Origin: a virus
Taxonomy: Duplodnaviria; Heunggongvirae; Uroviricota; Caudoviricetes
Virus record (IMG/VR): IMGVR_UViG_2630968543_000002
Reading direction: 5' to 3' (one strand)
DNA length: 41,923 nt
Shown here: piece by piece, positions 1 through 41,923 of the stretch
Layout of the letters: each line of letters starts with the position of its first letter
Numbering within the stretch: the stretch's first letter is position 1
Translations under genes and position numbers: made by a program
Notes under the pieces: model-generated
The model's input: the letters and a program-made list of their open reading frames with translations, nothing else
Database searches by the model: none
Told to the model about the DNA's origin: nothing

Positions 1-1251
1 GTGCTTACCGATACAAAATTAAAGAACCTCAAGCCACAGGACAAACTGTACAAAGTTTCCGATCGTGACGGGCTGTATGTAGCTGTGCTTACGTCAGGTA
101 CGGTCTCGTTTCGCTATGACTACCGTATCAACGGTCGCCGCGAAACACTGGTAATCGGGCAGTATGGGCGTGACGGTATCAGCCTGGCAGAAGCGCGAGA
201 AGAACTGATTGCTGCAAAGAAGCTGCTTAAAGCAGGCCAGTCGCCGGCTGCGGCTAAACGTGACGGTATCAAAAAGATTCGTGGTGCCGAGACGTTTGCG
301 GTACATACCGACAGTTATATGAAACACGTCATCCTGGCTGACAGTACCCGCGCAATGAAACAGGCGGTGATCGACCGTGACATACTTCCGGTTCTTGGCA
401 ATAAAATGATGGCTGAAATTACCACATCGATGGTTCGTGATTTGTGTGACCGGATTGTCGAACGCGGTGGCCGGGCAACAGCAGTGCAGGCCAGGGAGAT
501 CATCAGTAGCGTATACCGTCACGCCAATGACCGTGGTCATGGTTTGTTTAATCCTGCGGCTGACATTAAACCTTCGTCTATCGCCATATTTAAACCAAGA
601 GAGCGAACACTGACACCAGAAGAAATTGGCCTGTTCTTCCGCACGCTGGATGCCATTGGTGCTATGGGCACTATGAAAATGGCTTTAAAGCTGGTGCTTA
701 TCACTATGGTTCGTAAAGGCGAATTCACCAACGCAACGTGGGATGAAATAGATTTTAAAAAATGGACATGGACCATTCCTTCAGACCGCATGAAGGGAAG
801 CCGGGCGCACGTTATTTACCTGCCTAAACAGGCTCAGGATATATTGGTCGGATTGCAGATGTGCGCTGGTGGAAGTGAATATCTGGTTCCTGGTCGTTAC
901 AATTTCCGGAAGCCATTATCTAATGCCGCGCTGAACTCTCTGATCGACAGAACGGTGAAAATAATAAATGAAGATGGTGAGCATATTCAGGGCTTCACCG
1001 TACACGATATGCGCCGTACAGCCAGTACATTGTTGCATGAGGCTGGTTATCCTTCAGACTGGATTGAAAAGGCTCTGGCACATGAGCAGAAAGGTGTGCG
1101 CGCCGTATATAACAAAGCGGAATACGCCAGACAGCGCGCCTACATGTTGCAGCAGTGGGCCGATATGATTGATTCCTGGATTGACGGGGAGCATACGGAT
1201 CTGATTCCGTTCTCCCCGTCGAAGTTTGAGAAGTGGATGGCGGGGGAATAA
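1..1251 (+). CDS. int: Tyrosine recombinase / phage integrase, P4-like family; begins with GTG at window position 1, so the true N-terminus may lie outside the window
   Basis: 416-aa ORF; N-terminal LTDTKLKNLKP...DGLYV arm-binding-like region and C-terminal HDMRRTASTLLHEAGY...YNKAEY region typical of P4-type integrases (recognised from memory). Confidence 0.9.
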   Translation: MLTDTKLKNLKPQDKLYKVSDRDGLYVAVLTSGTVSFRYDYRINGRRETLVIGQYGRDGISLAEAREELIAAKKLLKAGQSPAAAKRDGIKKIRGAETFAVHTDSYMKHVILADSTRAMKQAVIDRDILPVLGNKMMAEITTSMVRDLCDRIVERGGRATAVQAREIISSVYRHANDRGHGLFNPAADIKPSSIAIFKPRERTLTPEEIGLFFRTLDAIGAMGTMKMALKLVLITMVRKGEFTNATWDEIDFKKWTWTIPSDRMKGSRAHVIYLPKQAQDILVGLQMCAGGSEYLVPGRYNFRKPLSNAALNSLIDRTVKIINEDGEHIQGFTVHDMRRTASTLLHEAGYPSDWIEKALAHEQKGVRAVYNKAEYARQRAYMLQQWADMIDSWIDGEHTDLIPFSPSKFEKWMAGE

Positions 1252-1254
1252 CGT

Positions 1255-1449
1255 TTAATTATTCTGCTGATTTTCTTCCATCTCGGCTTCTGCTGCCAGT
1301 GATTCAATTTTATCTGTGAATATTGCTGACAGTGTTGCAAATTCAGCATCAGTGACAGCGGGAATTGGAACAAACCTGATCCCGCTGTGTGCAAGCATGT
1401 TTGCAGTTTCAAGGCATTTCCTTAAATCTGCTGGTGATGCCCTGTTCAT
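1255..1449 (-). CDS. Hypothetical small protein (64 aa), translationally coupled to the upstream methyltransferase
   Basis: Internal ATG at 1449 of ORF 1255..1569 forms an ATGA overlap with the methyltransferase stop (1446-1448); acidic C-terminus; convergent with int. Confidence 0.45.
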   Translation of the reverse strand: MNRASPADLRKCLETANMLAHSGIRFVPIPAVTDAEFATLSAIFTDKIESLAAEAEMEENQQNN

Positions 1450-2096
1450 GCTGCACGCTCCCGCCCCTGGTTGTCTGTTGGTGACAGCGGAGCATTGCTG
1501 AATGCATTTGTTAATCCGGCAATATACAACGCGTATCCAGGGTGTAGTTGCACTGCTGGGTCTTCGCACTGATTACCCCAAACATCGAAGCCATGAGACG
1601 TCTGGCGGGCGAACAGTTCAATGCGAGAAACATCGCCTAACAATTGCACAAGTTTTTCACGAACGACATCTGGTTTTCTTGAATGCTCAAGCCGCGGTGC
1701 GGTAAATGACTGAACGATCCCTGCATTAATGCGCGGAGGTAGTTTTCCCTTAACTGCAAACAGGCAATCTTCACTATTGGCGCGAGTCATGTGTCCCATA
1801 CCCATAACCAGTTTATCTGGTTGTCGACTACCACATTTTATCCACGTGAAGCCCTTCATGGTCATCAGACGGAACCCCCAGGCTTCAACAACTTTTAGTG
1901 CTTCGAGTGGTTGTGTTGGCACCCACCACATGGCCAACAGACAGTTTTCATCGGCCAAATCCCACACAGGAAGGCGGCAGATATCCATCACACTCATAAC
2001 CGGATATTTAAAACCGGCACCGCGATTACCATCTGCGGCTTTGTCCCGGTATACCCAGGGTGGATCTGCATAGATTAGTGTGTATTTCTTAGTCAT
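1446..2096 (-). CDS. MT-A70 family N6-adenine DNA methyltransferase (orphan, no restriction partner seen)
   Basis: 216-aa ORF with N-terminal DPPW catalytic motif (YADPPWVY) and overall MT-A70-like layout. Confidence 0.85.
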   Translation of the reverse strand: MTKKYTLIYADPPWVYRDKAADGNRGAGFKYPVMSVMDICRLPVWDLADENCLLAMWWVPTQPLEALKVVEAWGFRLMTMKGFTWIKCGSRQPDKLVMGMGHMTRANSEDCLFAVKGKLPPRINAGIVQSFTAPRLEHSRKPDVVREKLVQLLGDVSRIELFARQTSHGFDVWGNQCEDPAVQLHPGYALYIAGLTNAFSNAPLSPTDNQGRERAA

Positions 2097-2355
2097 AAAC
2101 CACCCCGCAACATCCTATACCGCTATAGTCTCCACGGCGAAGGCCGTTACCTTTTGTGATACATTGGTCCCTGCGAACCGCGATCCTTGCACGCTCAACA
2201 TCACCAGAAGCAACATCCATACACTGAAGCCAAAGGTGAGCGGCAATGCGGAACTGCCCTTTTTTCTCTCTTTCAATCGCGCGTTTTTCGATCTCTATCG
2301 CCGCAGGAGTAACGGCGACAATCTTTGACGGACTGCGCATTGAAACCTTGTTCAT
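2089..2355 (-). CDS. Hypothetical protein (88 aa) upstream of the methyltransferase; start uncertain (2355 or 2340)
   Basis: ORF 2089..2388; its stop overlaps the methyltransferase start by 8 nt (ATGACTAA), suggesting co-translation. Confidence 0.4.
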   Translation of the reverse strand: MNKVSMRSPSKIVAVTPAAIEIEKRAIEREKKGQFRIAAHLWLQCMDVASGDVERARIAVRRDQCITKGNGLRRGDYSGIGCCGVVYD

Positions 2356-2497
2356 GTGATATTTTTCAAGTCGGCTTAACTTTCTCACTTAATCCAACCC
2401 TCTCTGAAAATTAATGCCAGCAGATAAAGCCATGCTGAAACAGAGGCCAGGAATAAGTACCATCCTGACCATTTGCTCCAGTGCCTTAGCAGCACAC

Positions 2498-2746
2498 TCA
2501 TGCCGCGTTGCTCACAGGACGATATACACGTTGCTGAACAGGAGGTTTTTTACCCTGGAACTCTGCCGGGCTTGCTGCCTGACGTTCATCAAGCCAACGC
2601 TCAACTTCGTCACGGTTCCATGCGCAGCGTTTGTCAGTGATATACCAGCGTTTAGGAAATTCACCTGCGCGCTCCATACGGTCGATAGTGCTCCATGACA
2701 GTGGCACCACCGCCAGGAGTTCCTTCTTACCTAATGCACCTTTCAT
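2498..2746 (-). CDS. AlpA-family DNA-binding protein / putative excisionase
   Basis: 82-aa ORF with winged-HTH signature (LSWSTIDRMERAGEFPKRWYI...WNRDEVERWL); GAGG Shine-Dalgarno 6 nt upstream of ATG. Confidence 0.8.
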   Translation of the reverse strand: MKGALGKKELLAVVPLSWSTIDRMERAGEFPKRWYITDKRCAWNRDEVERWLDERQAASPAEFQGKKPPVQQRVYRPVSNAA

Positions 2747-2795
2747 AAATACCTCTCTTGGTTGCAGTGCGGCGCGCGTGGCGCCGCGGTGGTGG

Positions 2796-3818
2796 TTACT
2801 CGAATTCTGTACGCATATCGTTAAGCGTCATCATGAATTTTTGGTGATATTCATCACCGAGCTTTTCAGCCATGGTGTTAATTTCATTTTCAGCGCGCTT
2901 GAACATCGTTTTTGCATCTTCAGCAGATGGATCCAGGCTATTAAGTATCGCGATGATATATTCTCGAGCTTCTTCTCGTTCTGAATCTGAAATTGGCGAT
3001 AGGTGTTGACGCTCATCGTCAACTACGGAATATTCACCAGTGATAACAGCTGCGTTATCTTGGCTAAGTCCAGCTTCAGCGCGCTCATCCATAACAACAG
3101 CCTTCTGCATCTCAATAGAAACAGGAAGATATTTGAACAGTCGGCGAATTACTGTTTTTTTAGCCATCTCATCGAAGTGATCAACCCATGGGCCACTGCT
3201 ACCGGCTTTGCTCAGTGCACGAACTTTCTCAACGTCTGCCCGGCTCATAACTTCAAATTGGACTCCACCATCTTTCAGTCGTGCAACGGCGTAAACGTGC
3301 GTTAATTCTCCGCGGTCACCTGTTTCGCAAGGTAAATGCTCGAGCGTTTCTTCCAGGCCGTATGAGTAGCTGAATTTGTCGTTTGTATGTACGGTACGAG
3401 CCGAGATACTCAGGATCTGCCCAGAGCGGCGGGCAAGGTCAATCATTCCGCGATAGCCGATAATCAGCTGTGCTTCTGTAGATACGGTTTCCCATCTTCC
3501 ATTTACTTTCTGGCGTTTGTCGAACGGTATCAGGTAAGCGTGTCCAAGAGCTCCACCTGGTTCAAGACCCAATTGGGCACATTGCATAATTGCCCCCAGG
3601 AAGCTGGCTTGGTCGCATGATGCAAGTTTTGGAACCTTTCGGATCTCTGTGGTTGCTATGCGCGCCAGACGGTCTGCTGTCATGTGCTTTGGAAGTGCCA
3701 AAGCCATCTGGGCTTTTATTTTTGGGTCTGCCAGAAGTCCGGCCAGAGTTGTTGGTTTCTCATTATGATGTGCAACTTGGTTACCGGTAGCCGCTGCCTT
3801 AAGTGCATTGATAGACAT
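2796..3818 (-). CDS. recT: RecT-family single-strand annealing recombinase
   Basis: 340-aa ORF with strong RecT signature (RIATTEIRKVP...LGLEPG...GHAYLIPF...QLIIGYRGMIDLARRSGQI...THVYAVARLKDGG...FEVM...GPW...EMAKKT.IRRLFKYLPVSIE). Confidence 0.9.
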   Translation of the reverse strand: MSINALKAAATGNQVAHHNEKPTTLAGLLADPKIKAQMALALPKHMTADRLARIATTEIRKVPKLASCDQASFLGAIMQCAQLGLEPGGALGHAYLIPFDKRQKVNGRWETVSTEAQLIIGYRGMIDLARRSGQILSISARTVHTNDKFSYSYGLEETLEHLPCETGDRGELTHVYAVARLKDGGVQFEVMSRADVEKVRALSKAGSSGPWVDHFDEMAKKTVIRRLFKYLPVSIEMQKAVVMDERAEAGLSQDNAAVITGEYSVVDDERQHLSPISDSEREEAREYIIAILNSLDPSAEDAKTMFKRAENEINTMAEKLGDEYHQKFMMTLNDMRTEFE

Positions 3819-3827
3819 TTTTTCTCC

Positions 3828-4727
3828 TTACTTCATTCTGAAGACGCGTTGTGTCGTTGTTGTTTTGAATTTTTCGAATAACTCAGGGTGTACTGACTGG
3901 AATAGCTTCTGGTCGAATCTGTTGCTGATCTGAGATTTCCATGTGCAGAGCGGCTTTCCGTCCAGGGTCAGGACTGAGTGCTCTTGCATGTACATCTTCA
4001 GCTTCTCTTCTGATATAGCTATTTCTTCTTCCAGTGATTTTCTGCGTGACTTCATGTCTCGTAGATCGTTGAATAGTGCGAGTGCCTTTCCGTCAGCCTC
4101 GATACTTGTCCCGGCATCTTTCTCAAACATCAGCGATACATCGCTTACGCTGGTAGCTTCCGGCGGGTTAAGATTTTTCACTCGGTCCCAGAAAGCGATT
4201 TCTTTTTCTAAGATCGCCTGGATAGTTTCTTCATCACGCTCAACCCGATAGATTCGGAAGTCGTCGCCACCGATAAGCACACCGAAAACGCATACCTGTT
4301 TGTTTGTAACCATCAACCCGTGCATGGCCTGGGCCGTGTAATGCACAGGAATTGCATCTGTCTGGATTTCTCCCCATTCTTTGGCTTTGAACGGACTAAC
4401 TGTTTTGATCTCAATGTTCTCGCCTGACGCTGCTTCTGCATCGATCTCAGCTGCAATAAAATCGTAATCACGGTGGATATAGCGGTTTCCGCGATGAACG
4501 ATTTCCATCCCTGTTTCCTCAGAAAGCAGGTCTATTACGTATGGCTCCATACGCTGGCCACGCGTGAAAACTTTCTGCTTGCTTGGGTCTACTGGTTTGA
4601 CACGTGGCTGGACTTTATCCAGATAAACCTCAAGCGGGGTGCGCCATGGGCTAATTCCAAGAATCCCTGCAACATCGCTTCCTCCGATGTATTTTGTTCT
4701 ATCCATGATTCCAGCGTTCCGCATCAT
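3828..4727 (-). CDS. YqaJ-like phage exonuclease (lambda Exo-type PD-(D/E)XK), partner of RecT
   Basis: 299-aa ORF directly upstream of recT; N-terminal GGSDVAGILG motif typical of YqaJ recombination exonucleases; ATGA overlap with the preceding gene. Confidence 0.8.
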   Translation of the reverse strand: MMRNAGIMDRTKYIGGSDVAGILGISPWRTPLEVYLDKVQPRVKPVDPSKQKVFTRGQRMEPYVIDLLSEETGMEIVHRGNRYIHRDYDFIAAEIDAEAASGENIEIKTVSPFKAKEWGEIQTDAIPVHYTAQAMHGLMVTNKQVCVFGVLIGGDDFRIYRVERDEETIQAILEKEIAFWDRVKNLNPPEATSVSDVSLMFEKDAGTSIEADGKALALFNDLRDMKSRRKSLEEEIAISEEKLKMYMQEHSVLTLDGKPLCTWKSQISNRFDQKLFQSVHPELFEKFKTTTTQRVFRMK

Positions 4728-5023
4728 GCCGCGTCCCTCTGCCCATCAAGCTGATCCGCCAGATCCCAGCGGGCGATAATTGCCATTGCATCTCGCCGGT
4801 AGGCATCCATCAGTTCTTCGAACTCAGGGCTGTCTTTAGCAGCCTCCAGTACTTCCTGACGAACGCCTTTGCCTGTTACAACGTCGAAAGTTGAGGACAG
4901 TTGATGAAGTCGGACGCTCTCAATCAGTTCAACTTGTCGGTCATATAGCTGTTCTGACAGGCGGTAGTCCTTGTCGAATGCCAGCATGATTTTTTGAAGA
5001 TTTTTCTGCTGATTAACGTTCAT
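4724..5023 (-). CDS. Hypothetical early protein (99 aa); sits where lambda carries gam (possible anti-RecBCD, positional inference only)
   Basis: ATG at 5023 preceded by GGAGGG Shine-Dalgarno; stop overlaps the exonuclease start. Confidence 0.55.
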   Translation of the reverse strand: MNVNQQKNLQKIMLAFDKDYRLSEQLYDRQVELIESVRLHQLSSTFDVVTGKGVRQEVLEAAKDSPEFEELMDAYRRDAMAIIARWDLADQLDGQRDAA

Positions 5024-5025
5024 TA

Positions 5026-5178
5026 TCAGCCCTCCCATATCTCGTTATCGTTGGCTACATCGCGAGCTTCTTTGCTGACGAAAGCCCACTTGATGCCTTC
5101 CTGTAAGGTGCGGAACTTCCAGCTCATGAATCCGCATGCAGTAACGCAGTACCAACCGTTGATGATTTTCCACTGCAT
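5026..5178 (-). CDS. Small Cys/Trp-rich ORF (50 aa), first gene of the leftward early operon; not in the ORF track (under 60 aa)
   Basis: Hand translation MQWKIINGWYCVTACGFMSWKFRTLQEGIKWAFVSKEARDVANDNEIWEG; GAGG about 9 nt upstream; lies just downstream of the OL operators. Confidence 0.3.
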   Translation of the reverse strand: MQWKIINGWYCVTACGFMSWKFRTLQEGIKWAFVSKEARDVANDNEIWEG

Positions 5179-5184
5179 AACTTG

Positions 5185-5274
5185 TTACCTCGGCTTGTTA
5201 CCGTTGAGGTAATGGTTATGCGTATTTGGTTTGATGTCAATAGATATGAGTTAAAAAAATTACCCATAAGGTAA
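5185..5274. promoter_or_regulatory. Left operator/promoter region (OL-like): two perfect TTACC-N5-GGTAA palindromes (5198..5212, 5260..5274) plus a TTACC half-site at 5185..5189
   Basis: Direct reading; a minus-strand TTGACA -35 hexamer lies between the two sites (plus 5235..5240, as tgtcaa). Confidence 0.65.
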
Positions 5275-5287
5275 TCTTGATGGCAAT

Positions 5288-5309
5288 AAAAAAGCCGCCA
5301 TGAGGCGGC
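5288..5309 (-). terminator. Rho-independent terminator downstream of the repressor gene
   Basis: GCCGCC-ATGA-GGCGGC hairpin (5294..5309) followed on the minus strand by a 6-U tract (plus A-run 5288..5293). Confidence 0.6.
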
Positions 5310-5331
5310 TTACTTGCTGAAAACTATAGTT

Positions 5332-5916
5332 TTATTGTTTATTTTTTTCGTTCTGGTTGATGACAAATTCAATGTAACTTTCGATCTTTGCTTTCTCGGT
5401 TTCGGGTAACAATGCGTAGCGCGAGCGGTCATAGTTGATGGTCGCAGGGTCGTGCGGGTGAATCAGTAATTCATAGCCGTGACGCCCGAATGCGGATGCA
5501 ACATTCTCCAGGGTGGAAATGGAAACGCTGACCTCATTGTTTAACAGGCGGCTGATTGTTACCTGGGCGACGCCGGATGCGCGGTGAAGTTTTCCCTGTG
5601 TTGAAAGGTCGCGGCTTTCGCTCATCCAGCGTTCCAGGTTGTGAGCCGCCAGCTGACCAATGTCGCTTGGGCCGACAGGCTGAAAACCTTCCTGAGAAAG
5701 CGAGCGATCGATATCAAGCCAGTTACGGGGTTTATTGGCGGCAGCTTCAATTTTTCGCGCAACCTGGTCGCCGATAACCTTCTTGCCAAGAGCCCAGCGG
5801 TTTACCAGATTTGCCTGAGTTCCAAGTTTTTCTGCCATCCGCGTCTGAACACCATTGAATTCACGGTCGATCAAGTCGTTGAGATTTTGCCTGCGGACGT
5901 CCTGGATACTTTTCAT
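5332..5916 (-). CDS. Prophage repressor with two tandem HTH domains (CI analogue); no S24 peptidase domain evident
   Basis: 194-aa ORF with two HTH-like segments (QTRMAEKLGTQANLVNRWALGKK and GVAQVTISRLLNNEVSVSISTLENVA); divergent from the Cro-like gene across an operator-rich spacer. Confidence 0.75.
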   Translation of the reverse strand: MKSIQDVRRQNLNDLIDREFNGVQTRMAEKLGTQANLVNRWALGKKVIGDQVARKIEAAANKPRNWLDIDRSLSQEGFQPVGPSDIGQLAAHNLERWMSESRDLSTQGKLHRASGVAQVTISRLLNNEVSVSISTLENVASAFGRHGYELLIHPHDPATINYDRSRYALLPETEKAKIESYIEFVINQNEKNKQ

Positions 5917-5971
5917 TTTCTGGAAAATCGCCTCATATATGAATCAGTAGATGATTCAATTTAAAGCAATA

Positions 5972-6034
5972 TTACCCAACAGGTAAATGCACCTCATAGG
6001 TAACTATCCTTGATTTTTGTTACCTTATGGGTGA
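5972..6034. promoter_or_regulatory. Right operator region (OR-like) between repressor and cro: one perfect site (5972..5986) and two degenerate sites (5989..6003 GCACC-N5-GGTAA; 6020..6034 TTACC-N5-GGTGA)
   Basis: Direct reading; the third site lies between a TTGATT -35 (6011..6016) and a GAATAT -10 (6034..6039) of the putative rightward promoter. Confidence 0.65.
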
Positions 6035-6070
6035 ATATTTATTATCTGAAATAAATATCAGGCAATAGCT

Positions 6071-6301
6071 ATGAGCGATAACGGACATTTCGATTTCAAA
6101 AAGCACTGGCTTGCACTTACTCCGGATGAGCGTGAAGCCTTCGCACAGGAAGCCGGAACGACGAGTCACTATATCCAGACTCACTTAACAGGTAAGCGCA
6201 AAATGCCAGGTAAGGTATTGATGAATGGGCTTTTTAAAGCCTGTAAAACAAGACAATGGCTGCGCTCAAAAGCAGAACTGGCATACTTCTTCTACTCATG
6301 A
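6071..6301 (+). CDS. Cro-like small DNA-binding protein
   Basis: 76-aa ORF divergent from the repressor, followed by a terminator; putative HTH segment EAFAQEAGTTSHYIQTHLTGKRKMP. Confidence 0.65.
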   Translation: MSDNGHFDFKKHWLALTPDEREAFAQEAGTTSHYIQTHLTGKRKMPGKVLMNGLFKACKTRQWLRSKAELAYFFYS

Positions 6302-6323
6302 TATCCATCCACAACCCTCTGTA

Positions 6324-6348
6324 GACCGCCATCCGGCGGTCTTTTCAT
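6324..6348 (+). terminator. Rho-independent terminator after cro (tR1-like)
   Basis: GACCGCC-ATCC-GGCGGTC hairpin followed by TTTTCAT. Confidence 0.6.
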
Positions 6349-6356
6349 ATCTATTC

Positions 6357-6371
6357 GTACCTCAAAGGTAA
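6357..6371. promoter_or_regulatory. Operator-like site GTACC-TCAAA-GGTAA (one mismatch) just downstream of the cro terminator
   Basis: Direct reading. Confidence 0.4.
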
Positions 6372-6451
6372 TAAAAAACCAAATCTGGTTGATCTTTTTT
6401 TTGTGTCAGCACAAAATGACCGTAATCCCAATACTAATAACAGGGCTTACC

Positions 6452-6652
6452 ATGGAAATCATTACACGTATTGATGCCGCAAAGCGCGGACTTAAACGCT
6501 ACTACACCGGAAAACCATGTAAGCACGGACATGACAGTGAACGCTGGGTTTACAACGGACACTGTGTTGAGTGCACTATGGAATCAAACCGTCGCATCAG
6601 GGCAGAGATTAAGCAGATCATGATTAATTCCTCCCCACAACATTCAAGCTGA
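6452..6652 (+). CDS. Hypothetical Cys/His-rich protein (CKHGHD...GHCVEC, possible zinc ribbon); sits where lambda carries cII; start uncertain (ORF opens at 6389)
   Basis: ORF 6389..6652; internal ATG at 6452 gives a 66-aa product. Confidence 0.45.
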   Translation: MEIITRIDAAKRGLKRYYTGKPCKHGHDSERWVYNGHCVECTMESNRRIRAEIKQIMINSSPQHSS

Positions 6653-6667
6653 TAGCGGAGATTAATC

Positions 6668-7483
6668 ATGAGCAGACATGCAACAGATTGGGCCTGGGAG
6701 ACAGATCCAGGTAGCTCGTCATTAAAGCTCATACTGCTCTCGATGGCTGACAGAGCCGATGAATATAACCTCTGCTACCCCAGCATAGAACGCCTCGTTA
6801 AAGACACTTGCCTGAATAAAAAAACCGTGCAGGCCGGGCTTATATCGCTCATGAAGATGGGGCTTATTTCAGATACCGGAGAGAGAAAGGGTGCGACGAA
6901 AAGAGTGCGGGTTTTCTCTCTTAATATAACCAAAAACGGGAACATTAAAGGCAACCGGGAAGGGGGTAATGAACCCGAAAACGGTAATGTTACCGAAAAC
7001 GGGAATATACCCAAAAACGGGATGTTGAATGATCCCAAAAACGGGATGTTGAATGATCCCAAAAACGGGATCCAGAACCAGTCATATAACCAGTCATTTA
7101 ACCAAGAGAGGGAGAGCAGGACAAAAAGCGGGGATTCTGTGCCTCATGACCCCGGCGCAAACAACGCCGTGATGAATAACTTTGTTCCTCCTGGTGGGCC
7201 AGGGCAATTAGGCAAATTTGTCATGCATGAACAATGGCAGCCATCAGATGACTTTCTTCGGAAAAGCTCATTGCAGGGGATCTACCTGGACAGCCTGCCA
7301 ACGGCACAGGAGCTTGCAGAGTTCAGAATTTACTGGATGGCTGAGGGTAAGGCATACCATCAGGCACAGTGGGAGCAGAAGCTGGCAAGGCGGCTGCAGA
7401 TTAGCAGACAGAAGCAATCAACATTACCTGATAACAACGTTCCGCACTGGAACAGCCCTGAAGCGTGGGAGGATTTCTTGTGA
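6668..7483 (+). CDS. Replication initiator (lambda O analogue) with DnaT-like C-terminal domain; the gene contains the putative origin iterons
   Basis: 271-aa ORF; N-terminal winged-helix-like region (LKLILLSMADRADEYNLCYPSIERLVKDT), central NG-rich repeats encoded by the iterons, C-terminal FRIYWMAEGKAYHQAQWEQKLARRLQ; GGAG Shine-Dalgarno. Confidence 0.75.
   Translation: MSRHATDWAWETDPGSSSLKLILLSMADRADEYNLCYPSIERLVKDTCLNKKTVQAGLISLMKMGLISDTGERKGATKRVRVFSLNITKNGNIKGNREGGNEPENGNVTENGNIPKNGMLNDPKNGMLNDPKNGIQNQSYNQSFNQERESRTKSGDSVPHDPGANNAVMNNFVPPGGPGQLGKFVMHEQWQPSDDFLRKSSLQGIYLDSLPTAQELAEFRIYWMAEGKAYHQAQWEQKLARRLQISRQKQSTLPDNNVPHWNSPEAWEDFL
6929..7072. repeat. Origin-like iteron array: six copies of CC(A/G)AAAACGG(G/T)A, the last three as 24-bp tandem repeats, followed by AACCAGTCAT direct repeats
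   Basis: Direct reading (copies at about 6930, 6975, 6993, 7011, 7035, 7059). Confidence 0.7.
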
Positions 7484-8265
7484 ACAACGTTTTTACCGCG
7501 ATACAAAACCGTGACGGAGAAGCCCTTTCTCGCATGTCAGGTTATGAGCATCAGTACGTCAACAATGACAATGTGGTGAACATGTCAGCAGAGAGGCTTG
7601 TTGATGCCCTTTTCAAACAGCTGAAACAACTGTTTCCGGCGGCAGTAGTAACCAACCTGAAGACGCCAGAGCAGGAAGTTGCTGCAAAACAGCAGTGGAT
7701 TGCTGCGTTTGCCGAAGGGGGGATCCGAACCCGTGAACAGGTTTCTGCTGGTATGCGCCACGCCCGCGCCAGTGAATCTCCGTTCTGGCCGTCGCCAGGG
7801 CAATTCATCAAGTGGTGTAAAGACAGCAAGATGGTTCTTGGCGTCACCATTGACGATGTGATGGCGGAGTTTCACCGGTACAGCAAGGAAAAAAGTTTAT
7901 ATCCTGGTGGTCCCGAAAGATTCCCGTGGCGACATCCGGTTATGTACTGGGTCGTATGTGATACCCGCCGTGCAATGTATCAGCGCCAGCTTAGCGAGAT
8001 TGAGGTTGAGAAACACGCGCGCAGGCTGCTCGATGATTGGGCGAAAAAGGTAGCTTCCGGACAGCAGATACCCGATCCGGTGATCAGCATACAGGCAAAG
8101 CCAGAACCCATGAGTACGCCTCCGGACACAGGGAGAGACGTTTACCATCCACCAGGGCGAAGTTTCGGGTGCATGCCTAACGCCGCCACCCTTGGGGGAA
8201 TAACACCGGCGCAGTGGCTGATGGAGGAATACAGGCGGGGAAAGGCGGCAGGATTTATCAAGTAA
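7480..8265 (+). CDS. Lambda P-like replication protein (helicase loader)
   Basis: Matches lambda P as recalled (REQVSAGMRHARASESPFWPSPGQFIKWC versus lambda MEQVNAGMRVARRQNRPFLPSPGQFVAWC); GTG start at 7480 with GGGAGG 7 nt upstream, GTGA overlap with the O-like stop. Confidence 0.85.
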   Translation: MNNVFTAIQNRDGEALSRMSGYEHQYVNNDNVVNMSAERLVDALFKQLKQLFPAAVVTNLKTPEQEVAAKQQWIAAFAEGGIRTREQVSAGMRHARASESPFWPSPGQFIKWCKDSKMVLGVTIDDVMAEFHRYSKEKSLYPGGPERFPWRHPVMYWVVCDTRRAMYQRQLSEIEVEKHARRLLDDWAKKVASGQQIPDPVISIQAKPEPMSTPPDTGRDVYHPPGRSFGCMPNAATLGGITPAQWLMEEYRRGKAAGFIK

Positions 8266-8270
8266 TACCA

Positions 8271-8290
8271 GCGCGATAGCGCATTTTTTT
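8271..8290 (+). terminator. Weak terminator-like element after the P-like gene
   Basis: 4-bp GC stem (GCGC-GATA-GCGC) followed by seven T. Confidence 0.3.
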
Positions 8291-8302
8291 ACGTCTCGAT
8301 AA

Positions 8303-8317
8303 TTACCTGTGAGGTAA
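8303..8317. promoter_or_regulatory. Perfect operator palindrome TTACC-TGTGA-GGTAA, immediately preceded by GATAAT (-10-like)
   Basis: Direct reading. Confidence 0.55.
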
Positions 8318-8364
8318 TAAAATATTCTAAACTCTATTGATTTCGTGTCTTATGTGGTTTTTAA

Positions 8365-8379
8365 TTACCTCAGGGGTAA
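8365..8379. promoter_or_regulatory. Perfect operator palindrome TTACC-TCAGG-GGTAA, 4 nt upstream of the 8383 start codon; TATGTGGTT motif 5 bp upstream (8351..8359)
   Basis: Direct reading. Confidence 0.55.
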
Positions 8380-8382
8380 ATT

Positions 8383-8730
8383 ATGAGAAAACAGATACAG
8401 GCTCTTGGTCGACTCAAAACAGGCCAGATGAACAAAACAGAATCTGCGTATTGCCAGCACCTTGAGATGCGTAAACGTGCAGGAGAAATCGTCTGGTATC
8501 GATTTGAGGGTATCAAGCTGCGGTTAGCTGACAACACGTTCTATACGCCCGATTTTGCTGTGATGCTCGCCACCGGCGAGATGGAGCTGCACGAAGTGAA
8601 AGGGGGATTCTGGACCGACGACGCCAGGGTGAAAACCAAAGTCGCCGCAGATCAGTATCCGTTCCGAATCATCGGGGTAACGGTTAAACCAAAGAAAGCA
8701 GGTGGTGGCTGGAACATCGAAGAGTTCTGA
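8383..8730 (+). CDS. PD-(D/E)XK nuclease-like protein (resembles DUF1064)
   Basis: 115-aa ORF with putative PD...E.K motif (YTPDFAVM...ELHEVKGG). Confidence 0.6.
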   Translation: MRKQIQALGRLKTGQMNKTESAYCQHLEMRKRAGEIVWYRFEGIKLRLADNTFYTPDFAVMLATGEMELHEVKGGFWTDDARVKTKVAADQYPFRIIGVTVKPKKAGGGWNIEEF

Positions 8731-8791
8731 ATCGACGATCTTTTTAGTTATCAATGTAATCAATAAGTTATGTGGATAAGCGAGGGTAAAG

Positions 8792-9424
8792 ATGGAAAGT
8801 AATATCAAAGGGTTAGTTGCCGCCGGGCATGAGATGGCTTCGGAACTGAAAGCAGAATGTGGTGCCGTTGATATGCGCAGTGTGGCAAAGCTGCTCAGCG
8901 ATTTGGCAACGCAACTGGAAGTGCAACTGGTGCGTGCTAATGTGCTGGCCGAAGACCAGCAGAAAGCGATTGAGTCAATTAAGCAGGCTGATTCGGCTGT
9001 TAAGTTGGCACACGAGAAGTTTTCGGCGCTGGCGGCGGAGAATGCGGGGCTGAAACATGCAATGGCTGTAACTCTTGAGCATGTGTCGGTCACGGATGCA
9101 GGGCAGGCCGGAGTTGCTGCAATGATTATCAACGATGCCCTGCACCACAGCGAAACTCCAGCCACCGATGCTTTTCTGGCTGAAATTCGTGCGGAGGCTC
9201 GCAACGAGGGGATTAACTATACCGCAAGCCGTCTTGCTGCTGCTTTCAACCACGGATTTATCAATAAGTCTTTACGTGAAGTTTTCGACGTTACACGCAT
9301 GATTCTGTCAGCGAAAGAAGAGTTGGCTAATGAACCGCACCCGATTGATGGCCTGTCCGGTGAATATGCGGAGAAATCCCTTGAAGAATGGGCGGAACAG
9401 ATTCGCAAAGGAGCTGACAAGTGA
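8792..9424 (+). CDS. Coiled-coil protein, paralogue A (possibly Ead/Ea22-like; unverified)
   Basis: 210-aa ORF; C-terminal about 90 aa (TPATDAFLAEIRAEARNEGINYTA...EEWAEQIRKGADK) paralogous to the C-terminus of 9840..10640; GAGGG Shine-Dalgarno. Confidence 0.6.
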   Translation: MESNIKGLVAAGHEMASELKAECGAVDMRSVAKLLSDLATQLEVQLVRANVLAEDQQKAIESIKQADSAVKLAHEKFSALAAENAGLKHAMAVTLEHVSVTDAGQAGVAAMIINDALHHSETPATDAFLAEIRAEARNEGINYTASRLAAAFNHGFINKSLREVFDVTRMILSAKEELANEPHPIDGLSGEYAEKSLEEWAEQIRKGADK

Positions 9425-9831
9425 AGAAGATGATTTTTGTCGCGGCATTGTTGGTGAATATCCAACAAGTGCATGCTTCAGCAGCTATTGTAGCCTCTAC
9501 CGCCGCGACTACGGCTGCTGTAGCTGCTGCGAACTCTGCGAATATCGCAAACCAACAGGCACAGCGTGCTGCTAATGCATCAGCCAGCGTTCACTCAATC
9601 ACCATTAAGAGCAGTAAGCAAAATCTGGGATTCATAACGTGCGGCACGCGTTCTAATGAAGCTGTAGGTTCACTTGGATGTACGGTATATGGGGGTAGTG
9701 AGAATAGAGAAATTCCATGGAAAACGTGGCCCGGATACGTTCTTGGCTCGAAGCTCCCGGCCAGTTATGAAGTAAACGCCGTATCGTTTGATCACTATAA
9801 CGGCGTGGCAACGGTCTATTTTGCATATTGA
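9421..9831 (+). CDS. Secreted/periplasmic protein of unknown function (N-terminal signal peptide)
   Basis: GTG start overlapping the upstream stop (GTGA); MKKMIFVAALLVNIQQVHA signal-like N-terminus, then an Ala/Asn/Gln-rich segment. Confidence 0.6.
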   Translation: MKKMIFVAALLVNIQQVHASAAIVASTAATTAAVAAANSANIANQQAQRAANASASVHSITIKSSKQNLGFITCGTRSNEAVGSLGCTVYGGSENREIPWKTWPGYVLGSKLPASYEVNAVSFDHYNGVATVYFAY

Positions 9832-9839
9832 GGCTCCGC

Positions 9840-10640
9840 ATGAAATTCTCCAAATTTTCTGAGTTGGTGAATCGTATTTTGTTGAATCGTATTTTGTCCA
9901 ACAACCACAGCCATCGTCGCGATATGGATGTAACGATCGTTGTTCATTCGCCTGGCAGCATTGGTTCAACACCCTCAGTTGAGGTTCAGTCAATTCACGC
10001 TGGTTTTGATTGGGATTCCGGGAAAGTGCTGATTTTCCCAGCACAGCCACTGACCACGCTAACACCAGAACAGATTACTGATATTACTGATAGTGTGCGC
10101 AAAGGTCAGTCCTGGCACGCATATCAGGAATACAAGAAGCATCAAGAGCAGTTGGAAAAATTATCGATTGAACTTGATACCGCAAAACAGCGCATTGCAG
10201 AGCTGGAGGGTAATCGCGCGGCGCTGGCTGCGGAGAATGCGAGACTGAAGGCGATATGTGAGGATCGCCGCACGTTCATTATGAATGGCGTGCAGCTTGG
10301 TTTTATCAAGGTGCCAACAGTGGAAATAGATCCAGCTCTTGAAACAATTCGTATCGCCCTATCACCACAAAAAACCACTCCTGCGACCGACACTTTCCTG
10401 GATGAAGTGAAGACTGAAGCACGCAAGGAGGGCGCTTACTTTGTGGCGAATAGAATGCTGGCTGCCTGGGAAGCTGGTTTTATTGATGATACTGCGAAGA
10501 ACGCCGCGGATATTGCCCGGATGATTCTTACCTCTACTGAGTTTATGGCTAATGCGCGGGAAGGCGATTTTGACCGCTCATTCTCTGATGGTGTTCTCGA
10601 AGATATCGCTGAACAGCTTCGCAAAGGAGGCAGCCAGTGA
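9840..10640 (+). CDS. Coiled-coil protein, paralogue B (possibly Ead/Ea22-like; unverified)
   Basis: ATG at 9840 with GAGG upstream; C-terminus TPATDTFLDEVKTEARKEGAYFVA...EDIAEQLRKGGSQ aligns with paralogue A; shared ALAAENA(G/R)LK coiled-coil segment. Confidence 0.6.
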   Translation: MKFSKFSELVNRILLNRILSNNHSHRRDMDVTIVVHSPGSIGSTPSVEVQSIHAGFDWDSGKVLIFPAQPLTTLTPEQITDITDSVRKGQSWHAYQEYKKHQEQLEKLSIELDTAKQRIAELEGNRAALAAENARLKAICEDRRTFIMNGVQLGFIKVPTVEIDPALETIRIALSPQKTTPATDTFLDEVKTEARKEGAYFVANRMLAAWEAGFIDDTAKNAADIARMILTSTEFMANAREGDFDRSFSDGVLEDIAEQLRKGGSQ

Positions 10641-11140
10641 GCGAGCTTTACTATCAGACGTTACGTGAACGTTTTTCACCGAAACCAGCGCCTAAATGCT
10701 CTGTTTGTGGCGAGGAAATGTCAATACAGCGCATATCTGGAGCACATGTTGTTTATGCCTGTTCCGGTGAGGGTGATGACGGATATTTTAAGATAGGGCG
10801 TACTTTTGCAGACGAACATTATGAAAAATCACGCGTAACAGTAGTTGATGATAGTGATCCCGATGTGATTGCACTACTGGACGAACTGGAGGCAGCAAAA
10901 TCAAAACTCAACGAGCAGCGCGAGTATTACGAGGGAGTTATCTCTGATGGGTGCAAGCGTATTGCTGAACTGGAAGCGCGGGAAGTTCAATTACCGACTC
11001 GCTACGACCTTCGATATGGACACCCGATAAATGCAGATGAGCGACAAGTCATGATACCTAAAGAAAATGGCAGTTGGCTTTACCTGATTGACCTAGAACA
11101 CGCATTACGCGTCGCTGACATTCGCATCAAAGGAGAGTGA
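10637..11140 (+). CDS. Hypothetical protein with N-terminal Cys cluster (CSVCGEE...YAC)
   Basis: GTG start with AGGAGG upstream and GTGA overlap with the preceding stop. Confidence 0.55.
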   Translation: MSELYYQTLRERFSPKPAPKCSVCGEEMSIQRISGAHVVYACSGEGDDGYFKIGRTFADEHYEKSRVTVVDDSDPDVIALLDELEAAKSKLNEQREYYEGVISDGCKRIAELEAREVQLPTRYDLRYGHPINADERQVMIPKENGSWLYLIDLEHALRVADIRIKGE

Positions 11141-11141
11141 T

Positions 11142-11405
11142 ATGGCAACTTTGACAAAAAAAGAACAAGCATGGTTGAGCGAATTACAGGACGTTCTTGA
11201 TCGCTGCCCATCACCGAAAAAAATTGGTTTTTACACCATTGGCGATAAAAGCATTTACCTGTATGACCTGCGCCGCATGGATGAAATCATGGAGGCTCTT
11301 GATAATCGTTCGTCAATGGATTGGTGTGTTGCTGTTCATGATATGAATGCCGGATTTGATGAAAAGATTTTATTCCCCTCATCAGTTGAAAGTACAGCAG
11401 GATAA
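11142..11405 (+). CDS. Hypothetical protein (87 aa)
   Basis: ORF starts 1 nt after the upstream stop. Confidence 0.5.
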   Translation: MATLTKKEQAWLSELQDVLDRCPSPKKIGFYTIGDKSIYLYDLRRMDEIMEALDNRSSMDWCVAVHDMNAGFDEKILFPSSVESTAG

Positions 11406-11415
11406 GGACTAACAC

Positions 11416-12153
11416 ATGACCACTATTACCAAAGAGCGACTGCTGACAATCAGGCAGTGGCGCGAAACATACGGACCTGGTAGCAACGTTGTACTGCCAG
11501 CAGAAGAAGCGGAAGAACTGGCACGAATTGCTCTGGCATCGCTGGAAGCAGAGCCGATAGGTTTCCGTTGCAGGCGCAATGATAACCTTGGTGATTGGAG
11601 TTACGTATATCATCGAGAGCCAGATGATTTTGAGCGCAAACATTTAGTGATAGAGGGCATTTACGCCGCCCCTCCAGCACCGGTAGTGCCTGAAGAAGCA
11701 ACTCCGGAAAACGTAGAAATGCTCTCTGGCTATGTTTCAACGTACAAATTAACCGATAGCGAGCGCGATATTGCTGCCGAAATATGGAACGCCTGCCGCG
11801 CCGCCATGCTTCAGTCCGGAAACTTTCGGGAAAATAAGGATTCGTCAACCAATAATTTTCGGGAAACCTCGGAAACGTCAACCAACTCTCCGGTAACTCC
11901 GGATGGTTGGGTTATGGTGCCGAAGAAACTAACCGCTGAGAACGGCGCTAAGGGTGTGCTATCCGGTGAATTTTCAGAAACTACGTTTATAAGCTGCCCG
12001 GAATGCTTTGGCGATGATGATTGCGATACCTGTGACGGGAGCGGACGAATTGAAATTAAAGTACCAGTCACGTGGACGACCATAAAATCCATCTGGGATA
12101 AAGGTATTGCGCATTTTGCAGCAAAACCGCCGCAGGAGGTTAACCGTGGCTAA
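11416..12153 (+). CDS. Hypothetical protein with C-terminal zinc-finger-like motif (CPECFGDDDCDTCDGSG) and short internal repeats
   Basis: 245-aa ORF; GGA Shine-Dalgarno-like sequence upstream. Confidence 0.55.
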   Translation: MTTITKERLLTIRQWRETYGPGSNVVLPAEEAEELARIALASLEAEPIGFRCRRNDNLGDWSYVYHREPDDFERKHLVIEGIYAAPPAPVVPEEATPENVEMLSGYVSTYKLTDSERDIAAEIWNACRAAMLQSGNFRENKDSSTNNFRETSETSTNSPVTPDGWVMVPKKLTAENGAKGVLSGEFSETTFISCPECFGDDDCDTCDGSGRIEIKVPVTWTTIKSIWDKGIAHFAAKPPQEVNRG

Positions 12154-12427
12154 CCTGCAACTTGCCGTCAAAGGTGAATACTTCGATGCCATGATTCGCG
12201 GAGAGAAAACGGAAGAGTATCGCCTGTGTAATGACTACTGGAATAAGCGCCTCGTTAACCGTAAGTATGACCGCCTGATTATCACAAAGGGATATCCGAA
12301 GCGCGAAGACTTCAGTCGCAGAATTGACGTCCCGTATAACGGATATGAAATAAAAACAATCACACATCCACACTTCGGTGATAAACCGGTAAAGGTGTTC
12401 GCGATAAAGGTAAATATTGATGGCTAA
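12146..12427 (+). CDS. ASCH/PUA-like domain protein (resembles DUF3850)
   Basis: GTG start with AGGAGG 6 nt upstream; N-terminus LQLAVKGEYFDAMIRGEKTEEYR matches the ASCH-type pattern. Confidence 0.55.
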   Translation: MANLQLAVKGEYFDAMIRGEKTEEYRLCNDYWNKRLVNRKYDRLIITKGYPKREDFSRRIDVPYNGYEIKTITHPHFGDKPVKVFAIKVNIDG

Positions 12428-12758
12428 ATCAGCAGCAGAGCGCAAAGCCGCTCAGAGAGCCAGACAAGCTGCATCTGGTGTGCGTAAGCTGGAGATTGTG
12501 CTTGATGCTCAGGAAATTGAAATGCTTGAGCGTAACTGTGCCGCGCGTCGCCCCGGGCGTGCGCCTTACGAATTTGGTGAGTATATAGCGTTACTGATCC
12601 GCCAAGATGATGCACGCGTGCACGGGCGTATAAAATCGATCAGCAGAAAACGTTGCGGTAAGTGCGGCGAGAGAGTTCCTGTGAATTCATGCCCGTGTAA
12701 TGGTGACTCGCAATGCTGGGTGACTAAAGGCTGGCATGAAACGAAATTAATAGTGTGA
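12420..12758 (+). CDS. Hypothetical protein with C-terminal Cys cluster (CGKCGERVPVNSCPCNGDSQC); last gene before the late operon, possible late-gene regulator (inference)
   Basis: 112-aa ORF; its stop codon lies inside the GTGACATGTCAC palindrome. Confidence 0.5.
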   Translation: MAKSAAERKAAQRARQAASGVRKLEIVLDAQEIEMLERNCAARRPGRAPYEFGEYIALLIRQDDARVHGRIKSISRKRCGKCGERVPVNSCPCNGDSQCWVTKGWHETKLIV

Positions 12759-12766
12759 CATGTCAC
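12755..12766. repeat. Perfect 12-bp palindrome GTGACATGTCAC, copy 1 of 3
   Basis: Direct reading. Confidence 0.7.
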
Positions 12767-12807
12767 GAGTAGATTATGCATGATGAATTTGATGGGTTTT
12801 GAATACT

Positions 12808-12834
12808 GCCGCCAACTATGGCGGCTTTATTTTG
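12808..12834 (+). terminator. Rho-independent terminator between the early-right genes and the late operon
   Basis: GCCGCCA-ACTA-TGGCGGC hairpin followed by TTTATTTTG. Confidence 0.55.
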
Positions 12835-12844
12835 CATGGTACTA

Positions 12845-12877
12845 TTACCACAACGGTAACAATTACCAGGGTGGTTA
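12845..12877. promoter_or_regulatory. Late-operon control region: perfect site TTACC-ACAAC-GGTAA (12845..12859) preceded by TACTAT, plus degenerate site TTACC-AGGGT-GGTTA (12863..12877) ending 2 nt before the terS start
   Basis: Direct reading. Confidence 0.55.
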
Positions 12878-12879
12878 TA

Positions 12880-13473
12880 ATGCCTGCTGAACCTAAAACC
12901 TATAAACGCAAATCAACGCAATTTAAGCCGCTCACAGCAATGCAGGAGGCTTATTGCCAGTCATACATCAAAACGCCTGAAAACCAGACTCAGGCTGCGA
13001 TTAACGCAGGATTCTCCCCAAATACAGCGGCAGTTAAAGCCAGTGTTATGATGCGCGATGAACGCATTCAAAAACGGATTGCCGAGTTGATGGAGGAGCG
13101 CAACAAACGAATGCGCGTCAGTGCTGATTACGTTCTCATGCGCCTGGTGGAGATCGACCAGATGGACGTGATCGATATCCTCAACGACGATGGGAGCCTT
13201 AAACCAATCCGTGAGTGGCCGAAAATCTGGCGCACTACGCTTAGCGGCTTTGATCTGTCATCGACCATCATGAACATGAACGAGGACTCGATAGAGACAA
13301 TCCTCAAAAAAATTAAATGGCCTGACAAGGTGAAGAACCTAGAACTGATTGGTAAGCACGTCGACGTCAACGCATTCAAAGAACGCCTGGATGTTAATGT
13401 GAATGTGACAATTGCTGATCGCATAGCGGCAGCCAGGAAGCGACTCAAAGAACGTCAGGATGGTAATCAGTGA
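12880..13473 (+). CDS. terS: Terminase small subunit
   Basis: Position directly upstream of and overlapping the large terminase (GTGA); basic HTH-like N-terminus; ORF opens at 12799 but a terminator and operators occupy 12808..12877, so ATG 12880 is preferred. Confidence 0.65.
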   Translation: MPAEPKTYKRKSTQFKPLTAMQEAYCQSYIKTPENQTQAAINAGFSPNTAAVKASVMMRDERIQKRIAELMEERNKRMRVSADYVLMRLVEIDQMDVIDILNDDGSLKPIREWPKIWRTTLSGFDLSSTIMNMNEDSIETILKKIKWPDKVKNLELIGKHVDVNAFKERLDVNVNVTIADRIAAARKRLKERQDGNQ

Positions 13474-14945
13474 CAGATGCAGCGTTATCTCCTGAAGAGC
13501 AGTTAATCGAAGATATTGCAGGGTTCACTAACGATCCGCTTGGCTATGCCCTCTATGCGTTCCCTTGGGGGGAAGAGGGGACTGAACTGGCACATGCTAC
13601 CGGTCCACGTCAGTGGCAGGCCGATGCGTTCCGAGAGATACGTGATCACCTGCAGAATCCAGAGACGCGTTATCAGCCGCTTATGCTGGCACGTGCTTCT
13701 GGTCACGGTATTGGTAAATCCGCATTCATCTCAATGCTCATCAACTGGGGCATGTCCACTTGCGAGGATTGTAAGGTCGTGGTGACCGCCAACACCGACA
13801 ACCAGCTACGAACGAAGACCTGGCCGGAAATTATCAAGTGGTCGAACCTTGCTATCACGAAAGACTGGTTTACCTGTACCGCTACCGCGATGTACAGCAA
13901 TGACCCTGGGCACGACAAGCGGTGGCGGGCTGACGCAATACCCTGGTCTGAGCACAACACTGAGGCATTCGCCGGACTACACAACGAGCGCAAACGCATC
14001 ATCGTGGTATTCGATGAAGCGTCGAACATTGCGGATCTGGTGTGGGAAGTTGCTGAGGGTGCGCTTACGGACGAAGACACTGAGATTATCTGGGTGGCGT
14101 TCGGGAACCCGACGCGTAACACCGGGCGTTTCCGTGAATGTTTCCGCAAGTACAAACACCGCTGGAAGTGTGCGCAGATTGACAGCCGGACGGTGGAAGG
14201 CACTAACAAACAGCAGTTGCAGAAATGGGTTGATGACTACGGGGAAGACAGCGACTTCGTTAAAATCCGTGTGCGCGGCATATTCCCTGATGCATCTGAA
14301 TTGCAGTTTATCCCTACCGGTCTTACTGACGAGGCAATGAAACGGGTGGTAACCGCTGCGCAGGTTGCACATGCTCCGGTGATAATCGGCGTTGACCCGG
14401 CGTACTCCGGCGTTGATGACGCTGTGATATACCTGCGGCAGGGGCTGCACAGTAAGGTGCTATGGACTGGAAACAAGACCACTGACGATCTGATTATGGC
14501 GAAGCGTATCGCTGACTTTGAAGACCAGTACCAGGCTGACGCAGTGTTCATCGACTTCGGTTACGGAACTGGTCTGAAGTCAATCGGTGACGGCTGGGGT
14601 CGTACATGGCAACTTGTTCCGTTCGGTGGCGCGTCTACTGACCCGCAGATGCTCAATAAGCGCGGGGAGATGTTCAACTCATGCAAGACGTGGCTGAGGC
14701 TGGGCGGCATGCTTGATGACCAGGAAACAGCAGACGACCTGTCGGCGGCAGAGTACAAAGTTCGAGTGGACGGTAAAATCGTTATCGAACCGAAGGAAGA
14801 TATCAAGGAGCGGCTTGGGCGTTCTCCTGGTAAAGGCGATGCGCTACTGCTGACGTTTGCGTTCCCTGTGTCGAAGCGTCTGCGAATTCCCGGGCAGCAG
14901 AACCAGCAAGGCAAGGCCATCACAGATTACGATCCCTATGCTTAA
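13470..14945 (+). CDS. terL: Terminase large subunit (ATPase and nuclease)
   Basis: 491-aa ORF; Walker A-like GHGIGKSA, acidic motifs (IIVVFDEASN, IIGVDPA) typical of TerL. Confidence 0.9.
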   Translation: MTDAALSPEEQLIEDIAGFTNDPLGYALYAFPWGEEGTELAHATGPRQWQADAFREIRDHLQNPETRYQPLMLARASGHGIGKSAFISMLINWGMSTCEDCKVVVTANTDNQLRTKTWPEIIKWSNLAITKDWFTCTATAMYSNDPGHDKRWRADAIPWSEHNTEAFAGLHNERKRIIVVFDEASNIADLVWEVAEGALTDEDTEIIWVAFGNPTRNTGRFRECFRKYKHRWKCAQIDSRTVEGTNKQQLQKWVDDYGEDSDFVKIRVRGIFPDASELQFIPTGLTDEAMKRVVTAAQVAHAPVIIGVDPAYSGVDDAVIYLRQGLHSKVLWTGNKTTDDLIMAKRIADFEDQYQADAVFIDFGYGTGLKSIGDGWGRTWQLVPFGGASTDPQMLNKRGEMFNSCKTWLRLGGMLDDQETADDLSAAEYKVRVDGKIVIEPKEDIKERLGRSPGKGDALLLTFAFPVSKRLRIPGQQNQQGKAITDYDPYA

Positions 14946-15019
14946 TCCGCTGGTGGGGATAATGTCGTTGATATCCTCTGATGAGGATAAAACAAAGCCA
15001 GCTCATCGGCTGGCTGTTT

Positions 15020-15031
15020 GTGACATGTCAC
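15020..15031. repeat. Perfect 12-bp palindrome GTGACATGTCAC, copy 2 of 3
   Basis: Direct reading; lies between convergent terL and the minus-strand ORF. Confidence 0.7.
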
Positions 15032-15035
15032 GGTG

Positions 15036-15455
15036 TTACTTAATGGCATTAAATCCAGCGTTGATGGCTTCCGCAATATTGATGGCTCTTGTTTTATCGA
15101 AGTGCCCATTCTGAATAAGCGTCGCATGCAGGCATTGTAACTTCATGTTGTATAAGTGTTCGCTCATGTAATCATGATCACTTTTTGCTTTAGCGTAAAC
15201 AGCGCGAGAAATATCAAACATATCGCCTTTTTCCATTTCAGAACGTTGTGCTGTTATCCAGTCATGGAACGTAACGCTAGTACCATGGTCTTCGCTAAGA
15301 GTTAACCCGGCCAGTCCCTCACTCTGAATTACTTCGTAATGCATTTCATTACCAGCAAAAACGCCATAAAAAACGCAGTCTTCAGCTTGAACGATACGAG
15401 AATATTTTAATGGCCATTCATTTAGATACTTAGCCAACATATCAATTGTTTTCAT
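15036..15455 (-). CDS. Hypothetical protein (139 aa) of unknown function, encoded opposite to the structural genes (moron-like)
   Basis: ORF with AAGGTGA Shine-Dalgarno 5 nt upstream; on the same strand and downstream of the phage tRNA; no recognisable motifs. Confidence 0.6.
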   Translation of the reverse strand: MKTIDMLAKYLNEWPLKYSRIVQAEDCVFYGVFAGNEMHYEVIQSEGLAGLTLSEDHGTSVTFHDWITAQRSEMEKGDMFDISRAVYAKAKSDHDYMSEHLYNMKLQCLHATLIQNGHFDKTRAINIAEAINAGFNAIK

Positions 15456-15466
15456 GATCTCACCTT

Positions 15467-15490
15467 AAAAAAATGCCCGGCGAACCGGGC
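15467..15490 (-). terminator. Rho-independent terminator between the tRNA and the minus-strand ORF
   Basis: GCCCGG-CGAA-CCGGGC hairpin followed on the minus strand by seven U (plus A-run 15467..15473). Confidence 0.6.
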
Positions 15491-15653
15491 GAACTGGAAG
15501 CAATGAGTTATGCCTTCCGTGGCTGTACGGGTTTACAGCATGAAGTCATCGCAATGGCGTCCTGCTGTAAAAAGGGCGGTGATAGTCCTTCAAGGGAAAC
15601 CATCACCGCCAAGCACCTGGAACTTCTGGCATCACGGTCCTTAGGCGTGATTC

Positions 15654-15730
15654 TGGCGCGGCATGCAGGATTCGAACCTGCGACCAACCGCTTAGAAGGC
15701 GGTTGCTCTGTCCAACTGAGCTAATGCCAC
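15654..15730 (-). tRNA. tRNA-Arg (anticodon UCU), phage-encoded, 77 nt with encoded CCA
   Basis: Manual fold: acceptor GUGGCAU/AUGCCGC, D-arm GCUC-AGUUGGACA-GAGC, anticodon stem ACCGC/GCGGU with loop CUUCUAA, T-arm GCAGG-UUCGAAU-CCUGC; close to, but distinct from, E. coli argU as recalled. Confidence 0.85.
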
Positions 15731-16052
15731 AACGCTGAGAGCACTTAGCCTGTTAAGGCGCCACACTTTGTCGCGGCTCCATAAATGCTCTCATCGTTGT
15801 ACCCTCGTCTCTTCCGAGGTGTCACACCGAATCGCCGGGATGGTGAATCCCCGTGCGCGGAATAAAACCGCTCGACTTGCACATTCCGGCTACCTGGTTC
15901 GTTTGCCCGAGCAAGGGAGGGTGCCCCTTAAACGTATCCAGACCGCTATCGGCGCATGTGCCATACGCCGTACTGCTCAAAATAAAAGCTCACCCCACCT
16001 GTTCAATTTAACGACAAGCCAGTCAGATTAGTAACTGGAGTGAATTCTTTGA

Positions 16053-16067
16053 TTACCTGAAAGGTAA
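16053..16067. promoter_or_regulatory. Perfect operator palindrome ATTACC-TGAAA-GGTAAT upstream of the portal operon; TATGTGGTT motif 44 bp downstream (16111..16119)
   Basis: Direct reading. Confidence 0.55.
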
Positions 16068-16157
16068 TAATTCGCGCATTAAATGTCAACTGTCTACGAT
16101 AAATAAATCATATGTGGTTAAATTGGTAATAATTTAATTGCGTACGGAGTCATTGAT

Positions 16158-16364
16158 ATGTGCATGGGTAGCTCACCATCAGTGCCTGCAACACCAGAAG
16201 TTCAGGCAGCACCACAGGAGCAGGATGCCGCCGTTGTTGATGCCCGCGACGAAGAAACTCGTCGCCGTCGCGCTGCTGCTGGTCGTAGTTCTACGCTGCT
16301 TACCGGTTCTCAGGGCGACACATCAACCGCTAATACCAGCGGTAAAACGCTGCTTGGTCAGTAA
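16158..16364 (+). CDS. Small hypothetical protein (68 aa, low complexity) upstream of portal
   Basis: Preceded by GGAGTCATTGA, the same 11-nt initiation region that precedes the portal start (16367..16377). Confidence 0.4.
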   Translation: MCMGSSPSVPATPEVQAAPQEQDAAVVDARDEETRRRRAAAGRSSTLLTGSQGDTSTANTSGKTLLGQ

Positions 16365-16378
16365 CCGGAGTCATTGAA

Positions 16379-18058
16379 ATGGCGGAAACAACTAAAGAGC
16401 GATTGAACAAACAGTTCGCACAACTTGAAAGCGAGCGTCAGTCGTTCGAGCCGCACTGGCGCGAGTTGAGTGATTACATCAACCCGCGTGGTTCCCGCTT
16501 TCTGACTTCTGAGGTCAACCGTAACGATCGACGCAATACGCGCATTATTGATTCGACCGGGACTATGGCGGCGCGCACTCTCGCCAGCGGCATGATGTCT
16601 GGTATCACAAGCCCCGCCCGTCCGTGGTTTCGCCTGGCTACGCCAGATCCTGAAATGATGGATTATGGCCCTGTTAAGTTGTGGCTTGAGGCGGTGCAGA
16701 ACCGCATGAACGATATGTTCAATAAGTCGAATCTCTACCAGTCGCTGCCGCAGTTATACGGAAGCCTCGGCACATACAGCACTGGTGCAATGGCAGTGCT
16801 GGAGGATGACGAGGACATCATTCGCACAATGCCATTCCCGATAGGCAGTTACTACCTGGCTAACTCACCTCGTGGCAGTGTGGACACCTGTTTTCGCAAG
16901 TTCTCTATGACTGTTCGTCAGCTTGTTCAGGAGTTCGGGCTAAATAACGTCAGCGAATCTGTAAAAAGCATGTGGGAAAGCGGCACCTACGAGAAGTGGA
17001 TTGAAGTGATGCATTCGGTTTACCCGAACATTGACCGCGATACATCGAAGCTGGATAGCAAGAACAAGCCATTCAAATCGGTTTATTACGAGGTTGGTGG
17101 CGATAACGACAAGTTGTTGCGTGAGTCCGGATTCGATGAGTTTCCAATTATGGCTCCGCGCTGGGAAGTTAACGGCGAAGATGTTTATGGATCATCATGC
17201 CCGGGTATGCTGGCGCTTGGACCTGTTAAGGCATTGCAGCTTCTCCAGAAGCGTAAGTCGCAGTTGATTGATAAAGCCACCAATCCGCCGATGGTTGCTC
17301 CGAATTCCCTCAAGAATCAGCGCGCCTCCCTTCTTCCTGGTGACATCACGTATATCGATCAGATTACTGGTCAGGATGGTTTCAGGCCTGCTTATCTGGT
17401 TAACCCCAGTACAGCAGATTTGGTGGCAGACATTCAGGACACTCGTCAAATCATTAACAGCGCCTACTTTGTCGATCTGTTCATGATGTTGCAGAACATC
17501 AATACCCGCTCGATGCCTGTGGAAGCGGTGATCGAAATGAAAGAAGAAAAACTTCTGATGTTGGGGCCGGTTCTGGAGCGCCTGAACGACGAATGTCTTA
17601 ATCCTCTCATTGATCGCTCTTTCTCGATGATGGTGCGTAAAAACATGCTGCCGCCACCGCCAGACGTGATGGAAGGTATGCCCCTGAAGGTCGAATACAT
17701 TTCCGTCATGGCTCAGGCGCAGAAGTCTATCGGCCTGTCCAGTCTGGCGTCCACGGTTAACTTCATTGGTCAACTTGCGCAAGCGAAACCAGAAGCTCTC
17801 GACAAACTCAACGTTGATCAGGCGATCGATGCATTCGCTGATATGTCCGGAGTGTCTCCAACCGTCATTGTTCCGCAGGAACAGGTTGAGCAGGCTCGCC
17901 AGCAACGGGCACAGCAACAACAGCAGCAACAAATGATGGCGATGGGGATGGCGGCGGCACAGGGTGCTAAGACGCTAAGCGAAGCTAAAACTTCGGATCC
18001 GAGTGTTTTGTCAGCTATGGCGAATGCAGTTAGTGGTCAGGGTGGGCAATCACAATGA
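16379..18058 (+). CDS. Portal protein (T7 gp8-like head-to-tail connector)
   Basis: 559-aa ORF directly after terminase; Gln/Met/Ala-rich C-terminus (QQQQQQQMMAMGMAAAQGA) resembles the T7 gp8 C-terminus as recalled. Confidence 0.8.
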   Translation: MAETTKERLNKQFAQLESERQSFEPHWRELSDYINPRGSRFLTSEVNRNDRRNTRIIDSTGTMAARTLASGMMSGITSPARPWFRLATPDPEMMDYGPVKLWLEAVQNRMNDMFNKSNLYQSLPQLYGSLGTYSTGAMAVLEDDEDIIRTMPFPIGSYYLANSPRGSVDTCFRKFSMTVRQLVQEFGLNNVSESVKSMWESGTYEKWIEVMHSVYPNIDRDTSKLDSKNKPFKSVYYEVGGDNDKLLRESGFDEFPIMAPRWEVNGEDVYGSSCPGMLALGPVKALQLLQKRKSQLIDKATNPPMVAPNSLKNQRASLLPGDITYIDQITGQDGFRPAYLVNPSTADLVADIQDTRQIINSAYFVDLFMMLQNINTRSMPVEAVIEMKEEKLLMLGPVLERLNDECLNPLIDRSFSMMVRKNMLPPPPDVMEGMPLKVEYISVMAQAQKSIGLSSLASTVNFIGQLAQAKPEALDKLNVDQAIDAFADMSGVSPTVIVPQEQVEQARQQRAQQQQQQQMMAMGMAAAQGAKTLSEAKTSDPSVLSAMANAVSGQGGQSQ

Positions 18059-18351
18059 CAGATTACGAAGACGATCAACTGAAAGAAGAAAACGCCCGTA
18101 AGCAACGTGACATGGCACAGCGTGAAATTGATGACATTCGCTTTGTCATGAGCAGTGAACAGGGGCGTCGCGTTGTCTGGTCGGTGCTGGAGAAAGGCCG
18201 GGTGTTTTCCGCTATCTCTCCGATGGATGCCATGGCAATGGCATTTAATGAGGGGCAACGCAATCTGGCGCTGGAACTGTTTCAGCGCGTTATGGCGCAT
18301 TGCCCTGAACAGTATTTGAAGATGGCCAAAGAGGCCAGTGAACAGGAGTGA
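18055..18351 (+). CDS. Hypothetical virion-module protein (98 aa)
   Basis: ATGA overlap with the portal stop. Confidence 0.5.
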   Translation: MTDYEDDQLKEENARKQRDMAQREIDDIRFVMSSEQGRRVVWSVLEKGRVFSAISPMDAMAMAFNEGQRNLALELFQRVMAHCPEQYLKMAKEASEQE

Positions 18352-18353
18352 TC

Positions 18354-19049
18354 ATGAGTTTATTTGAGCGTTTGCTGTATCGCCGTCTTTGCAATGAGCA
18401 ACAAGTCGATGGTGGGGCAGCACCGGCTGCGTCAGAACCGTCAGCGCATGCAGGTGATAACCCTGCTCCAGCTGGTGATCCATCACAACAGGAAGGTGAT
18501 AAGCCACAACCTGTTGTTGATGTCGATAAACCTGATGATGAAAAAAAATCTGAAAACGATAAGCAGGGTGAAAAAAAGGACGGCGATAAACCAGAGGGTG
18601 CGCCGGAGAAGTACGAATTTCATGCTGCCGAAGGCGTAGAGCTGGATACAGAAGCGTTGAAGGAATTCGAGCCAGTGGCGCGAGAACTTAACCTGACCAA
18701 CGAGCAAGCGCAAAAGCTGGTTGATGCTTATCCGAAGATTCTGGCAGGTGTTCAGCAGCGCCAGGCAGAAGCCTGGCAGAAAACAACCGAGCAGTGGGCT
18801 GCGGATGTAAAAGCTGACAAAGAAATCGGTGGCGACAAGTTGATTTCTAACCTTAGCGCCGCACAGCGTGCGCTTGACCAGTTCGGGACACCTGAACTCA
18901 AAGAATATCTGAACACCACCGGGCTGGGTAATCACCCTGATCTGGTCAAAACGTTCGTGAAAATCGGAAAGGCGATGTCTGAAGATGGCATGGTCACCGG
19001 TGGTAATGAAGGCCAGCGTAGTGCGGCCGAAGTGCTCTATGGCAAATAA
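18354..19049 (+). CDS. Putative scaffolding / capsid assembly protein
   Basis: Position between portal and major capsid; highly acidic Lys/Asp/Glu-rich N-terminal half; GGAG Shine-Dalgarno. Confidence 0.65.
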   Translation: MSLFERLLYRRLCNEQQVDGGAAPAASEPSAHAGDNPAPAGDPSQQEGDKPQPVVDVDKPDDEKKSENDKQGEKKDGDKPEGAPEKYEFHAAEGVELDTEALKEFEPVARELNLTNEQAQKLVDAYPKILAGVQQRQAEAWQKTTEQWAADVKADKEIGGDKLISNLSAAQRALDQFGTPELKEYLNTTGLGNHPDLVKTFVKIGKAMSEDGMVTGGNEGQRSAAEVLYGK

Positions 19050-19057
19050 GAGAGGAA

Positions 19058-20050
19058 ATGACAATGGCTGTTAAAGGCTTAACTGCGCTAACGCTGGCTG
19101 ACTGGGGTAAGCGCGTCGATCCAGATGGGAAAGTCGATAAGATTATCGAGCTTCTCGGTCAAACTAACCCGATCCTTCAGGATATGCCTTTTGTCGAAGG
19201 TAACCTTCCTACCGGACACAAAACCACCATTCGTTCTGGTTTACCTTCAGCTACCTGGCGTTTGCTGAACTATGGCGTACAGCCAAGCAAATCAACCACA
19301 GTGCAGGTAACCGATTCCGTTGGCATGCTGGAAACCTATGCTGAAGTCGATAAGTCACTGGCTGATCTGAACGGTAATACCGCCGAATTCCGCCTGTCTG
19401 AAGACCGCGCATTTATTGAAGCGATGAATCAGCAGATGGCGCAGACGCTGTTTTATGGTGATTCCAGCGTTAACCCTCAGCAGTTTATGGGACTGTCCTC
19501 CCGCTATTCCAGCCTGTCTGCGGGTAATGCTCAGAACATCATTGATGCTGGTGGCACGGGTACAGATAACACCTCAATCTGGTTAGTGGTGTGGGGCGAA
19601 AACACCGTGCATGGCATCTTCCCGAAAGGGAAGAAGGCTGGCATCCAGATGGAAGATAAAGGCCAGGTGACACTGGAAGATGCTAATGGCGGCAAGTACG
19701 AAGGCTATCGCACCCATTACAAATGGGATAACGGACTTGCTCTGCGTGACTGGCGTTATGTTGTTCGCATTGCAAACATTGATGTCAGCAATCTTTCAGA
19801 ACCTTCCTCTGCCGCAAATATTGCGAAGTTGATGGTTAAAGCACTGCATCGCATTCCAAACCGTGGCATGGGCCGCCCGGTGTTCTACATGAACCGCACT
19901 GTAGGCCAGGCTCTTGATCTGCAGTCTCTGGAGAAAACATCTCTGGCGATTAGCGTAAAAGAGACTGAAGGCGAGTGGTGGACGTCATTCCGTGGTGTAC
20001 CAATCCGTGAAACTGATGCGCTTCTGGAAACAGAAGCCCGCGTGGTGTAA
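19058..20050 (+). CDS. Major capsid protein
   Basis: 330-aa ORF following the scaffold gene; GAGAGG Shine-Dalgarno; size and position typical of a T7-like or HK97-fold major capsid protein. Confidence 0.75.
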   Translation: MTMAVKGLTALTLADWGKRVDPDGKVDKIIELLGQTNPILQDMPFVEGNLPTGHKTTIRSGLPSATWRLLNYGVQPSKSTTVQVTDSVGMLETYAEVDKSLADLNGNTAEFRLSEDRAFIEAMNQQMAQTLFYGDSSVNPQQFMGLSSRYSSLSAGNAQNIIDAGGTGTDNTSIWLVVWGENTVHGIFPKGKKAGIQMEDKGQVTLEDANGGKYEGYRTHYKWDNGLALRDWRYVVRIANIDVSNLSEPSSAANIAKLMVKALHRIPNRGMGRPVFYMNRTVGQALDLQSLEKTSLAISVKETEGEWWTSFRGVPIRETDALLETEARVV

Positions 20051-20101
20051 CGCCTGTTATTAACCTGTGGGTCGCAACAGGCCCACTAATGGAGAAAGAA
20101 G

Positions 20102-20539
20102 ATGATCACCGACAAACTGTTGATGTTCTCCGAAGCACAGGCGGTAACTGATACCGCGGCTTCTACTGACGTAATCGATCTCGGTCCAATTGACGGAAAC
20201 CGTCGCGATATCGGCGTGGGTTATCCGCTTGAGTTTTGGGCGCTGGTTAACGAAGCCGCCACGGCAAGTGGTGAGGCAACTGTAAACATCCAGTTGCAGA
20301 CGAGTGAGAATAACAGCTCATGGTCCACTATTTATGATAGTGGCGCACTGGCAAAGGCCACCCTGACAGCAGGTAAGCGAGTTGTTTCTGCAAAGGTGCC
20401 AGCCGGTGTTCAGCGATATCTGCGTGTTAACTACTCCGTCGCAACTGGCCCACTAACGGCTGGCAAATTCACTGCGGGTATCAATCTTGATGTTGATGCC
20501 AATACGCCGTATCCGATCCGCTCAAAAGTAACTGGTTAA
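20102..20539 (+). CDS. Hypothetical structural protein (145 aa), possible capsid decoration or adaptor
   Basis: GGAG Shine-Dalgarno; position after the major capsid gene. Confidence 0.5.
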   Translation: MITDKLLMFSEAQAVTDTAASTDVIDLGPIDGNRRDIGVGYPLEFWALVNEAATASGEATVNIQLQTSENNSSWSTIYDSGALAKATLTAGKRVVSAKVPAGVQRYLRVNYSVATGPLTAGKFTAGINLDVDANTPYPIRSKVTG

Positions 20540-20549
20540 GGTGATATTG

Positions 20550-20885
20550 ATGTCAGGTGAGAAACCAAGATACCGCGTTCTGCGCCTCTCTCATATCCAT
20601 AACACTCTGTGGCCGGAGGGGGCAGAAATCGAATACGAAGGTGAGCCAGGTAGCGCACTGGAACCTGTTAACGATGCAGCCAGACAGGCAAAAGCAAAAG
20701 TTGCAGGAAAGGTGTCAATGGCAGCAACCAGCACCAAAATCATCAACGATGTGTCAGATGATGGTGAACTGGATAAGCTCCGTGAAGAGTACAAATTGCT
20801 CTTTAACGAGAAGCCACACCATAACGCCAAAGCAGAAACGCTCCGCGAGAAGATCGCAGATAAGCGTAAAGAACTGGGCGTGTAA
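20550..20885 (+). CDS. Hypothetical structural-module protein (111 aa)
   Basis: ATG at 20550 with AAGGTGA upstream; followed by a terminator. Confidence 0.5.
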   Translation: MSGEKPRYRVLRLSHIHNTLWPEGAEIEYEGEPGSALEPVNDAARQAKAKVAGKVSMAATSTKIINDVSDDGELDKLREEYKLLFNEKPHHNAKAETLREKIADKRKELGV

Positions 20886-20902
20886 GCCTCGCGAATCAGA
20901 CA

Positions 20903-20923
20903 AGGGGCTTCGGCCCCTTTATT
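20903..20923 (+). terminator. Rho-independent terminator or attenuator inside the structural module
   Basis: AGGGGC-TTCG-GCCCCT hairpin followed by TTATT. Confidence 0.55.
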
Positions 20924-20935
20924 GCAGGAGTGTAT

Positions 20936-21259
20936 ATGGAACTCGTAAACCTCAAAACCGGCACTGACAGCTACCAGGATGAGAGCGGAGAAACCAGAAC
21001 TCGCGATGAATACCCGTGGGGGCTGTGCATCACGCTGAATAACGACACATTGAATAAGCTGAAGGCGCAACCTCAGGGCGTCGGAACAGAAGTGATGATA
21101 ACTGCAAAGGCTGTTATTCGAGGCCTGTCTGCCAGAGAAACTGACGATGGTGTTAATCGCAGCGCCGATCTGCAGATCACTGATATGGCAATCGCTCCTG
21201 TTTCCGGTGATGTAGAAAAATCAGCGGCTGAAACTCTGTACGGCAATGGGGGTGAGTAA
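20936..21259 (+). CDS. Hypothetical structural-module protein (107 aa)
   Basis: GCAGGAG Shine-Dalgarno 5 nt upstream of ATG. Confidence 0.5.
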   Translation: MELVNLKTGTDSYQDESGETRTRDEYPWGLCITLNNDTLNKLKAQPQGVGTEVMITAKAVIRGLSARETDDGVNRSADLQITDMAIAPVSGDVEKSAAETLYGNGGE

Positions 21260-21864
21260 TGGCCTCTGTAGTAGAGATCTGCAATCGCGCGCTGTCCAAT
21301 ATTGGCAACAGCCGCAGCATTAACAGCCTGACGGAAGCCAGCAAGGAAGCGGGGGAATGTTCGCTGCACTTTGAGGCCTGCCGTGATGCTGTGCTTTCTG
21401 ATTTTGACTGGAACTTTGCTACCAAACGCGTGGCGCTTGCAGATACGAGCAATCCACCGCCTGACTGGGAATATGCGTACCAGTACCCGTCCGATTGTCT
21501 GCGCATTACTGAAATTATGCTTCATGGTGTACGCAATCCAACAGCAGCAATGCGCGTTCAGTACGAAGTTGGTGCAGACACCAACGGAACAGGAAAGTTG
21601 ATCTACACAGACCAGCCGCAGGCATGGCTCAAGTATGTCTCTCGCGTTACAGATGTGAACATGTTTGATGCCATTTTTATGGAGGCGCTGGCCTGGCGTC
21701 TTGCGGCAGCTATTAACATGGCGCTTACTGGGAATGCAGACCTCGGTACGTTTGCCCTCAATATGTACAATCGCGTGATTCTTAGTGCTGGCTCGCATAG
21801 CCAGAATGAATCACAGGAACCACAGCCACCGGTTGACGAGTTTACCATTGCGAGGTTGTCCTGA
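21259..21864 (+). CDS. Tail tubular protein A-like (T7 gp11 position)
   Basis: 201-aa ORF; N-terminal pattern (CNRALSNIGNSRSINSLTE) resembles T7 gp11 (VNDILASIGEPPVSTLEGD) as recalled; TAATG overlap. Confidence 0.6.
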   Translation: MASVVEICNRALSNIGNSRSINSLTEASKEAGECSLHFEACRDAVLSDFDWNFATKRVALADTSNPPPDWEYAYQYPSDCLRITEIMLHGVRNPTAAMRVQYEVGADTNGTGKLIYTDQPQAWLKYVSRVTDVNMFDAIFMEALAWRLAAAINMALTGNADLGTFALNMYNRVILSAGSHSQNESQEPQPPVDEFTIARLS

Positions 21865-24335
21865 TGGCTATCAGTTGGATCCAGCCCAGCTTTGCCGGTG
21901 GTGAGATTGGACCGTCGTTGTACGGTCGTATCGACATGGCGAAGTACCAGGTGGCATTGCGCAAGTGCGATAACTTTATCGTGCGGCAGTATGGCGGCGT
22001 TGAGAATCGACCTGGTACGCGTTTTGTCGGTGCCGCCAAATACCCAAATCGGAAATGCCGCCTGATCCCGTTCCAGTTCTCGACGGTTCAGACTTATGCT
22101 CTGGAGTTCGGACACCAGTACATGCGCGTTATCAAAGATGGTGCGTTGGTGCTGAACAGCAGCAATGTTATTTATGAAATTGCCACGCCATATACTGAAG
22201 CCGATCTGTTCCGAATTAAATTCACGCAAAGCGCCGACGTGCTTACGCTGGTTCACCCGGCATACCCGCCGAAAGAGTTGCGCCGCTATGCGCATGACAA
22301 CTGGCAACTGGTTGATGTGGTAACGAAGAACGGGCCATTTGAAGATATCAATATTGACGAGTCAGTGACGGTTTATGCCAGCGCCAGCACCGGGACAATT
22401 ACGTTAACGGCAAGCGCCTCTATTTTTGGCGCGGAGCAGGTAGGCAAATTGTTCTATCTGGAACAGCCTGCAGTGGATTCTGTGCCGGTATGGGAAACCA
22501 GCAAGAGTACGTCGATTGGCGATATTCGCCGTGCAGACAGTAACTACTATCGCGCCGTTACAGCAGGCAAAACAGGTACTTTGCGCCCTTCGCATACAGA
22601 AGGCACATCATGGGATGGCTGGGGCGGATCCGGTGATGATGATACTGGCATTGAGTGGGAATATCTGCACAGTGGTTTTGGCATTGCCCGTATCTCTGCT
22701 GCAAATGGCACTACTGCAACTGCCGAGGTGATTTCCTATATTCCTTCGCAGGTCGTTGGCGAGGATAATGCCAGCTATAAATGGGCTAAATATGCCTGGA
22801 ACAGTGTTAATGGTTATCCTGGCACTGTTGTTTATTATCAACAACGTCTTTACTTCGCCGCATCGACTGCGTTCCCTCAGACTATCTGGGCCAGCCGTAC
22901 CGGGGATTATAAGGATTTTGGCAAAAGCAATCCTACGCAGGATGACGACAGAATTATCTACACCTATGCCGGACGTCAGGTTAATGAGATCCGCCACCTG
23001 ATTGATGTTGGTTCGCTGGTGGCGCTGACTTCCGGAGGTGAGTACGTCATCACCGGCGACCAGAACAAAGTGTTAACCCCATCATCATTTGCATTCAGCT
23101 CTCAGGGATCAAATGGCTCAAGCAACGTCCCACCAATTGCTGTGGCGAATATTGCTCTGTTCGTCCAGGAGAAAGGCAGCGTTGTCCGTGATCTGGCCTA
23201 CTCATTCGATGTTGACGGCTATCAGGGGAACGACCTGACCATCCTTGCCAATCATCTTTTTCAGAAGCACAGCATTGTTGACTGGTGCTTCTCGATTGTC
23301 CCTTACTCCAGCGCCTTCTGCATTCGTGATGACGGCAAATTACTGGTGATGACCTATCTGCGTGATCAACAGGTTTTTGCATGGGCACCACAGTCCAGTA
23401 CCGGAAAATATGAAAGCACATGCAGTATCAGCGAAGGCAATGAAGATGCGGTGTATTTCGTCGTTAACCGAACTATTAACGGGCAAACAGTGAGATACAT
23501 CGAGCGACTGTCCAGCCGTTTATTTACCAGCGATGAAGATGCTTTCTTTGTTGATTCTGGCCTTAGCTATGATGGAAGAAATACGTCTGACAGAACGATG
23601 ATCATCACTGGTGGTTCTGGCGAATGGGATTACCGCGCGGAATATACAATCAGTGTTTCTGGTGGTGCGTACTTCACCAGTAGTGATGTCGGTGCTCAAC
23701 TACAGTTCCCTTATACTGGAACTGATCCTGATACTGGCGATGAAGTGTCAAAAGAATTACGTTGCGACATTATTTCTGTAACCAGCAATACCGCTGTAGT
23801 GGTTCGTGCTAACAGGAACGTCCCACCATCCCTCAGGAATGCGGCCACCACGAACTGGCAGATGGCGCGCCGGACATTTGGAGGCCTGTCTCATCTTGAA
23901 GGCCAGACCGTAAACATTCTCTCTGATGCGAACGTGGAACCACAGAAAGTTGTTTCCGGAGGTGCCGTCACGCTGGAATCACCGGGGGCTGTAGTGCACA
24001 TCGGCCTACCAATAACTGCTGAATTCGAAACACTGGATATCAACATTAACGGACAGGAAACGCTGCTGGACAAAAAACAGGTGATCCCGTCCGTTACTCT
24101 GGTTGTGAATGCCAGCCGCGGCATCTGGGCGACTACGCCCGGCGGCAAATGGTACGAATATCCACAGCGTGAATTCGAGTTCTACGATGATCCTGTTGAT
24201 GATGCTACCGGAAAAGTAGAAGTGAAACTGGACAGTAACTGGGGCAAAAACGGACGTGTAAAAATCCGTCAGCTTGACCCGTTGCCGCTGTCTGTTCTTG
24301 CCGTTATTCCTCGCCTTACTGTTGGGGGATTCTGA
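21864..24335 (+). CDS. Tail tubular protein B-like / nozzle protein (T7 gp12 position)
   Basis: 823-aa ORF following the gp11-like gene; size and order match the T7-like tail tube. Confidence 0.6.
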   Translation: MAISWIQPSFAGGEIGPSLYGRIDMAKYQVALRKCDNFIVRQYGGVENRPGTRFVGAAKYPNRKCRLIPFQFSTVQTYALEFGHQYMRVIKDGALVLNSSNVIYEIATPYTEADLFRIKFTQSADVLTLVHPAYPPKELRRYAHDNWQLVDVVTKNGPFEDINIDESVTVYASASTGTITLTASASIFGAEQVGKLFYLEQPAVDSVPVWETSKSTSIGDIRRADSNYYRAVTAGKTGTLRPSHTEGTSWDGWGGSGDDDTGIEWEYLHSGFGIARISAANGTTATAEVISYIPSQVVGEDNASYKWAKYAWNSVNGYPGTVVYYQQRLYFAASTAFPQTIWASRTGDYKDFGKSNPTQDDDRIIYTYAGRQVNEIRHLIDVGSLVALTSGGEYVITGDQNKVLTPSSFAFSSQGSNGSSNVPPIAVANIALFVQEKGSVVRDLAYSFDVDGYQGNDLTILANHLFQKHSIVDWCFSIVPYSSAFCIRDDGKLLVMTYLRDQQVFAWAPQSSTGKYESTCSISEGNEDAVYFVVNRTINGQTVRYIERLSSRLFTSDEDAFFVDSGLSYDGRNTSDRTMIITGGSGEWDYRAEYTISVSGGAYFTSSDVGAQLQFPYTGTDPDTGDEVSKELRCDIISVTSNTAVVVRANRNVPPSLRNAATTNWQMARRTFGGLSHLEGQTVNILSDANVEPQKVVSGGAVTLESPGAVVHIGLPITAEFETLDININGQETLLDKKQVIPSVTLVVNASRGIWATTPGGKWYEYPQREFEFYDDPVDDATGKVEVKLDSNWGKNGRVKIRQLDPLPLSVLAVIPRLTVGGF

Positions 24336-24799
24336 TGATCGATGTTCAAATTATTCCCGCTACCGAAGAGCATCTTCAGATGATTTTGCCGGATGTTCGT
24401 CAGGCTGATATTGACGAACTGTATGCGGTATCGCTGATGACTACCGAAGATGCGCTGCGCGTTGGTCTGCGCACTGCGACTATGGCCTGGTCAGGATTTG
24501 CGAACGGAGAACTAGTAACCATGTTTGGCGTATCTCCGGCGTCAATGATCGGTGGAAATGGTACGCCCTGGCTGGTCGGTACCAGCCGTATTGAAAAATA
24601 TCAGAAGACATTTCTTCGCCACTGCCGACCTGTATTGCAGCAGATGCTGGCAGTTTATCCGCGCCTGGAAAACTATGTCGACGAGCGAAACCATGTTGCC
24701 AAAGCATGGCTGCACTGGCTTGGATTCAGGCTTGAAGAATCCGCGCCTTATGGTGCTCTTGGTCTTAATTTCCACAGATTTCACATGGAGAGAAAATAA
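24335..24799 (+). CDS. Virion-associated protein (gp13 position)
   Basis: 154-aa ORF; TGATG overlap with the upstream gene. Confidence 0.5.
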   Translation: MIDVQIIPATEEHLQMILPDVRQADIDELYAVSLMTTEDALRVGLRTATMAWSGFANGELVTMFGVSPASMIGGNGTPWLVGTSRIEKYQKTFLRHCRPVLQQMLAVYPRLENYVDERNHVAKAWLHWLGFRLEESAPYGALGLNFHRFHMERK

Positions 24800-25344
24800 T
24801 GTGCGATCCGGTTATTGCTGGTGGCGCAATGCTCGCCATGAGTGGCATTCAGGCATACACCCAGTACCAACAGGGAAAGTATGCCTCGAAGGTTGCAGAA
24901 GCGAACGCAGATATAGCCACAGCTCAGGCAAATGATGCAATAAACAGAGGTAACGCTGAAGCTGAGCAACGGCGCAGAGAGACCCGACAGCGGCTTGGTA
25001 CACAGGCGGCGACAATGGGGGCTACCGGCGCTGATTTATCTACAGGTAACGCGCTGGATATATTTGGCGACACTGCCCAGTTTGGCGCTCTTGATTCGCT
25101 GACGACGGTGAATAACGCGCAACGCGAGGCTTACGGTTATCAGGTTCAGGCTGCCAACTATAAAGCAGAAGCCAGTTCAGCCCGTAAACAGGGGAATGTG
25201 GGAGCAGCAACAACATTGCTCACTGCGCCTCTGAAGGCATACGGTGCGTACCAGATGTTTGGTGGGACGTGGAGTCCGTTTACTCAAAGCACTCCTGCGC
25301 CAATCGGGGCAGCAGCAGGAACCAGATTACCCGGAGGATTATAA
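24799..25344 (+). CDS. Internal virion protein B-like (T7 gp14-like)
   Basis: N-terminus MCDPVIAGGAMLAMSGIQAY resembles T7 gp14 MCWAAAIPIAISGAQAISGQ as recalled; GGAGAG Shine-Dalgarno. Confidence 0.65.
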   Translation: MCDPVIAGGAMLAMSGIQAYTQYQQGKYASKVAEANADIATAQANDAINRGNAEAEQRRRETRQRLGTQAATMGATGADLSTGNALDIFGDTAQFGALDSLTTVNNAQREAYGYQVQAANYKAEASSARKQGNVGAATTLLTAPLKAYGAYQMFGGTWSPFTQSTPAPIGAAAGTRLPGGL

Positions 25345-27857
25345 TGCCAGTCGTACCAACAGTATCCGGACGTCAGGTTGAGAGCCGTGGAGTTCAGTCA
25401 GCAGGCTTGCAGACGTTTTCTCAGCCAGGTATTGGTGATGCTTTTGTTCGGGCAGGGGCAGAGGCAATTGATGTTTTTGGTCAGGCAAAACAGCGTGCCA
25501 ATATCGCTCTGGCTCAGGAGGCATCTCTTAACCTCAGTCAGATAAGCAGCGATCTGCTGAATAATCCTGAAACAGGATTGCTTAATCTGAAAGGGAAAAA
25601 TGCTATTGGAAAAGGCCATGAGTATACGCAGCAGTTTGATGCTCAGGTCGAACAACTGGCTATGTCGCTGCCGGATGAACAGGCTCGTAATGCTTTCATG
25701 CAGCAGGCGCAGCAGCAGCGCATTCAGTTCACTACGCAGGCAGGGCGGCACGAGATAGGGCAAATAAATGCCTACGAAGAAGGCCAGTTTCAGGCTACGC
25801 TGCTGAACAATGGTAAAAATGCCGCAGCATTGTATGGCGACAACGCCGCATACGTATTGGCTAATAAGCAAACTTTCCAGCAAATTGAGGATTACGGCAT
25901 TGCACATGGCTGGAGTGACGAGCAAATCCAGGCCAAGAAAATCGAGTTTAAAGAAGCAACAGCAAAAGCAACTGCTCAAAATGCTATTGGAGCAAACTAT
26001 CTTCAGGTAAGACAGCAAAACGGCGAGTTAAGCGATACTGCTGTTGGATCTCGCCGTGCTGTAGCAGATAGTGGCTCTTCCGATCGTACCCGCGGTATAC
26101 GCAACAATAACCCCGGCAATCTTGAATACAGCAAAACTAATCCGTGGGTTGGGCAGACTGGTGATGATGGTCGCTTTGCCAAATTCGAAACCCCTGAACA
26201 CGGTATTCGTGCATTAGGGCGGAACCTGATGTCGTATCAGCGGCAGGGTATTGATACCGTCAGCGAGATAATTAATCGCTGGGCACCGCCTACTGATAAA
26301 AATGACACTATGTCGTATATCAAAGCAGTGTGCGAACAACTTGGCGTTTCTGCTGATGAGCCTCTCGATGCATCAAATCCTGATACCCTGAAGGCGCTTT
26401 GTGCAGCCATTATCCATCATGAAAACGGTAGCCAGCCATACAGTGATCAGCAGTTAACTGCAGGTGTTAGTGCCGCGCTGGGGCTTTCTCAGCTACCGAC
26501 AAAAAATAAACGTTATACCGGTGTAGCCTGGTTCGATGCTTTAAGTGAATCAGATCAGGCCAGCGTGTTGCGACAGACTGATGCACTAGCCAGACAACAG
26601 CAGGCTGAATATAAAACGATGCTCGACAGTCGGGTTCGCGATGCGACGGCTGCGTATATGCGTGGCGTTGAATTTCCTAACCCACCTGGTGAGGATGATT
26701 TTATTGCAGCTTATGGAGTCAGAGAAGGAAACCTGCGATATACCGAGTTTAAGAATACGCAGATCGCCGGACAGTATATAGGCTCTTTCCGCAACATGCC
26801 GACAAGCAGCATTACAGCATATGTTGAGCAATTACGCCCGGATACTGGTGAGACAGGGGAGGGATATGCGGCACGCGCAGCTCTTTATGACAACGTTGTT
26901 TCGGCTGCAAATCAGGTGATAAAGCAGCGGCAATCGGATCCTGTGCAGTTCTCTCTTGCCGCCGGACAGGCAAAGCCTATCGACATGAGCAATAAGGATA
27001 ACTTTGGACAGAGTGTTGCCTTGCGTGCTGCTCAGGTTAGTGATCTTGCCAAGTCATATGGCACTCCACTGACGTTCTTTTCCAAAGACGAGGCCAATCA
27101 GATCGGTGTTTTCTTTCGTGATGCGCCCGTTTCCCAACAGGCAGCATATCTCGATACCATCAGGCAAAGCACTGGTGGTGGGCAGGTGTATATGTCAGCA
27201 CTACAGCAGATCAGTGCCAACGCTCCATCTGCTGCCGTTGCCGGGATACTGATGGATAAGCCTGGTGGTATTTTGGCAGAAAAAAACTGGTTTAATCCGG
27301 ATGTTTCCGTGTCTCCTGAAACCGCTGCGCAGACAATTCTTGCTGGCGCGGCGGCTCGTAAAGGTACTGATGATGCGAAAGGTATTCCGATGCCTAAAGA
27401 TGCTGATCTTCGCCTTGAGTTTTCTGACATGGTGAAGGATGCATTTGCTGGTGATGCTCAGGGGGCATCAATGGCATACGAGATCGCAAAGGACTATTAC
27501 GCTGGTGTGATGGCGAAAAAAGGCGTGGTATCAGGCGAAATTGACAATGATATCTGGAAACAGGCTGTTAACGTAGCTACAGGTGGCGTGCATGATTATA
27601 ACGGAATGGGGAATGTCCTTTTGCCGTGGGGAATGTCTGCAGAGCAATTCGATAAGCAGGTTAATCAGGCTTGGAATGAACAAGTTGTCGGCACCGGGAT
27701 AAAAACACCGCCTGGTCAGTATGGTTTGCAAAGTTACGGCGATAGTCAGTACCTGGTGAAACTTGGCACTGGTTATCTGCTGAAAGATGATGGTTCTCCT
27801 GTTGTTCTTGATCTGACACAGAAGCGTCAGAGATTCTCCGGAGATATTCCGCAATGA
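25344..27857 (+). CDS. Internal virion / ejection protein (gp15 position) with conserved GIRNNNPGNLEY motif domain
   Basis: ATG at 25344 with GGAGG 7 nt upstream (ORF opens at 25269); about 837 aa. Confidence 0.6.
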   Translation: MPVVPTVSGRQVESRGVQSAGLQTFSQPGIGDAFVRAGAEAIDVFGQAKQRANIALAQEASLNLSQISSDLLNNPETGLLNLKGKNAIGKGHEYTQQFDAQVEQLAMSLPDEQARNAFMQQAQQQRIQFTTQAGRHEIGQINAYEEGQFQATLLNNGKNAAALYGDNAAYVLANKQTFQQIEDYGIAHGWSDEQIQAKKIEFKEATAKATAQNAIGANYLQVRQQNGELSDTAVGSRRAVADSGSSDRTRGIRNNNPGNLEYSKTNPWVGQTGDDGRFAKFETPEHGIRALGRNLMSYQRQGIDTVSEIINRWAPPTDKNDTMSYIKAVCEQLGVSADEPLDASNPDTLKALCAAIIHHENGSQPYSDQQLTAGVSAALGLSQLPTKNKRYTGVAWFDALSESDQASVLRQTDALARQQQAEYKTMLDSRVRDATAAYMRGVEFPNPPGEDDFIAAYGVREGNLRYTEFKNTQIAGQYIGSFRNMPTSSITAYVEQLRPDTGETGEGYAARAALYDNVVSAANQVIKQRQSDPVQFSLAAGQAKPIDMSNKDNFGQSVALRAAQVSDLAKSYGTPLTFFSKDEANQIGVFFRDAPVSQQAAYLDTIRQSTGGGQVYMSALQQISANAPSAAVAGILMDKPGGILAEKNWFNPDVSVSPETAAQTILAGAAARKGTDDAKGIPMPKDADLRLEFSDMVKDAFAGDAQGASMAYEIAKDYYAGVMAKKGVVSGEIDNDIWKQAVNVATGGVHDYNGMGNVLLPWGMSAEQFDKQVNQAWNEQVVGTGIKTPPGQYGLQSYGDSQYLVKLGTGYLLKDDGSPVVLDLTQKRQRFSGDIPQ

Positions 27858-29656
27858 GTTACTTTGGCCTTAATCCAGTAAACCAGAATCAGCAACTTGA
27901 CGAAGCAGCATCAAATCCAGCGGGCTTTAACAGCGATGTTGGTTTTTTCGACAATGCTGTAGGAGCGGCATTGTCTGGTTTGTACTCCGGGCTGGTGGCA
28001 AAGCCAGATCAGTTGCTATGGGCAGGGATGGATAAAATCGTATCCCCGATTGCTCAGTTTATTAACGAAAACACCTCGCTCAATGACACTTCAGTTTCAT
28101 ACATTGCTGAGCAGAGAAAACTAGCAGAGCAGCAGGTTAAGCGGCTGACGCCTGATGCCGCGACAACCGGAACCGCCGGGCAGGTCCTTTATGGGTTGTT
28201 CGATATGGGCGGGCAGGCTGTTGTCGGTACAACGCTCGGTGGTCCGGTCGGAGGTGCTGCGGCGGTAACTTCTCTACAGGGTTTTTCTGAGTTTGAACGG
28301 CTGACAGCACAGGGTGTTGATTTCAGGACGGCGCAGGAAGCTGGATTAGTGCAGGGTATTACTGCTGGTGCCGGAACACTGATCCCTATGAGCCTCGGGT
28401 TACGTGCGGGTGGTGCGCTGGCGGAAGGTGTGGCGGCTCAGCTTGCGCGGACGGGTGAAAGTTCAGTGCGACGCGCTGCAGCAACAGCAGTACGTGCAAC
28501 GCCAGATATTGCCTATGCCGCAGGTACAAATATTGCGTTCGGTATGGCACAGCGTGGGCTTACTGCTAAAACGCTTCGTGATGGTGGCTATAGCGAAATG
28601 GCTAACCAGTATGATGTGTTGGATCGACAGGCAATTGCTATTGATGCTGTTCTTGGGGTGGCGTTTGGTGGTGTCGGCAGATTTATTAACTCTCGCGGCG
28701 AGTCTACAAGCGCACCAAATTTTTCACCAGTTGATATCGATGCTGCACTGGCGGCGAATGCCGCTCATCATGCTGAAATTGATATTGCTCCCGGCGTGCC
28801 GATCAACGTGCTTTCGCGTAATTCACACATTCAGGCTCTGCGAAAAGCCATGTCTGATGTTAGCCAGGGGAGACCTGTAGACGTTGCCAGCATTGTTGAG
28901 TCTGCATCTTTCAGTGAAATTCCTGGGCGCAAGAGTCTGCTGTCTCAGGCAGTTAATGAGGCTCTGTCATCAGTAGATGATGGAGTAACGGCGCGCGCTA
29001 TAGAAAATCGGTTGCTTGAAGAACAGGCCGCACAGCTTTTGCCGCGTGGCGATAGACAGGTTTACCAGTCTGAAATCGCTAATAGCCAACGAATTATTGA
29101 AAATCTCACTGAACAGCGCGCACAAATTCTTGCAGAAGATCCAACCGGTAGCGGTAAGGCTTTATCTCGTGCTCGATCAGATAAACAGGCCAGACTTCGC
29201 GATATTGACCAACGAATCAGGCAGGCACAAGAACGCCTGGAATTTTCTCGTAACGCGTTGGCACCGCATGAGCCTGGCGGTCAGTTTTTTGAAGCTCGAG
29301 CAGAACTGGCACGGCGACTGCAGGTAGAAAGTGAACTTAATGCTCAGGCTGTTTCATTCTATAAAACAGCAGAGGTCAGGACGCCAGACGAAGTAGCTCC
29401 TTTTGAGCCTGATAAAATATTGCAACAGGCAGAACAAAAAATGATGGCGGATCAGGCAGGAGATATTGATCTGCGCATAGCTGAAGACTCGCTGCTTGAA
29501 TCACCTGACATGATAATCACCGTGCTGGATGATGATGGTAATCCACAATCGCGCAGCGCGCGTGAAGTACTGGATGAAGCGAACAGGGAAAGTGAGCAGG
29601 CAATACAGGATTCCAGCCTGTTTGATGTCGCTGTGGCGTGTTTCTTGAGAGGTTAA
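27854..29656 (+). CDS. Internal virion / ejection protein (gp16-like, part 1)
   Basis: 600-aa ORF; ATGA overlap with the upstream gene; Gly/Ala-rich hydrophobic N-terminal third. Confidence 0.55.
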   Translation: MSYFGLNPVNQNQQLDEAASNPAGFNSDVGFFDNAVGAALSGLYSGLVAKPDQLLWAGMDKIVSPIAQFINENTSLNDTSVSYIAEQRKLAEQQVKRLTPDAATTGTAGQVLYGLFDMGGQAVVGTTLGGPVGGAAAVTSLQGFSEFERLTAQGVDFRTAQEAGLVQGITAGAGTLIPMSLGLRAGGALAEGVAAQLARTGESSVRRAAATAVRATPDIAYAAGTNIAFGMAQRGLTAKTLRDGGYSEMANQYDVLDRQAIAIDAVLGVAFGGVGRFINSRGESTSAPNFSPVDIDAALAANAAHHAEIDIAPGVPINVLSRNSHIQALRKAMSDVSQGRPVDVASIVESASFSEIPGRKSLLSQAVNEALSSVDDGVTARAIENRLLEEQAAQLLPRGDRQVYQSEIANSQRIIENLTEQRAQILAEDPTGSGKALSRARSDKQARLRDIDQRIRQAQERLEFSRNALAPHEPGGQFFEARAELARRLQVESELNAQAVSFYKTAEVRTPDEVAPFEPDKILQQAEQKMMADQAGDIDLRIAEDSLLESPDMIITVLDDDGNPQSRSAREVLDEANRESEQAIQDSSLFDVAVACFLRG

Positions 29657-29661
29657 ATTAA

Positions 29662-32136
29662 ATGAGACAGGAATGTATACAAGCGGTCCAGCAGGCGGCG
29701 CAGCGCACGTTAACGGCGCGAGAAATACAGAACATTGAAGACCGCATTTATCGAAATATGCGCTCCATTGCTCGTGATGACCCGATGTCGTGGAGACAAC
29801 TTTCCGAATCAGAGCGGCTATATCGTGCAGCACAATTGGCATCTGAAGAATTACAGCGAGAAGCGGCATTAAAGAAACGTCGTGTGGCCCTCACTATATC
29901 CGCACGTCAGAGATTGGATAAATTTATCAATAGCTATCAAGGGGCTGATGGGAAACTTGGCGCTCTTAACCGTACTATTGCTTTTAATGCAGACGGTAAA
30001 TCGAATTTCCTCTCTGTTGAGTCCAGAACAAAAGCCACTCGTGATTATGCATTGAGTCAATTGCAAGAGGCATTTGAAGCAGTTGATCCTCGCTTTTTTG
30101 GCCTGTTTGAAGATGAAGCTGGCGTGCGTGACCTGGTATATGAAATGCGAGGGCAAAATACTGGCAATGCTAAAGCAAGAAAAGGTGCTAAGGCGTGGAG
30201 AGAAGTGACAGATCTACTGCGCCGCCGGTTTAATGATGCTGGTGGGGACATTGGCTATCTCGAAAACTGGGGAATCCCTCAACATCATTCTATGGAAAAG
30301 GTTGGGGCGGTATCAAAGGATAAGTGGGTTAGCGATGTTATAGGTAAGCTGGATCGCAAATATTATATCCGAGCCGATGGACAACTGATGAACGATTCCG
30401 AGTTGTCTGCATTTCTTGGAGAGGCTTATAACACGATCGCTACTGGTGGGCTGAATAAGCTTACTGATACCGGAATGCGAATTTCAGGCGCACGTGCTAA
30501 CCGTGGTAATACATCACGACAGATACATTTCAAAGATGCAGATTCCTATCTGCAATATCAGCAACTTTATGGCGATCGCTCTCTATGGGAAATCATGGTC
30601 GGTCACCTGGAAGGTATCAGTAAAGATATTGCACTGGTGGAAACATATGGCCCAAACCCCGATCATGTTTTCCGCTCTCTTCTTGATCAGGTGAAGGCAG
30701 AAACGGCAACAGCTAACCCGAGTAAAACCGGTAAAGTCGAGCGGCTGGCGAACAATACAGAGAATCTGTACAACTTTATTTCCGGAAAGACACAGCCTGT
30801 AGCGAATCCGCACATCGCGCGATGGTCTGACAATATCCGCAACTGGCTGGTTGCCAGCAGACTCGGATCCGCGTTGCTGTCATCGTTCTCTGATCTTGGA
30901 ACCATGTATCTGTCTGCGAAGGTGACCAACCTTCCAATGAACCAGTTATTCCGCAACCAGCTTGAAGCTATGGACCCAACGAACCGTACAGAACTTGCGC
31001 GGGCGCGCCGCGCTGGTCTGGCGATGGAATCTCTACTTGGCAGCGTTAACCGCTGGGCGATGGATAATATGGGGCCGTCTGTGTCTCGTTGGGCTGCAAC
31101 GGCGGTAATGCGTGCCAGTGGGCTTACAGCATGGTCAGATGCGCACAAGCGCGCCTATGGCGTAACCATGATGGGAAGCTTGGGAGAAGTAGTGTCACGG
31201 ACACCAGACCTTCGTAGCCTCGATGATTCTGATTTTCGCATCCTGAAAAGCAAAGGGATTACTGACACAGACTGGAGCGTATGGAAGCTGGCGCAACAGG
31301 AGGACTGGGGGAACGGCAATAATACGATGCTGACACCGGAAAGCATTATGCGTATCCCTGATTCAGCAGTTAAACATCTTGGTGAGCCTGAACGCGTGAA
31401 ATTTGAGGCAATGCGTAAACTGCTCGGTGCCATAACTGAAGAAGTTGATATGGCTGTTATTACACCGGGAGCACGTGAGCAACTGATAACCGGTTCTGGT
31501 ATTCAGCGTGGAACATGGAAAGGTGAATTAACGAGAAGTGTTTTCCTGTTTAAATCGTTCCCTATCTCGGTGGTTATGCGTCACTGGTCACGCGCTATGG
31601 GTATGCCGTCTGCTGGTGGGCGTGCGGCATATATTGCGACGTTTATTGCCAGTACGACCATTCTTGGCGCTTTGTCGCAGCAACTTAACGACCTTGCGTC
31701 TGGTCGTAATCCTCGCGAGATGACAGGAGAAGATGCTGCTAAATTTTGGCTTGGTGCTCTACTGAAAGGTGGTGGTCTTGGCCTTTACGGTGACTTTTTA
31801 TTGTCAGATCACACTAGGTACGGAAGCGGCGCGCTGGCGTCGATGCTTGGCCCGGTAGCTGGTCTGGTTGATGACGTAGTGAAGATTGCTCAGGGCATAC
31901 CGTTAAATGCTGTGGAAGGGAAGAGTGAGCAGACTGGTGGTGATCTGGTTAAGCTGGGGAAAGGTCTGATGCCAGGTGCGAATCTCTGGTACTTGAAGGC
32001 GGCTCTCGATCACATGATCTTTAACCAGATGCAGGAGTATTTTTCACCAGGTTATTTGCGTAAAATGGAGCAACGTTCGAAGAAAGAGTTTAACCAGACA
32101 TACTGGTGGCGACCACAGGATGTCACTCCGCAATAA
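29662..32136 (+). CDS. Internal virion / ejection protein (gp16-like, part 2)
   Basis: 824-aa ORF; last gene of the core-protein operon. Confidence 0.55.
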   Translation: MRQECIQAVQQAAQRTLTAREIQNIEDRIYRNMRSIARDDPMSWRQLSESERLYRAAQLASEELQREAALKKRRVALTISARQRLDKFINSYQGADGKLGALNRTIAFNADGKSNFLSVESRTKATRDYALSQLQEAFEAVDPRFFGLFEDEAGVRDLVYEMRGQNTGNAKARKGAKAWREVTDLLRRRFNDAGGDIGYLENWGIPQHHSMEKVGAVSKDKWVSDVIGKLDRKYYIRADGQLMNDSELSAFLGEAYNTIATGGLNKLTDTGMRISGARANRGNTSRQIHFKDADSYLQYQQLYGDRSLWEIMVGHLEGISKDIALVETYGPNPDHVFRSLLDQVKAETATANPSKTGKVERLANNTENLYNFISGKTQPVANPHIARWSDNIRNWLVASRLGSALLSSFSDLGTMYLSAKVTNLPMNQLFRNQLEAMDPTNRTELARARRAGLAMESLLGSVNRWAMDNMGPSVSRWAATAVMRASGLTAWSDAHKRAYGVTMMGSLGEVVSRTPDLRSLDDSDFRILKSKGITDTDWSVWKLAQQEDWGNGNNTMLTPESIMRIPDSAVKHLGEPERVKFEAMRKLLGAITEEVDMAVITPGAREQLITGSGIQRGTWKGELTRSVFLFKSFPISVVMRHWSRAMGMPSAGGRAAYIATFIASTTILGALSQQLNDLASGRNPREMTGEDAAKFWLGALLKGGGLGLYGDFLLSDHTRYGSGALASMLGPVAGLVDDVVKIAQGIPLNAVEGKSEQTGGDLVKLGKGLMPGANLWYLKAALDHMIFNQMQEYFSPGYLRKMEQRSKKEFNQTYWWRPQDVTPQ

Positions 32137-32145
32137 GGATGAGAA

Positions 32146-32286
32146 ATGATTGCTTTTATTCTTGTTGTGTTTGCGCTTGTTGCACTTGGCGTTATGAACC
32201 GTAAATGTATCATTGACGATGGCGAATTTGCTGTTGCAGTTATTTTGATATTATCTGGTGTAGCAGGGTACATAGGCTTGTCATAA
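32146..32286 (+). CDS. Small hydrophobic peptide (46 aa, two predicted membrane helices); not in the ORF track
   Basis: Hand translation MIAFILVVFALVALGVMNRKCIIDDGEFAVAVILILSGVAGYIGLS; AAGGATGAG 5 nt upstream; followed by palindrome and terminator. Confidence 0.35.
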   Translation: MIAFILVVFALVALGVMNRKCIIDDGEFAVAVILILSGVAGYIGLS

Positions 32287-32293
32287 CGTGAGC

Positions 32294-32305
32294 GTGACAT
32301 GTCAC
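32294..32305. repeat. Perfect 12-bp palindrome GTGACATGTCAC, copy 3 of 3
   Basis: Direct reading. Confidence 0.7.
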
Positions 32306-32330
32306 AGGCCGCTTTCGCGGCCTTGTTTTT
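32306..32330 (+). terminator. Rho-independent terminator ending the core-protein operon
   Basis: AGGCCGC-TTTC-GCGGCCT hairpin followed by TGTTTTT. Confidence 0.7.
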
Positions 32331-32370
32331 AACGAATGCCACCGCCGCCCGGACGGGAATCCGCAGACAC

Positions 32371-32391
32371 AAAAAAGCCCGCGGCGCGGGC
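32371..32391 (-). terminator. Rho-independent terminator for the minus-strand two-gene operon
   Basis: GCCCGC-GGC-GCGGGC hairpin followed on the minus strand by six U (plus A-run 32371..32376). Confidence 0.6.
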
Positions 32392-32831
32392 TATTCTTCT
32401 TCATCATAAAAAAGCGGATTGTCGTTTCCATCTGATGAAAGGAAAGGTATGTGTTCTCTTGAAAATCCAACAACGACAATTTCATTATCATTTTTTGCAT
32501 AATGAATGCATTCATTAGAATGCATTCCGCCGGGGTTGAAATTTAAGTTAATGGTATAATTCTTAAATGTGTTTGGATACCATGTTGGCCCACAATGATA
32601 ATGCCAATAATTCTCTTGCTCATAATTGTCTGAGCCGGGAATTTTATCATGGTTATCATCAACCCACGATGGCTTGTTTTTTCCAACAAGCGCCCTTCCA
32701 TTGGCAACATCTTCTAAAAACCTTTGTATGATTTTTATTTCATCGTCAGTAAGGAAAGGTCCGTCTACAGCGAAAGGGGTGTTGCTTTCCCCATTTAGAA
32801 AACTATTAGATATTCTAATGTTAAACTTCAA
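32391..32831 (-). CDS. Hypothetical protein (146 aa), acidic C-terminus, no recognisable domain; second gene of the accessory operon
   Basis: TTG start with AGGAG 6 nt upstream, 20 nt after the stop of the small upstream gene. Confidence 0.5.
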   Translation of the reverse strand: MKFNIRISNSFLNGESNTPFAVDGPFLTDDEIKIIQRFLEDVANGRALVGKNKPSWVDDNHDKIPGSDNYEQENYWHYHCGPTWYPNTFKNYTINLNFNPGGMHSNECIHYAKNDNEIVVVGFSREHIPFLSSDGNDNPLFYDEEE

Positions 32832-32851
32832 GACAAACTCCTAATGTGCTT

Positions 32852-33019
32852 CTATTTGGAGCGAAATGCCGCCTTGAAGTCGCTGAAAGATGTTCCTGTC
32901 TGGTAAACCATATCCTTGTCGCGCTCTTTGCTTGCGCGGCCAAGCATAACTTTTCCAATGACATCCCAGCATTGCTTGGCTTGTTCATTGTGCTGAGTAC
33001 GATTTTTCAACGCTGTCAT
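32852..33019 (-). CDS. Small hypothetical protein (55 aa); first gene of the accessory operon; not in the ORF track
   Basis: Hand translation MTALKNRTQHNEQAKQCWDVIGKVMLGRASKERDKDMVYQTGTSFSDFKAAFRSK; GGAGG 6 nt upstream. Confidence 0.5.
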   Translation of the reverse strand: MTALKNRTQHNEQAKQCWDVIGKVMLGRASKERDKDMVYQTGTSFSDFKAAFRSK

Positions 33020-33031
33020 ATCGCGCCTCCT

Positions 33032-33075
33032 TTACCTTTAAGGTAATAGTACGCTATTCACCCCCAGTCTGCAAT
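33032..33075 (-). promoter_or_regulatory. Sigma70-like promoter (-35 TTGCAG, 17-bp spacer, -10 TACTAT) with a perfect operator TTACC-TTAAA-GGTAA (33032..33046) overlapping the -10/+1
   Basis: Direct reading of the minus strand. Confidence 0.6.
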
Positions 33076-33119
33076 CTGTACAGAATTATTTAAAGGCACA
33101 TCCCTGTGCCGCCGTTCCG

Positions 33120-33812
33120 TCAGAAAAATCCTGCTTTATCGTTGATGTACTCCGCGTGGGTCTCGATATCACGCAGGCATTTGCTCACACCGACGATGTA
33201 GCAGAACATGGTGGTCAGCTCCGCCGCCGCGCCCGATACGTCGTGCCCGTCTTCCTGTAACTGGTTCAGCAGATTCATCAGCAGTGAGTTCTCCGTCAGG
33301 CCGAGAACACCAGACGGCGAGTGAATCAGACTGCGGTAGCCGGGCTTCAGTGGGGCGCTGTAGGTTTTGTTCTCTATCTTCATTGCCTGCATCACTGCTG
33401 ACGCCGTGGCGTTGGCAACCTGGTCGGCAACCATCTTTATGCGTTCTTCCTGCGGGAGCGAGTTTTTAATGTAGCTTCCGGTGCGGCGGATCTGAGGAAG
33501 AACCTCACCTGTAACCCATTCAAGAAATCTGAATGCTCTCGTTCCCTCTGTCATTGCCTCTTTGCAACGCAGAATAAGGATGTAGAGACCTGATTCTGAA
33601 ACGATGGATAGTTCTTGTATTCCACCAGGGGTCTGTATTGAATGCAGCCCCTTTTTGTTCCAGCCTTTTTTATCAAGTTTTCTCGCTTGTGTAACATCAA
33701 TATTCAAAGCATTGCACACATCTTTGGTGACAAACCAAGGTTCTCCGTCAATCATGAACATACGGATCTGGCAGGATGACTCAAAGGAAAAGATGGAAGG
33801 TTTGGTATTCAT
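33120..33812 (-). CDS. Bro-N domain protein / putative antirepressor (Ant-like)
   Basis: N-terminal Bro-N signature (IFSFESSCQIRMFMIDGEPWFVTKDVCNALNI); AAGGTGA 5 nt upstream of ATG 33812 (ORF opens at 33857 with TTG); C-terminal domain paralogous to gene 34959..35216. Confidence 0.75.
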   Translation of the reverse strand: MNTKPSIFSFESSCQIRMFMIDGEPWFVTKDVCNALNIDVTQARKLDKKGWNKKGLHSIQTPGGIQELSIVSESGLYILILRCKEAMTEGTRAFRFLEWVTGEVLPQIRRTGSYIKNSLPQEERIKMVADQVANATASAVMQAMKIENKTYSAPLKPGYRSLIHSPSGVLGLTENSLLMNLLNQLQEDGHDVSGAAAELTTMFCYIVGVSKCLRDIETHAEYINDKAGFF

Positions 33813-33966
33813 GGCGATCACCTTTGTAGTTAGGTTAATCACCACCGCTGAGACCAATCAGATGGTGGTGAACTGTGCAGAGTTGGTCTTACCGGCTACA
33901 AAGGAACCCGGCGCACCTTTCGGTGCCCCCACACAGCCCACCATAGAATAGGTGCGCTTTACACAT

Positions 33967-34080
33967 AAAAAAACCGCTTATGCGGCATATGTGCCTCTGT
34001 AGTAATCCGGGAGACCAATCCCGGCACTGGATTTTGCCAGTGCCCGATTACTATGGCACAAGAGGAGTGCGATGTAAATT
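33967..34080 (-). ncRNA. Candidate structured leader or small RNA upstream of the Bro-N gene (tentative)
   Basis: Minus-strand promoter (-35 TTGATT, 17-bp spacer, -10 TATCAT) abutting the operator at 34080..34094; two stable hairpins (34007..34024 and 34024..34043) and a short GC stem followed by seven U (33967..33985). Confidence 0.25.
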
Positions 34081-34094
34081 TACCGAAAAGGTAA
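34080..34094. promoter_or_regulatory. Perfect operator palindrome TTACC-GAAAA-GGTAA
   Basis: Direct reading. Confidence 0.55.
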
Positions 34095-34172
34095 TGATAA
34101 GCGCGAAAAAACATTAAAATCAACCGTATTTGGTTGATTGCGTTTAACGCTTGATCACCTGAAAGCAAGATA

Positions 34173-34187
34173 TTACCTTTAAGGTAA
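34173..34187. promoter_or_regulatory. Perfect operator palindrome ATTACC-TTTAA-GGTAAT preceded by AGATAT (-10-like), 21 nt upstream of the 34208 start codon
   Basis: Direct reading; core 15-mer identical to the site at 33032. Confidence 0.55.
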
Positions 34188-34207
34188 TGTTATTGTGAGG
34201 AAAAGCA

Positions 34208-34936
34208 ATGGAAGTTTTCTGGATAGTTGTTGGTGTGGTTGCGGTGATTATTTACGTTATCAACCAGAACAAGACTAAGATCTCTGATCGTACGGTCGTT
34301 AATCAGAACAAAACGATAAAGACCGAAGATGGGGAGATAACGATTAATCGTACACAGGTGATAGAGCACACATCTACTCAGTTTCAAAAAACTGGAGGTA
34401 ACGCTCCTGATATTTCCGTACCTCCTGCTTATGATAGTGCGGTAATCCAGACATATTATAAACAGCAGGAGTTAGCAAAAGAGAGGCAACTGATTCAGCC
34501 AAAGCCGTTTACAGCTGAGCTTCCACCTGGAGTGTCAACGCGTCCGGCATATCATGGAAGATTCCCTGGTGATGACATATCGTCTCAGTCATTTAAAAAA
34601 GCACCTCAGGCAGTATCAGAGCCAGCAAGAATATCTTCTGTATCGCCGCCAAAAGAAGAATCAGCTAACAGAGTTTCAAGCGGTAGCAAGCAGTGCTTGC
34701 GATGCAGAATAAACCTTCCATATGAAAAATTCAGGAAATCGTCAAAAAATCCGGATGGATTGACTAAGTGGTGTGCAAGGTGTCTCGATGGCCCAAAGAA
34801 TACACGTCATATGAAGTGGTGCCCAATTTGTAATGTCCGCAGAAAACGAACCAGCTTTTACCCTAATAATCAAAATGCGGACGGCTTAATGGCATGGTGC
34901 AAAACGTGCTGGGACGAGCACAAAGCGAAACGATAG
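34208..34936 (+). CDS. Membrane-anchored protein with two C-terminal zinc-ribbon-like repeats (unknown function)
   Basis: N-terminal hydrophobic helix (EVFWIVVGVVAVIIYVI); two repeats of C-x2-C-x16-17-DGL-x3-WC-x2-C; GAGG Shine-Dalgarno. Confidence 0.65.
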   Translation: MEVFWIVVGVVAVIIYVINQNKTKISDRTVVNQNKTIKTEDGEITINRTQVIEHTSTQFQKTGGNAPDISVPPAYDSAVIQTYYKQQELAKERQLIQPKPFTAELPPGVSTRPAYHGRFPGDDISSQSFKKAPQAVSEPARISSVSPPKEESANRVSSGSKQCLRCRINLPYEKFRKSSKNPDGLTKWCARCLDGPKNTRHMKWCPICNVRRKRTSFYPNNQNADGLMAWCKTCWDEHKAKR

Positions 34937-34952
34937 GCCGCTCTTGCGGCCT
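34937..34952. terminator. Hairpin between convergent genes (possible bidirectional terminator)
   Basis: GGCCGC-TCTT-GCGGCC followed by TTTAAATTT. Confidence 0.45.
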
Positions 34953-34958
34953 TTAAAT

Positions 34959-35216
34959 TTACCTGGTTTGTTTTCGTAATTGTTCGGCACAATAGTCGAG
35001 ATGTGTTTGCAGATCCTGCATAGACATCTGTGAGCTGGTGACGTAGTTAATCAGTGCAGTCAGTTCGGCAAGTGGGCCATCGACATTAAATCCATCCTTA
35101 TTGAGATCCCGGAGTAATTTCATCAAGTGCGATCCCTCCACCAGTGACCTGACGCCTCCCGGCGTGTGAATCCTTTCGGTAAATCCGTCTTCCAGTGGAT
35201 AGTGATACTGCTGCAT
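34959..35216 (-). CDS. Hypothetical protein (85 aa), paralogue of the C-terminal domain of the Bro-N protein
   Basis: ATG at 35216 with GGAG upstream; TERIHTPGGVRSLVEGSHLMKLLRDLNKDGFNVDGPLAELT aligns with RSLIHSPSGVLGLTENSLLMNLLNQLQEDGHDVSGAAAELT. Confidence 0.55.
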   Translation of the reverse strand: MQQYHYPLEDGFTERIHTPGGVRSLVEGSHLMKLLRDLNKDGFNVDGPLAELTALINYVTSSQMSMQDLQTHLDYCAEQLRKQTR

Positions 35217-35292
35217 CTTATCTTCTCCATGCAATAACTGTATATTTATACAGTAGCAAATAATTTGTTTGCTATCCAGCACGTTTTGCAAA

Positions 35293-35307
35293 TTACCTGA
35301 AAGGTAA
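35293..35307. promoter_or_regulatory. Perfect operator palindrome ATTACC-TGAAA-GGTAAT between divergent gene 34959..35216 and the tailspike; TATGTGGTT motif and a GGTAAT half-site follow at 35339..35358
   Basis: Direct reading. Confidence 0.55.
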
Positions 35308-35411
35308 TATCTATTAGTATTCACAGTATTTCTATCCATATGTGGTTTTTCAGGTAATAGAATAACCAGATATGCGGCGCAACGGGTGCTGCGACTATCT
35401 GGAGATTTAAC

Positions 35412-38400
35412 ATGACGGTCTCAACCGAAGTTGACCACAACGAATACACAGGTAACGGCGTTACGACATCGTTTCCGTATACTTTTCGAATTTTCAGAAA
35501 ATCCGACCTGGTTGTTCAGGTGTCTGACCTGAACGGGAACGTAACAGAATTGGTTCTGGATACCGGTTATACGGTAACTGGGGCGGGCACTTATAGTGGC
35601 GGTTCTGTGGTTCTTCCGTCGCCGCTTGCTACTGGATGGAGAATTACGATAGATCGTGTGCTTGATGTAGTGCAGGAGACAGACCTTCGCAATCAGGGAA
35701 AGTTTTTCCCCGAAGTGCATGAAGATGCCTTTGACTACCTGACGATGCTGATCCAGCAATGTTTTGGATGGTTCAGACGTGCATTGATGAAACCATCTTT
35801 GCTTGCAAAATATTACGATGCAAAGCAAAACAGAATTTCTAACCTTGCAGATCCATCACTTGAACAGGACGCTGTAAATAATCGCTCAATGCGTAATTAT
35901 GTCGATGCTGCAATCGCCGGGGTTGTTGGTGGTTTTGGTTGGTTTATTCAGTATGGTTCTGGGGCAGTATACCGAACGTTCCAGGATAAAATGCGTGATG
36001 CTATTAGCCCCAAAGATTTTGGAGCTGTTGGTGATGGTATAAATGACGATTCTACTGCAATAAGCGCGTGCCTTGAAGCCTCATCTCCAGGTTATAAAAT
36101 TGACGGATTAGGGCTTACTTTTAAAGTATCAACTCTTCCGGATGTCAGCCGATTTAAAAATGCTCGTTTTTTATTTGAGAGAATACCGGGTCAGCCTCTT
36201 TTTTATGCTTCTGAAGATTTTATCCAGGGAGAGTTATTTAAAATTACAGATACACCGTGGTACAACGCCTGGACGCAGGATAAAACGTTTGTATATGACA
36301 ATGTCATCTATGCGCCTTTTATGGCTGGAGACCGCCATGGTGTAAATAACCTCCATGTTGCATGGGTTCGCTCAGGAGATGACGGGAAGACCTGGACAAC
36401 GCCGGAATGGCTTACAGATTTACATGAAAACTATCCCACAGTTAACTATCACTGCATGAGTATGGGGGTTGTCAGAAATCGCCTTTTTGCTGTAATTGAG
36501 ACGCGGACCGTGAGCGGAAATAAACTGCAGGTTGCAGAGTTGTGGGATCGTCCAATGAGTCGCAGCCTTCGCGTTTATGGTGGTATAACGAAAGCAGCAA
36601 ATCAGCAAGTCGCTTATATTCGCATTACTGATCACGGATTATTTGCTGGTGATTTTGTCAACTTCTCAAACTCTGGTGTTACAGGTGTTACCGGGAATAT
36701 GACGGTGACTACTGTTATTGATAAAAATACTTTTACAGTTACGACGCAAAATACTCAGGTTGTGGATCAGAATAACGAGGGTAGATACTGGAGTTTTGGT
36801 ACATCATTTCACTCGTCACCATGGAGAAAAACCAGTCTTGGAACTATTCCTTCTTTTGTTGACGGAAGCACTCCTGTTACTGAGATTCACAGTTTTGCGA
36901 CGATTAGCGATAACAGTTTTGCTGTTGGCTACCATAATGGTGATATTGGTCCACGCGAGCTTGGGATACTCTATTTCTCTGATGCTTTCGGTTCTCCTGG
37001 TAGCTTTGTTCGCAGACGCATACCTGCAGAATATGAGGCGAATGCATCTGAGCCATGTGTAAAATATTATGATGGCATTCTGTATCTGACGACCAGGGGG
37101 ACATTAAGTACTCAACCCGGTAGTTCATTGCACAGAAGCTCTGATTTAGGTGCATCATGGAATTCTCTTCGCTTCCCAAATAATGTTCATCACTCAAACC
37201 TTCCTTTTGCCAAAGTTGGCGATGAGCTGATTATTTTTGGCAGTGAGCGCGCATTTGGTGAGTGGGAAGGAGGAGAACCTGATAACCGTTATGCAGGAAA
37301 TTATCCAAGAACATTTATGACCAGAGTTAACGTCAATGAGTGGAGTCTGGATAATGTAGAGTGGGTTAATGTTACTGATCAGATTTATCAGGGCGGAATA
37401 GTTAACTCTGCGGTTGGTGTTGGTTCAGTTTGTATCAAAGACAACTGGCTGTACTACATTTTCGGTGGGGAAGACTTTCTAAACCCATGGAGCATAGGGG
37501 ATAACAACAGAAAATATCCTTATGTTCACGATGGTCACCCGGCTGATTTGTATTGTTTCAGGGTGAAAATTAAACAGGAAGAATTTGTTTCAAGGGATTT
37601 TGTCTACGGAGCCACTCCTAACAGAACGCTTCCTACTTTTATGTCGACGTCCGGCGTGAGGACGGTTCCTGTACCCGTTGATTTCACAGATGATGTTGCC
37701 GTCCAGTCACTGACTGTCCATGCAGGTACATCAGGACAAGTTCGCGCGGAAGTCAAACTGGAGGGCAATTACGCCATTATTGCGAAGAAAGTACCGTCTG
37801 ATGATGTTACCGCTCAGAGATTAATCGTTAGCGGCGGTGAAACAACGTCTTCAGCAGATGGTGCAATGATAACGTTGCATGGTTCCGGAAGCAGTACTCC
37901 ACGTCGCGCGGTATATAACGCACTCGAACATCTTTTTGAGAACGGAGATGTTAAACCTTATCTTGATAATGTAAATGCTCTTGGTGGTCCGGGAAACAGG
38001 TTCTCGACAGTTTATCTTGGCTCCAATCCTGTGGTTACCAGTGACGGAACATTAAAGACAGAGCCGGTCTCTCCTGACGAAGCATTGCTGGATGCCTGGG
38101 GTGACGTCAGGTATATCGCTTATAAATGGCTGAACGCTGTCGCTATAAAGGGAGAAGAAGGGGCGAGGATACATCATGGTGTAATCGCGCAGCAACTTCG
38201 TGATGTTCTTATTTCTCACGGACTCATGGAAGAAGAAAGCACAACATGCCGCTATGCCTTTCTTTGCTATGACGATTATCCCGCAGTATATGATGACGTC
38301 ATTACTGGCCAAAGGGAAATTCCGCTGACTGATAATGACGGGAGCATCATTGTTGATGAGGATGATAATCCAGTGATGGTAATGGAAGACATCATTGAGC

Positions 38401-38531
38401 GCGTTGAAATAACGCCAGCAGGATCTAGATGGGGGGTCAGACCTGATCTCTTATTCTATATCGAGGCAGCATGGCAGCGCAGAGAAATGGATAAGATAAA
38501 AGAGCGGATTCAGTCTCTGGAAGAACGTTAA
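35412..38531 (+). CDS. Tailspike / receptor-binding protein with predicted beta-helix and C-terminal chaperone-like domain
   Basis: 1039-aa ORF; conserved N-terminal particle-binding region (TGNGVTTSFPYTFRIF), pectate-lyase-like start (ISPKDFGAVGDGINDDSTAI); GGAG Shine-Dalgarno. Confidence 0.8.
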   Translation: MTVSTEVDHNEYTGNGVTTSFPYTFRIFRKSDLVVQVSDLNGNVTELVLDTGYTVTGAGTYSGGSVVLPSPLATGWRITIDRVLDVVQETDLRNQGKFFPEVHEDAFDYLTMLIQQCFGWFRRALMKPSLLAKYYDAKQNRISNLADPSLEQDAVNNRSMRNYVDAAIAGVVGGFGWFIQYGSGAVYRTFQDKMRDAISPKDFGAVGDGINDDSTAISACLEASSPGYKIDGLGLTFKVSTLPDVSRFKNARFLFERIPGQPLFYASEDFIQGELFKITDTPWYNAWTQDKTFVYDNVIYAPFMAGDRHGVNNLHVAWVRSGDDGKTWTTPEWLTDLHENYPTVNYHCMSMGVVRNRLFAVIETRTVSGNKLQVAELWDRPMSRSLRVYGGITKAANQQVAYIRITDHGLFAGDFVNFSNSGVTGVTGNMTVTTVIDKNTFTVTTQNTQVVDQNNEGRYWSFGTSFHSSPWRKTSLGTIPSFVDGSTPVTEIHSFATISDNSFAVGYHNGDIGPRELGILYFSDAFGSPGSFVRRRIPAEYEANASEPCVKYYDGILYLTTRGTLSTQPGSSLHRSSDLGASWNSLRFPNNVHHSNLPFAKVGDELIIFGSERAFGEWEGGEPDNRYAGNYPRTFMTRVNVNEWSLDNVEWVNVTDQIYQGGIVNSAVGVGSVCIKDNWLYYIFGGEDFLNPWSIGDNNRKYPYVHDGHPADLYCFRVKIKQEEFVSRDFVYGATPNRTLPTFMSTSGVRTVPVPVDFTDDVAVQSLTVHAGTSGQVRAEVKLEGNYAIIAKKVPSDDVTAQRLIVSGGETTSSADGAMITLHGSGSSTPRRAVYNALEHLFENGDVKPYLDNVNALGGPGNRFSTVYLGSNPVVTSDGTLKTEPVSPDEALLDAWGDVRYIAYKWLNAVAIKGEEGARIHHGVIAQQLRDVLISHGLMEEESTTCRYAFLCYDDYPAVYDDVITGQREIPLTDNDGSIIVDEDDNPVMVMEDIIERVEITPAGSRWGVRPDLLFYIEAAWQRREMDKIKERIQSLEER

Positions 38532-38537
38532 AAAAAA

Positions 38538-38557
38538 GCCCGCAATATTTTGCGGGT
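38538..38557. terminator. Strong hairpin immediately after the tailspike (orientation ambiguous)
   Basis: GCCCGCAA-TATT-TTGCGGGT; 8-A run upstream and ATCAAAAA downstream, no T-run on the plus strand. Confidence 0.4.
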
Positions 38558-38837
38558 ATCAAAAACGGAGTTGGTGAAAAGTTATCTTTGAATTCTATCA
38601 TGAATCAGTACGTATTTTAAATACATGTTCAGGTTTATTACACCATAGCATTATTAAATACAAAATTAAGTCTATGGTTCCTGTACAACTGCCCCCACTC
38701 TGCTGGCTCGTTCTGTAAAATCATTAGTACTTTTATTGAGATATATGATATGGAACAATAATGATTCATATATGGTTTACTATGCGGGTTTAGTCATCAA
38801 TAATTGACTGGCTTATAGATAGTAAACAGGAGAAAGT

Positions 38838-39242
38838 ATGTCTGCTCAAGTAACAAGTGAGCAATTAAATCAGTTGCTTAGTTTTGGTTCTCTTGCTGCG
38901 GTTATTGCAGGTGTCCCTCCGGAGGTTGCTTTAGGGGCTTTGGCTGGGGCGGTGATTTTTGTTACCTCTGCAGTAGAGTACCCCATCCGTCGCCGGGTGC
39001 TCCTGTCGATGCTCAGCTTTCTTTGCGGCCTTCTCTTTTACAAACCAGCAGCATCAATTCTTATCGGCATAGCTAGCCTGATCCCTACCATCACGCAGGA
39101 CTCTTTTGAAAAAGGGATTGTTTTCTCTGCAGGCGCATTCGTGTCAGCAATTGTCGCTGTGCGTATTGGTATATGGCTCTATCACCGTTCCGATAATCCA
39201 CGCGAGTTAATTCCGGGGAGAAAAGACGATGGTAACGCATGA
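38838..39242 (+). CDS. Holin (multi-pass membrane protein)
   Basis: 134-aa ORF with several hydrophobic segments and charged C-terminus; AGGAGAAAG Shine-Dalgarno; first gene of the lysis cassette. Confidence 0.65.
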   Translation: MSAQVTSEQLNQLLSFGSLAAVIAGVPPEVALGALAGAVIFVTSAVEYPIRRRVLLSMLSFLCGLLFYKPAASILIGIASLIPTITQDSFEKGIVFSAGAFVSAIVAVRIGIWLYHRSDNPRELIPGRKDDGNA

Positions 39243-39537
39243 GTTTTTTTTGCTTATCACCAATGCAGTTATTTGCACTGGCATAGCAATTCGCGTTGTC
39301 ACATTCCGGCGTAACGGCTCTCAACACCGAAGGTGGGGAGGATGGCTTGCTTATTTCCTGATTGTTGCTGCGGCCAGTATTCCTGTTCGAGTCGCCTATG
39401 CAATCTGGTTACGTACGCCAATGGCTGTGGATTTATCTGAGGTCATTATTAACGCTGTCATGCTTGCTGCGGTTCTTAAAACTCGCGGTAACGTCGTTCA
39501 AATTTTCAAAACAACGAGGTCTAAACATGGAGATTAA
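39229..39537 (+). CDS. Second small membrane protein of the lysis cassette (holin-like or antiholin)
   Basis: 102-aa ORF with three hydrophobic segments; overlaps the holin 3-prime end by 14 nt. Confidence 0.5.
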
Positions 39538-40156
39538 ACAATTCCAGCGTGCTGCTGGTATTAGCGAGGCGCTGGCCGAACGCTGGTTCTTGCATATAAC
39601 TTCTGCGATGAAAGAGTTTGGAATCAGCAAACCCGAAGATCAGGCAATGTTTATTGCTCAGGTCGGGCATGAGTCTGGGGGCTTCACCCGGTTGCAGGAA
39701 AATTTCAACTACAGTGTCACCGGACTGGCTAACTTCGTTCGGACTGGGCGTCTCACCCAGGGGCAGGCTAATGCACTGGGTCGCCGTGCTGGTGAAGCAG
39801 CATTACCACTTGAGCGACAGCGCGCTATCGCCAATCTGGTGTACAGCAAACGCATGGGGAACAATGCCCCTGGTGATGGCTGGAACTACCGTGGGCGCGG
39901 ACTTATCCAGATTACCGGCTTGAATAACTATCGTGACTGCGGAAACGGTCTGAAAGTTGACCTGCTGGAGAATCCTGAACTGCTGGCACAGGACGAATAC
40001 GCGGCCCGTAGCGCGGCCTGGTTCTTCTCCAGCAAAGGCTGCATGAAGTATACCGGCGATATTGCACGTGTAACTCTGATTATCAATGGTGGCCGGAACG
40101 GCATTGATGACCGTCGCGCCCGATACATCATTGCCAGTAAGGTGCTGGCTGTATGA
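39527..40156 (+). CDS. Endolysin, glycoside hydrolase family 19 (chitinase-like lysozyme)
   Basis: ATG at 39527 (ORF opens at 39362); GH19-like motifs [10 protein letters not shown] and [19 protein letters not shown]. Confidence 0.85.
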
Positions 40157-40635
40157 TCTGGGCATTCGTAAAAGCATACTGGAAACAGTTGATTATCGTG
40201 GCGATGCTTGCTGTTCTTGCCACATCAGGAGTTGTTGCCTGGAATGTGCACGGCAGTCGTCAGTACGACGCCGGGTATGCTCAGGCGAAAGAAGACCGCA
40301 AAACTGAAGATGAGAGAGTTCGTCAGCACTACGAACAGGAGAAAGCGATCAATGAACGTGAATCGCAGCAGAGGATCGACCAGGCGCGCAATGATGCTCT
40401 TGATGCTGCCGCTCGCGCTGGCCGGTTGCAGCAACAGCTCGTTGCCATCCGTGAGCAGCTCAGGCACTATAACGCCATTGTCGGCGCTGGGTCGTCAGCC
40501 GCAGACACCGGAGTTTTGCTTGCCGACGTGCTCAGCAAATCTCTCGAGAGAAACAGACAACTGGCAGAGTATGCTGACCGGGCAGCCGAAGCCGGAAGAG
40601 TCTGCGAAAAACAGTACGACACCCTGACCAGATAG
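40153..40635 (+). CDS. Rz: Rz-like inner-membrane spanin
   Basis: ATGA overlap with the endolysin stop; N-terminal transmembrane helix followed by coiled-coil. Confidence 0.7.
40352..40627 (+). CDS. Rz1: Rz1-like outer-membrane lipoprotein spanin embedded in the +1 frame of Rz
   Basis: Lipoprotein signal with lipobox ([26 protein letters not shown]); Pro-rich mature part; alternative start at 40391. Confidence 0.6.
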   Translation: MNVNRSRGSTRRAMMLLMLPLALAGCSNSSLPSVSSSGTITPLSALGRQPQTPEFCLPTCSANLSRETDNWQSMLTGQPKPEESAKNSTTP

Positions 40636-40788
40636 CATGGCATTTTTCATGGTACTGATTTCCGGTGACGGTATATAAAACGGTATGGGAAAAATTCATC
40701 TTTGGAAAAATGTTATCACTCAATTGGTTATGGTGTCCGTGAATAATTGAGTGGGAATGATTTGACCCTGCACTATGAATGAACAAAA

Positions 40789-40815
40789 CCCTCTGTTACT
40801 ACAGAGGGTTTTTTA
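40789..40815 (+). terminator. Rho-independent terminator near the right prophage boundary
   Basis: CCCTCTG-TTACTA-CAGAGGG hairpin followed by TTTTTTA. Confidence 0.6.
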
Positions 40816-40852
40816 TCTTCAAGAATTATAGGATTGAAGTTACTAACATCGA

Positions 40853-41392
40853 TTAATTAAACCAGCTGTCCGATTTGTTCTCTTCTGCTTTGCCCACGCT
40901 TTTCATCAGATCGCGACCGCCTTCAGTCATATTTCTGTTGGCGTCAGCTTCAGATTGCACCACATCGGTTTGCGCAGCTTTGTGCTTCAGTTCCTGATCG
41001 ATAAATTCGTTTTCTCGCTTAACGCGGGCTTCTTCTTTCGCCAGCGCCAGTTTTTGTTTCTGAATCTCTAAGCTGCGTAGCTCATCTTCATAACTTTGAT
41101 CGCGTTTTTTGTCCGCATAGGCTTCGGCGTCCAGTTTATCCTGACGAGCTTTCTTATTTGCCGCTGCCGTTGCCGCTCTTTTGTTAGCGGCGGCCTGGGC
41201 ATTTGCGCGACGTTGCTTCTCTTGCTGGATTTCCCTGTTGCGCTCCGCGACCCATTCGTCATGCTGCCTTTGCTCTTCATTTTTACCTTGCTGTTCCGCT
41301 TCTGCGACAGCAGAGAGTTGATCCTGCAATGATGAGGCGATAGCCGGATAGCTTAAGGAGGCTAAGATGGCGCAAAGAAAAACTTTCTTCAT
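40853..41392 (-). CDS. Secreted coiled-coil protein of unknown function (probable host flank)
   Basis: 179-aa ORF; N-terminal signal peptide (MKKVFLCAILASLSYPAIA); Lys/Ala/Gln/Glu-rich; AAGGAGG Shine-Dalgarno. Confidence 0.6.
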   Translation of the reverse strand: MKKVFLCAILASLSYPAIASSLQDQLSAVAEAEQQGKNEEQRQHDEWVAERNREIQQEKQRRANAQAAANKRAATAAANKKARQDKLDAEAYADKKRDQSYEDELRSLEIQKQKLALAKEEARVKRENEFIDQELKHKAAQTDVVQSEADANRNMTEGGRDLMKSVGKAEENKSDSWFN

Positions 41393-41407
41393 GACTCCTC
41401 CTGATTA

Positions 41408-41923
41408 TTAGCTCTTTTCAGGACATTTGGTATTTGGCTGAATACGCGTTTCGTTATACGTCGTGGTAATAACAACGGCTAAACCTGTCGTAAACTGGCA
41501 CTCTTTACCCACCTGGGTAGAGGTATACACTTTGGTGCCTTCCTTATAGGTTAAAGAAACACCTTCCACTAAGGTTTTATCATTCACCATAGAACCCGCT
41601 GCCGCGCCTACAGCTCCGCCGCCAACTGCACCTGCCGTCGTTCCGGAATTGCTGCCAGACCCGACGTTGTGGCCGATAACACCGCCAGCGACTGCGCCAA
41701 TAAGCGCGCCGAAGGCTTGTGCGTTCCGTTTATTTTGGGAGTTGTCTACGGCAACTTTTGCGGGAAGAATGGAAATAATATTAACGGTTTTAGTTTCTTG
41801 TTTGGTATTCAGTTGATCGGTTTGATAAACATCGGCAGCATGATCGTCAGCATTTGACTGGCATCCTGCCAGAGTGAATGACGCTAACATTGCCACAGGC
41901 AGAAGACATTTTTTAAATTTCAT
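41408..41923 (-). CDS. Glycine-zipper outer-membrane lipoprotein (SlyB/Pcp-like; probable host flank); start codon at the window edge
   Basis: Lipobox LAGC in MKFKKCLLPVAMLASFTLAGC; Gly/Ala-rich glycine-zipper segment. Confidence 0.65.
   Translation of the reverse strand: MKFKKCLLPVAMLASFTLAGCQSNADDHAADVYQTDQLNTKQETKTVNIISILPAKVAVDNSQNKRNAQAFGALIGAVAGGVIGHNVGSGSNSGTTAGAVGGGAVGAAAGSMVNDKTLVEGVSLTYKEGTKVYTSTQVGKECQFTTGLAVVITTTYNETRIQPNTKCPEKS

Follow-up and report, generated by a model that had tools for sequence, protein, structure and literature searches.

What does an MT-A70 family methyltransferase do at the integrase end of an Escherichia coli prophage, and are the small genes that overlap it on either side its partners? 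The window analysed here, a 41,923-nucleotide stretch of phage DNA, carries a minus-strand trio of mutually overlapping genes that encode a PerC-family protein, an MT-A70 methyltransferase and a DUF1382 protein. An earlier note on the sequence had described the trio as an orphan methyltransferase cassette between int and the excisionase gene, had proposed that the enzyme protects phage DNA from restriction or imprints lysogen DNA, and had suggested that the small ORFs are its specificity or regulatory partners. All elements of that cassette, including both stop/start overlaps, were recovered where it had placed them.

Reading down the minus strand, the AlpA-family excisionase/regulator gene (2498..2746; Pfam PF05930, phrog_66) is followed by a 38-aa membrane ORF (2385..2501), which is homologous to epsilon15 gp32 and phiV10 p35 (phrog_17484, E=5e-27), is annotated in phiV10 and separates the cassette from the excisionase gene. 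The PerC-family gene comes next (Pfam PF06069), spanning either 2089..2388 (99 aa, GTG at 2388) or 2089..2355 (88 aa, ATG at 2355), and is succeeded by the 216-aa beta-class N6-adenine methyltransferase (1446..2096; Pfam PF05063 and PADLOC) and by the 64-aa DUF1382 protein, a lambda Orf63 homologue (1255..1449; Pfam PF07131). A P4-type tyrosine integrase gene (1..1251, plus strand; Pfam Arm-DNA-bind_3, Phage_int_M and Phage_integrase) converges on the cassette. The PerC-like stop and the methyltransferase start share ATGACTAA at 2096..2089, an 8-nt overlap, and the DUF1382 start lies within ATGA at 1449..1446, overlapping the methyltransferase stop. The membrane ORF is in turn joined by 4-nt overlaps to the AlpA gene and to the PerC-like GTG start. 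Such overlaps are not specific to the cassette, because overlapping stops and starts are common across the whole operon, where five of eight junctions overlap by 4 or 8 nt. Moreover, relatives of the methyltransferase gene overlap their upstream neighbour at 30 of 44 loci, whatever gene adjoins; this upstream count is unaffected by the start-choice rule, which favours 4-nt overlaps and biases the downstream counts upward. The overlaps are best read as a sign of the compact, translationally coupled layout of the entire operon and not of a dedicated partnership. Comparison with diverged orthologues gave dN/dS values of 0.07-0.08 for the methyltransferase, 0.10-0.20 for the PerC-like gene and 0.23 for DUF1382, so that purifying selection marks all three as genuine genes and not chance ORFs; the membrane ORF gave 0.18-0.29. 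An Rfam scan of positions 1-6500 matched no family.

The assignment of the central gene to the MT-A70 adenine methyltransferases was borne out. Its product matches PF05063 with E=3e-22 and 79.8 bits (cut-off 23.9), residues 5-176 covering profile positions 1-172 of 172, and PADLOC returned an MTase_II match (E=6e-77) and no other. An intact DPPW motif occupies residues 11-14, encoded by GATCCACCCTGG at 2066..2055, and a conserved IELFAR...WGN region lies C-terminal of it at residues 159-175, giving the permuted motif order of the beta class. The catalytic motifs are intact, with residues invariant across the 14 relatives aligned, and residues 3-171 align with Tetrahymena MTA1-type and METTL3 chains. 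The enzyme is 97% identical to phiV10 p33, 76% to the epsilon15 MT-A70 protein, 81% over residues 1-192 to gp5 of phage phiPA8 (M.EcoPA8orf6770P), 45% to the HK639 enzyme and 42% to an Enterococcus MT-A70 protein whose gene adjoins a PrgI gene. Two further enzymes, M.EcoGII (described as non-specific, from a prophage) and M.EcoGIX (described as plasmid-borne and single-strand-specific), were considered as relatives and set aside, as nothing ties either to this methyltransferase.

The enzyme is also an orphan, as had been claimed. The methyltransferase has only the PerC-like and DUF1382 genes as neighbours, Pfam searches covering the variable regions of the window revealed no restriction-type nuclease, and no restriction enzyme is annotated in the BEN5202 prophage, which is 99% identical. 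An adjoining cognate endonuclease gene, the mark of a Type II restriction-modification system, is therefore not visible. One might then ask whether the gene is the leftover modification half of a larger module, whose lost partner was a DndB-like DGQHR protein or a small PD-(D/E)XK nuclease. In APEC strains and Salmonella phage SPC32H a 355-aa DndB-family gene does lie directly upstream with a 4-nt overlap, and at three other loci an ORF of 168-192 aa with a PD-(D/E)XK (PDDEXK_5) match overlaps the methyltransferase start. However, these nuclease matches fall under the Pfam threshold, and the layout lacking DndB is the commoner one, about 64 of 80 IMG/VR loci showing a direct overlap of the PerC-like and methyltransferase genes. 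Here that 8-nt overlap is clean and leaves no remnant sequence, and elsewhere the methyltransferase gene is found in nin regions, flanked by NinB and RusA. We therefore regard a lost module as very unlikely.

The cassette is an ordinary part of an E. coli prophage of the phiV10/epsilon15 type and had already been annotated. Among 5426 complete E. coli genomes, 560 carry it and have it annotated; the homologous prophage adjoins guaA. In phiV10 (NC_007804; Uetakevirus) the genes p32-p33-p34 have the same content, order and overlaps, with DNA 98.4% identical over 1.6 kb; they are annotated as a DUF1382 protein, a DNA methyltransferase and a PerC-type activator, and show no material difference from the window. 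Epsilon15 likewise carries a PerC-like gene (gp31) and an MT-A70 gene, the latter identified from annotation because its DNA is too diverged for megablast, but a 35-aa ORF lies between the two and a serotype-conversion gene replaces DUF1382. As a discovery the cassette is therefore minor, being annotated in phiV10 and hundreds of E. coli genomes and belonging to a family with tested members.

Its position is best explained if it closes, on the int-proximal side, the early-left operon of a Uetakevirus prophage like phiV10 and epsilon15. A probable early-left promoter region on the minus strand (5197..5275, with TTGACA at 5239..5234), read from the sequence, includes operator-like ATTACC-N5-GGTAAT repeats, a motif shared with the annotated repressor-binding sites of epsilon15. 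Upstream of this promoter lies a predicted terminator of the repressor gene (5311..5292). No terminator-like site was predicted on the minus strand from 5292 to 1255, and no promoter-like site belonging to the cassette was found on that strand between 1255 and 2800. It is likely that the early-left promoter drives the operon which the cassette terminates, and from these motifs we infer the timing of its expression. The counterpart of the AlpA gene in epsilon15, gp33, is annotated as an excisionase.

Seven diverged PerC-like homologues led to 16 places in epsilon15-like prophages, and in 16 of 16 a DNA methyltransferase occupies the slot between the PerC-like gene and int, of the MT-A70 family in nine, Dam (PF05869) in five and N6_N4 (PF01555) in two. 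That classical DNA methyltransferase families fill the slot argues for a DNA substrate. Moreover, a slot that is always filled by a methyltransferase, adenine or cytosine, makes self-methylation look like a fixed requirement of the epsilon15-like lineage. The genes beside the MT-A70 enzyme are interchangeable: among its relatives, 41 immediate upstream neighbours form 24 clusters and the 43 downstream ones form 27. On the upstream side PerC-domain proteins are seen most often (about 9-11 of the 41 loci), and among 80 near-identical loci with the same methyltransferase, DUF1382 is swapped for a NinI phosphatase in 17.

Which sequence the enzyme methylates we infer from its relatives, and GATC is the most likely target, since the tested prokaryotic MT-A70 members methylate GATC in DNA. 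In a dam- host carrying p32 of Serratia phage BZS1, DNA turns MboI-resistant and DpnI-sensitive, the Tn1549 enzyme M.EfaBMDam is GATC-specific, and the HK639 enzyme is 75% identical to BZS1 p32 (PMC7556043). GATC specificity is also listed for M.EcoGV (PMC6602927), which PMC10810198 describes as highly similar to the phiPA8 enzyme. BZS1 p32, M.EfaBMDam and M.EcoGV share with the enzyme of the window its Pfam family and beta-class motif order. They too are orphans on phages or mobile elements, often directly downstream of int (PMC7556043, PMC6602927). The HK639/BZS1 and Enterococcus branches are only ~42-45% identical to it, however, and GATC specificity is here a putative property extrapolated from relatives 42-81% identical, distances that can alter specificity. 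The prophage has 150 GATC sites at an observed/expected ratio of 0.72, a mild under-representation that does not discriminate between the hypotheses.

Taken together, we consider it probable that the cassette encodes a stand-alone, Dam-like MT-A70 methyltransferase of the early-left operon that methylates replicating phage DNA. The operon would be repressed in the lysogen, and upon infection or induction the gene would be transcribed from the repressor-controlled promoter alongside the exonuclease, RecT and excisionase genes. The enzyme could then methylate the fast-replicating phage DNA, outpacing host Dam, so that progeny DNA would exit fully methylated. Full methylation may guard against enzymes that cleave GATC-containing sites lacking methylation, or may serve further phage functions for which Dam methylation is needed. 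Of the two roles proposed earlier, the better supported is thus that of protecting or methylating phage DNA, through the GATC-specific relatives and the DNA methyltransferase families that share the slot. Imprinting of lysogen DNA gains little, as the operon sits behind epsilon15-type repressor operators and the probable GATC target is already methylated by host Dam.

A role in the lysogen can be stated more broadly: as an epigenetic regulator or 'molecular vaccine', the enzyme would methylate a non-GATC motif in both host and prophage DNA; the proposed outcomes are changed gene expression or a block on incoming restriction-modification systems. An orphan methyltransferase in so widespread a prophage would fit, as would the report that the Stx-phage homologue is transcribed in lysogens near stationary phase and alters induction frequency (PMC10810198); the reported transcription also weighs against expression being confined to infection and induction. 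Against a lysogen role, operator-like repeats precede the operon that has the gene at its end, the gene lacks a promoter-like site of its own on the minus strand between 1255 and 2800, the GATC specificity of the tested relatives would make it redundant with host Dam, and published methylomes of E. coli with related prophage methyltransferases contain no extra motif assignable to them. We hold such a role to be quite unlikely. The earlier note had taken the lack of a new m6A motif in the lysogen as grounds for dismissing the cassette's activity; this is flawed because host Dam masks GATC-specific activity. Should the enzyme prove GATC-specific, comparing the methylomes of dam+ lysogens would never reveal it, and a dam- background would be required.

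The nearest studied relative points elsewhere. M.EcoPA8orf6770P of phiPA8 (Gong, Chakraborty & Koudelka, NAR 2024, PMC10810198) resembles the methyltransferase of the window in its DPPW motif, its int-proximal position, the overlap with a small upstream ORF and the DUF1382 gene that follows. It co-purifies 1:1 with PNB-2, the product of its overlapping upstream gene, and together with PNB-2 is reported to prefer 16S rRNA in 30S subunits; its DNA methyltransferase activity in vitro was near zero, which counts against a Dam-like reading (PMC10810198). By analogy, the enzyme studied here could be a catalytic subunit that an adjoining small protein, PerC-like or DUF1382, targets to 16S rRNA/30S, modulating spontaneous prophage induction. 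Besides the 81% identity over residues 1-192 and the layout common to both phages, a small ORF overlapping the methyltransferase start upstream and DUF1382 downstream, the enzyme has a long C-terminal tail, as does the STEC form linked to PNB-2 binding (PMC10810198). In addition, PerC-domain proteins are its commonest upstream neighbours, and the modelled low-confidence tail of the PerC-like protein contains an invariant Y-x-G such as would be expected of a binding motif. However, the upstream ORF of phiPA8 encodes the winged-helix PNB-2 and that of the window a PerC-family protein; BLASTP aligned the latter with neither PNB-2 nor PA28 gp06, even at E<=100, so that no PNB-2 homologue is recognisable directly upstream. 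Similarity between the two enzymes stops at about residue 192, their last ~25 residues being unrelated in sequence, and the STEC-type C-terminal ~27 residues proposed for PNB-2 binding are absent. The PerC-like gene is found equally upstream of Dam- and N6_N4-family genes, other genes often lie between it and the MT-A70 gene, and DUF1382 is exchangeable with NinI and is also present in lambda. The phage types differ as well, phiPA8 being a lambdoid Stx phage and the window an epsilon15-like podovirus, and the rRNA activity reported for phiPA8 comes from a SAM-consumption assay without a mapped modified base (PMC10810198). Classical DNA methyltransferase families also replace the gene in the same slot. 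We therefore judge an rRNA-directed holoenzyme to be unlikely. Published work thus disagrees, with the closest studied relative described as a 16S rRNA methyltransferase and other family members as GATC DNA methyltransferases; the phage of the window, having the same catalytic core with another neighbour and another tail, would offer a clean comparison for the intrinsic activity of the enzyme.

The same evidence bears on the flanking genes. The suggestion that they are specificity or regulatory partners went mostly unsupported, since the PerC-like gene is kept alongside Dam and N6_N4 families, DUF1382 is swappable and neither small ORF resembles PNB-2, the partner of the 81%-identical Stx-phage enzyme. 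The best reading is that the two are mutually independent accessory genes within a shared operon. For the PerC-like gene, GTG 2388 is more likely than ATG 2355 to be the start, judging from the GTGA overlap with the membrane ORF stop and a GAGAGGG Shine-Dalgarno-like motif. It belongs to the backbone of epsilon15-like phages, as epsilon15 gp31 and phiV10 p34 do. Its product matches PF06069 with 30.3 bits (cut-off 22.6) over profile positions 5-50 of 90 only and phrog_868 with E=1e-54, and its score against the NCBIfam profile for ANR, the AraC negative regulator (NF033650), was 23.9 bits, below the cut-off of 32. The enteric regulators PerC and Pch activate transcription of ler. The phage protein passes the Pfam PerC threshold across the conserved helical core of the PerC/Pch/ANR regulators, but differs from them in its partial profile match, its sub-cut-off ANR score, the small size of its subfamily (172 clusters in 5.8 billion proteins), its confinement to prophages and an invariant C-terminal Y-x-G (Y88/G90) of its own. 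An AF2 model predicts a three-helix bundle without a helix-turn-helix, plus the low-confidence C-terminal tail that holds this motif, and a fold search with the model gave no PDB match at E<0.1, only generic three-helix (MIT/TPR-like) matches at E>=0.5. A natural PerC-methyltransferase fusion exists (P0004).

The DUF1382 ORF matches PF07131 over positions 1-60 of 60 (E=1.4e-30, 105.7 bits, cut-off 27) and lambda Orf63 (PDB 8DSB) over residues 2-62 (E=6e-13), a full-length match. Orf63, encoded in the lambda exo-xis region, is a dimeric early protein with a pro-lytic role, and the intertwined dimer and pro-lytic effect on induction are known for lambda and Phi24B Orf63 only (PMC10869804, PMC5575149). 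DUF1382 is therefore best described by its homology as a putative Orf63-like developmental factor, an independent accessory gene sharing the operon. By analogy with PNB-2, the PerC-like protein, through its Y-x-G tail, or a DUF1382 dimer, through a helix-binding cleft, might, in epsilon15-like phages, physically partner whichever adenine methyltransferase fills the slot and alter its target or timing; we think this decidedly improbable, though it would provide the first molecular partner for lambda Orf63 and the prophage PerC family. In lambda the Orf63 gene has no adjoining methyltransferase, whereas DUF1382 abuts an MT-A70 gene here and in Stx phages, whose DUF1382 product, likewise encoded downstream of the MT-A70 gene, is 49% identical to that of the window. 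In some Klebsiella and Citrobacter prophages the DUF1382 gene is instead found upstream of the MT-A70 gene.

The gene junctions were taken straight off the sequence. The window opens with a P4-type integrase gene (1..1251, plus strand), on which a chain of small minus-strand genes converges: an AlpA-type excisionase/regulator (2498..2746), a 38-aa membrane ORF (2385..2501), a PerC-family ORF (2089..2355 from an ATG, or to 2388 from a GTG), a 216-aa MT-A70 methyltransferase (1446..2096) with DPPW at residues 11-14, and a 64-aa DUF1382 ORF (1255..1449). The methyltransferase is joined to the DUF1382 ORF by ATGA at 1449..1446 and to the PerC-like ORF by the ATGACTAA overlap at 2096..2089. The longer PerC-like frame is in turn tied to the 38-aa ORF by GTGA at 2388..2385, and the latter to AlpA by ATGA at 2501..2498. 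All three cassette genes are under purifying selection (dN/dS 0.07-0.23 against diverged orthologues). Thus the cassette reported in the earlier note, with its genes, overlaps and DPPW motif, is real.

It is also known, annotated and common. A 1.6-kb stretch covering it matches phiV10 p32-p34 at 98.4% identity, and these are already named DUF1382 protein, DNA methyltransferase and PerC-type activator. Matches occur in 560 of 5426 complete E. coli genomes, and their PGAP annotations use the same three names. The window as a whole represents an epsilon15/phiV10-like (Uetakevirus) prophage, with a close relative in strain BEN5202 that adjoins guaA. Moreover, an MT-A70 gene of 77% identity is found on a set of ~48-kb (46-49 kb) plasmids of E. 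coli, E. fergusonii and E. albertii (database matches H120-H134), possibly phage-plasmids, and Klebsiella plasmids carry a copy of 78-80% identity beside a DUF1317 gene.

The Pfam MT-A70 match spans the whole domain, the PADLOC type II methyltransferase model matches at E=6e-77, and the nearest solved relatives by sequence are the ciliate MTA1-type and human METTL3 catalytic domains. The best PHROG profile, phrog_359, has 329 positions of which the window protein spans only 118-321, so some family members must have an N-terminal extension of ~117 residues. The description of the enzyme as an orphan holds for the window: the annotation of the BEN5202 prophage lists no restriction enzyme, Pfam scans of the parts that differ from it turned up replication, Ea22, Bro and similar genes and no restriction enzyme, and the methyltransferase was the only PADLOC match.

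Directly upstream of the methyltransferase, some relatives have either a DndB-like gene or one that may encode a PD-(D/E)XK protein. The former, a 355-aa DndB-family (DGQHR) gene (Pfam DndB E=3e-46, PADLOC DndB E=2e-37), separates the PerC-like gene from the same MT-A70 gene, whose start it overlaps by 4 nt, in some otherwise near-identical prophages (comparison loci L002 3391-4458, E. coli APEC strains; L005 1937-3004, Salmonella phage SPC32H; and L016). No other dnd genes were visible in the annotated flanks, and the pair may be a functional module. The latter, a 168-192-aa ORF overlapping the MT-A70 start (L130 2945-3451, and upstream neighbours in L010 and L015; Scandinavium sp. and Klebsiella pneumoniae ATCC 13883), has a PDDEXK_5 match under the Pfam cut-off (E about 3e-5). 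If it encodes a small cognate nuclease, as it could, those relatives would not be orphans.

The downstream ORF is a full-length DUF1382 protein matching PDB 8DSB (E=6e-13), the NMR structure of lambda Orf63 (PMC10869804), an early pro-lytic dimer from the exo-xis region (PMC10869804, PMC5575149). The upstream ORF is over the Pfam PerC threshold and under the NCBIfam ANR cut-off. Its AlphaFold model (26 homologues in the alignment) has a three-helix core with pLDDT about 85, and the model gave no significant match among solved structures. The C-terminal tail (residues 86-99, window 2089-2130), outside the stretch matching Pfam PerC, is modelled at pLDDT below 50 and contains invariant Y88 and G90 (motif D-Y-S-G-I); it looks like a short binding motif for a partner.

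There is real precedent for a coupled small ORF as partner. In the Stx2a phage phiPA8, the int-proximal MT-A70 gene gp5 (M.EcoPA8orf6770P) increases spontaneous induction, an effect that depends on DPPW (Gong, Chakraborty and Koudelka, NAR 2024, PMC10810198). By itself the enzyme is almost inactive on both DNA and RNA, and PNB-2, from the overlapping upstream gene, co-purifies with it 1:1 (PMC10810198). However, comparison with the phiPA8 sequence (KP682374) reveals that the window's small ORFs are not the proteins of this precedent. Neither PNB-2 nor the upstream ORF of phage PA28, which is a different one, shows similarity to the PerC-like ORF. Both phage types have a DUF1382 gene after the methyltransferase (49% identical), and the enzymes are 81% identical over residues 1-192, with unrelated tails beyond. 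The annotated DUF1382 gene overlaps the methyltransferase 3′ end by 41 nt in Stx phages (phiPA8, L006 2056-2268 and 2228-2854) and by 4 nt in the window, therefore the differing tails may partly reflect where the downstream gene joined.

We then compared neighbours across 37 loci encoding methyltransferase relatives, one genome per species, plus phage loci. Of the immediate neighbours, the 41 upstream ones fell into 24 sequence clusters and the 43 downstream ones into 27. PerC-domain proteins (about 9-11 loci), NinB, DndB-like proteins and others occur upstream, and DUF1382 (E. coli phages only) and RusA are among those downstream. Overlap at the upstream junction is the rule whatever the neighbour (30/44 loci). 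Among the best 80 IMG/VR loci, DUF1382 follows a near-identical methyltransferase in 45, NinI phosphatase does so in 17, and DUF1382 lies upstream instead in 3. In the reverse direction, seven PerC-like homologues (62-84% identity) were traced to 16 places (L126-L141), all with the epsilon15-like backbone RecT - AlpA - (38-aa ORF) - PerC-like - cargo - int. Every cargo includes a DNA methyltransferase, of the MT-A70 (9/16), Dam PF05869 (5/16, one fused to a C5 methylase, 664 aa) or N6_N4 PF01555 (2/16) family, and DUF1317, DndB, DUF4406, NinX or DUF1382 genes often intervene between it and the PerC-like gene. Therefore, PerC-like is a backbone gene indifferent to methyltransferase family and DUF1382 an exchangeable accessory. 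Judged by these gene orders, neither acts like a dedicated subunit, and their proposed role as specificity or regulatory partners is largely wrong. In rare database proteins, P0004 (297 aa) and P0002 (263 aa), the PerC-like and methyltransferase frames are joined into one. P0004 is accounted for by a missing T in the GTTT run that immediately precedes the ATG of the ATGACTAA overlap; the fusions, few and all from read-archive assemblies, are possibly sequencing errors.

Three lines of support suggest that the target is DNA, probably GATC. The slot is taken in sister prophages by classical DNA methyltransferase families, a case of functional replacement among unrelated enzymes, and self-methylation looks like a constant requirement of the epsilon15-like lineage. 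Prokaryotic MT-A70 enzymes that have been tested are GATC-specific DNA methyltransferases, for example p32 of Serratia phage BZS1 and M.EfaBMDam of Tn1549 (PMC7556043); the HK639 enzyme, a BZS1 relative, and an Enterococcus MT-A70 beside a PrgI gene are 45% and 42% identical to the window enzyme, respectively. Lastly, M.EcoGV, listed as GATC-specific by PacBio (PMC6602927), is described as highly similar to the phiPA8 enzyme (PMC10810198). The main rival is an rRNA methyltransferase holoenzyme of the phiPA8 type, as a SAM-consumption assay without base mapping showed M.EcoPA8orf6770P with PNB-2 to favour 16S rRNA in 30S subunits (PMC10810198); we regard it as improbable. On balance, a Dam-like enzyme methylating replicating phage DNA is the likeliest mechanism, in which we place moderate confidence. 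The remaining interest of a cassette already known and annotated is low, and lies in the DNA-versus-rRNA question for this enzyme clade and in the partners of Orf63 and prophage PerC-like proteins.

The upstream region bears on when the enzyme would be made. Downstream of the predicted repressor-gene terminator (5311..5292), within 5197-5311, we read a probable TTGACA-type promoter with ATTACC-N5-GGTAAT operator-like inverted repeats on both sides, the same form as epsilon15 sites annotated as repressor-binding. Between this point and the cassette end, the minus strand has no predicted terminator-like site. The cassette would thus be the tail of a repressor-controlled early-left operon, presumably turned on at infection or induction. 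Protection of phage DNA, one role offered in the earlier note, is plausible, whereas imprinting of the lysogen fits such an operon poorly; a search for a new m6A motif in the lysogen, as framed there, would be confounded by host Dam.

A GC-rich hairpin, gcggcgcgcgtggcgccgc (2765-2790), without a following T-run, separates the RecT stop from the AlpA start, and the equivalent epsilon15 position is annotated 'stem-loop; transcriptional pausing'. The recombination module upstream of the cassette is mosaic (2796-4727 against L007, L001 and L002): RecT is paired with a YqaJ exonuclease in the window and in epsilon15, another RecT with a DUF3799/PD-(D/E)XK protein in BEN5202 and many relatives, and some APEC strains have Bet. 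The homology break coincides with this AlpA-RecT intergenic hairpin.

What the first reader, a model, noticed from the sequence alone, without database searches (positions are those of the whole stretch)
5185..35307. A 15-17 bp palindrome ATTACC-N5-GGTAAT is dispersed across the whole prophage, always intergenic
At least 11 perfect copies of TTACC-N5-GGTAA (5198, 5260, 5972, 8303, 8365, 12845, 16053, 33032, 34080, 34173, 35293) plus four near-matches were read directly; a 10-specified-base palindrome is expected far less than once by chance in 42 kb. Copies cluster on both sides of the repressor gene like lambda OL/OR, but also sit in front of the PD-(D/E)XK gene, the terminase operon, the portal operon, the accessory genes and the tailspike, usually abutting a -10-like hexamer. 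This suggests one DNA-binding protein, probably the tandem-HTH repressor, controls many promoters genome-wide, as P1 C1 and mycobacteriophage stoperators do.
Basis: partly seen in the sequence, partly recalled or inferred. Interest (0 to 1): 0.8.

Follow-up and report, generated by a model that had tools for sequence, protein, structure and literature searches.

The report
Known repressor operators across a prophage
The repeated 17-bp palindrome is real and is almost certainly the binding site of this phiV10/epsilon15-type prophage's lysogeny repressor, placed at nearly every transcription unit, but the same sites are already annotated as repressor-binding sites in the reference phage epsilon15, so the finding is sound rather than new.

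Summary
There are 11 perfect TTACC-N5-GGTAA copies (0.02 expected in the window, 0.003 in its intergenic DNA) and 4 degenerate copies. All lie in the ~7% of the prophage that is non-coding. A PWM scan puts all 15 at the top, and the best coding hit scores 5.7 bits against 20-29.5 for the perfect sites.

The window is a Uetakevirus (phiV10/epsilon15-like) E. coli prophage. The epsilon15 GenBank record already marks the same motif at seven corresponding positions as 'protein_bind: repressor'. The window's 194-aa repressor is identical to those of phiV10 and ZX5, and is a full-length homolog of the solved tetrameric SPC32H Rep.

In 12 further relatives from seven genera, the motif and its positions are conserved. 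Examples are 90 nt before the portal operon and pairs 62 bp apart bracketing promoters. The Rep recognition helix NLVNRW is invariant in five lineages.

The best reading is a genome-wide operator set for an antirepressor-controlled Rep. It works like P1 C1 or phiC31 repeats, not like stoperators. Direct repression of late operons remains inferred.

Novelty: already known. Interest is low to moderate.

The parts
5332..5916 (-). Rep, the lysogeny repressor (194 aa; N-terminal HTH DNA-binding domain plus a C-terminal HTH_3-like tetramerisation/Ant-binding domain; no S24 peptidase domain)
   Evidence: 100% identical to phiV10, ZX5 and PAS61 Rep. Full-length match to SPC32H Rep, PDB 5D50, E=4e-42. 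Pfam HTH_3 at residues 106-147. NLVNRW helix invariant in 5 lineages.
5197..5213 (.). Leftward-promoter (PL-like) proximal operator, GTTACCGTTGAGGTAAT; 19 nt upstream of the gp37-like ATG (5178)
   Evidence: A perfect -35 TTGACA (5240-5235, minus strand), a 17-nt spacer and AACCAT end in the operator's first 2 bases. The position is conserved in phiV10, PAS61 and Tyrion.
5259..5275 (.). PL-like distal operator, ATTACCCATAAGGTAAT; 62 bp from the proximal one, just after the rep terminator (5311-5292)
   Evidence: The 62 +/- 1 bp pair spacing recurs 25 times in 13 genomes.
5971..5987 (.). Operator 1 of the rep/gp39 divergent region (perfect), 55 nt from the rep ATG
   Evidence: the same offset occurs in all relatives.
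5988..6004 (.). Operator 2 of the rep/gp39 region (2 mismatches here: GCACC...GGTAA)
   Evidence: PWM 7.6 bits. The corresponding site is perfect in epsilon15, SPC32H, Klebsiella and Citrobacter.
6019..6035 (.). Operator 3 of the rep/gp39 region (TTACC...GGTGA), inside the rightward promoter-like TTGTTA-17-TATTAT (6017-6045)
   Evidence: The GGTGA variant is conserved at this position in most lineages that have a site there.
6071..6301 (+). gp39-like 76-aa protein, a Cro-like candidate that may read the same operators
   Evidence: phrog_35 'transcriptional repressor', E=6e-13. Invariant AGTTSHYIQxHLTG. No PDB, Pfam or NCBIfam match.
6356..6372 (.). Single 1-mismatch operator (GTACC...GGTAA) after the gp39 terminator, 80 nt before the gp40-like/replication genes
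   Evidence: the same variant and offset occur in phiV10 and Tyrion.
8302..8318 (.). Distal operator before the DUF1064 gene
8364..8380 (.). Proximal operator before the DUF1064 gene; 62 bp from the distal one, 3 nt before the ATG, with the spacer containing the RBS
   Evidence: TTGATT (8337-8342), a 17-nt spacer and TTTAAT end in the operator. The pair is conserved before DUF1064 or RuvC-like genes in every genome.
12844..12860 (.). TerS distal operator, 20 nt before ATG 12880
   Evidence: annotated as protein_bind 'repressor' at the corresponding epsilon15 position 12-27.
12862..12878 (.). TerS proximal degenerate operator (TTACC...GGTTA) overlapping the RBS, 2 nt before the ATG
   Evidence: a one-mismatch site recurs at this offset in six other phages or prophages. 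It is weak by score (5.8 bits).
16052..16068 (.). Operator before the gp3/portal operon, 90 nt before the gp3 ATG
   Evidence: The offset is 90 nt in six genomes and 91 in BUCT711. It is an island of conservation in an otherwise unalignable flank. It is annotated in epsilon15 at 2931-2947.
33031..33047 (.). Operator 12 nt upstream of the ATG of a small leftward gene (32852-33019, phrog_8607) heading an accessory operon with 32391-32831
   Evidence: AAGGAGG RBS, and TTGCAG-17-TACTAT ending in the operator.
34079..34095 (.). Operator on the leftward promoter of the Bro-N/Ant-like gene (33120-33857)
   Evidence: (minus strand, TTGATT-18-TATCAT ending in the operator). A comparable site precedes the Bro-N gene in phiV10 and Tyrion.
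34172..34188 (.). Operator 20 nt before the ATG of the rightward accessory gene 34208-34936 (phrog_6762)
35292..35308 (.). Operator in the ant/tailspike divergent region, 76 nt from the ant ATG and 104 nt from the tailspike ATG
   Evidence: annotated in epsilon15 at 19895-19911.
35238..35253 (.). Perfect LexA box, CTGTATATTTATACAG, in front of ant
   Evidence: conserved across relatives.
34962..35216 (-). Ant, the small antirepressor expected to inactivate Rep
   Evidence: 87% identical to SPC32H Ant and 96% to phiV10 p24; phrog_450.
33120..33857 (-). Second antirepressor-like protein: Bro-N domain fused to an Ant-like C-terminus
   Evidence: Pfam Bro-N; phrog_130 and phrog_450; 39% identical to SPC32H Ant over the C-terminus.

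Best explanation
The 17-bp palindrome A-TTACC-N5-GGTAA-T is the operator of the Uetakevirus lysogeny repressor Rep (5332-5916). Rep is a non-cleavable, tetrameric, two-domain HTH protein. Each pair of its N-terminal domains reads one palindrome, so one tetramer can hold two palindromes. The prophage is divided into at least nine transcription units, most following the order terminator, operator(s), promoter. At the leftward early promoter, the DUF1064 promoter and three accessory-gene promoters, the operator begins inside the -10 hexamer and covers the start site, which gives steric exclusion of RNA polymerase. At two of these, a second operator 62 bp upstream lets one tetramer clamp both sides of the core promoter. 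Between rep and gp39, three graded sites form a lambda-OR-like switch. Single sites upstream of the terminase, portal and tailspike/ant units would keep late and antirepressor functions silent in the lysogen. Induction is by antirepression: DNA damage removes LexA from the box in front of ant, and Ant then pulls Rep off all operators at once. Shown here are the statistics, the intergenic placement, conservation of motif, positions and spacings, and homology of Rep and Ant. Taken from the literature are Rep tetramer binding to palindromic sites and Ant action in SPC32H, and repression of lysis-gene transcription by the identical ZX5 Rep. Inferred are the assignment of Rep to these exact sites in this phage, the promoter positions, clamping, and direct control of the late operons.
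For: The motif is massively non-random and exclusively intergenic. The same motif at corresponding positions is annotated protein_bind 'repressor/lysogeny' in epsilon15, AY150271.2. Rep is 100% identical to the Rep of phiV10 and ZX5 and a full-length homolog of SPC32H Rep, 5D50. SPC32H Rep binds palindromic DNA as a tetramer and is released by tetrameric Ant (PMC9638917; PMC9986798). Overexpressing the identical ZX5 Rep abolished free phage and cut endolysin and holin transcripts by more than 99.9% (PMC9782041). Motif, positions and spacings are conserved in 13 genomes from Escherichia, Salmonella, Enterobacter, Klebsiella, Citrobacter, Erwinia, Superficieibacter and Scandinavium, although full-length Rep falls to about 42% identity. 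The NLVNRW recognition helix is invariant in five lineages. Distant NTD homologs with a different helix lack the motif. Half-sites are conserved while spacers and flanks diverge. Degenerate variants (GGTGA, GGTTA, GGTAT) recur at the same position in many lineages, suggesting tuned affinities. The operator overlaps the -10/+1 region at five promoter-like sites. An Ant ortholog and a perfect LexA box are present.
Against: No binding experiment for the phiV10-type Rep on these sites could be read. The primary papers (Kropinski 2007, Kim & Ryu 2013, Kim 2016) are not held, and the epsilon15 features are curator predictions. gp39 also has an invariant HTH-like stretch, so conservation alone does not separate Rep from a Cro-like co-binder. 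Promoter calls are pattern matches, and the scanner found no excess over shuffles in 5000-16500. At the portal and tailspike units the palindrome lies 40 and 28 nt upstream of a conserved late-promoter-like element, about -70 to -80 from the likely start, which is not a classical repressing position. This window lacks the site before the lysis operon that most relatives have.
Confidence: 0.85

Rival explanations
1. The copies outside the immunity region are read mainly by another phage regulator rather than by Rep. Candidates are the Cro-like gp39 (6071-6301), the phrog_536 regulator just before TerS (12417-12758), and the PerC-like activator (2089-2388). On this view the sites time lytic expression rather than silence it in the lysogen.
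For: gp39 belongs to a 'transcriptional repressor' PHROG and has an invariant HTH-like segment across the same lineages. Cro-type proteins commonly share operators with the repressor (established for lambda; my knowledge). Late-operon sites lie upstream of, not on, the candidate late promoter. Two further regulator genes exist.
Against: The dispersed copies are the same 17-mer as the sites flanking rep, with the same pair geometry. The epsilon15 curators assigned them to the repressor. A tetramer with two DNA-binding units explains the 62-bp pairs, whereas a 76-aa protein does not obviously do so. As a co-binder gp39 is plausible and compatible with the main explanation; as the exclusive binder it is unlikely.
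Confidence: 0.1
2. The single sites before late operons are not promoter operators. They are anchoring points that let Rep tetramers bridge distant sites or nearby half-sites, or roadblocks that stop read-through from upstream units.
For: They are positioned about -70 to -80 from the presumed late start. The gp3 and tailspike late-promoter elements contain a GGTAAT half-site in the operator register (TGGTT-N5-GGTAA). At gp3 its centre is exactly 62 bp from the palindrome centre, but at the tailspike the distance is 50 bp (coordinates from the sequence). The length of the diverged linker is conserved across genomes. Rep's tetramerisation domain is of a DNA-looping type. Sites follow terminators.
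Against: The 62 versus 50 bp distances are inconsistent. The half-sites score below background in the PWM. There is no transcript or binding data. This is a refinement of the Rep-operator explanation, not a replacement.
Confidence: 0.25
3. The palindromes act as RNA or DNA hairpins, for example as terminators, RNase III sites or RBS-sequestering stems, rather than as protein-binding sites.
For: They can form a 5-7 bp stem. Some proximal copies include the RBS in the loop (8365, 12863).
Against: The stems are weak (-3.3 to -5.2 kcal/mol) with no T-run. The arm sequence itself is invariant over 109 perfect copies in 13 genomes, rather than co-varying. The conserved variants are uncompensated single-arm changes such as GGTGA, GGTTA, GGTAT, TCACC and GTACC. 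Many copies lie upstream of promoters and would not be transcribed.
Confidence: 0.03
4. The sites bind a host factor, or are a dispersed mobile or repetitive element unrelated to phage regulation.
For: None specific. The epsilon15 record places predicted IHF sites next to some copies.
Against: The motif tracks the presence of a Rep with the NLVNRW helix across seven host genera and is absent from the host flank after attR at 40746-40762. Only 17 bp are conserved, with no repeat body around them.
Confidence: 0.02

Closest known systems
Repressor-binding sites of Salmonella phage epsilon15 (GenBank AY150271.2 protein_bind 'repressor') and the Rep/Ant switch of SPC32H (PDB 5D50/5D4Z)
   Same: The 17-bp palindrome is the same. 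So are the positions: before TerS, before gp3/portal, between ant and the tailspike, flanking rep, and before the RuvC/DUF1064 gene. Rep and Ant are orthologous, and there is a LexA box at ant.
   Different: This prophage carries the phiV10-type Rep, only 42% identical to the epsilon15 and SPC32H Rep overall (54% in the NTD). It has two rather than three leftward operators. It has three extra operators in a lineage-specific accessory island (33032, 34080, 34173) and none before the lysis operon. The epsilon15 record annotates only 7 of its roughly 15 copies.
Phage P1 C1 repressor and its dispersed operators (my knowledge; not checked with tools)
   Same: One immunity repressor controls many separate promoters scattered round the genome, and is inactivated by an antirepressor rather than by RecA-dependent cleavage.
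   Different: P1 operators are asymmetric 17-mers bound by C1 monomers. C1 is unrelated to Rep, which matches HTH_3 and 5D50. P1 is a plasmid prophage.
Streptomyces phage phiC31 c repressor and its 17-bp conserved inverted repeats in intergenic regions (my knowledge; no accessible paper found)
   Same: A highly conserved 17-bp inverted repeat is found at many intergenic positions across the genome and bound by the immunity repressor. This is the closest formal analogue.
   Different: The repressor family, sequence and host are unrelated. No antirepressor/LexA circuit is known to me for phiC31.
Mycobacteriophage L5-type stoperators (PMC9283540)
   Same: More than ten repressor sites are spread over the whole genome, mostly in short intergenic gaps.
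   Different: Stoperators are asymmetric 13-mers bound by a monomer through two domains. Their orientation follows transcription, and they block elongation. The sites here are symmetric, promoter-proximal, often paired, and read by a homolog of a tetrameric repressor.
Lambda OL/OR with CI and Cro (my knowledge)
   Same: There is a tripartite graded operator between divergent repressor and cro-like genes, further operators at the leftward promoter, and cooperative multi-site binding.
   Different: Rep has no S24 autocleavage domain. Operators extend well beyond the immunity region, and pairs bracket a promoter at 62 bp rather than lying side by side.

Membership tests
Uetakevirus (epsilon15/phiV10/SPC32H) Rep operator set | 17-bp palindrome ATTACC-N5-GGTAAT with an A/T-rich spacer | tested here: met
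   11 perfect and 4 degenerate copies; the PWM consensus is A-TTACC-T-N-W-N-A-GGTAA-T. It is identical to the annotated epsilon15 features.
Uetakevirus (epsilon15/phiV10/SPC32H) Rep operator set | The genome encodes a Rep ortholog (two-domain HTH protein of the 5D50 family) | tested here: met
   E=4e-42 over the full length to 5D50; 100% identical to phiV10 Rep; recognition helix invariant.
Uetakevirus (epsilon15/phiV10/SPC32H) Rep operator set | Sites occupy the same positions relative to orthologous genes as in reference phages | tested here: met
   TerS -20/-2, gp3 -90, DUF1064/RuvC -65/-3, rep +55/72/103, gp37 -19/-81, ant about -76 to -82.
Uetakevirus (epsilon15/phiV10/SPC32H) Rep operator set | Antirepressor Ant under LexA control provides induction | tested here: met
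   Ant ortholog at 34962-35216, 87% identical to SPC32H Ant; perfect LexA box at 35238-35253. LexA control itself is taken from the SPC32H literature (my recollection of Kim & Ryu 2013; paper not held).
Uetakevirus (epsilon15/phiV10/SPC32H) Rep operator set | Rep physically binds the 17-mer | not testable with these tools
   There is only indirect support: SPC32H Rep binds palindromic sites as a tetramer, and ZX5 Rep represses lysis genes.
Mycobacteriophage stoperators | Asymmetric site whose orientation follows the direction of transcription | tested here: not met
   The sites are perfect palindromes in the 10 specified bases. Definition from PMC9283540.
Mycobacteriophage stoperators | Monomeric repressor with an HTH plus a 'stoperator' domain (L5 gp71 family) | tested here: not met
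   Rep is a homolog of the tetrameric SPC32H Rep.
P1 C1-type immunity | C1-family repressor and asymmetric 17-bp operators | tested here: not met
   Rep matches HTH_3 and 5D50, and no C1-named family appeared among its hits. The operators are symmetric. The definition of the P1 system is from my own knowledge.
Lambda CI-type SOS-cleavable repressor | C-terminal S24 peptidase (LexA-like) autocleavage domain | tested here: not met
   No Peptidase_S24 hit; the C-terminal domain is HTH_3-like.

The most novel reading that the evidence does not exclude
Rep may gate the late operons directly, from unusual upstream positions. It would bridge the full palindrome to a GGTAAT half-site embedded in a conserved, activator-type late promoter element (CATATNTGGTT, then 7 nt, then TAATAR). 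Late genes would then be locked independently of the early cascade. In addition, all Uetakeviruses of at least seven enterobacterial genera would share one operator specificity although their Reps are only about 42% identical, forming a single cross-immunity group. As far as I could find, neither point has been tested experimentally.
Probability: 0.25. Interest if true: 0.45.

Novelty: already known. Interest (0 to 1): 0.2.

Why it matters
The sites give a complete, testable wiring diagram for lysogeny in a common group of E. coli, Salmonella and Klebsiella prophages. These phages change O-antigens and are being considered for detection and therapy. One antirepressor-controlled tetramer holds about 15 sites at nearly every transcription unit, so induction is an all-at-once release. 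The practical value is mainly for annotation. The sites mark promoter regions, correct the TerS start codon, and reveal small genes and regulated accessory cargo. The underlying regulatory principle and the motif itself were already recorded for epsilon15.

Tried and rejected
- **Primary papers.** I tried to read Kropinski et al. 2007 (PubMed 17825342 / PMC2698709), Kim & Ryu 2013 (PMC3807360) and Kim et al. 2016 (PMC4983836). None is held. Full-text searches for ATTACC/GGTAAT and for epsilon15 plus operator found no accessible description.
- **Exact annotation.** I looked for an identical annotated prophage in RefSeq E. coli genomes to borrow a PGAP annotation. Only ~97% relatives with <=89% coverage were found.
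- **Greedy gene map.** Choosing the longest ORFs picked wrong-strand ORFs, so I replaced it with homology transfer.
- **Sigma-70 scan.** It found no excess of promoter-like hits over shuffles in the early region, so promoter assignments are only readings of individual sites.
- **Hairpin or terminator function.** Rejected on weak energies and uncompensated variants.
- **Host-factor or mobile-repeat origin.** Rejected on distribution.
- **Distant Rep NTD homologs** (Paraburkholderia, Hydrogenovibrio, Thiomicrospira, Pseudomonas phage PseuP_224). I searched them for a co-varying alternative palindrome. They lack the motif, but no clear replacement palindrome emerged, so this is only one-sided covariation.
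- **gp39.** It has no solved or curated relative, so its DNA-binding role stays unresolved.
- **Not used.** I did not run structure prediction or the large protein-database searches, because the 5D50 match already settled Rep's family.

Full report
**Observation.** Dinucleotide-preserving shuffles expect 0.02, and none of 100 reached 11. Restricting the test to the 2,794 nt of AT-richer intergenic DNA still gives 0.003 expected against 11 observed.

**Identity of the window.** The region is about 97% identical over most of its length to Escherichia phages vB_EcoP_PAS61, phiv142-3, ZX5, TL-2011b and phiV10, and about 77% identical to Salmonella phage epsilon15 in the structural genes. All of these belong to the genus Uetakevirus. 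The window starts at the integrase start codon. The published attachment core ATTGAGTGGGAATGATT (PMC9782041) is at 40746-40762, so the prophage ends there and the last ~1.1 kb is host DNA. No identical prophage is present among complete RefSeq E. coli genomes.

**Coding versus non-coding.** I transferred the annotated proteins of phiV10, epsilon15, SPC32H and PAS61 onto the window by tblastn to obtain a homology-supported gene map.
- 92.9% of the prophage is coding, and all 15 sites are intergenic. The binomial probability for the 11 perfect sites is about 2e-13.
- A symmetrised 21-nt weight matrix built from the 11 sites ranks the 15 sites as the 15 best hits in the window. The best hit inside a gene scores 5.7 bits against 20.3-29.5 for the perfect sites.
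- Sites 5989 (7.6 bits) and 12863 (5.8 bits) are no better than coding background by score. They are credible only because the corresponding positions in relatives carry perfect or one-mismatch sites.
- phiV10's annotated TTG start for the small terminase (window 12799) would place 12845 and 12863 inside a gene. Epsilon15, SPC32H and Tyrion start at the ATG equivalent to 12880, and the putative extension contains a terminator hairpin at 12808-12825. I therefore take 12880 as the start.
- Small ORFs that overlap sites have no family support. ORF 32852-33019(-) is a real phage family (phrog_8607, E=4e-39). Its ATG lies 12 nt beyond site 33032, after an AAGGAGG ribosome-binding site.

**Already annotated.** The epsilon15 GenBank record AY150271.2 carries seven protein_bind features labelled 'repressor / lysogeny'. 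Their sequences are ATTACC-N5-GGTAAT. They lie before the small terminase, before gp3/portal, between gp19 (the Ant ortholog) and the tailspike, before the RuvC-like gene, and three next to the repressor gene. These are the places where the window has its sites. phiV10's own record has the motif but does not annotate it. From memory, the epsilon15 genome paper (Kropinski et al. 2007) describes this consensus, but I could not open that paper or the two SPC32H papers. The tool-based evidence for prior knowledge is therefore the GenBank annotation.

**The protein.** The 194-aa product of 5332-5916 is 100% identical to the repressors of phiV10, ZX5, PAS61 and others. It matches the solved SPC32H repressor (PDB 5D50) over its full length (E=4e-42).
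- Accessible papers describe SPC32H Rep as a tetramer that binds palindromic DNA sites through pairs of N-terminal domains contributed by different dimers. It is released by a tetrameric antirepressor, Ant (PMC9638917). Its C-terminal part is a DNA-looping-type tetramerisation domain (PMC9986798).
- For ZX5, whose Rep is identical to the window's, overexpression abolished free phage and reduced endolysin and holin transcripts by more than 99.9% (PMC9782041).
- Pfam finds HTH_3 in the C-terminal half and a weak HTH in the N-terminal half, and no S24 peptidase domain. The protein is 'tandem-HTH' by sequence, but it is not a lambda-type cleavable repressor.
- The window also encodes an Ant ortholog (34962-35216, 87% identical to SPC32H Ant), preceded by a perfect LexA box at 35238-35253. 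A second protein, at 33120-33857, has a Bro-N domain fused to an Ant-like C-terminus.

**Comparative evidence.**
- *Conservation of the motif.* In phiV10, epsilon15, SPC32H, PAS61, Enterobacter phage Tyrion and Klebsiella phage BUCT711, there are 8-11 perfect and 3-8 one-mismatch copies per genome, in conserved positions. These are 20 and 2 nt before the TerS ATG, 90 nt before gp3 (91 in BUCT711), 65 and 3 nt before the DUF1064 or RuvC-like gene, 55/72/103 nt from the rep ATG, 19 and 81 nt from the first leftward gene, and 76-82 nt from the ant ATG. A one-mismatch site also lies 42 nt before int, which is just outside this window.
- *Independent recovery.* A scan of one genome per bacterial species found six more prophages with a full-length Rep, in Superficieibacter, Erwinia, Klebsiella, two Citrobacter species and Scandinavium. 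Unbiased counting of all 5-N-5 palindromes returns TTACC-N5-GGTAA as the most frequent in each of them.
- *Spacings.* Over the 13 genomes there are 109 perfect and 57 one-mismatch copies. The central spacer base is A or T in 214 of 218 symmetrised counts. The neighbour spacing of 62 +/- 1 bp recurs 25 times, alongside recurrent 17-18, 30-31, 48 and 76 bp spacings.
- *Conservation island.* In alignments of corresponding upstream regions, the half-sites are conserved while the spacer and upstream flank are diverged or unalignable.
- *Tuned variants.* The 'imperfect' sites tend to be imperfect in the same way across lineages: GGTGA next to gp39, GGTTA or TTACT at the TerS ribosome-binding site, GGTAT before int, and TCACC before the lysis operon. 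This argues for tuned affinities rather than decay.
- *Recognition helix.* Rep falls to 42-45% identity between lineages, but its N-terminal domain is more conserved (54-56%) and the putative recognition helix NLVNRW is invariant. Distant homologs of the N-terminal domain in Paraburkholderia, Hydrogenovibrio and Thiomicrospira have different helices and no such palindrome, and Pseudomonas phage PseuP_224 also lacks the motif.

**Geometry and mechanism.** Reading the intergenic regions gives the following layout.
- *Leftward early promoter.* It has a perfect -35 (TTGACA, 5240-5235 on the minus strand), a 17-nt spacer, and AACCAT, whose last two bases are the first two of the proximal operator. 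The distal operator is 62 bp away, just after the rep terminator.
- *Other promoters with the same layout.* The DUF1064 promoter reads TTGATT-17-TTTAAT|TACC, and its proximal operator also contains the ribosome-binding site. The leftward promoter of the Bro-N/Ant-like gene reads TTGATT-18-TATCAT|TACC. The layout also appears before phrog_8607 (TTGCAG-17-TACTAT|TACC) and before TerS (TACTAT|TACC).
- *Divergent region.* Between rep and gp39, a promoter-like TTGTTA-17-TATTAT has operator 3 in its spacer.
- *Status of these calls.* They are pattern-level readings. The scanner shows no excess of promoter-like hits over shuffles in 5000-16500, and any hexamer ending in the operator's 'AT' starts with two matches.
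- *Model.* With that caveat, the picture is ordinary operator occlusion of -10/+1. At two promoters a second operator six helical turns upstream would let one tetramer hold both sides of the core promoter.
- *Unit structure.* Most units follow the order terminator, operator, promoter.

**Late operons.** The portal and tailspike sites are different. Downstream of each palindrome, by 40 and 28 nt respectively, lies a second conserved element: CATATGTGGTT, followed 7 nt later by TAATAA or TAATAG. The same element (CATATATGGTT) precedes the lysis genes. It has no -35 and looks like an activator-dependent late promoter.
- The palindrome would then be centred about 70-80 bp upstream of the start site, so direct repression there is an inference.
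- The linker length is conserved across genomes although its sequence is not, which suggests a spatial coupling.
- The late element contains a GGTAAT half-site in the operator register. Its centre is 62 bp from the palindrome at gp3 but 50 bp at the tailspike, so I treat bridging as a possibility only.
- Candidate late regulators are the phrog_536 'transcriptional regulator' encoded immediately before TerS and a PerC-like activator in the left operon.

**Rivals.**
- gp39 (76 aa, phrog_35 'transcriptional repressor') also has an invariant HTH-like stretch. It may share the operators as Cro does in lambda. It has no solved or curated relatives. This is compatible with the main explanation, and gp39 is unlikely to be the sole reader.
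- A hairpin function is rejected. The stems are only -3.3 to -5.2 kcal/mol, the arm sequence is invariant rather than co-varying, and the conserved variants are uncompensated.
- A host-factor or mobile-repeat origin is rejected. The motif follows the phage across seven host genera and stops at attR.

**Comparison with known systems.** This is a member of the Uetakevirus Rep operator set. Every defining feature testable here is met, and only physical binding cannot be tested. Functionally it resembles P1 C1 and, most closely in form, the 17-bp conserved inverted repeats of phiC31; both comparisons rest on my own knowledge, and no accessible paper was found. It is not a stoperator system. Stoperators are asymmetric, orientation-dependent 13-mers bound by a monomer that blocks elongation (PMC9283540). 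It is also not lambda-like in induction, since Rep has no S24 domain.

**What is specific to this prophage.** It has three additional operators in an accessory island between the internal-virion-protein genes and ant (33032, 34080, 34173). They control a phrog_8607/phrog_5954 operon, the Bro-N/Ant-like gene, and a zinc-ribbon protein of phrog_6762. It has no site before the lysis operon, unlike phiV10, epsilon15, SPC32H and Tyrion.

**Verdict.** However, the motif, its dispersed placement and its assignment to the repressor are already in the public record for the genus, and the repressor/antirepressor pair is structurally characterised. Novelty: already known. Interest: 0.2. The open parts are whether Rep directly controls late operons from upstream positions, what the 62-bp pairs do, and whether the genus forms one immunity group. 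These are modestly interesting and experimentally easy to test.

Noticed in passing
window 16109-16132, 35337-35360, 38767-38777 (related copy at 8349-8359): A second conserved element, CATATNTGGTT followed 7 nt later by TAATAA or TAATAG, lies just upstream of the portal, tailspike and lysis operons. It is nearly invariant across relatives (7/7 genomes at gp3 and tailspike, 6/7 at lysis). With one mismatch allowed it has 12 matches against 3.1 expected. It has no -35, so it is a candidate activator-dependent late promoter whose regulator is unknown. In the gp3 and tailspike copies the -10-like part is itself a GGTAAT Rep half-site.
   Followed up: partly
window 35238-35253: A perfect LexA box (CTGTATATTTATACAG) lies 22 nt upstream of the ant start codon and is conserved in relatives. 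This implies SOS induction through an antirepressor rather than repressor cleavage.
   Followed up: partly
window 33120-33857 (-): A second antirepressor-like gene: a Bro-N domain fused to a C-terminus 39% identical to SPC32H Ant. It has its own Rep operator (34080) on a good leftward promoter-like site (TTGATT-18-TATCAT). Two Ant-type modules in one prophage could mean two induction inputs or cross-talk with other prophages.
   Followed up: partly
window 32852-33019 (-): A small 55-aa gene (phrog_8607, E=4e-39) with an AAGGAGG ribosome-binding site. It is absent from the four reference annotations I used and lies directly under Rep operator 33032. It probably heads an operon with 32391-32831 (phrog_5954, unknown function).
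   Followed up: partly
window 6965-7104, inside the DnaT-like gene 6668-7483: A cluster of tandem repeats: 18 bp x3.1, 24 bp x2.6 (100% identical copies) and 12 bp x2.4. They look like replication-origin iterons embedded in a replication gene, as lambda ori lies within gene O.
   Followed up: partly
window 12755-12832 and gene 12417-12758: A promoter-like GTGACA-18-CATGAT is followed within ~25 nt by a strong terminator hairpin, just before the TerS operators. Immediately upstream is a gene of a 'transcriptional regulator' PHROG (phrog_536). The layout recalls lambda Q/PR'/tR' antitermination, but this is pattern-level only.
   Followed up: no
window 12799 versus 12880: phiV10's deposited small-terminase start (TTG, equivalent to 12799) is probably over-extended. 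The ATG at 12880 matches the epsilon15, SPC32H and Tyrion starts, has a GGTGG ribosome-binding site, and leaves the terminator and both operators outside the gene.
   Followed up: yes
window 1 and 40746-40762: The window begins exactly at the integrase start codon, so the conserved one-mismatch Rep site 42 nt upstream of int in all relatives is cut off. The attachment core ATTGAGTGGGAATGATT at 40746-40762 marks the right prophage end, and 40853-41923 is host DNA.
   Followed up: yes
window 6377-6390: A palindrome, AACCAAATCTGGTT, lies immediately after the degenerate operator 6357 in the gp39-gp40 intergenic region. It shares the TGGTT arm with the late-promoter-like element, and its function is unknown.
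   Followed up: no

Follow-up and report, generated by a model that had tools for sequence, protein, structure and literature searches.

A probable Rep/Ant-type immunity switch in a phiV10/epsilon15-type prophage, with putative repressor operators distributed across the prophage

The window analysed here, a 41,923-nucleotide stretch of viral DNA (IMG/VR record IMGVR_UViG_2630968543_000002), very probably carries at positions 5185-6371 the switch governing immunity in an integrated prophage of the phiV10/epsilon15 type (Uetakevirus), working like the Rep/Ant system of the Salmonella phage SPC32H. The switch is real, is already known, and had been read correctly in the first-pass annotation, whose named sequence features are all present where it had placed them. 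The region is found at 95-99% identity in 540 of the 5426 complete E. coli genomes, the prophage family being present in about 10% of them, O157 strains included. The switch carries little weight as a discovery, as its type has been solved structurally and genetically in SPC32H; the motif is annotated in epsilon15 and the exact repressor has been tested in phage ZX5. Its value lies in annotation, the databases calling the repressor just a 'helix-turn-helix protein' and the antirepressor a 'hypothetical protein'. The operator map presented here (consensus, spacings, promoter context and SOS box) predicts SOS-dependent induction without cleavage of the repressor and is a ready set of sites for studying operator bridging by a tetrameric repressor.

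The repressor gene (rep) and a Cro-like gene diverge, as had been read, across an intergenic spacer of 154 bp (5917-6070), and the terminators described as flanking them are found as T-tailed hairpins on either side:

5332..5916, minus strand: Rep, prophage repressor, 194 aa (ORF; full-length match to SPC32H Rep)
6071..6301, plus strand: 76-aa Cro-like protein of HTH type (hit to PHROG 35, 'transcriptional repressor', at E=5.6e-13)
5292..5311, minus strand: intrinsic terminator after rep (8-bp stem, 6 GC pairs, T tail)
6323..6342, plus strand: intrinsic terminator after cro (hairpin with T tail)

For population variation, 80 related loci were retrieved, every one with an identical Rep, while divergent relatives for comparison were drawn from phage records. 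The rep terminator varies among the 80 loci only in its loop (5300-5303) and the cro terminator varies in the relatives mostly in its loop. An inverted repeat, CTGAAATAAATATCAG (6046-6061), was considered as an SOS box at the switch and rejected, since it fits CTG-N10-CAG and not CTGT-N8-ACAG; it is missing from epsilon15 and SPC32H.

As in lambda, the repressor and cro genes diverge from a three-part operator, and another operator cluster lies at the leftward promoter. This resemblance speaks for a lambda-type switch in which a CI-like repressor would undergo RecA-stimulated self-cleavage and the 85-aa gene described below would have no part in induction. The repressor itself makes such a switch extremely improbable. 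Rep aligns over residues 1-190 of 194 with SPC32H Rep (PDB 5D50_A, E=4e-42, phmmer), and since these 190 residues are all taken up by the SPC32H Rep domains, no room is left for an S24 domain of about 100 aa. Pfam searches at E<=0.1 return HTH families only, namely HTH_3 (residues 106-147) and, weakly, the Cro-like YdaS (21-61), with no Peptidase_S24 match, and NCBIfam gives weak HTH matches only. The earlier reading that the repressor lacks an S24 autoprotease, for which detection of an S24 fold had been named as the refutation, thus holds, the C-terminal half aligning with the dimerisation and tetramerisation domains of SPC32H Rep. Both of the HTH-like segments it had noticed are also seen, but the second corresponds in SPC32H Rep to a dimerisation domain, according to PMC9986798, and not to a DNA-binding one. 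Following the domain roles given in that source, Rep would comprise an N-terminal DNA-binding HTH, a middle HTH-like dimerisation segment and a C-terminal tetramerisation and Ant-binding tail. The aromatic residues F187/F190, described in PMC9986798 as lying at the SPC32H tetramer interface, correspond to Y181/F184 here, and five Rep proteins share the putative recognition helix NLVNRW without any change.

Rep is 100% identical to the repressors of phiV10 and vB_EcoP_ZX5. In ZX5, overexpression of this identical repressor reduced lysis-gene transcripts by more than 99.9% and blocked lytic growth (PMC9782041), and a paper of 2023 states that the structural basis of repression by this repressor 'has not been extensively characterized' (PMC9986798).

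The presence of a close Ant homologue with an SOS box also argues against the lambda-type explanation. The antirepressor candidates and the SOS box are:

34959..35216, minus strand: 85-aa small antirepressor Ant (E=2e-46 against SPC32H Ant, PDB 5D50_E)
35238..35253, no strand: predicted LexA (SOS) box CTGTATATTTATACAG, preceding the ant ATG by 22 nt
33120..33812, minus strand: Bro-N protein with an Ant-like C-terminal domain, second antirepressor candidate (PHROG 130 'anti-repressor Ant')

Ant shares 73 of its 85 residues (86%) with SPC32H Ant (5D50_E), and its gene occupies the position of SPC32H ant, with the virion operon on one side and the tail spike gene on the other. Of the 20 positions in the LexA consensus 20-mer TACTGTATATATATACAGTA, the SOS box agrees with 18; its orthologue in SPC32H is the box at 19958-19973, which stands at the same 22 nt from the ant ATG. 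SPC32H and SPC32N are two substitutions apart, one of which (19960 G>T) destroys the CAG of the SPC32H SOS box. By analogy, a small antirepressor under SOS control probably inactivates Rep, and the proposal that induction depends on an antirepressor rather than on RecA-mediated cleavage is supported by the SPC32H Rep and Ant homologues, the SOS box and the absence of an S24 domain. The identity of Rep to SPC32H Rep is only about 42% and lower still in the Ant-binding tail, so that the pairing of Ant with Rep is assumed here. The Bro-N protein also matches PHROG 450, common to Ant, and is 41% identical to Ant over 74 residues; its gene appears to be Rep-controlled. In ZX5, overexpression of a Bro-N 'anti-repressor' lowered lysogeny (PMC9782041).

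The operator motif is the palindrome TTACC-N5-GGTAA (17-bp form ATTACC-N5-GGTAAT). There are 11 perfect copies in the window, all of them intergenic, against 0.02 expected from shuffles, and 38 copies with two or fewer mismatches against 12 expected. The same placement recurs in phiV10, epsilon15, Tyrion, SPC32H and BUCT711, the six phages having spacings of 62-63, 17 and 18 bp in common while their Rep proteins are only 42-78% identical. Among 77 distinct relatives the half-sites are near-invariant and the 5-bp spacers variable, diversity being 0.008 in half-sites, 0.065 at fourfold-degenerate sites and 0.162 in spacers. The multipartite-operator switch that had been proposed is therefore backed by motif enrichment, homologous placement, near-invariant half-sites and the repressor-binding annotation of epsilon15. 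The operators are indeed present at the immunity region, to which the first-pass annotation had assigned them, but are not confined to it, at least eight more being spread across the prophage. A motif shared downstream of three operators, ATGTGGTT, was set aside for lack of enrichment, the window having 8 matches where 5.5 are expected.

The spacer between rep and cro had been said to carry one perfect and two degenerate sites (centres 5979, 5996 and 6027), and these have 0, 2 and 1 mismatches, respectively:

5972..5986, no strand: OR1, perfect operator nearest rep, centre 5979
5989..6003, no strand: OR2, degenerate operator with GCACC left half, 2 mismatches, centre 5996
6020..6034, no strand: OR3, 1-mismatch operator within the rightward promoter core, centre 6027

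OR1 is identical in 80 of 80 loci, its spacer included, and would overlap the candidate -35 of the rep promoter (TTTACC, 5987 to 5982), for which TTAAAT (5964 to 5959) is the candidate -10. OR2 lies 17 bp from OR1; its degenerate half is kept as such in all 80 loci and in Tyrion, and the site is perfect in epsilon15 and SPC32H. OR3 stands between a candidate -35 TTGATT (6010-6015), invariant in five phages, and GAATAT (6033-6038), the two hexamers being 17 nt apart. A consensus scan favours for the rightward promoter the overlapping pair TTGTTA (6017-6022) and TATTAT (6040-6045). The position given earlier for the third site is correct; GAATAT is one of two overlapping -10 candidates.

The cluster noted downstream of the repressor (5185..5274) comprises two perfect sites, the TTACC at 5185 being merely a half-site, and a further site follows the cro terminator, as had been described:

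5260..5274, no strand: OL2, perfect promoter-distal operator of the leftward promoter (motif scan)
5235..5240, minus strand: candidate leftward early-promoter -35 TTGACA, midway between OL2 and OL1 (read from sequence)
5198..5212, no strand: OL1, perfect promoter-proximal operator (motif scan)
5185..5191, minus strand: lone TTACCTC half-site, without a right half
6357..6371, no strand: post-terminator operator with GTACC left half, 1 mismatch (motif scan)

OL1 and OL2 are 62 bp apart in all six phages compared (63 in BUCT711), and OL2 combines a half-site diversity of 0 with 15 spacer haplotypes. The TTGAC of the leftward -35 is kept in the six phages, as TTGACA in five and TTGACT in Tyrion. 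The candidate -10 AACCAT (5217 to 5212), which overlaps the last base of OL1, is weak, with 3 of 6 matches here and 4 of 6 in phiV10 and epsilon15. On the opposite strand the half-site at 5185 reads GAGGTAA, which serves the first leftward gene (5026-5178) as its Shine-Dalgarno sequence.

The site at 6357 lies 15 nt after the terminator and is conserved at the same place in phiV10, Tyrion (with another spacer) and BUCT711; no equivalent within one mismatch was found in epsilon15 or SPC32H. Among the 80 loci its right half is invariant and its left half reads G/C/T-(T/C)ACC. It stands upstream of what may be a weak promoter of the replication genes (TTGATC 6389-6394 and CAAAAT 6412-6417, 8 of 12 matches).

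Elsewhere in the prophage the following sites were identified:

8303..8317, no strand: distal operator in a further 62-bp pair, past the terminator of the replication genes
8337..8342, plus strand: candidate -35 TTGATT within the second pair (sequence)
8365..8379, no strand: proximal operator of the second 62-bp pair (motif scan)
12845..12877, no strand: two adjacent operators, 12845-12859 perfect and 12863-12877 with 1 mismatch
16053..16067, no strand: operator upstream of the head-gene operon (motif scan)
33032..33046, no strand: operator directly upstream of the ribosome-binding site of accessory gene 32852-33019 (minus strand)
34080..34094, no strand: operator adjoining a leftward promoter-like site (TTGATT 34123, TATCAT 34094) pointing at the Bro-N/Ant gene
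34173..34187, no strand: operator 20 nt upstream of accessory gene 34208-34936
35293..35307, no strand: operator in the divergent region between ant and the tail-fibre gene, 55 bp from the SOS box

The operator at 8303 has 27 spacer haplotypes with invariant half-sites. For the second pair TTTAAT (8360-8365) is the candidate -10 and reaches into the proximal operator, the right half of which doubles as the ribosome-binding site of the DUF1064 gene (ATG 8383), and the -35 stretch is invariant in 77 loci amid variable surroundings. The -35 hexamers of two promoters thus each lie between operators spaced exactly 62 bp apart. It was also observed that the spacers of the promoter-distal operators are unusually variable; an extreme mutational hot spot at operator spacers was not supported, since the spacer is nearly always the same wherever the flanks of two loci are identical. 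The pair at 12845..12877 lies between a terminator (12808-12825) and the start of the terminase small subunit gene (ATG 12880), and the pair, with its 18-bp spacing, is also found in phiV10, epsilon15 and Tyrion. The operator at 16053 adjoins a leftward promoter-like site (16096 to 16067) directed at tRNA-Arg (15654-15730); the homologues of the 12845 and 16053 sites are both labelled 'repressor' in epsilon15. The 55 bp between the 35293 operator and the SOS box recur in SPC32H, epsilon15, phiV10 and Tyrion, and the Rep site near ant is about 57 bp upstream of the presumed ant start.

It is highly improbable that the sites outside the immunity region, that at 6357 included, are non-functional relics or chance occurrences and that only the OR and OL sites matter. 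The mismatch of the 6357 site and its lack of an equivalent in epsilon15 or SPC32H fit such an explanation, as do the weak promoter candidates beside some scattered sites, several hexamers near operators having only 3-4 of 6 matches. Chance, however, would supply only the 0.02 perfect copies given above, the scattered sites recur at homologous places in the six phages with differing spacers, and their half-sites are invariant in 73-77 loci although the adjoining bases vary.

A second question is which protein, if any, occupies the palindromes. Several of them adjoin terminators or overlap ribosome-binding sites, and they might act as RNA or DNA hairpins; or the Cro-like protein, with its HTH-type fold in a predicted model, or a late regulator could be the main binder, with Rep recognising something else. 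A single-sequence AlphaFold model of the Cro-like protein (pLDDT 81.6) shows five helices and comes closest in fold to lambda-repressor-like HTH domains (TM about 0.6, at a non-significant E>1); the protein is without a Pfam match and a PDB sequence search was also empty. Its role as Cro is suggested by its position, and it may bind the same operators as Rep, so that conservation alone cannot tell which of the two proteins constrains them. Even so, another main binder or a hairpin function is very unlikely. A hairpin of 5 bp around a 5-nt loop is too weak to be useful, and the sites are found on both strands with respect to the genes, for which reasons hairpins were rejected; the sites flank or overlap -35 and -10 candidates at both early promoters; and the epsilon15 annotation and the accounts of SPC32H Rep in PMC9638917 point to palindromic operators. 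The invariant NLVNRW helix of Rep parallels the invariant operator half-site, which supports Rep as the binder, and sharing of the operators by Cro is expected and compatible with the Rep/Ant explanation.

In the mechanism proposed, the N-terminal HTH of Rep would bind the 17-bp palindrome through its putative recognition helix, probably as a tetramer by analogy with SPC32H Rep. The lysogen would have Rep on all three rep-cro sites, among them the one within the rightward promoter core, on the leftward-promoter pair, with one site over the -10/start and one 62 bp upstream, on the site just after the cro terminator ahead of the replication genes, and on further sites that precede the next early operon, the terminase gene and head operon, and several accessory genes. 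Such occupancy would shut off every lytic transcription unit directly, and the two terminators would keep the rep and cro transcripts short and insulated. Rep would escape RecA cutting; upon DNA damage LexA would leave the SOS box over the ant promoter, and the Ant thus made would bind the C-terminal part of Rep and break up the tetramer, so that the operators are vacated. The sites, statistics, conservation, protein homologies and SOS box come from the present analysis, and tetramer binding and the action of Ant from the SPC32H literature. We infer which promoter each site controls, that the 62-bp pairs are bridged, and what part the 6357 site plays. It is a speculative and rather doubtful suggestion that Rep tetramers bridge the 62-bp pairs (about six helical turns, with the -35 at the midpoint) at the leftward and post-replication promoters, so that the promoter is held in a small loop closed by protein, and that the fast-changing, non-contacted distal spacers reflect selection or mutation bias tuning this bridging. 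If the bridging and the terminase and head sites are as read, the immunity repressor would be a global silencer that acts directly, in the manner of P1, and would not stand at the head of a lambda-like cascade.

Among known systems the SPC32H Rep/Ant lytic switch, reportedly described by Kim and Ryu (J Virol, 2013) and Kim et al. (PNAS, 2016) with structures PDB 5D50 and 5D4Z, is the model for the present one. According to PMC9638917 and PMC9986798, SPC32H Rep binds palindromic sites as a tetramer and tetrameric Ant binds the C-terminal domain of Rep; on SOS induction Rep stays uncleaved and is released from DNA by Ant (PMC9638917, PMC9986798 and PMC7380047), the antirepressor being SOS-controlled (Kim and Ryu 2013, as cited in PMC7380047). 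The two systems are alike in the full-length Rep homologue, the close Ant homologue (about 86 aa in SPC32H, 85 aa here), the position of ant, the SOS box distance, the operator half-sites and the matching 62-, 17- and 30/31-bp spacings. They differ in that OR2 and OR3 are degenerate in different halves, and the lineage studied here has an extra site after the cro terminator, extra Rep sites and the Bro-N/Ant-domain gene in the accessory region, and is without a third OL site.

In phiV10, vB_EcoP_ZX5, TL-2011b and related E. coli Uetakevirus prophages the immunity region shows 97-98% DNA identity, with repressors of the phiV10/ZX5/TL-2011b type 98.5-100% identical to Rep. The phiV10 record annotates both terminators and notes two HTH motifs; phiV10 differs in the accessory region (32.3-35.0 kb) and the recombination module. 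Unlike here, operators are not defined in the phiV10, ZX5 and TL-2011b records or the ZX5 paper. The epsilon15 record (NC_004775, Kropinski et al. 2007) holds seven 'protein_bind, repressor, lysogeny' features with ATTACC-N5-GGTAAT, located where the terminase gene starts, at the head operon, in the gp19 (ant)/tail-fibre region, at OL (three sites) and beyond the replication genes; these appear to be predictions, and that record marks no OR sites and none after the cro homologue.

Coliphage 186 (CI/Tum) and Salmonella Gifsy and Fels-2 follow the same logic of an uncleaved repressor and a small LexA-controlled antirepressor (PMC7380047), with unrelated proteins, for which no sequence match was found here. 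Lambda (CI/Cro) and P22 (C2/Cro) share the divergent genes, the three-part OR, the OL cluster and palindromes with variable central bases, whereas the present switch is without an S24 domain, has a tetramerisation tail in place of the CI C-terminal domain, and places operators also at late and accessory operons. Phage P1, the operators of which are asymmetric and the C1 of which is unrelated to Rep, combines in C1 and Coi/Ant one repressor, many scattered operators and antirepressor control, as is proposed here.

The divergent repressor gene (rep) and small rightward, Cro-like gene (cro) were found as described in the first-pass annotation, with a 154-bp spacer between them, and its observation of an immunity switch with multipartite operators is confirmed. 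The repeated element is the palindrome TTACC-N5-GGTAA, mostly with A and T directly outside. Shuffled sequence would give 0.02 perfect copies; the window has 11, every one of them intergenic. The features of the immunity region are:

5198 and 5260: OL1 and OL2, both perfect sites
5292-5311, minus strand: terminator-like hairpin with T tail
5332-5916, minus strand: repressor (Rep), ORF call
5972: OR1, perfect site
5989: OR2, two mismatches, degenerate half GCACC
6020: OR3, one mismatch, degenerate half GGTGA
6071-6301, plus strand: small Cro-like ORF, ORF call
6323-6342, plus strand: terminator-like hairpin with T tail
6357: site past the cro terminator, one mismatch

The claims of one perfect and two degenerate spacer sites, of flanking terminators and of an extra site past the cro terminator thus hold. 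The cluster claimed downstream of the repressor stands for the two OL sites, but its element at 5185 is only a half-site, whose complement serves the first leftward gene as ribosome-binding site.

The motif recurs at the corresponding positions in phiV10, epsilon15, Tyrion, SPC32H (a Salmonella phage with a Rep/Ant switch) and the Klebsiella phage BUCT711, with differing 5-bp spacers. In these six phages, window included, 62 bp separate the OL sites (63 bp in BUCT711), and all six show a distance of 62 bp for a second pair, located behind the replication genes; the distances of 17 bp between OR1 and OR2 and of 18 bp between two sites ahead of the terminase gene also recur. Across 77 distinct IMG/VR loci, all encoding an identical repressor, nucleotide diversity was highest in the spacers (0.162), lower at fourfold-degenerate codon positions (0.065) and lowest in the half-sites (0.008), with both terminators varying mainly in their loops. 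A role of the palindromes as functional protein-binding sites is supported by these sequence comparisons. The degenerate halves of OR2 and OR3 are kept degenerate in 80 of 80 loci and in Tyrion, which makes graded operator strength look built in.

The 5-nt windows richest in haplotypes within 6.6 kb are the promoter-distal operator spacers (27 haplotypes at 8308-8312 and 15 at 5265-5269; 99th percentile of 5-nt windows, 6). The outer flanks of these operators (5274-5280 and 8294-8298) are also among the most variable positions in the 77 prophage copies, the half-sites beside these spacers are invariant, and the OR1 spacer, in contrast to the distal ones, shows zero variation. An extreme hot spot at the distal spacers is not supported, since the spacer is in most cases the same among loci whose flanks are identical; the effect is therefore moderate.

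Pfam matches of the repressor are confined to HTH-type families, in agreement with the claimed lack of an S24 peptidase. Its residues 1-190 align with the SPC32H repressor (PDB 5D50 chain A, E=4e-42), for which a passage in PMC9986798 describes an N-terminal DNA-binding, a middle dimerisation and a C-terminal tetramerisation domain, the last also binding the antirepressor. Both of the HTH-like segments noted earlier were seen, the second corresponding to the dimerisation domain of SPC32H Rep. The same putative recognition helix, NLVNRW, occurs in five Rep proteins whose identity to the window Rep is otherwise 42-78%, in keeping with the unchanged half-site. Overexpression of the ZX5 repressor, identical to the window Rep, abolished free phage and lowered lysis-gene transcripts by >99.9% (PMC9782041). 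The sole match of the Cro-like protein is PHROG 35 'transcriptional repressor'; its single-sequence AlphaFold model has five helices, with lambda-repressor-like HTH domains as the best, non-significant, fold matches, and its putative Cro role rests on position.

We infer the promoters assigned to these sites from sequence. A candidate leftward -35, TTGACA (5240 to 5235), lies midway between both OL operators, with a weak candidate -10 extending into the proximal operator. The 8303/8365 pair is arranged likewise around TTGATT (8337-8342), a stretch that stays invariant in relatives within otherwise variable surroundings. According to a passage in PMC9638917, palindromic sites are bound by SPC32H Rep in tetrameric form, and tetrameric Ant binds this tetramer and breaks it; the two conserved 62-bp pairs, each bracketing a -35, fit a tetramer bridging two palindromes. 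The earlier placement of OR3 between a -35 and a -10 is retained for the invariant TTGATT (6010-6015), while two overlapping candidates exist for the -10. Ahead of the replication genes, the 6357 site is followed by a weak TTGATC/CAAAAT candidate promoter; an equivalent of the site is present in phiV10, Tyrion and BUCT711, and none within one mismatch was found in epsilon15 or SPC32H.

Two other repeats were observed. At 6046-6061, past the rightward promoter and before the cro start codon, lies the inverted repeat CTGAAATAAATATCAG. It is unchanged across the phiV10 group, near-identical in Tyrion and missing in epsilon15 and SPC32H, and it fits a LexA box poorly. The element ATGTGGTT(T/A)3 has exactly three copies (8352, 16112 and 35340), every one of them following a Rep site at a distance of 30-45 nt and preceding a rightward gene, with no window-wide enrichment at one mismatch (8 matches vs 5.5 expected).

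The 85-aa product of 34959-35216 (minus strand) is a homologue of Ant, the antirepressor of SPC32H: the match to PDB 5D50 chain E has E=2e-46, and 73 of 85 residues are shared. Its gene lies in the slot that ant has in SPC32H, flanked by the virion operon and the tail-fibre gene. A candidate, near-consensus SOS box, CTGTATATTTATACAG (35238-35253), lies 22 nt upstream of the Ant start with a Rep site 55 bp beyond it, both distances being the same in SPC32H. Direct comparison of the SPC32H genome with that of SPC32N revealed two differing positions, one of them abolishing the CAG in the orthologous box. Kim and Ryu reportedly found in 2013 that this mutation makes Ant constitutive, and the genome difference fits this. 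Inactivation of the repressor by an SOS-controlled antirepressor is also described, citing Kim and Ryu, in a passage of PMC7380047. The first-pass interpretation, that induction may proceed through an antirepressor in place of RecA cleavage, is supported by the Ant homologue and the SOS box. Ant of the window is 64-86% identical to that of epsilon15, SPC32H and BUCT711, far more conserved than the Rep C-terminal parts (~35-45%) reportedly bound by it, which raises the question of antirepressor cross-action between these phages.

Three further perfect sites lie in the accessory region (33-35 kb), ahead of small genes and a Bro-N protein gene. Perfect operators directly precede the ribosome-binding sites of two accessory genes:

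32852-33019, minus strand: PHROG 8607
34208-34936, plus strand: PHROG 6762, Cys-rich C-terminal repeats

The Bro-N protein (33120-33812, minus strand), with a C-terminal domain 41% identical to Ant, is encoded downstream of a promoter-like site (34080-34123) adjoining a perfect operator. If controlled by Rep, this protein might act as a second antirepressor and provide positive feedback; derepression could then be self-reinforcing. The tRNA-Arg gene (anticodon TCT; 15654-15730, minus strand), located at the same place in SPC32H, may be under immunity control, since a leftward promoter-like site upstream of it (16067-16096, minus strand) adjoins the operator at 16053. The most likely start of the terminase small subunit is ATG 12880, directly behind two operators (12845-12877), where the epsilon15 annotation also has it; in the phiV10 record (41-105) this start is placed upstream of the operators and looks misannotated.

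The window begins with the integrase start codon at position 1 and carries the attachment core ATTGAGTGGGAATGATT at 40746-40762 (identical to the published core, PMC9782041), followed to 41923 by ~1.1 kb of apparent host chromosome; it is therefore an integrated prophage, of phiV10/epsilon15 type (genus Uetakevirus). A Rep-like site with one mismatch upstream of int, conserved in free phage genomes (e.g. phiV10 26870), falls outside the window. The immunity region (5100-6700) is 97-98% identical to phiV10, vB_EcoP_ZX5, TL-2011b and other E. coli phages, colinearity with phiV10 extends over most of the window, and 540 of 5426 complete E. coli genomes carry the region at 95-99% identity. The recombination region (2796-4727), with separate RecT-like and exonuclease genes that do not align to the fused phiV10 gene p37, looks like a module exchange.

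The epsilon15 RefSeq record holds seven 'protein_bind, repressor, lysogeny' features, each ATTACC-N5-GGTAAT, at the scattered places seen in the window, and the phiV10 record annotates both terminators and mentions two HTH motifs. The finding thus correctly re-derives an already known system, in a copy nearly identical to known phages; according to PMC9986798 (2023), the structural basis of repression by this type of repressor 'has not been extensively characterized'. The 62-bp pairs, the extra site after the cro terminator in this lineage, the accessory Bro-N/Ant sites and the haplotype-rich distal spacers go slightly beyond the accessible database records.

Follow-up and report, generated by a model that had tools for sequence, protein, structure and literature searches.

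The stretch of DNA analysed here, 41.9 kb in all, is referred to below as the window. It is a Uetakevirus genome or prophage of the phiV10 type in which an immunity region, a rightward early operon and two replication genes lie in the classic lambdoid immunity-replication arrangement (Table 1). The first of the two replication genes encodes an initiator and the second a helicase loader. The GTG that corresponds to the loader start annotated in phiV10 overlaps the stop codon of the initiator, and the loader product matches Pfam Phage_lambda_P (PF06992; 1.5e-56) as well as PHROG 109 'P-like helicase loader' (4.7e-92). Between the terminator-like hairpin and the initiator gene we also noted a 66-aa ORF (6452-6652, + strand) with a CxxH...CxxC motif that matches PHROG 1081 (unknown function; 7.7e-43) and is weakly similar to endonuclease VII-type families. 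This ORF is kept in phiV10 and, according to a note in the phiV10 record, in epsilon15.

The initiator matches PHROG 1032 'replication initiation protein' (1.3e-108 over aa 1-269), and the gene is 96-99% identical to its homologues in phiV10, EC.W1-9, phiv142-3 and PAS61. Its N-domain contains Pfam HTH_36 (PF13730; aa 18-67, 1.8e-10, 40.9 bits against a cut-off of 25) and its C-domain the Pfam DnaT C-terminal domain (PF17948; aa 184-252, 1.2e-15). An AlphaFold2 model run on a 69-sequence alignment gave pLDDT values of ~88-98 for the N-domain (aa 1 to ~90), of ~80-90 for the C-domain (aa 181 to ~250) and of 43-48 for most of aa ~90-180, with segments 94-107, 115-130, 132-157 and 164-178 falling below 50. 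All the repeats described below are encoded in this low-pLDDT stretch between the two confident domains, and the linker that holds them is thus predicted to be disordered. The C-domain matched DnaT structures from E. coli and Salmonella in the PDB (9zbt, 6aep and 4ou6, E about 1e-20, best 6.6e-21), and its Foldseek comparison with 4ou6 gave a TM-score of 0.89 and an rmsd of 0.9; for the N-domain, the weak fold matches included the RepA_N structures 4pql and 5kbj.

The C-domain (aa 180-265) shares ~50% identity with the part of DnaT, a primosomal protein of the host, that binds ssDNA, which suggests a fairly recent exchange between host dnaT and phage initiators. It is because of this resemblance that genome pipelines apply the names 'DnaT-like' or 'primosomal protein I' to the initiator as a whole. 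The phiV10 gene (NC_007804, PhiV10p43), which is 96.7% identical and carries the same six iterons, was also named from DnaT similarity, and the phiV10 record annotates terminators but neither the origin nor the repeats. The initial annotation of the window had called the gene O-like, a description that fits its function and its layout but not the protein itself. Pfam Phage_rep_O (PF04492), which matches lambda O at 5.7e-36, did not match the initiator, where HTH_36 and DnaT were the only domains found, hhalign comparison of an N-domain alignment with lambda O gave a probability of 5%, and BLASTP detected no significant similarity. As the N-domain cannot be shown to be homologous to lambda O, we do not place the protein in the O family.

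Table 1. Coordinates of the genes, repeats and putative signals in the immunity and replication region of the window.
Feature	Position	Strand	Remarks
cI-like repressor, two HTH motifs	5332..5916	-	immunity region upstream of the replication genes
Promoter-like site	6017-6045		before the rightward early operon
Cro- or regulator-like gene, first in the rightward early operon	6071..6301	+	small early gene
Terminator-like hairpin	6323-6342		terminator annotated in phiV10
Initiator gene, 271 aa	6668..7483	+	HTH_36 winged-helix N-domain, disordered linker (predicted), DnaT-like C-domain
Iteron 1 core, CCAAAAACGGGA	6930..6941	+	least conserved copy; CCAAAAAAGGGA in some alleles
Tandem array	6965-7020		period 18, 3.1 copies, 78% matches (Tandem Repeats Finder)
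Iteron 2 core, CCGAAAACGGTA	6975..6986	+	pattern match
Iteron 3 core, CCGAAAACGGGA	6993..7004	+	pattern match
Tandem array	7010-7071		period 24, 2.6 copies, 100% matches (Tandem Repeats Finder)
Iteron 4 core, CCAAAAACGGGA	7011..7022	+	opens the 24-bp tandem array
Iteron 5 with arms, GATCCCAAAAACGGGATG	7031..7048	+	core 7035-7046; 5-bp arms ATCCC/GGGAT around AAAAAC
Iteron 6 with arms, GATCCCAAAAACGGGATC	7055..7072	+	core 7059-7070; perfect 6-bp inverted arms
Tandem array, AACCAGTCATAT	7076-7104		period 12, 2.4 copies, 94% matches (Tandem Repeats Finder)
Second repeat set, AACCAGTCATAT, AACCAGTCATTT, AACCAAGAG	7076..7108	+	12-bp period
Putative degenerate iteron-like copy, ATTTAACCAAGAGAGGGA	7096..7113	+	78% to iteron 1 and flank; weak match
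Lambda-P-like helicase loader	7465..8265	+	longest ORF from 7465; GTG 7480 is the annotated start in phiV10

Repeats in the linker codons of the initiator gene

The linker codons of the initiator gene contain six copies of CC(A/G)AAAACGG(G/T)A between 6930 and 7070, all on the + strand. Searching both strands of the window with the pattern CCRAAAACGGKA and up to one mismatch allowed returned exactly 6 matches, each with 0 mismatches and all at the cores listed in Table 1, and at this tolerance no further copy was found in the rest of the 41.9 kb. A looser, family-wide pattern (CCVAAWWYKGG) likewise had no match in the window beyond the iteron region. Dinucleotide-preserving shuffles contained a mean of 0.61 copies and 0 of 100 reached six. 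The start-to-start spacing of the iterons (45, 18, 18, 24 and 24 bp) is out of helical phase, and with their flanks iterons 5 and 6 display dyad symmetry (GATCCC-AAAAAC-GGGATG and GATCCC-AAAAAC-GGGATC, respectively). The repeats encode the NG-rich peptide ITKNGNIKGNREGGNEPENGNVTENGNIPKNGMLNDPKNGMLNDPKNGIQNQSYNQSFNQ (ORF 6668-7483, + strand), and inside the six cores of the window the third-codon positions are fixed, NCC, NAA and AAC being found in 6/6 copies. The initial annotation had described six copies at 6929-7072, with the last three as 24-bp tandem repeats, in an initiator gene where they encode an NG-rich linker. Our pattern search agrees with this count and its coordinates are accurate for the iterons, Tandem Repeats Finder recovered the 24-bp array with 100% matches, and the location within the gene and the nature of the linker were both confirmed in the ORF.

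Two minor features accompany the array. The spacer between iterons 1 and 2 (6942-6974, ACATTAAAGGCAACCGGGAAGGGGGTAATGAAC) is loosely iteron-like with an extra base (ACCG-GGAAGG-GGGT) and may be a decayed iteron copy. Iterons 5 and 6 together hold three GATC (Dam) sites in a span of 42 bp (7031-7072), compared with one per ~264 bp on average over the window; the enrichment is not clear, although a link to methylation or SeqA is conceivable, and GATC is present in the iterons of Edwardsiella phage GF-2 and absent from those of Vibrio phage H20.

The iterons are followed by direct repeats, as the initial annotation had also reported: exact copies of AACCAGTCAT begin at 7076 and 7088 (7076-7099) and at no other position in the window. 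The number of AACCAGTCATAT units differs from phiV10, which has three against two in the window. The AACC repeat segment has a G+C content of ~36% over 33 bp, and the 30-mer at 7080-7109 is, together with one other, the least stable in the gene and belongs to the least stable ~4-5% of the window. No lambda-like 40-bp A+T-rich run is present beside the iterons, and the lowest G+C near the replication genes (0.28-0.33) is found in the intergenic stretch 6340-6420, ~500 bp upstream. The second repeats of the window sit where lambda has its A+T-rich region, and in every relative that we compared the last iteron is followed by 3-4 copies of GAACC (GAACAGT in Bcep176) with a period of 11-13 bp. The frames in which these copies are read differ, giving QNQS, EPVI and EPS in Vibrio H20, RTVI and EPS in the Pseudomonas phages and NQS-NQS-NQ in the window. 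Judging from position, periodicity and conservation, the AACC/AACCAGTCAT repeats are a likely candidate for an unwinding element.

Conservation and variation of the array

We compared eleven phages in which the N-domain of the initiator is 31-58% identical to that of the window, namely Edwardsiella GF-2 and EPP-1, Vibrio H20, Acinetobacter AB1, AP22 and Ab105-2phi, E. coli PPompW, Burkholderia Bcep176, Moraxella Mcat8 and Pseudomonas PseuP_224 and phi2. A repeat array lies directly 3' of the N-domain codons in 11/11. Down to ~44% N-domain identity its core has the form CC-(A/T-rich 6-7 nt)-GG (CCCAAAATTGGGA, CCGAAAACGGTAC, GTACCGAAATTGGTAC, CCCAAATTTGGG), in which the CC...GG arms stay constant and the centre may be AAAAAC, AAAATT, AAATTT or AATATT, so that the encoded peptide contains N, I or F. 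The most distant N-domains are followed in the same place by an array of other sequence (AAAGGGGGTACAATTTTG in Mcat8, CACCCCCGCAGGAG in the Pseudomonas phages), and the repeat type appears to change with the N-domain, only at large distance.

Across these relatives every one of the three frames is used to read the word (as PKNG, TQKRD or PKTG), and PKFG is also among its peptide readings. In EPP-1 the word CCAAAAACGGG occurs in frames 2, 1, 0 and 2 of one gene (TQKRE, PKNG, PNFG and PQKRD), GF-2 uses two frames (one copy read as TQKRD, three as PKIG) and Bcep176 yet another. A HMMER search with the 86-aa N-domain as query found 3,653 cluster representatives, 527 of them below 1e-10. We surveyed the frames in 118 full-length representatives (clusters at <=50% identity), taking as linker the 105 residues after the N-domain: the three frame-readings occurred 2.53, 0.80 and 0.26 times per 100 aa in the linker and 0.014, 0.057 and 0 times elsewhere. 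The word is present in 110 of the 118 representatives and in at least two frames in 74; the claim of the initial annotation that the iteron sequence is specific to this phage must therefore be abandoned, the same core being found in phages of Edwardsiella, Vibrio, Acinetobacter and Burkholderia and in other E. coli prophages. One DNA word that is read in three frames as unrelated peptides argues for selection on the DNA and not on the peptide: a DNA-binding site would be expected to produce such a pattern, whereas an explanation at the level of the peptide would not be able to yield it. In a Klebsiella homologue (NZ_CP130688.1, 2074-3093), where the word is again found in at least two frames (HTQKRE, YQKRD, IPENG, DPKNG), we observed one iteron-like site that is reversed, GATCCCGTTTTTTCC, among direct ones.

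C-domains and partner genes are swapped among close relatives of the N-domain, with combinations that include a DnaT-like domain and a P-like gene, a DnaB-type helicase or the C-terminus of lambda O. GF-2 is a natural chimera of the last kind, with a window-type N-domain, iterons and GAACC repeats and then, from aa 137, a C-terminus that is 62% identical to that of lambda O, the right-hand inverted repeat (right arm) of ori-lambda being part of it. Its 24-bp unit GGGATTTTGAATGATCCCAAAATTGGGA is nearly identical to GGGATGTTGAATGATCCCAAAAACGGGA of the window. The N-domain, the iterons and the GAACC repeats thus behave as one exchangeable module, and in GF-2 this module fills the place of the N-domain, iterons and A+T-rich region of lambda.

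Variation among close relatives was followed in 80 IMG/VR contigs, all near-identical phiV10-like sequences with N-domains 99-100% identical, which inform on polymorphism and not on diversity. They carry 4-9 iterons, the arrangement of the window being found in 42/80, and the indels in the array always comprise whole 18- or 24-bp units. E. coli alleles from NCBI reach up to 311 aa with 12 copies of [PT][KE]NG, which is how the iteron reads as peptide, and the copy number over all alleles is 4-12. Among 44 collinear haplotypes, variable sites amount to 3/72 in the iteron cores and 2/41 in the AACC repeats against 26/169 in the remaining linker (Fisher p=0.003), and single-base changes concentrate in the 6942-6974 spacer, the polymorphism hot spot of the gene. 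The low diversity of the tandem copies could partly stem from concerted evolution. The gene is present in 423 of 5,426 complete E. coli genomes (~8%).

A candidate replication origin and its competing explanations

The origin of lambda lies within O, where O dimers bind inverted repeats, bend the DNA and open an adjacent A+T-rich region (PMC5043065). The window is similar to lambda in that the initiator gene itself holds the putative origin, placed between the codons of a DNA-binding N-domain and a partner-binding C-domain, with a candidate unwinding region to the right of the sites, a P-type DnaB loader (PF06992) next and a cI/cro-type switch upstream. The sites share a design of TCCC arm, A-tract and GGGA arm (ATCCCTC-AAAAC-GAGGGA in lambda, GATCCC-AAAAAC-GGGATC in the window), although the gap from TCCC to GGGA is 3 bp longer in lambda. 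The O-binding iterons annotated in lambda (NC_001416: ATCCCTCAAAACGAGGGA, ATCCCCTAAAACGAGGGA, ATCCCTCAAATTGGGGGA and ATCCCTCAAAACAGGGGG) number 4, whereas the window has 6 (4-12 in alleles), and lambda has a 40-bp A+T-rich run where the window has AACCAGTCAT repeats with a 12-bp period and moderate A+T. The initiators differ as well, that of the window combining HTH_36 with a DnaT-like C-domain in place of Phage_rep_O and the lambda O C-domain.

Other known systems offer partial parallels. Plasmid-type iterons (Rep_3, pi, RepE) are direct repeats of ~17-22 bp that are monomer-bound and helix-phased (PMC5043065); the window sites, dyad-symmetric and spaced by 18 or 24 bp, do not belong to this type. 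In RepA_N of pSK41 the Rep boxes are situated in the middle of rep and are bound by a winged-helix N-domain, the central linker encoded by the ori is dispensable and the C-domain contacts host replication proteins (PMC5703833). The window has a comparable layout of winged-helix N-domain, putative binding repeats within the protein's own gene, predicted linker and C-domain, but there is no detectable sequence relationship, and RepA_N is found on Gram-positive plasmids, has another repeat sequence and is partnered by the DnaG primase, not by a P-type loader. A further parallel, in gene architecture, is the DopC/DopE pair of Cellvibrionales and Oceanospirillales, a domesticated lambdoid O/P pair in which HTH_36 and a DnaT C-terminal domain are followed by a lambda-P-like protein (PMC5509034). 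This two-gene architecture is identical to that of the window, yet dopC is reported without iteron-like sequences and the chromosomal origin lies elsewhere (PMC5509034), whereas the phage gene keeps the full array. The reported loss of iterons from dopC fits with repeats that serve an origin and not the protein.

These comparisons lead us to consider it probable that the segment ~6926-7113, within the linker codons of the initiator, is the vegetative replication origin of this phiV10-like temperate phage. The view of the initial annotation that these are origin iterons mirroring those of lambda is supported by the layout, by the P-like neighbour and by all the comparative evidence, and needs revision for the protein, which we place outside the lambda O family. 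By analogy with lambda O at its ori and with RepA_N of pSK41, dimers of the N-domain would occupy the iterons, wrapping or bending the A-tract-rich array, and the adjoining low-stability AACC-repeat region would open. The C-domain could hold the single-stranded DNA and/or the loader, the P-like protein would deliver host DnaB and transcription from the early rightward promoter would read through the origin. The linker peptide would be a disordered tether whose sequence is of little importance, leaving the array free to grow and shrink by whole units.

One could argue that the repeats are a feature of the protein only, a flexible NG-rich linker generated by slippage with no cis-acting role of the DNA. 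The predicted disorder of the stretch agrees with this, as does a copy number that varies from 4 to 12 like that of many low-complexity linkers. Such an explanation is nevertheless very improbable, as a single DNA word yields unrelated peptides in its three frames (PKNG, TQKRD, PKTG, PNFG, PKFG), third-codon positions are fixed in the six cores of the window, the cores are less polymorphic than the remaining linker and dopC, with an identical domain layout, is reported to be devoid of iteron-like repeats (PMC5509034). Alternatively the repeats could be bound by the initiator for purposes of control (autoregulation, titration, pairing or exclusion of related phages) with initiation taking place elsewhere, for example at 6340-6420. 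It is there, and not beside the iterons, that the lowest-G+C DNA near the replication genes is found, and plasmid iteron arrays act in copy-number control and incompatibility (PMC5043065). We judge this unlikely: all iteron copies lie within 6930-7113 and any origin placed elsewhere would thus be one without initiator sites, the conserved unit of the family consists of the iterons and the adjacent GAACC repeats and not of the upstream intergenic sequence, and the unit in GF-2 sits exactly where lambda has its iterons and A+T-rich region.

It is scarcely conceivable that the repeats are instead sites for another factor (a host protein, a repressor or a packaging or recombination enzyme) or antisense terminator hairpins. 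Adjacent iteron arms do form minus-strand patterns of a hairpin and a T-run (7061-7042 and 7037-7018), and iterons 5 and 6 contain the three Dam sites. Yet such hairpins arise automatically where dyad-symmetric sites adjoin A-tracts, and the 4 terminator-like matches found in the region, with 2.7 expected, are not above shuffles. The repeats moreover co-vary with the DNA-binding domain of the initiator from Vibrio to Burkholderia, which argues against a host-specific factor. No Rfam match was found in the region. A minus-strand ORF (6775-7062) was considered as a gene and rejected, as it has no family match.

That an origin can lie within an initiator gene is a principle familiar from the work on lambda in 1979-81. 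From its sequence the array of the window appears to be an unannotated case of this long-known kind of element, with a repeat sequence that is common to a very large phage family. In the literature we found no published description of a phiV10-type iteron origin and no published experiment on the origin of a phiV10-type phage or on an HTH_36 initiator of such type. Our analysis provides a concrete, testable origin for phiV10-type prophages, in which the gene is currently annotated as 'DnaT-like ssDNA-binding protein' with no origin marked. Phages of the phiV10 type serve as O157 reporter and typing phages. The array in addition illustrates clearly how constraint at the level of the DNA can shape a coding sequence, with one word in three frames, and it may provide a simple origin-finding rule for a large family of phage initiators. 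One may speculate further, although we think it rather doubtful, that CC-(A/T)6-7-GG together with GAACC at a period of ~12 bp is a pan-family origin signature of lambda-iteron-like design for thousands of HTH_36 initiators in phages of many Proteobacteria. If this were correct, phage origins would be readable from the initiator protein as strings such as PKNG, TQKRD, PKTG and QNQSLEPVIEP, the specificity of origin recognition would be carried only by the flanking bases and unrelated prophages in one cell might recognise each other's origins, leading to cross-activation or interference.

Circular and chimeric records with related modules

Related modules are found in two circular records. pZ1323HEC0067-2 (NZ_CP148379.1), a circular E. 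coli record of 8,461 bp, contains a dicA/cro-type switch, ydaT, an initiator, a P-like gene, hokD, rem and several further genes. The initiator is of the PPompW type (HTH_36-DnaT with iterons) and 98% identical to that of PPompW, and the gene list, taken from PLSDB gene tables that are incomplete, holds no replication genes besides the initiator and the P-like gene. The record has the appearance of a natural replicon of the lambda-dv type, the alternative being a piece of prophage that was excised or misassembled. The second record, pHL15EC-2, is circular with 41,027 bp and from its size and a 6.3-kb region appears to be a complete phiV10-like genome. Both are circumstantial leads toward autonomous replication and not proof of it. 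The complete-looking genome of 41,027 bp is deposited as a circular plasmid in two duck E. coli assemblies (NZ_CP079771.1 and NZ_CP079768.1), which suggests that the phage was present there as extrachromosomal circles when sequenced.

The linear records of the O157 typing phages 9 and 10 (KP869107.1 and KP869108.1) end inside the initiator gene near the iterons, where the tandem repeats probably broke the assemblies. Finally, a phiV10-like immunity-replication segment is found near one end of each of the records of phage BP9, a 138-kb Vequintavirus (PP488543.1, 132437-138228), and of PH444 (115 kb, PP350014.1); these segments are probably the result of chimeric assembly with a resident prophage.

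Follow-up and report, generated by a model that had tools for sequence, protein, structure and literature searches.

A DUF1064 protein with a predicted PD-(D/E)XK nuclease fold behind paired predicted operators in a phiV10/epsilon15-like prophage

Introduction

What does a small nuclease-like protein do in the early region of a prophage, and by what is its gene controlled, if its promoter carries two copies of what looks like a repressor operator? The question is raised by a reading frame in the 41,923-nucleotide stretch of DNA analysed here (the window), which a first-pass annotation, made from the letters alone, had singled out as a possible PD-(D/E)XK nuclease gene. The gene, its family, the assignment of this family to a nuclease superfamily (2005) and the operator motif are already known from public records, the gene is an ordinary one, and the value of the locus as a discovery is small. 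What we add is a tentative functional assignment, in which the product is a resolvase of the T7-endonuclease-I-like type with RuvC and RusA as its analogues, and the description of a predicted operator-promoter module that is conserved among related phages and behind which either RuvC or DUF1064 is found.

Results and Discussion

The prophage and its relatives

Judged by homology and gene order, the window represents a Uetakevirus prophage of the phiV10/epsilon15-like kind. A region of 601 bp that includes the DUF1064 gene has matches in 24 phage records, with identities of 94.5% to phiV10, 96-97% to vB_EcoP_ZX5 and PAS61, and about 83% to the remoter Salmonella phages SPN1S and SPC32H and the Enterobacter phage BUCT554; among 5426 complete E. 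coli genomes, 529 carry the same region, with identity up to 98.7%. Uetakevirus is the classification of the annotated relatives that we inspected (phiV10, SPN1S, BUCT554 and epsilon15). The features of the window that are relevant here are collected in Table 1. The neighbours of the DUF1064 gene are replication and eae/ead genes, an arrangement that is also phiV10's, and the orthologs of PhiV10p45 (phiV10, ZX5, SPN1S, SPC32H, BUCT554) represent the same gene in the same place, known from annotation only. This annotation is uneven: the ortholog in the phiV10 record is labelled 'DUF1064 domain-containing protein', while elsewhere it is called a hypothetical protein, a 'putative restriction endonuclease' (SPC32H) or, evidently wrongly, a 'helicase subunit of the DNA excision repair complex'. 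The results described below give grounds to correct both the restriction and the helicase label.

Table 1. Positions in the window of the DUF1064 gene, its control elements and the associated phage genes.
Feature	Coordinates	Strand	Remarks
RecT	2796..3818	-	Pfam RecT 4.3e-57
YqaJ-type exonuclease	3828..4727	-	Pfam YqaJ 2.7e-23
Operator pair, leftward early promoter	5198..5274		62 bp apart; same geometry as the DUF1064 promoter
Prophage repressor (Rep)	5332..5916	-	PDB 5D50 match E 1.9e-41, residues 1-189; Pfam HTH_3
cro-like gene	6071..6301
O-like initiator	6668..7483		HTH_36 and DnaT domains
lambda-P-like loader	7465..8265
Terminator-like hairpin	8271..8290	+	GCGC-GATA-GCGC with A and T7 following; stop codon of the P-like gene 6 nt upstream
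Operator O1, ATTACCTGTGAGGTAAT	8302..8318		perfect 7-bp arms; exact match to the 17-bp consensus
Alternative -10-like TAAAAT	8318..8323	+	with TCGATA at 8296-8301, spacer 16; O1 in the spacer
-35-like TTGATT	8337..8342	+	within CTATTGA, invariant in six phages; predicted function
TATGTGGTT motif	8351..8359	+	inside the 17 nt that separate TTGATT from TTTAAT
-10-like TTTAAT	8360..8365	+	17 nt after TTGATT; overlaps the left edge of O2
Operator O2, ATTACCTCAGGGGTAAA	8364..8380		perfect 5-bp arms; over the -10 edge, predicted start site and ribosome-binding site
Shine-Dalgarno-like AGGGG	8372..8376	+	6 nt before ATG, inside O2
DUF1064 gene	8383..8730	+	followed by eae/ead-like genes; ortholog of PhiV10p45
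gp49-like regulator	12417..12758
Bro-N / Ant-like antirepressor gene	33120..33857	-	PHROG 130 'anti-repressor Ant' 3.8e-51; Pfam Bro-N

Family, fold and catalytic residues

The reading frame begins with ATG and encodes 115 residues, among which P56-D57 and E71-V-K73 form the PD...E.K motif reported in the first-pass annotation; the motif is present as described, and its D57, E71 and K73 are conserved in 101 homologs. The nearest proteins are 97-99% identical to the product, and close homologs carry both a precomputed PF06356 match and the NCBI name 'DUF1064 domain-containing protein'. The product itself matches Pfam DUF1064 (PF06356) over residues 18-93 with 26.1 bits against a gathering cutoff of 24.7 (E 1.2e-5), and PHROG 190 over residues 1-114 (E 5.1e-43), a family whose label, 'Holliday junction resolvase', is an annotation. 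There was no match to Pfam RusA, none to Pfam Phage_endo_I at E ≤0.01, and no matching model in NCBIfam. The membership in a DUF1064 nuclease family that had been suggested is thus borne out by Pfam, by PHROG 190 and by the profile match to T7 endonuclease I described below; the profile searches, for which a placement in a non-nuclease family had been named as the contrary result, had the opposite outcome and led to nuclease families. The family is a large one: when 1.84 billion cluster representatives were scanned with HMMER, 4657 relatives of the 115-aa protein were recovered, and a separate homolog search with the DUF1064 protein returned 6138 matches. Although homologs are detectable by the thousands, a literature search for a biochemically tested DUF1064 protein retrieved predictions and annotation alone. 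SPP1 G44P, a characterised resolvase that we considered as a possible DUF1064 protein, is RusA-like according to the paper that describes it, and for this reason it is unusable as a characterised member of the family.

Conservation was assessed in an alignment of 101 homologs, chosen as representatives at about 50% identity. E20, D57 and G75 are invariant in this alignment, and the conservation of E71 and K73 amounts to 90% or more, such that E20, D57, E71 and K73 satisfy the catalytic pattern E ... D ... E/D-x-K of the PD-(D/E)XK superfamily. An AlphaFold model of the monomer, calculated with the same alignment as input, has a pLDDT of 92.4 and shows the order helix, strands, helix, strand; according to this model the product has a PD-(D/E)XK fold, in which a helix is followed by three strands, a second helix and a further strand. 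The placement of DUF1064 in this superfamily, and its similarity to T7 endonuclease I, were proposed by Feder and Bujnicki in 2005 (PMC1189080) and were published again in 2012 (PMC3424549).

The relationship with T7 endonuclease I (gene 3; PDB 1M0D, 1FZR, 2PFJ), which is likewise a small phage PD-(D/E)XK enzyme and resolves junctions, is best seen at the level of the family profile. When PDB sequences were compared with the DUF1064 profile, the top match was T7 endonuclease I (1M0D), the best solved relative but at an E-value of only 0.014, and entries of this enzyme made up 4 of the 7 matches; a single-sequence search of the PDB sequences with the 115-aa protein gave nothing even at E 10. 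In the profile alignment YTPDF and E-x-KG-x-W coincide between the two families, and the T7 catalytic residues, which we take to be D55, E65 and K67 (T7 numbering was obtained via an 11-residue offset between chains 1M0D and 2PFJ), presumably correspond to D57, E71 and K73 of the DUF1064 protein. T7 endonuclease I is a domain-swapped homodimer whose active sites are composite. Structural matches found with Foldseek among the predicted viral structures of BFVD include proteins named 'Endonuclease I-like' and 'Endonuclease I'. The archaeal Hjc resolvases (1GEF, 2WCW, 1HH1, 1OB8) are only 10-14% identical to the DUF1064 protein, with no match at the sequence level, and in comparison with Hjc the DUF1064 model contains additional strands after helix 1 and before the strand of D57. 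Since the link with T7 endonuclease I is marginal by E-value, we treat DUF1064 as a family that appears related to this enzyme, not as a member of its family. On these grounds the gene product would be a small metal-dependent PD-(D/E)XK endonuclease, distantly related to T7 endonuclease I.

A pair of predicted operators at a fixed distance

The palindrome TTACC-N5-GGTAA occurs at 8303-8317 and 8365-8379, 62 bp apart from start to start, and the downstream copy reaches to 4 nt before the start codon (ATG, 8383). Spacing and position agree with the first-pass annotation, which had also called both palindromes perfect: this holds for O1, with its 7-bp arms, while O2 is perfect over 5-bp arms only. 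With respect to the 17-mer ATTACC-N5-GGTAAT, O2 deviates at one outer position, and with respect to the window consensus (aTTACCt-N3-aGGTAAt, 17 bp) at one inner position in addition. The motif is highly enriched: allowing at most one mismatch, there are 14 TTACC-N5-GGTAA sites in the window against 0.73 expected, a number that was reached in 0 of 100 shuffles, and the exact 17-mer occurs 5 times against 0.00 expected. The sites that could be placed fall in intergenic or promoter-proximal DNA. The interval from the repressor to the cro-like gene contains two of them, at 5972 and 6020, a pair flanks the leftward early promoter, and others precede late genes (terminase, 12845/12863; head, 16053; tailspike, 35293).

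In the window and five relatives (six phages in all) the arms of O1 and O2 and the 62-bp spacing are invariant and the central bases variable, which is the pattern expected of half-site contacts. O2 is found exactly 62 bp from O1 in phiV10, BUCT554, SPN1S, epsilon15 and a Klebsiella prophage; the spacing of the leftward pair is 62 bp in the window and four relatives, and 63 bp in the Klebsiella prophage. The GenBank record of epsilon15 has the palindrome marked as 'protein_bind: repressor' at seven places, one of which is the O1 equivalent (35906-35922), whereas the O2 equivalent is without annotation. Epsilon15 and the window share the palindrome ATTACC-N5-GGTAAT as well as its distribution over the genome, and by this likeness the palindromes at 8303 and 8365 are of one sequence family with the repressor sites annotated in epsilon15.

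The predicted promoter between and beneath the operators

In all six phages the same order of elements precedes the gene: a hairpin with a run of seven T, O1, 18 nt, CTATTGA (containing the -35-like hexamer), 21 nt, O2 and the ATG. The stem and T-run of the hairpin are invariant while its loop varies; in the phiV10 record it is labelled a putative rho-independent terminator, and the fold of 8262-8297 has an energy of -8.7 kcal/mol (z -2.7). Because the stem is only 4 bp long, termination here is probably partial.

Two candidate promoters can be recognized downstream. The pair TTGATT-17-TTTAAT, which would give a leader of about 10 nt, has a -10-like hexamer that lacks an A at position 2 and is therefore weak and not listed by the promoter scan, so that its assignment rests on conservation and on the likeness to the leftward promoter; in the Klebsiella relative, TATAAA stands in the position of TTTAAT. 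On the minus strand, the leftward early promoter shows O1, 18 nt, TTGACA, 21 nt and the ATTACC of its O2, and the geometry of the two promoters is identical on opposite strands. The alternative pair, TCGATA-16-TAAAAT, was listed by the scan with 9 of 12 matches; AAAATAT is invariant in the six phages but the TCGATA that would serve as -35 is unconserved, and we regard this pair as the weaker candidate. With either of them the core promoter would be covered by an occupied operator. In the relatives the Shine-Dalgarno position reads GAGG, GGGG or AAGG.

It can also be seen that the purine-rich centre and right arm of O2 constitute the predicted Shine-Dalgarno sequence of the gene.

The repressor and other possible ligands of the palindromes

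The presumed trans-acting factor for O1 and O2 is the product of the prophage repressor gene, Rep, which matches the repressor of SPC32H (PDB 5D50) over nearly its full length. According to a secondary account (PMC9638917), SPC32H Rep binds palindromic sites as a tetramer whose DNA-binding pairs combine members of different dimers; a single tetramer is enough to repress, and Rep is taken apart by an antirepressor that is itself a tetramer. The window encodes counterparts of both components of this Rep/Ant switch (PDB 5D50, 5D4Z), the Ant-like product being the presumed inducer that releases Rep, and a Rep tetramer with two DNA-binding pairs would fit the paired operators. The distance of 62 bp is close to six helical turns, which would place O1 and O2 on the same face of the DNA. 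A Rep loop between the two sites is what we infer from this geometry, and a loop of 62 bp would be a tight one. With operator pairs at a fixed 62 bp, the 'trans' binding model proposed for the SPC32H repressor tetramer should be simple to examine in vivo.

Repressors with operators spread over the genome are exemplified by phage P1 C1 and by mycobacteriophage L5 gp71 with its 'stoperators'. As in these systems, one repressor in the window would serve many sites at most transcription units, beyond a single immunity region; what differs is that the sites of the window are symmetric palindromes, often paired at 62 bp and located at promoters, and are not placed in transcribed regions as elongation blocks.

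The palindromes could instead be bound mainly, or also, by another regulator, such as the Cro-like or the gp49-like product, with the late sites being activating and TATGTGGTT being the site of a second factor. In lambdoid phages Cro and CI share operators, and the same may be true here; the palindromes before the terminase, head and tailspike genes and a recurrent CATATGTGGTT element beside the operators would also be accounted for, and the 'repressor' label in epsilon15 is an annotation behind which we traced no experiment. We nevertheless consider this reading unlikely, since the sites around the rep/cro region and the leftward promoter are in classical operator positions, O2 covers the -10/start region, where a bound protein would repress and not activate, and overexpression of the repressor in the close relative ZX5 reduced the endolysin and holin transcripts by more than 99.9% (PMC9782041, a study that contains no operator mapping). 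The operator reading of the first-pass annotation is therefore one that we share: the epsilon15 repressor annotation, the sites flanking rep and cro, and the homology of Rep to the SPC32H protein all point to predicted Rep operators.

A slot shared with RuvC, and a position shared with RusA

One comparison that bears on the function of the gene is with epsilon15. Between the replication genes and the Eae-like gene, where the window has DUF1064, epsilon15 has a RuvC-type Holliday junction resolvase (35987..36451; Pfam 25.7 bits against a cutoff of 22.2). The flanks are homologous, with 74% identity upstream (window 8271-8385 and epsilon15 35875-35989) and 85% downstream (window 8735-8807 and epsilon15 36451-36523), but the gene bodies between them are unrelated; RuvC is absent from the window and DUF1064 is absent from epsilon15. 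The upstream flank includes the whole control region, so that the same terminator-operator-promoter-operator cassette stands before RuvC in epsilon15 and before DUF1064 in the window. Among the 34 phage records that contain both flanks, as identified by a joined-flank search with the occupant judged by span, the slot holds DUF1064 in 25 and RuvC in 9 (epsilon15 and 8 others), and is empty in none. Such a natural exchange of RuvC for DUF1064 behind one promoter cassette would lend itself to a clean genetic test of function.

A second positional relationship connects DUF1064 with RusA. In a lambdoid prophage of Pseudomonas aeruginosa, the gene for a DUF1064 protein 81% identical to that of the window overlaps the end of ybcO, and in DLP12 the gene that follows ybcO is rusA. 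The folds of RuvC, RusA and Rap are unrelated to PD-(D/E)XK, and the relationship of DUF1064 to RuvC, RusA and lambda Rap is one of positional analogy, without homology; a shared slot shows interchangeability, not identical chemistry. Conserved gene arrangement has been taken to suggest equivalent functions for Rap and RusA (PMC3485210). A 2025 paper on a staphylococcal phage labels a DUF1064 protein, encoded shortly downstream of a helicase loader gene, as a RusA-like resolvase.

The window also encodes RecT and a YqaJ-type exonuclease, and a partner that cuts junctions is therefore to be expected. Taken together with the family assignment, these observations suggest that the DUF1064 enzyme is most likely a phage Holliday-junction or branched-DNA resolving enzyme. 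Among the roles originally listed for the nuclease, it is that of recombination factor which gains evidence from this analysis, while host takeover is left as a minority possibility and a role in defence or anti-defence receives none.

Host takeover would mean that after induction the nuclease nicks or breaks host DNA, feeding nucleotides and recombinogenic ends to the phage, and that it is repressed because it is toxic; a task of this kind has been proposed for T4 endonuclease II and as a second role of T7 gene 3. Exactly this was speculated for DUF1064 by Feder and Bujnicki (2005, PMC1189080), T7 endonuclease I is said to contribute to the cleavage of host DNA (PMC3485210), and a toxic product would be in keeping with a dedicated pair of operators that covers the -10 region and the ribosome-binding site. 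The same operators are found, however, at most transcription units of the phage, and for this reason direct repression is not special to DUF1064. We know of no degradation of the host chromosome by temperate phages of the epsilon15/phiV10 type, and to our knowledge enzymes of the RuvC type are not host-DNA degraders. Further against host takeover, DUF1064 is replaced in place by RuvC and, in another phage type, occupies a position like that of RusA, which is a junction-specific resolvase (PMC3485210). We favour the resolving role over host-DNA degradation because of the RuvC exchange, the RusA-equivalent position and the presence of RecT and the exonuclease, and consider host takeover as the main role to be quite improbable; since T7 endonuclease I is credited with both roles, however, an additional host-DNA role is conceivable for DUF1064.

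The annotation of the SPC32H ortholog as 'putative restriction endonuclease' would favour a defence, restriction or anti-defence nuclease, and this we regard as very unlikely. There is no PADLOC match at E ≤0.1 and no linked modification or sensor partner, the methylase is about 6 kb off in the opposite operon and none is adjacent, epsilon15 also has methyltransferase genes with RuvC in the place of DUF1064, and the 115-aa protein appears from its model to be without a specificity domain; moreover, if the palindromes are repressor operators, the gene would be silent in the lysogen and could not protect the host. Least credible of all is a selfish free-standing homing endonuclease that spreads by the cutting of empty alleles and would in this way account for conserved flanks around unrelated genes, as an empty slot is found in 0 of the 34 records, the other occupant is a bona fide RuvC resolvase and not a homing enzyme, DUF1064 is also found in the nin-like region of an unrelated prophage, where it overlaps its operon neighbour, and its regulated promoter is shared with RuvC.

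A model for the probable resolvase and its control

Our best explanation, which we consider probable although by no means certain, is that the DUF1064 protein is a junction- or branch-resolving endonuclease that acts as a partner of RecT and the exonuclease, and that its gene is repressed by Rep at both operators. The gene would head a second rightward early operon, consisting of DUF1064 followed by the eae/ead-like genes and set apart by the weak terminator after the P-like gene. In the lysogen, one repressor tetramer of the SPC32H type would bind O1 and O2 together and shut the promoter; upon induction, the antirepressor would release Rep from both sites. The enzyme would then cut the junctions and branches generated by the RecT/exonuclease pair and by recombination-dependent replication, making the resulting concatemers packageable. 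In one respect the comparison with T7 does not extend to control: T7 is virulent and its gene 3 is without repressor control, while the DUF1064 gene is a prophage gene behind predicted operators.

More tentatively, the same observations can be generalized. DUF1064 could represent a third, T7-endonuclease-I-like type of resolvase, interchangeable with RuvC and RusA in the temperate phages of enterobacteria and pseudomonads, of which the Uetakevirus copy would be locked by a single looping tetramer over 62 bp, with the promoter-proximal operator doubling as ribosome-binding site; this is a proposal that we find somewhat more likely to fail than to hold in all its parts. In a bolder variant, reasoned by analogy with T7 gene 3, the dedicated lock would owe its existence to an additional attack by the induced enzyme on host DNA or replication forks.

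The TATGTGGTT motif

The TATGTGGTT motif that had been pointed out in the promoter region is present, and its placement is non-random but its number is not: ATGTGGTT has 3 copies in the window where 1.77 are expected, and as many were obtained in 29 of 100 shuffles, a count within chance. As candidate identities we considered a DnaA box, an extended -10 element and an IHF site, none of which it fits. All three TATGTGGTT copies, the other two being at 16111 and 35339, lie 48-60 nt downstream of an operator, and a TGTGGTT core recurs downstream of epsilon15 operators, including those of the two orthologous promoters. A further copy with one mismatch, at 5223, has the orientation opposite to that of its promoter, and the Klebsiella relative carries TTTATGGTT in place of TATGTGGTT.

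Operator sites and transcription units

The operator palindrome that the prophage repressor presumably recognizes (TTACC-N5-GGTAA) occurs at 14 sites that are dispersed over the entire phage rather than confined to one region (see table), standing ahead of the leftward and DUF1064 operons, of the rep/cro region, and of the genes for replication, terminase, head and tailspike, among others. Where operators are paired, they are spaced at 62, 48, 62, 18 and 93 bp. Since these predicted operators stand before most transcription units, it seems likely that most units are directly under the control of a single repressor, without a late-gene cascade.

At 12845-12882, the most closely spaced pair (18 bp) lies directly upstream of an ATG at 12880, while the listed ORF for the terminase small subunit starts at a TTG at 12799; the ATG may be the true start of this protein. 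The layout is similar to that of the DUF1064 locus, in which the second operator adjoins the start codon. As for the 115-aa DUF1064 product itself, its orthologs in several phage records (OQ921333.1 (PAS61), PP445227.1 (EC.W1-9), KC911856/7 (SPC32H/N)) carry the label "helicase subunit of the DNA excision repair complex" in some cases and "putative restriction endonuclease" in others; no support for either label was found in the present analysis.

A second element, (C)ATATGTGGTT, recurs downstream of operators both in the window and, as its TGTGGTT core, in epsilon15. In the window, an operator half-site lies 5 nt beyond each of the three copies; the count of the element in the window shows no excess over chance.

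Features of the window and of epsilon15 (record L004)
Feature	Position	Strand	Remarks
Operator palindrome	5198, 5260, 5972, 6020, 6357, 8303, 8365, 12845, 12863, 16053, 33032, 34080, 34173, 35293		14 sites
(C)ATATGTGGTT element	8351-8359, 16111-16119, 35339-35347		48-60 nt downstream of operator at three promoters
TGTGGTT core	L004 2992, 24755, 35957		50-60 nt downstream of three operators
Tandem repeat, O-like gene			period 18, 3.1 copies
Tandem repeat, O-like gene			period 24, 2.6 copies, perfect
Tandem repeat, O-like gene			period 12, 2.4 copies
Antirepressor gene, Bro-N/Ant-like	33120..33857	-	full-length
242-aa protein ORF	34208..34936	+	downstream of operators 34080 and 34173, 93 bp apart
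Antirepressor-like ORF	34959..35339	-	shorter; PHROG 450, 15539, 1760

Replication-related sequences

Three adjoining tandem-repeat arrays at 6965-7104, within the gene of the O-like replication initiator (6668..7483), encode a repeated NG..PKNG peptide. By analogy with lambda O, whose iterons are inside the initiator gene, these arrays look like origin iterons. Between the DUF1064 gene and the downstream Eae-like gene, TGTGGATAA at 8771-8779 is the reverse complement of TTATCCACA, the DnaA-box consensus; this is probably a chance occurrence, because epsilon15 carries TACGGGTAA at the same position.

Operator-linked ORF and antirepressor genes

The N-terminus of the 242-aa protein, MEVFWIVVGVVAVIIYV, is hydrophobic, and the protein weakly matches families of endonuclease VII and of Lar-like zinc-ribbon proteins (PHROG 6762; phrog_1035, 4e-12). 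The shorter antirepressor-like ORF matches antirepressor families in its C-terminal part only, and is perhaps a remnant, or else a module that has been duplicated.

Follow-up and report, generated by a model that had tools for sequence, protein, structure and literature searches.

A conserved 14-bp dyad at late promoters of phiV10/epsilon15-like phages, probably a docking site separate from the Rep operator

The window analysed here, a stretch of 41,923 nucleotides, is an E. coli prophage of the phiV10/epsilon15-like type (Uetakevirus). Its intergenic share is 7.5%, and its transcription units are bracketed by terminators; the phiV10 and epsilon15 annotations list neither an N nor a Q homolog. 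The prophage repressor Rep (5332..5916, minus strand) is a 194 residues-long protein with two HTH domains, the second of which (HTH_3) spans residues 106-147. It is a homolog of SPC32H Rep (PDB ID: 5D50, E 4e-42), an assignment supported by Pfam and PHROG matches, and it is described as tetrameric, with a pair of DNA-binding units (PMC9638917). Rep binds 17-bp ATTACC-N5-GGTAAT operators, of which the window holds 15 with at most 2 mismatches versus 1.1 expected. The Cro-like gp39 (76 residues; 6071..6301, plus strand) is encoded by the sole gene between PR and the terminator at 6323-6342, located 3' of it. An AlpA-family (PF05930) protein is encoded at 2498..2746 on the minus strand, and a PerC-like gene is also present.

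The 9-mer TATGTGGTT is found exactly at 8351-8359, 16111-16119, and 35339-35347, always on the plus strand and always in intergenic DNA; an exact-match search of both strands of the window returns no further copy. The original prediction, which had placed it upstream of three start codons, is borne out at each site, and the coding-region copies that would speak against a promoter element did not materialise (0 of 3). Three copies against 0.37 expected, a number reached in 1 of 100 shuffles, is by itself an ordinary count. Distinct 9-mers with at least three copies number 1,323 in the window (~800 in Markov-1 simulations), and the 7-mer TATGTGG is no more frequent than chance predicts (4 found, 4.4 expected). 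It is placement and conservation that count instead. Only 14 9-mers have at least three copies that are all intergenic, against 0.43 expected; most of them are repressor-operator words, and TATGTGGTT is among the few exceptions. When up to one mismatch is allowed, 8 of its 15 copies are intergenic.

The repeat is real, but the actual unit is larger than the 9-mer, which forms positions 6-14, the best-conserved right arm, of a 14-bp imperfect dyad, AwyCATATrTGGTT. The perfect palindrome AACCATATATGGTT is present in phiV10 and Tyrion. With at most 2 mismatches, the dyad occurs five times in the window against 0.14 expected (~35-fold enrichment; 0 of 100 shuffles), each time in intergenic DNA. 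Its information profile highlights A1, C4, T6 A7 T8, and T10 G11 G12 T13 T14. The sites are kept at the same positions in epsilon15, SPN1S, 65FD, Tyrion, BUCT554, and a Klebsiella phage, as well as in 7 of 8 aligned prophages from other enterobacterial genera, and they appear as footprints in which the dyad and the adjoining -10-like hexamer are constant while the flanking DNA diverges. Furthermore, when a matrix trained only on distant relatives (epsilon15, SPN1S, 65FD, and Tyrion) is applied to the window, its three best matches, in descending order, are the promoters of lysis, tailspike, and portal, with 20.9-22.1 bits, the best score among 40 null sequences being 19.3 bits. These data support the view of the motif as a real, conserved, promoter-embedded element, for which the epsilon15, phiV10, and Tyrion records carry no annotation.

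The three late promoters each harbor a dyad matching AACCATATATGGTT at 12 of 14 positions. Upstream of the gp3/portal (head) operon, AATCATATGTGGTT (16106..16119, plus strand; 20.9 bits) contains the 9-mer copy at 16111-16119 and belongs to a stretch of ~50 nt that is nearly invariant in 11 of the 12 orthologous regions. The GGTAAT half-site 5 nt past it (16125..16130, plus strand) overlaps the candidate -10 hexamers AATAAT (16128-16133), TAATTT (16130-16135), and TTTAAT (16133-16138); GGTAATAATTTAAT is invariant there in 11 of 12 orthologs, and conservation drops sharply just beyond. The tailspike dyad ATCCATATGTGGTT (35334..35347, plus strand; 22.0 bits) contains the copy at 35339-35347. Its core CATAT..GGTT is invariant in seven genomes, while the 25 nt separating this core from the operator diverge. 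The following plus-strand segment 35353..35363 combines a GGTAAT half-site (35353-35358) with an overlapping candidate -10, TAGAAT (35358-35363). GGTAATA is invariant there, the hexamer reads TAGAAT, TACAAT, or TAAACT across the seven genomes, and conservation stops beyond. Because GGTAAT starts 5 nt past the motif at both promoters, TAATA begins 7 nt past it, as predicted. The half-site itself is present as described but belongs to a different element, being half of the known Rep operator. The lysis dyad ATTCATATATGGTT (38764..38777, plus strand), upstream of the cassette starting at 38838 and missing from the original prediction, is the top match of the window (22.1 bits); in phiV10 and Tyrion, the orthologous dyad is perfectly palindromic.

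In all three cases, the dyad lies over the -35 and the upstream part of the spacer of the candidate promoter. The candidate -10 is found 7 nt past the dyad at lysis (TATGAT/TATAAT), 8-13 nt at portal (AATAAT/TAATTT/TTTAAT), and 10 nt at tailspike (TAGAAT/TACAAT), and none of them has a TTGACA-like hexamer 16-18 nt upstream. The proposal that the motif takes the place of a -35 hexamer thus fits the portal and tailspike promoters, plus the lysis promoter, but fails for the copy at 8351, where the promoter has TTGATT. The phiV10 lysis promoter combines a perfect TATAAT with a -35-like hexamer matching at 4 of 6 positions (TTAACC-17-TATAAT), so that an activator may be dispensable there. The portal, tailspike, and lysis promoters are not closely followed by any terminator, the hairpin of the tailspike leader being devoid of a U-tract.

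Other copies of the dyad are found in different promoter contexts. Before the DUF1064/PD-(D/E)XK-like/resolvase-like gene, TGTCTTATGTGGTT (8346..8359, plus strand), which contains the copy at 8351-8359, is half-conserved: only its right arm is kept in eight genomes, the Tyrion ortholog is AACCGTATATGGAT, and the relatives-only matrix gives it less than 9.3 bits. It occupies the final 14 nt of the 17-nt spacer between TTGATT (8337-8342) and TTTAAT (8360-8365), and since this promoter has both hexamers, the 8351 copy is not a -35 substitute. Past the cro-like gene and its terminator, and before the replication genes, AACCAAATCTGGTT (6377..6390, plus strand; 12/14) lies 4 nt past a Rep operator with 2 mismatches (6356..6372). 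Its final two bases open the invariant promoter TTGATC (6389-6394)-17-CAAAAT (6412-6417), which sets the dyad centre at ~ -41. A further copy, AACCGTATTTGGTT (34122..34135, plus strand; 12/14, 14.8 bits), is located between operators 34079 and 34172, with a +43 operator offset that is the same in phiV10 and Tyrion. In the leftward early (PL/OL) region, the weak dyad ATGCGTATTTGGTT (5218..5231, plus strand; 10/14) lies 4 nt from operator 5197-5213, within the spacer of the minus-strand PL; its Tyrion counterpart is ATCCATATATGGTT, and the epsilon15 lineage has none. Two features speak against activation: across early and late promoters together, the distance from the dyad to the candidate -10, itself a guess from sequence, varies (0-1, 7, 8-13, and 10 nt), and a location in the spacer of -35/-10 promoters (DUF1064, and PL in the Tyrion lineage) is of the repressor type.

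A full Rep operator is found 42-54 nt upstream of each motif. The operator ATTACCTGAAAGGTAAT lies at 16052..16068, 54 nt upstream of the portal dyad, and its ortholog is annotated "protein_bind: repressor" in epsilon15 (RefSeq NC_004775.2, 2931-2947). The same sequence at 35292..35308, 42 nt upstream of the tailspike dyad, adjoins a divergent ant-like promoter and corresponds to the annotated repressor site 19895-19911 of epsilon15. The DUF1064 unit possesses two operators: O1 (8302..8318; epsilon15 35906-35922), 44 nt upstream of the dyad, and O2 (8364..8380), 4 nt past it, which spans the -10 together with the likely start site and stops 2 nt short of the ATG at 8383. Their centres are 62 bp apart, as for operators 5197/5259. 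The operator-to-dyad offset (+21, +42, +43, +44, +45, or +54) is fixed for each site class across 6-8 genomes, with diverging DNA in between. The centre distances of 19.5, 40.5-43.5, and 52.5 bp fall within 0.14 turn of 2, 4, and 5 helical turns (P ~5e-4 to 2e-3, calculated post hoc), and the post-cro, OL, and DUF1064 sites all show a 4-nt gap between operator and dyad. This strict spacing and phasing would fit a coupling with Rep at least as well as activation. The operators of the late promoters overlap divergent leftward promoters and, being ~40-52 bp upstream of the dyad, are too far away to occlude the late promoters.

Rep operators and dyads share intergenic regions, phage family, dyad symmetry, and an ACC...GGT skeleton. 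The operator, however, has a free 5-bp centre, whereas that of the dyad is 6 bp long and conserved (CATATrTG), with other flanks and a different base preceding ACC; these differences make the Rep N-terminal domain an unlikely reader of the dyad. The dyad is also absent from OR, from the terS operators, and from the region upstream of gp39, though operators abound at OR and terS. It is best explained as a binding site for a protein, of a class that epsilon15/phiV10-like phages would possess in addition to the Rep operator, and is probably the docking site of a phage regulator. That a protein binds it, which protein this is, and whether regulation is positive or negative are what we infer from these observations.

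Our preferred reading, which is tentative, is that of a dimeric phage regulator activating the late units, with gp39 as the leading candidate. A small phage-encoded HTH dimer would occupy the dyad, and gp39 would be the best choice as the sole product of the first rightward unit after Rep removal. At the head, tailspike, and lysis promoters, which lack a -35 but have a -10-like hexamer, the regulator on its site would bring in RNA polymerase and thereby switch on terminator-insulated late units without an N- or Q-type antiterminator. At the weaker copies, the same protein may modulate or repress early units according to its position, at ~ -41 of the post-cro promoter or in the spacers of the DUF1064 and PL promoters. 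Activator-dependent late promoters are found in phages P2 and 186 (Ogr/B sites TGT-N12-ACA at -55) and in Mu (C and Mor sites), and sites replacing the -35 include the T4 MotA box at -30 and the lambda CII site TTGC-N6-TTGC around -35. Here too, several separate late operons share a short dyad upstream of a -10-like hexamer in the absence of a -35, and the dyad lies over or near the -35. In contrast with all of these, its sequence is unrelated, its centre is estimated at ~ -27 to -33 rather than -55/-43, and weaker dyads also occur in promoters having a -35. The phage shows no protein resembling Ogr, Mor, MotA, or CII.

The AlphaFold2 model of gp39 (pLDDT 88) displays a five-helix lambda-repressor-like HTH fold. 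The Rep N-terminal domain has a different HTH; that of gp39, including its recognition helix, is invariant in all gp39 homologs. The small dimeric HTH controller (C) proteins of restriction-modification systems are structurally similar to gp39, and they activate or repress according to the position of their C-boxes. Comparative genomics does not single out gp39, since the dyad is accompanied by the Cro-like, AlpA-like, and PerC-like genes alike; the lack of a dyad upstream of gp39 and in OR also speaks against the preferred reading. Another protein, p55, annotated as a transcriptional regulator, is an unlikely binder, as phages carrying its homologs, Chlobot (88% identical) and ZF40 (64%), show no dyads above chance.

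The main rival explanation, rather unlikely in our estimation, is that of an auxiliary repression site coupled to Rep. In the lysogen, a second surface of the Rep tetramer, for instance its C-terminal HTH domains, or a partner protein would bind the dyad, and Rep, held by the strong operator at a distance of 20-52 bp, would reach over and shut the core promoter. The dyad overlaps the -35 or the spacer at every promoter bearing it, the usual place of a repressor, and the fixed offsets, the near-integral helical spacing, and the recurrent 4-nt gap are in agreement with such a coupling, as are the second HTH_3 domain and the two DNA-binding units ascribed to the tetramer (PMC9638917). Moreover, the operators at ~ -70 are unable alone to occlude the late promoters, and the phiV10 lysis promoter looks strong enough to require repression. 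The dyad is nevertheless unlike the operator in its centre and in the base before ACC, it is missing from OR and the terS operators, and the best matches are precisely the three late promoters, as a late-promoter signature predicts; DNA binding by the Rep C-terminal domain is not reported in a secondary account (PMC9638917). We consider it improbable that the dyad loads a processive antiterminator, a factor that would engage RNA polymerase from a site between -35 and -10 and carry it past the many terminators. The position of the dyad, within or adjoining the -35/-10 spacer of a genome cut by intrinsic terminators, recalls the Q-binding element of lambdoid PR' and the element used by Pseudomonas aeruginosa AlpA, located between -35 and -10 (PMC7969949), and the phage does encode an AlpA-family protein. 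However, this protein has 8C3T as its sole PDB match and no detectable similarity to the P. aeruginosa AlpA chains of the PDB even at E 10, indicating a name shared without homology. The lambdoid system differs by its Q protein, no homolog of which is found here, and by the terminator that is lacking immediately downstream of the dyad promoters, and each unit has its own promoter-like region, making read-through unnecessary.

A chance repeat, or functionless shared ancestry of duplicated intergenic DNA, would be in line with the ordinary counts of the 9-mer and 7-mer; this very improbable reading is already contradicted by the dyad enrichment, by intergenic copies at fixed positions across genera with diverging flanks, and by the recovery of the window sites with a matrix from other genomes. 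Little credence is also given to a host-protein site or bendable TATA-like hinge (IHF, Fis, DnaA, CRP, or intrinsic flexibility) that would shape the DNA between Rep-bound sites without any phage regulator. Flexible TA steps abound in the centre CATATATG, Rep-site pairs 62 bp apart (5197/5259; 8302/8364; 16052 with the half-site at 16125) would need sharp bending, and the epsilon15 record predicts IHF sites adjoining some operators. These sites do not overlap the dyads, though, and direct reading of the dyad shows no agreement with the consensus of IHF (WATCAANNNNTTR), CRP, Fis, or sigma-54; its invariant C4 and G11 G12 T13 T14 favour a base-specific reading over flexibility. As for DnaA, the sequence TTATGTGGA at 8768-8776, originally considered a related copy, overlaps a perfect DnaA box, TTATCCACA (8771..8779, minus strand). 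It has no operator within 60 nt, lacks the invariant C4, and carries A where T13 is near-invariant, and it was left out of the dyad family. The portal copy TGTGGTTAA matches a DnaA box at 8 of 9 positions, but many members (TATATGGTT, TATAAGGTT, and TATACGGTT) lack the TGTG core that the box requires, and the left arm and operator pairing are foreign to DnaA boxes. Likewise, phiV10, epsilon15, SPN1S, and 65FD each have one perfect DnaA box.

The 41.9-kb window is a phiV10/epsilon15-like prophage of E. coli (genus Uetakevirus), ~97% identical over most of its structural region to phiV10, HEMP4, phiv142-3, and others, and 75–81% identical to Enterobacter phage Tyrion and Salmonella phages epsilon15 and SPN1S. 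Its gene order is that of phiV10 and epsilon15. The integrase comes first, followed by a leftward early operon (methylase, PerC-like [2089-2388], AlpA-like [2498-2746], and RecET genes), the Rep repressor gene (5332..5916, minus strand), the Cro-like gene gp39 (6071..6301, plus strand), replication genes, a DUF1064/nin-like block, and a small “transcriptional regulator”, p55 (12420..12758, plus strand, 112 aa). Downstream of p55 are the terminase, a leftward tRNA-Arg, the gp3/portal/head/tail operon, the antirepressor genes, the tailspike, and the lysis genes.

The 9-mer TATGTGGTT, originally noted upstream of three start codons, occurs exactly three times, always on the plus strand (8351, 16111, and 35339; exact-match search). 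This copy number is not significant by itself; the window has 1,323 distinct 9-mers with three or more copies, and the 7-mer core of the motif is found there at chance frequency. The 9-mer is non-random because of its intergenic location, not its copy number. Intergenic DNA amounts to 7.5% of the window, and 14 of the 9-mers with at least three copies are wholly intergenic, against 0.43 expected, most of them being words of the Rep operator (see below). With one mismatch allowed, 8 of 15 copies of the 9-mer are intergenic.

Scanning of relatives reveals a longer element, a 14-bp imperfect palindrome (the “dyad”), whose right part is the 9-mer. In the lysis promoters of phiV10 and Tyrion, this palindrome is perfect (AACCATATATGGTT). 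The window harbors five copies with up to two mismatches to AACCATATATGGTT, at 6377, 16106, 34122, 35334, and 38764, all intergenic, whereas 0.14 are expected and none of 100 shuffles matched this count; chance is excluded as an explanation. Across seven site classes, the information profile (A1 w y C4 a T6 A7 T8 r T10 G11 G12 T13 T14) displays a near-invariant right arm and a degenerate left arm. When a weight matrix is built solely from epsilon15, SPN1S, 65FD, and Tyrion, the three top-scoring sites of the window are lysis (22.1 bits), tailspike (22.0), and portal (20.9), all above the best score among 40 null sequences (19.3 bits). Sites 34122, 5218, and 6377 have weaker scores, and the 8351 copy, upstream of the DUF1064 unit, scores low because it has kept the right arm alone. 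An exact 14-mer scan of viral contigs returned mostly unrelated single matches and was uninformative.

A second, 17-bp palindrome (ATTACC-N5-GGTAAT) adjoins every copy of the 9-mer and has 15 matches in the window at up to two mismatches, against 1.1 expected. Copies lie on both sides of the repressor gene, two in OL and three in OR (the latter counted by direct reading), and ahead of almost every transcription unit. This is the Rep operator, a site already on record: in epsilon15 RefSeq, its orthologs carry the annotation “protein_bind: repressor, lysogeny” (12-27, 2931-2947, 19895-19911, 32479-32632, and 35906-35922). The window repressor is clearly homologous to SPC32H Rep (PDB ID: 5D50, E 4e-42), which a secondary source (PMC9638917) describes as tetrameric, binding to palindromic operators, and taken apart by an antirepressor. 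The TAATA and GGTAAT reported downstream of the portal and tailspike 9-mers are indeed there, and GGTAAT is a genuine half-site, but one belonging to the known Rep operator.

The dyad differs from this operator in its arms (AwyCA/TGGTT versus ATTACC/GGTAAT), in its conserved centre, where the operator has 5 free bp, and in its length (14 versus 17 bp). No dyad figures among the Rep operator matches at up to two mismatches in the window, and the epsilon15 record bears no annotation at its dyads (2985-2998, 19937-19950, 24748-24761, 33749-33762, and 35950-35963). Direct comparison rules out the dyad as a variant Rep operator.

The operators themselves display further arrangements. Pairs with 62 bp between centres (~6 helical turns) are found at 5197/5259, 8302/8364, and 16052 with a half-site at 16125, as well as at 32554/32616 in a relative's sequence (L002), a geometry that fits one Rep tetramer bridging two sites. 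The three OR operators are closely packed (5971-5987, 5988-6004, and 6019-6035), the last overlapping the predicted PR -35. Several operators (8364-8380, 12862-12878, 33031-33047, and 34172-34188) end 1–19 nt before a start codon, as exemplified by ATTACCTCAGGGGTAAAttATG and, for terS, ATTACCAGGGTGGTTATaATG, which places them over ribosome-binding regions in addition to promoters. The terS start is probably the ATG at 12880 rather than the annotated TTG (12799).

Conservation upstream of the portal operon was followed in 12 sources, four phages and eight prophages of other genera with ~80% identical portal proteins, obtained by a portal-profile scan of species-representative genomes; with the gp3 protein as query, all 80 loci were 99–100% identical and offered no useful diversity. 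In 11 of the 12, a Providencia prophage being the exception, the conserved operator is followed by ~14 variable nt, GTCAA, and a near-invariant ~50-nt block (CTACGCTAAATAAnnCATATGTGGTTAAATTGGTAATAATTTAAT), from the end of which conservation collapses up to the ribosome-binding site. All 12 share GTCAA (TTGACA on the opposite strand). When aligned, the tailspike, lysis, post-cro, and DUF1064 regions likewise reveal a constant dyad core against diverged neighbouring DNA. Within each site class, operator start and dyad start are a fixed distance apart in six to eight genomes: +21 (post-cro and OL), +42 (tailspike), +43 (a further class), +44 (DUF1064), +45 (lysis), and +54 (portal). The corresponding centre distances (19.5, 40.5–43.5, and 52.5 bp) depart by at most 0.14 turn from 2, 4, or 5 helical turns, an in-phase spacing that is suggestive only, the phasing test having been picked after seeing the data. 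The exception, a Providencia alcalifaciens prophage (L091, 1112-1292), is a more distant relative (portal 66% identical) that keeps GTCAA but lacks both Rep palindrome and dyad ahead of the portal operon. It could act as a natural swap experiment, matching regulators to sites.

At the tailspike, the dyad is followed by 5 nt, an invariant GGTAATA, and a TAGAAT/TACAAT hexamer 10 nt past the dyad, where conservation ends. At the lysis site, TATGAT (TATAAT in phiV10) lies 7 nt past the dyad, the window having instead TACTAT directly after it, and at the portal site AATAAT, TAATTT, or TTTAAT is found 8–13 nt past. These three promoters contain no TTGACA-like hexamer at 16–18 nt. The hexamers 17 nt upstream of the candidate -10s (TCCATA at the tailspike; AAATCA, ATCATA, or ATATGT at the portal) match TTGACA at no more than 3 of 6 positions, the criterion being at least 4, and are not conserved as a -35. 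A consensus promoter scan that covered, of the three sites, the portal one returned no promoter there. Judging from sequence, the dyad would occupy the place of the -35 at all three, its centre at about -27 to -33. The Rep operator lies ~40–52 bp further upstream of the dyad, where it appears to overlap divergent leftward promoters instead, one example (TTGACA-17-TACCTT) being directed toward the tRNA-Arg and a moron gene and another being that of the LexA-boxed ant-like gene.

The remaining dyads are placed differently. The post-cro dyad ends in an invariant predicted promoter (TTGATC-16/17-CAAAAT), and its centre is therefore at about -41. At DUF1064, and at PL of the Tyrion lineage, the predicted promoters are complete, and the dyad takes up the final 14 nt of their 17-nt spacer; the DUF1064 unit has a second Rep operator after it, over the predicted -10 and start site. 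The original proposal of an activator site replacing the -35 accordingly fits the sequence at the portal, tailspike, and lysis promoters but not at DUF1064 and PL.

On the minus strand, the perfect TTGACA at 16084-16089 is invariant in 12 of 12 orthologous regions and stands 17 nt from a TACCTT (16061-16066) that is inside the Rep operator. It likely belongs to a Rep-controlled leftward promoter toward tRNA-Arg(tct) (15654..15730, minus strand) and an Sf6-gene-66-like ORF (15036..15455). The “TTGAnn-17-TACCTT inside operator” pattern is found again at 34172.

As to function, we tentatively favor the activator reading as the most likely one. A phage HTH dimer, made first after Rep removal, would bind the dyad and turn on the -35-less head, tailspike, and lysis promoters, its effect at other dyads depending on position. 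The sequence would suit a site of the MotA-box, CII, or class II type at the portal, tailspike, and lysis promoters, which have a candidate -10 but no -35, and would not suit one at DUF1064 and PL, where the dyad lies in the spacer of complete promoters. The main rival, a rather unlikely one in our view, holds that the dyad is a repression site coupled to Rep. It explains the rigid, in-phase operator-dyad spacing and the consistent overlap of the dyad with core promoter elements, but requires an additional putative DNA-binding activity. Less likely is an antiterminator loading element: such an element sits between -35 and -10, with which the position of the dyad is partly compatible, but the phiV10 and epsilon15 records annotate no Q homolog, no intrinsic terminator follows the promoters, and the phage AlpA-family protein (PF05930) does not match the P. 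aeruginosa AlpA antiterminator even at E 10.

A host-factor site or bending element is also less likely. The DnaA box TTATNCACA (reverse complement TGTGNATAA) is matched at 9 of 9 positions solely at 8771-8779, the exact 9-mer copies reaching 8 of 9 (portal) or 7 of 9 at best, and its TGTG is missing from orthologous and paralogous dyad variants. The perfect box overlaps the “related” TTATGTGGA present at 8768, which does not qualify as a dyad: it is devoid of the invariant C4, has A for the near-invariant T13, and has no operator partner. By direct reading, the IHF site WATCAANNNNTTR does not fit the dyad sites on either strand, and none of the predicted epsilon15 IHF sites overlaps a dyad. 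Sigma-54 promoter, CRP site, IHF site, and extended -10 readings are ruled out by direct comparison. The stems of the Rep palindrome and the dyad are weak, and both elements precede the likely start sites, so that a role at the RNA level was rejected as well.

The 76-aa gp39, encoded by the only gene between PR and a strong terminator, appears to be the most economical candidate for a dimer that would read the 14-bp dyad. Its AF2 model (pLDDT 88) is a five-helix lambda-repressor-like HTH resembling YdaS/Cro, P22 c2, 434 repressor, and restriction-modification controller proteins, and its helix-turn-helix, with the helix TSHYIQTH, is invariant across homologs and differs from that of Rep. The Rep N-terminal domain is disfavoured because the dyad centre is conserved and its spacing differs from that of the operator. 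Co-occurrence cannot separate gp39 from the AlpA-like and PerC-like proteins since each occurs in only about 36–37 phage records, almost entirely the same Uetakeviruses, gp39 having an extra weak partial match in a Psychrobacter phage. Controller C-boxes consist of two adjacent dyads upstream of the regulator's own gene, whereas the window dyads are single, and OR, upstream of gp39, contains none (best match, 5 mismatches). A further proposal, which we consider improbable, is that a two-site code of Rep operator and dyad, set integral helical turns apart at every downstream unit, runs the entire post-induction programme. There, gp39 would be a master switch rather than a classical Cro, binding dyads, activating the -35-less head, tailspike, and lysis promoters, and tuning or repressing early ones. 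If true, restriction-modification-controller-like logic would replace the N/Q antitermination cascade of lambdoid phages.

The annotated “transcriptional regulator” p55 is unlikely as the dyad binder. Its homologs in lambda-like Chlobot (88%) and myovirus ZF40 (64%) reside in genomes without dyads or operators above chance, and both phages carry their own Q proteins. By eye, its N-terminus looks RHH-like and its C-terminus Cys-rich (CGKCG...CPCNGDSQCW); Pfam and PDB gave no match. It has homologs across very different phages, among them N15 (gp46), phiKO2, ZF40 (gp22), Chlobot, and many Vibrio and Aeromonas phages, marking p55 as a widespread putative regulator.

For the Uetakeviruses (epsilon15, phiV10, SPN1S/SPC32H), which serve to detect and type O157 and Salmonella, studies of the lysogeny switch have dealt with Rep, Ant, and LexA. 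No description of how the replication, head, tailspike, and lysis units are activated was found in the accessible records and papers, and the ZX5 paper contains no operator mapping. The epsilon15, phiV10, and Tyrion records carry no annotation of the dyad, nor was the motif found in a phage context in the accessible literature, three primary papers on this group aside, which may already describe it. The dyad is a familiar kind of element, a regulator site common to phage promoters, and involves no new principle. It marks exactly the replication, head, tailspike, and lysis units and provides a concrete, testable handle: a two-base mutation, or the supply of one small protein, should switch late expression. 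This is relevant to reporter-phage engineering and spontaneous induction, and bears on how genes are ordered in a temperate phage lacking N- and Q-type antiterminators.

Several other elements were observed. A near-consensus LexA box (AACTGTATATTTATACAGTA, 35236-35255) lies ~20 nt upstream of a small leftward gene (34959..35216, minus strand) whose 85-aa product matches the antirepressor C-terminus (PHROG 450/1760), in line with the LexA-controlled small Ant of SPC32H-type phages. The listed ORF (34959..35339) is over-extended, an in-frame ATG with a Shine-Dalgarno being found at 35216. In the tailspike leader (35366-35402), folding gives a strong hairpin (-20.9 kcal/mol, z -4.6), with a 3' arm that extends to the Shine-Dalgarno GGAG. 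Seven genomes keep a GC-rich hairpin at this spot despite differing sequence, and it could serve in mRNA stabilisation or translation gating. A minus-strand one-mismatch “copy” of the 9-mer (35364-35372) overlaps its 5' arm.

Five Uetakevirus genomes (window, phiV10, epsilon15, SPN1S, and 65FD) each possess exactly one perfect DnaA box, TGTGGATAA on the plus strand (8771-8779 in the window; 35625 and 35583 in relatives L002 and L004, respectively), located before the eae-like gene in the window and phiV10, and inside the replication protein gene in epsilon15, SPN1S, and 65FD. Six direct repeats of ~18–24 nt with core CCCAAAAACGGGA (6922-7074), inside the DnaT-like replication initiator gene (6668..7483), look like origin iterons; two of them were mis-scored as hairpins by the terminator scan. 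Finally, the 9-10-mer AACCCTCTGT (ACAGAGGGTT) has three copies, intergenic only, one just before the cro terminator (6313-6322) and an inverted pair near 40787-40810, downstream of the lysis genes.
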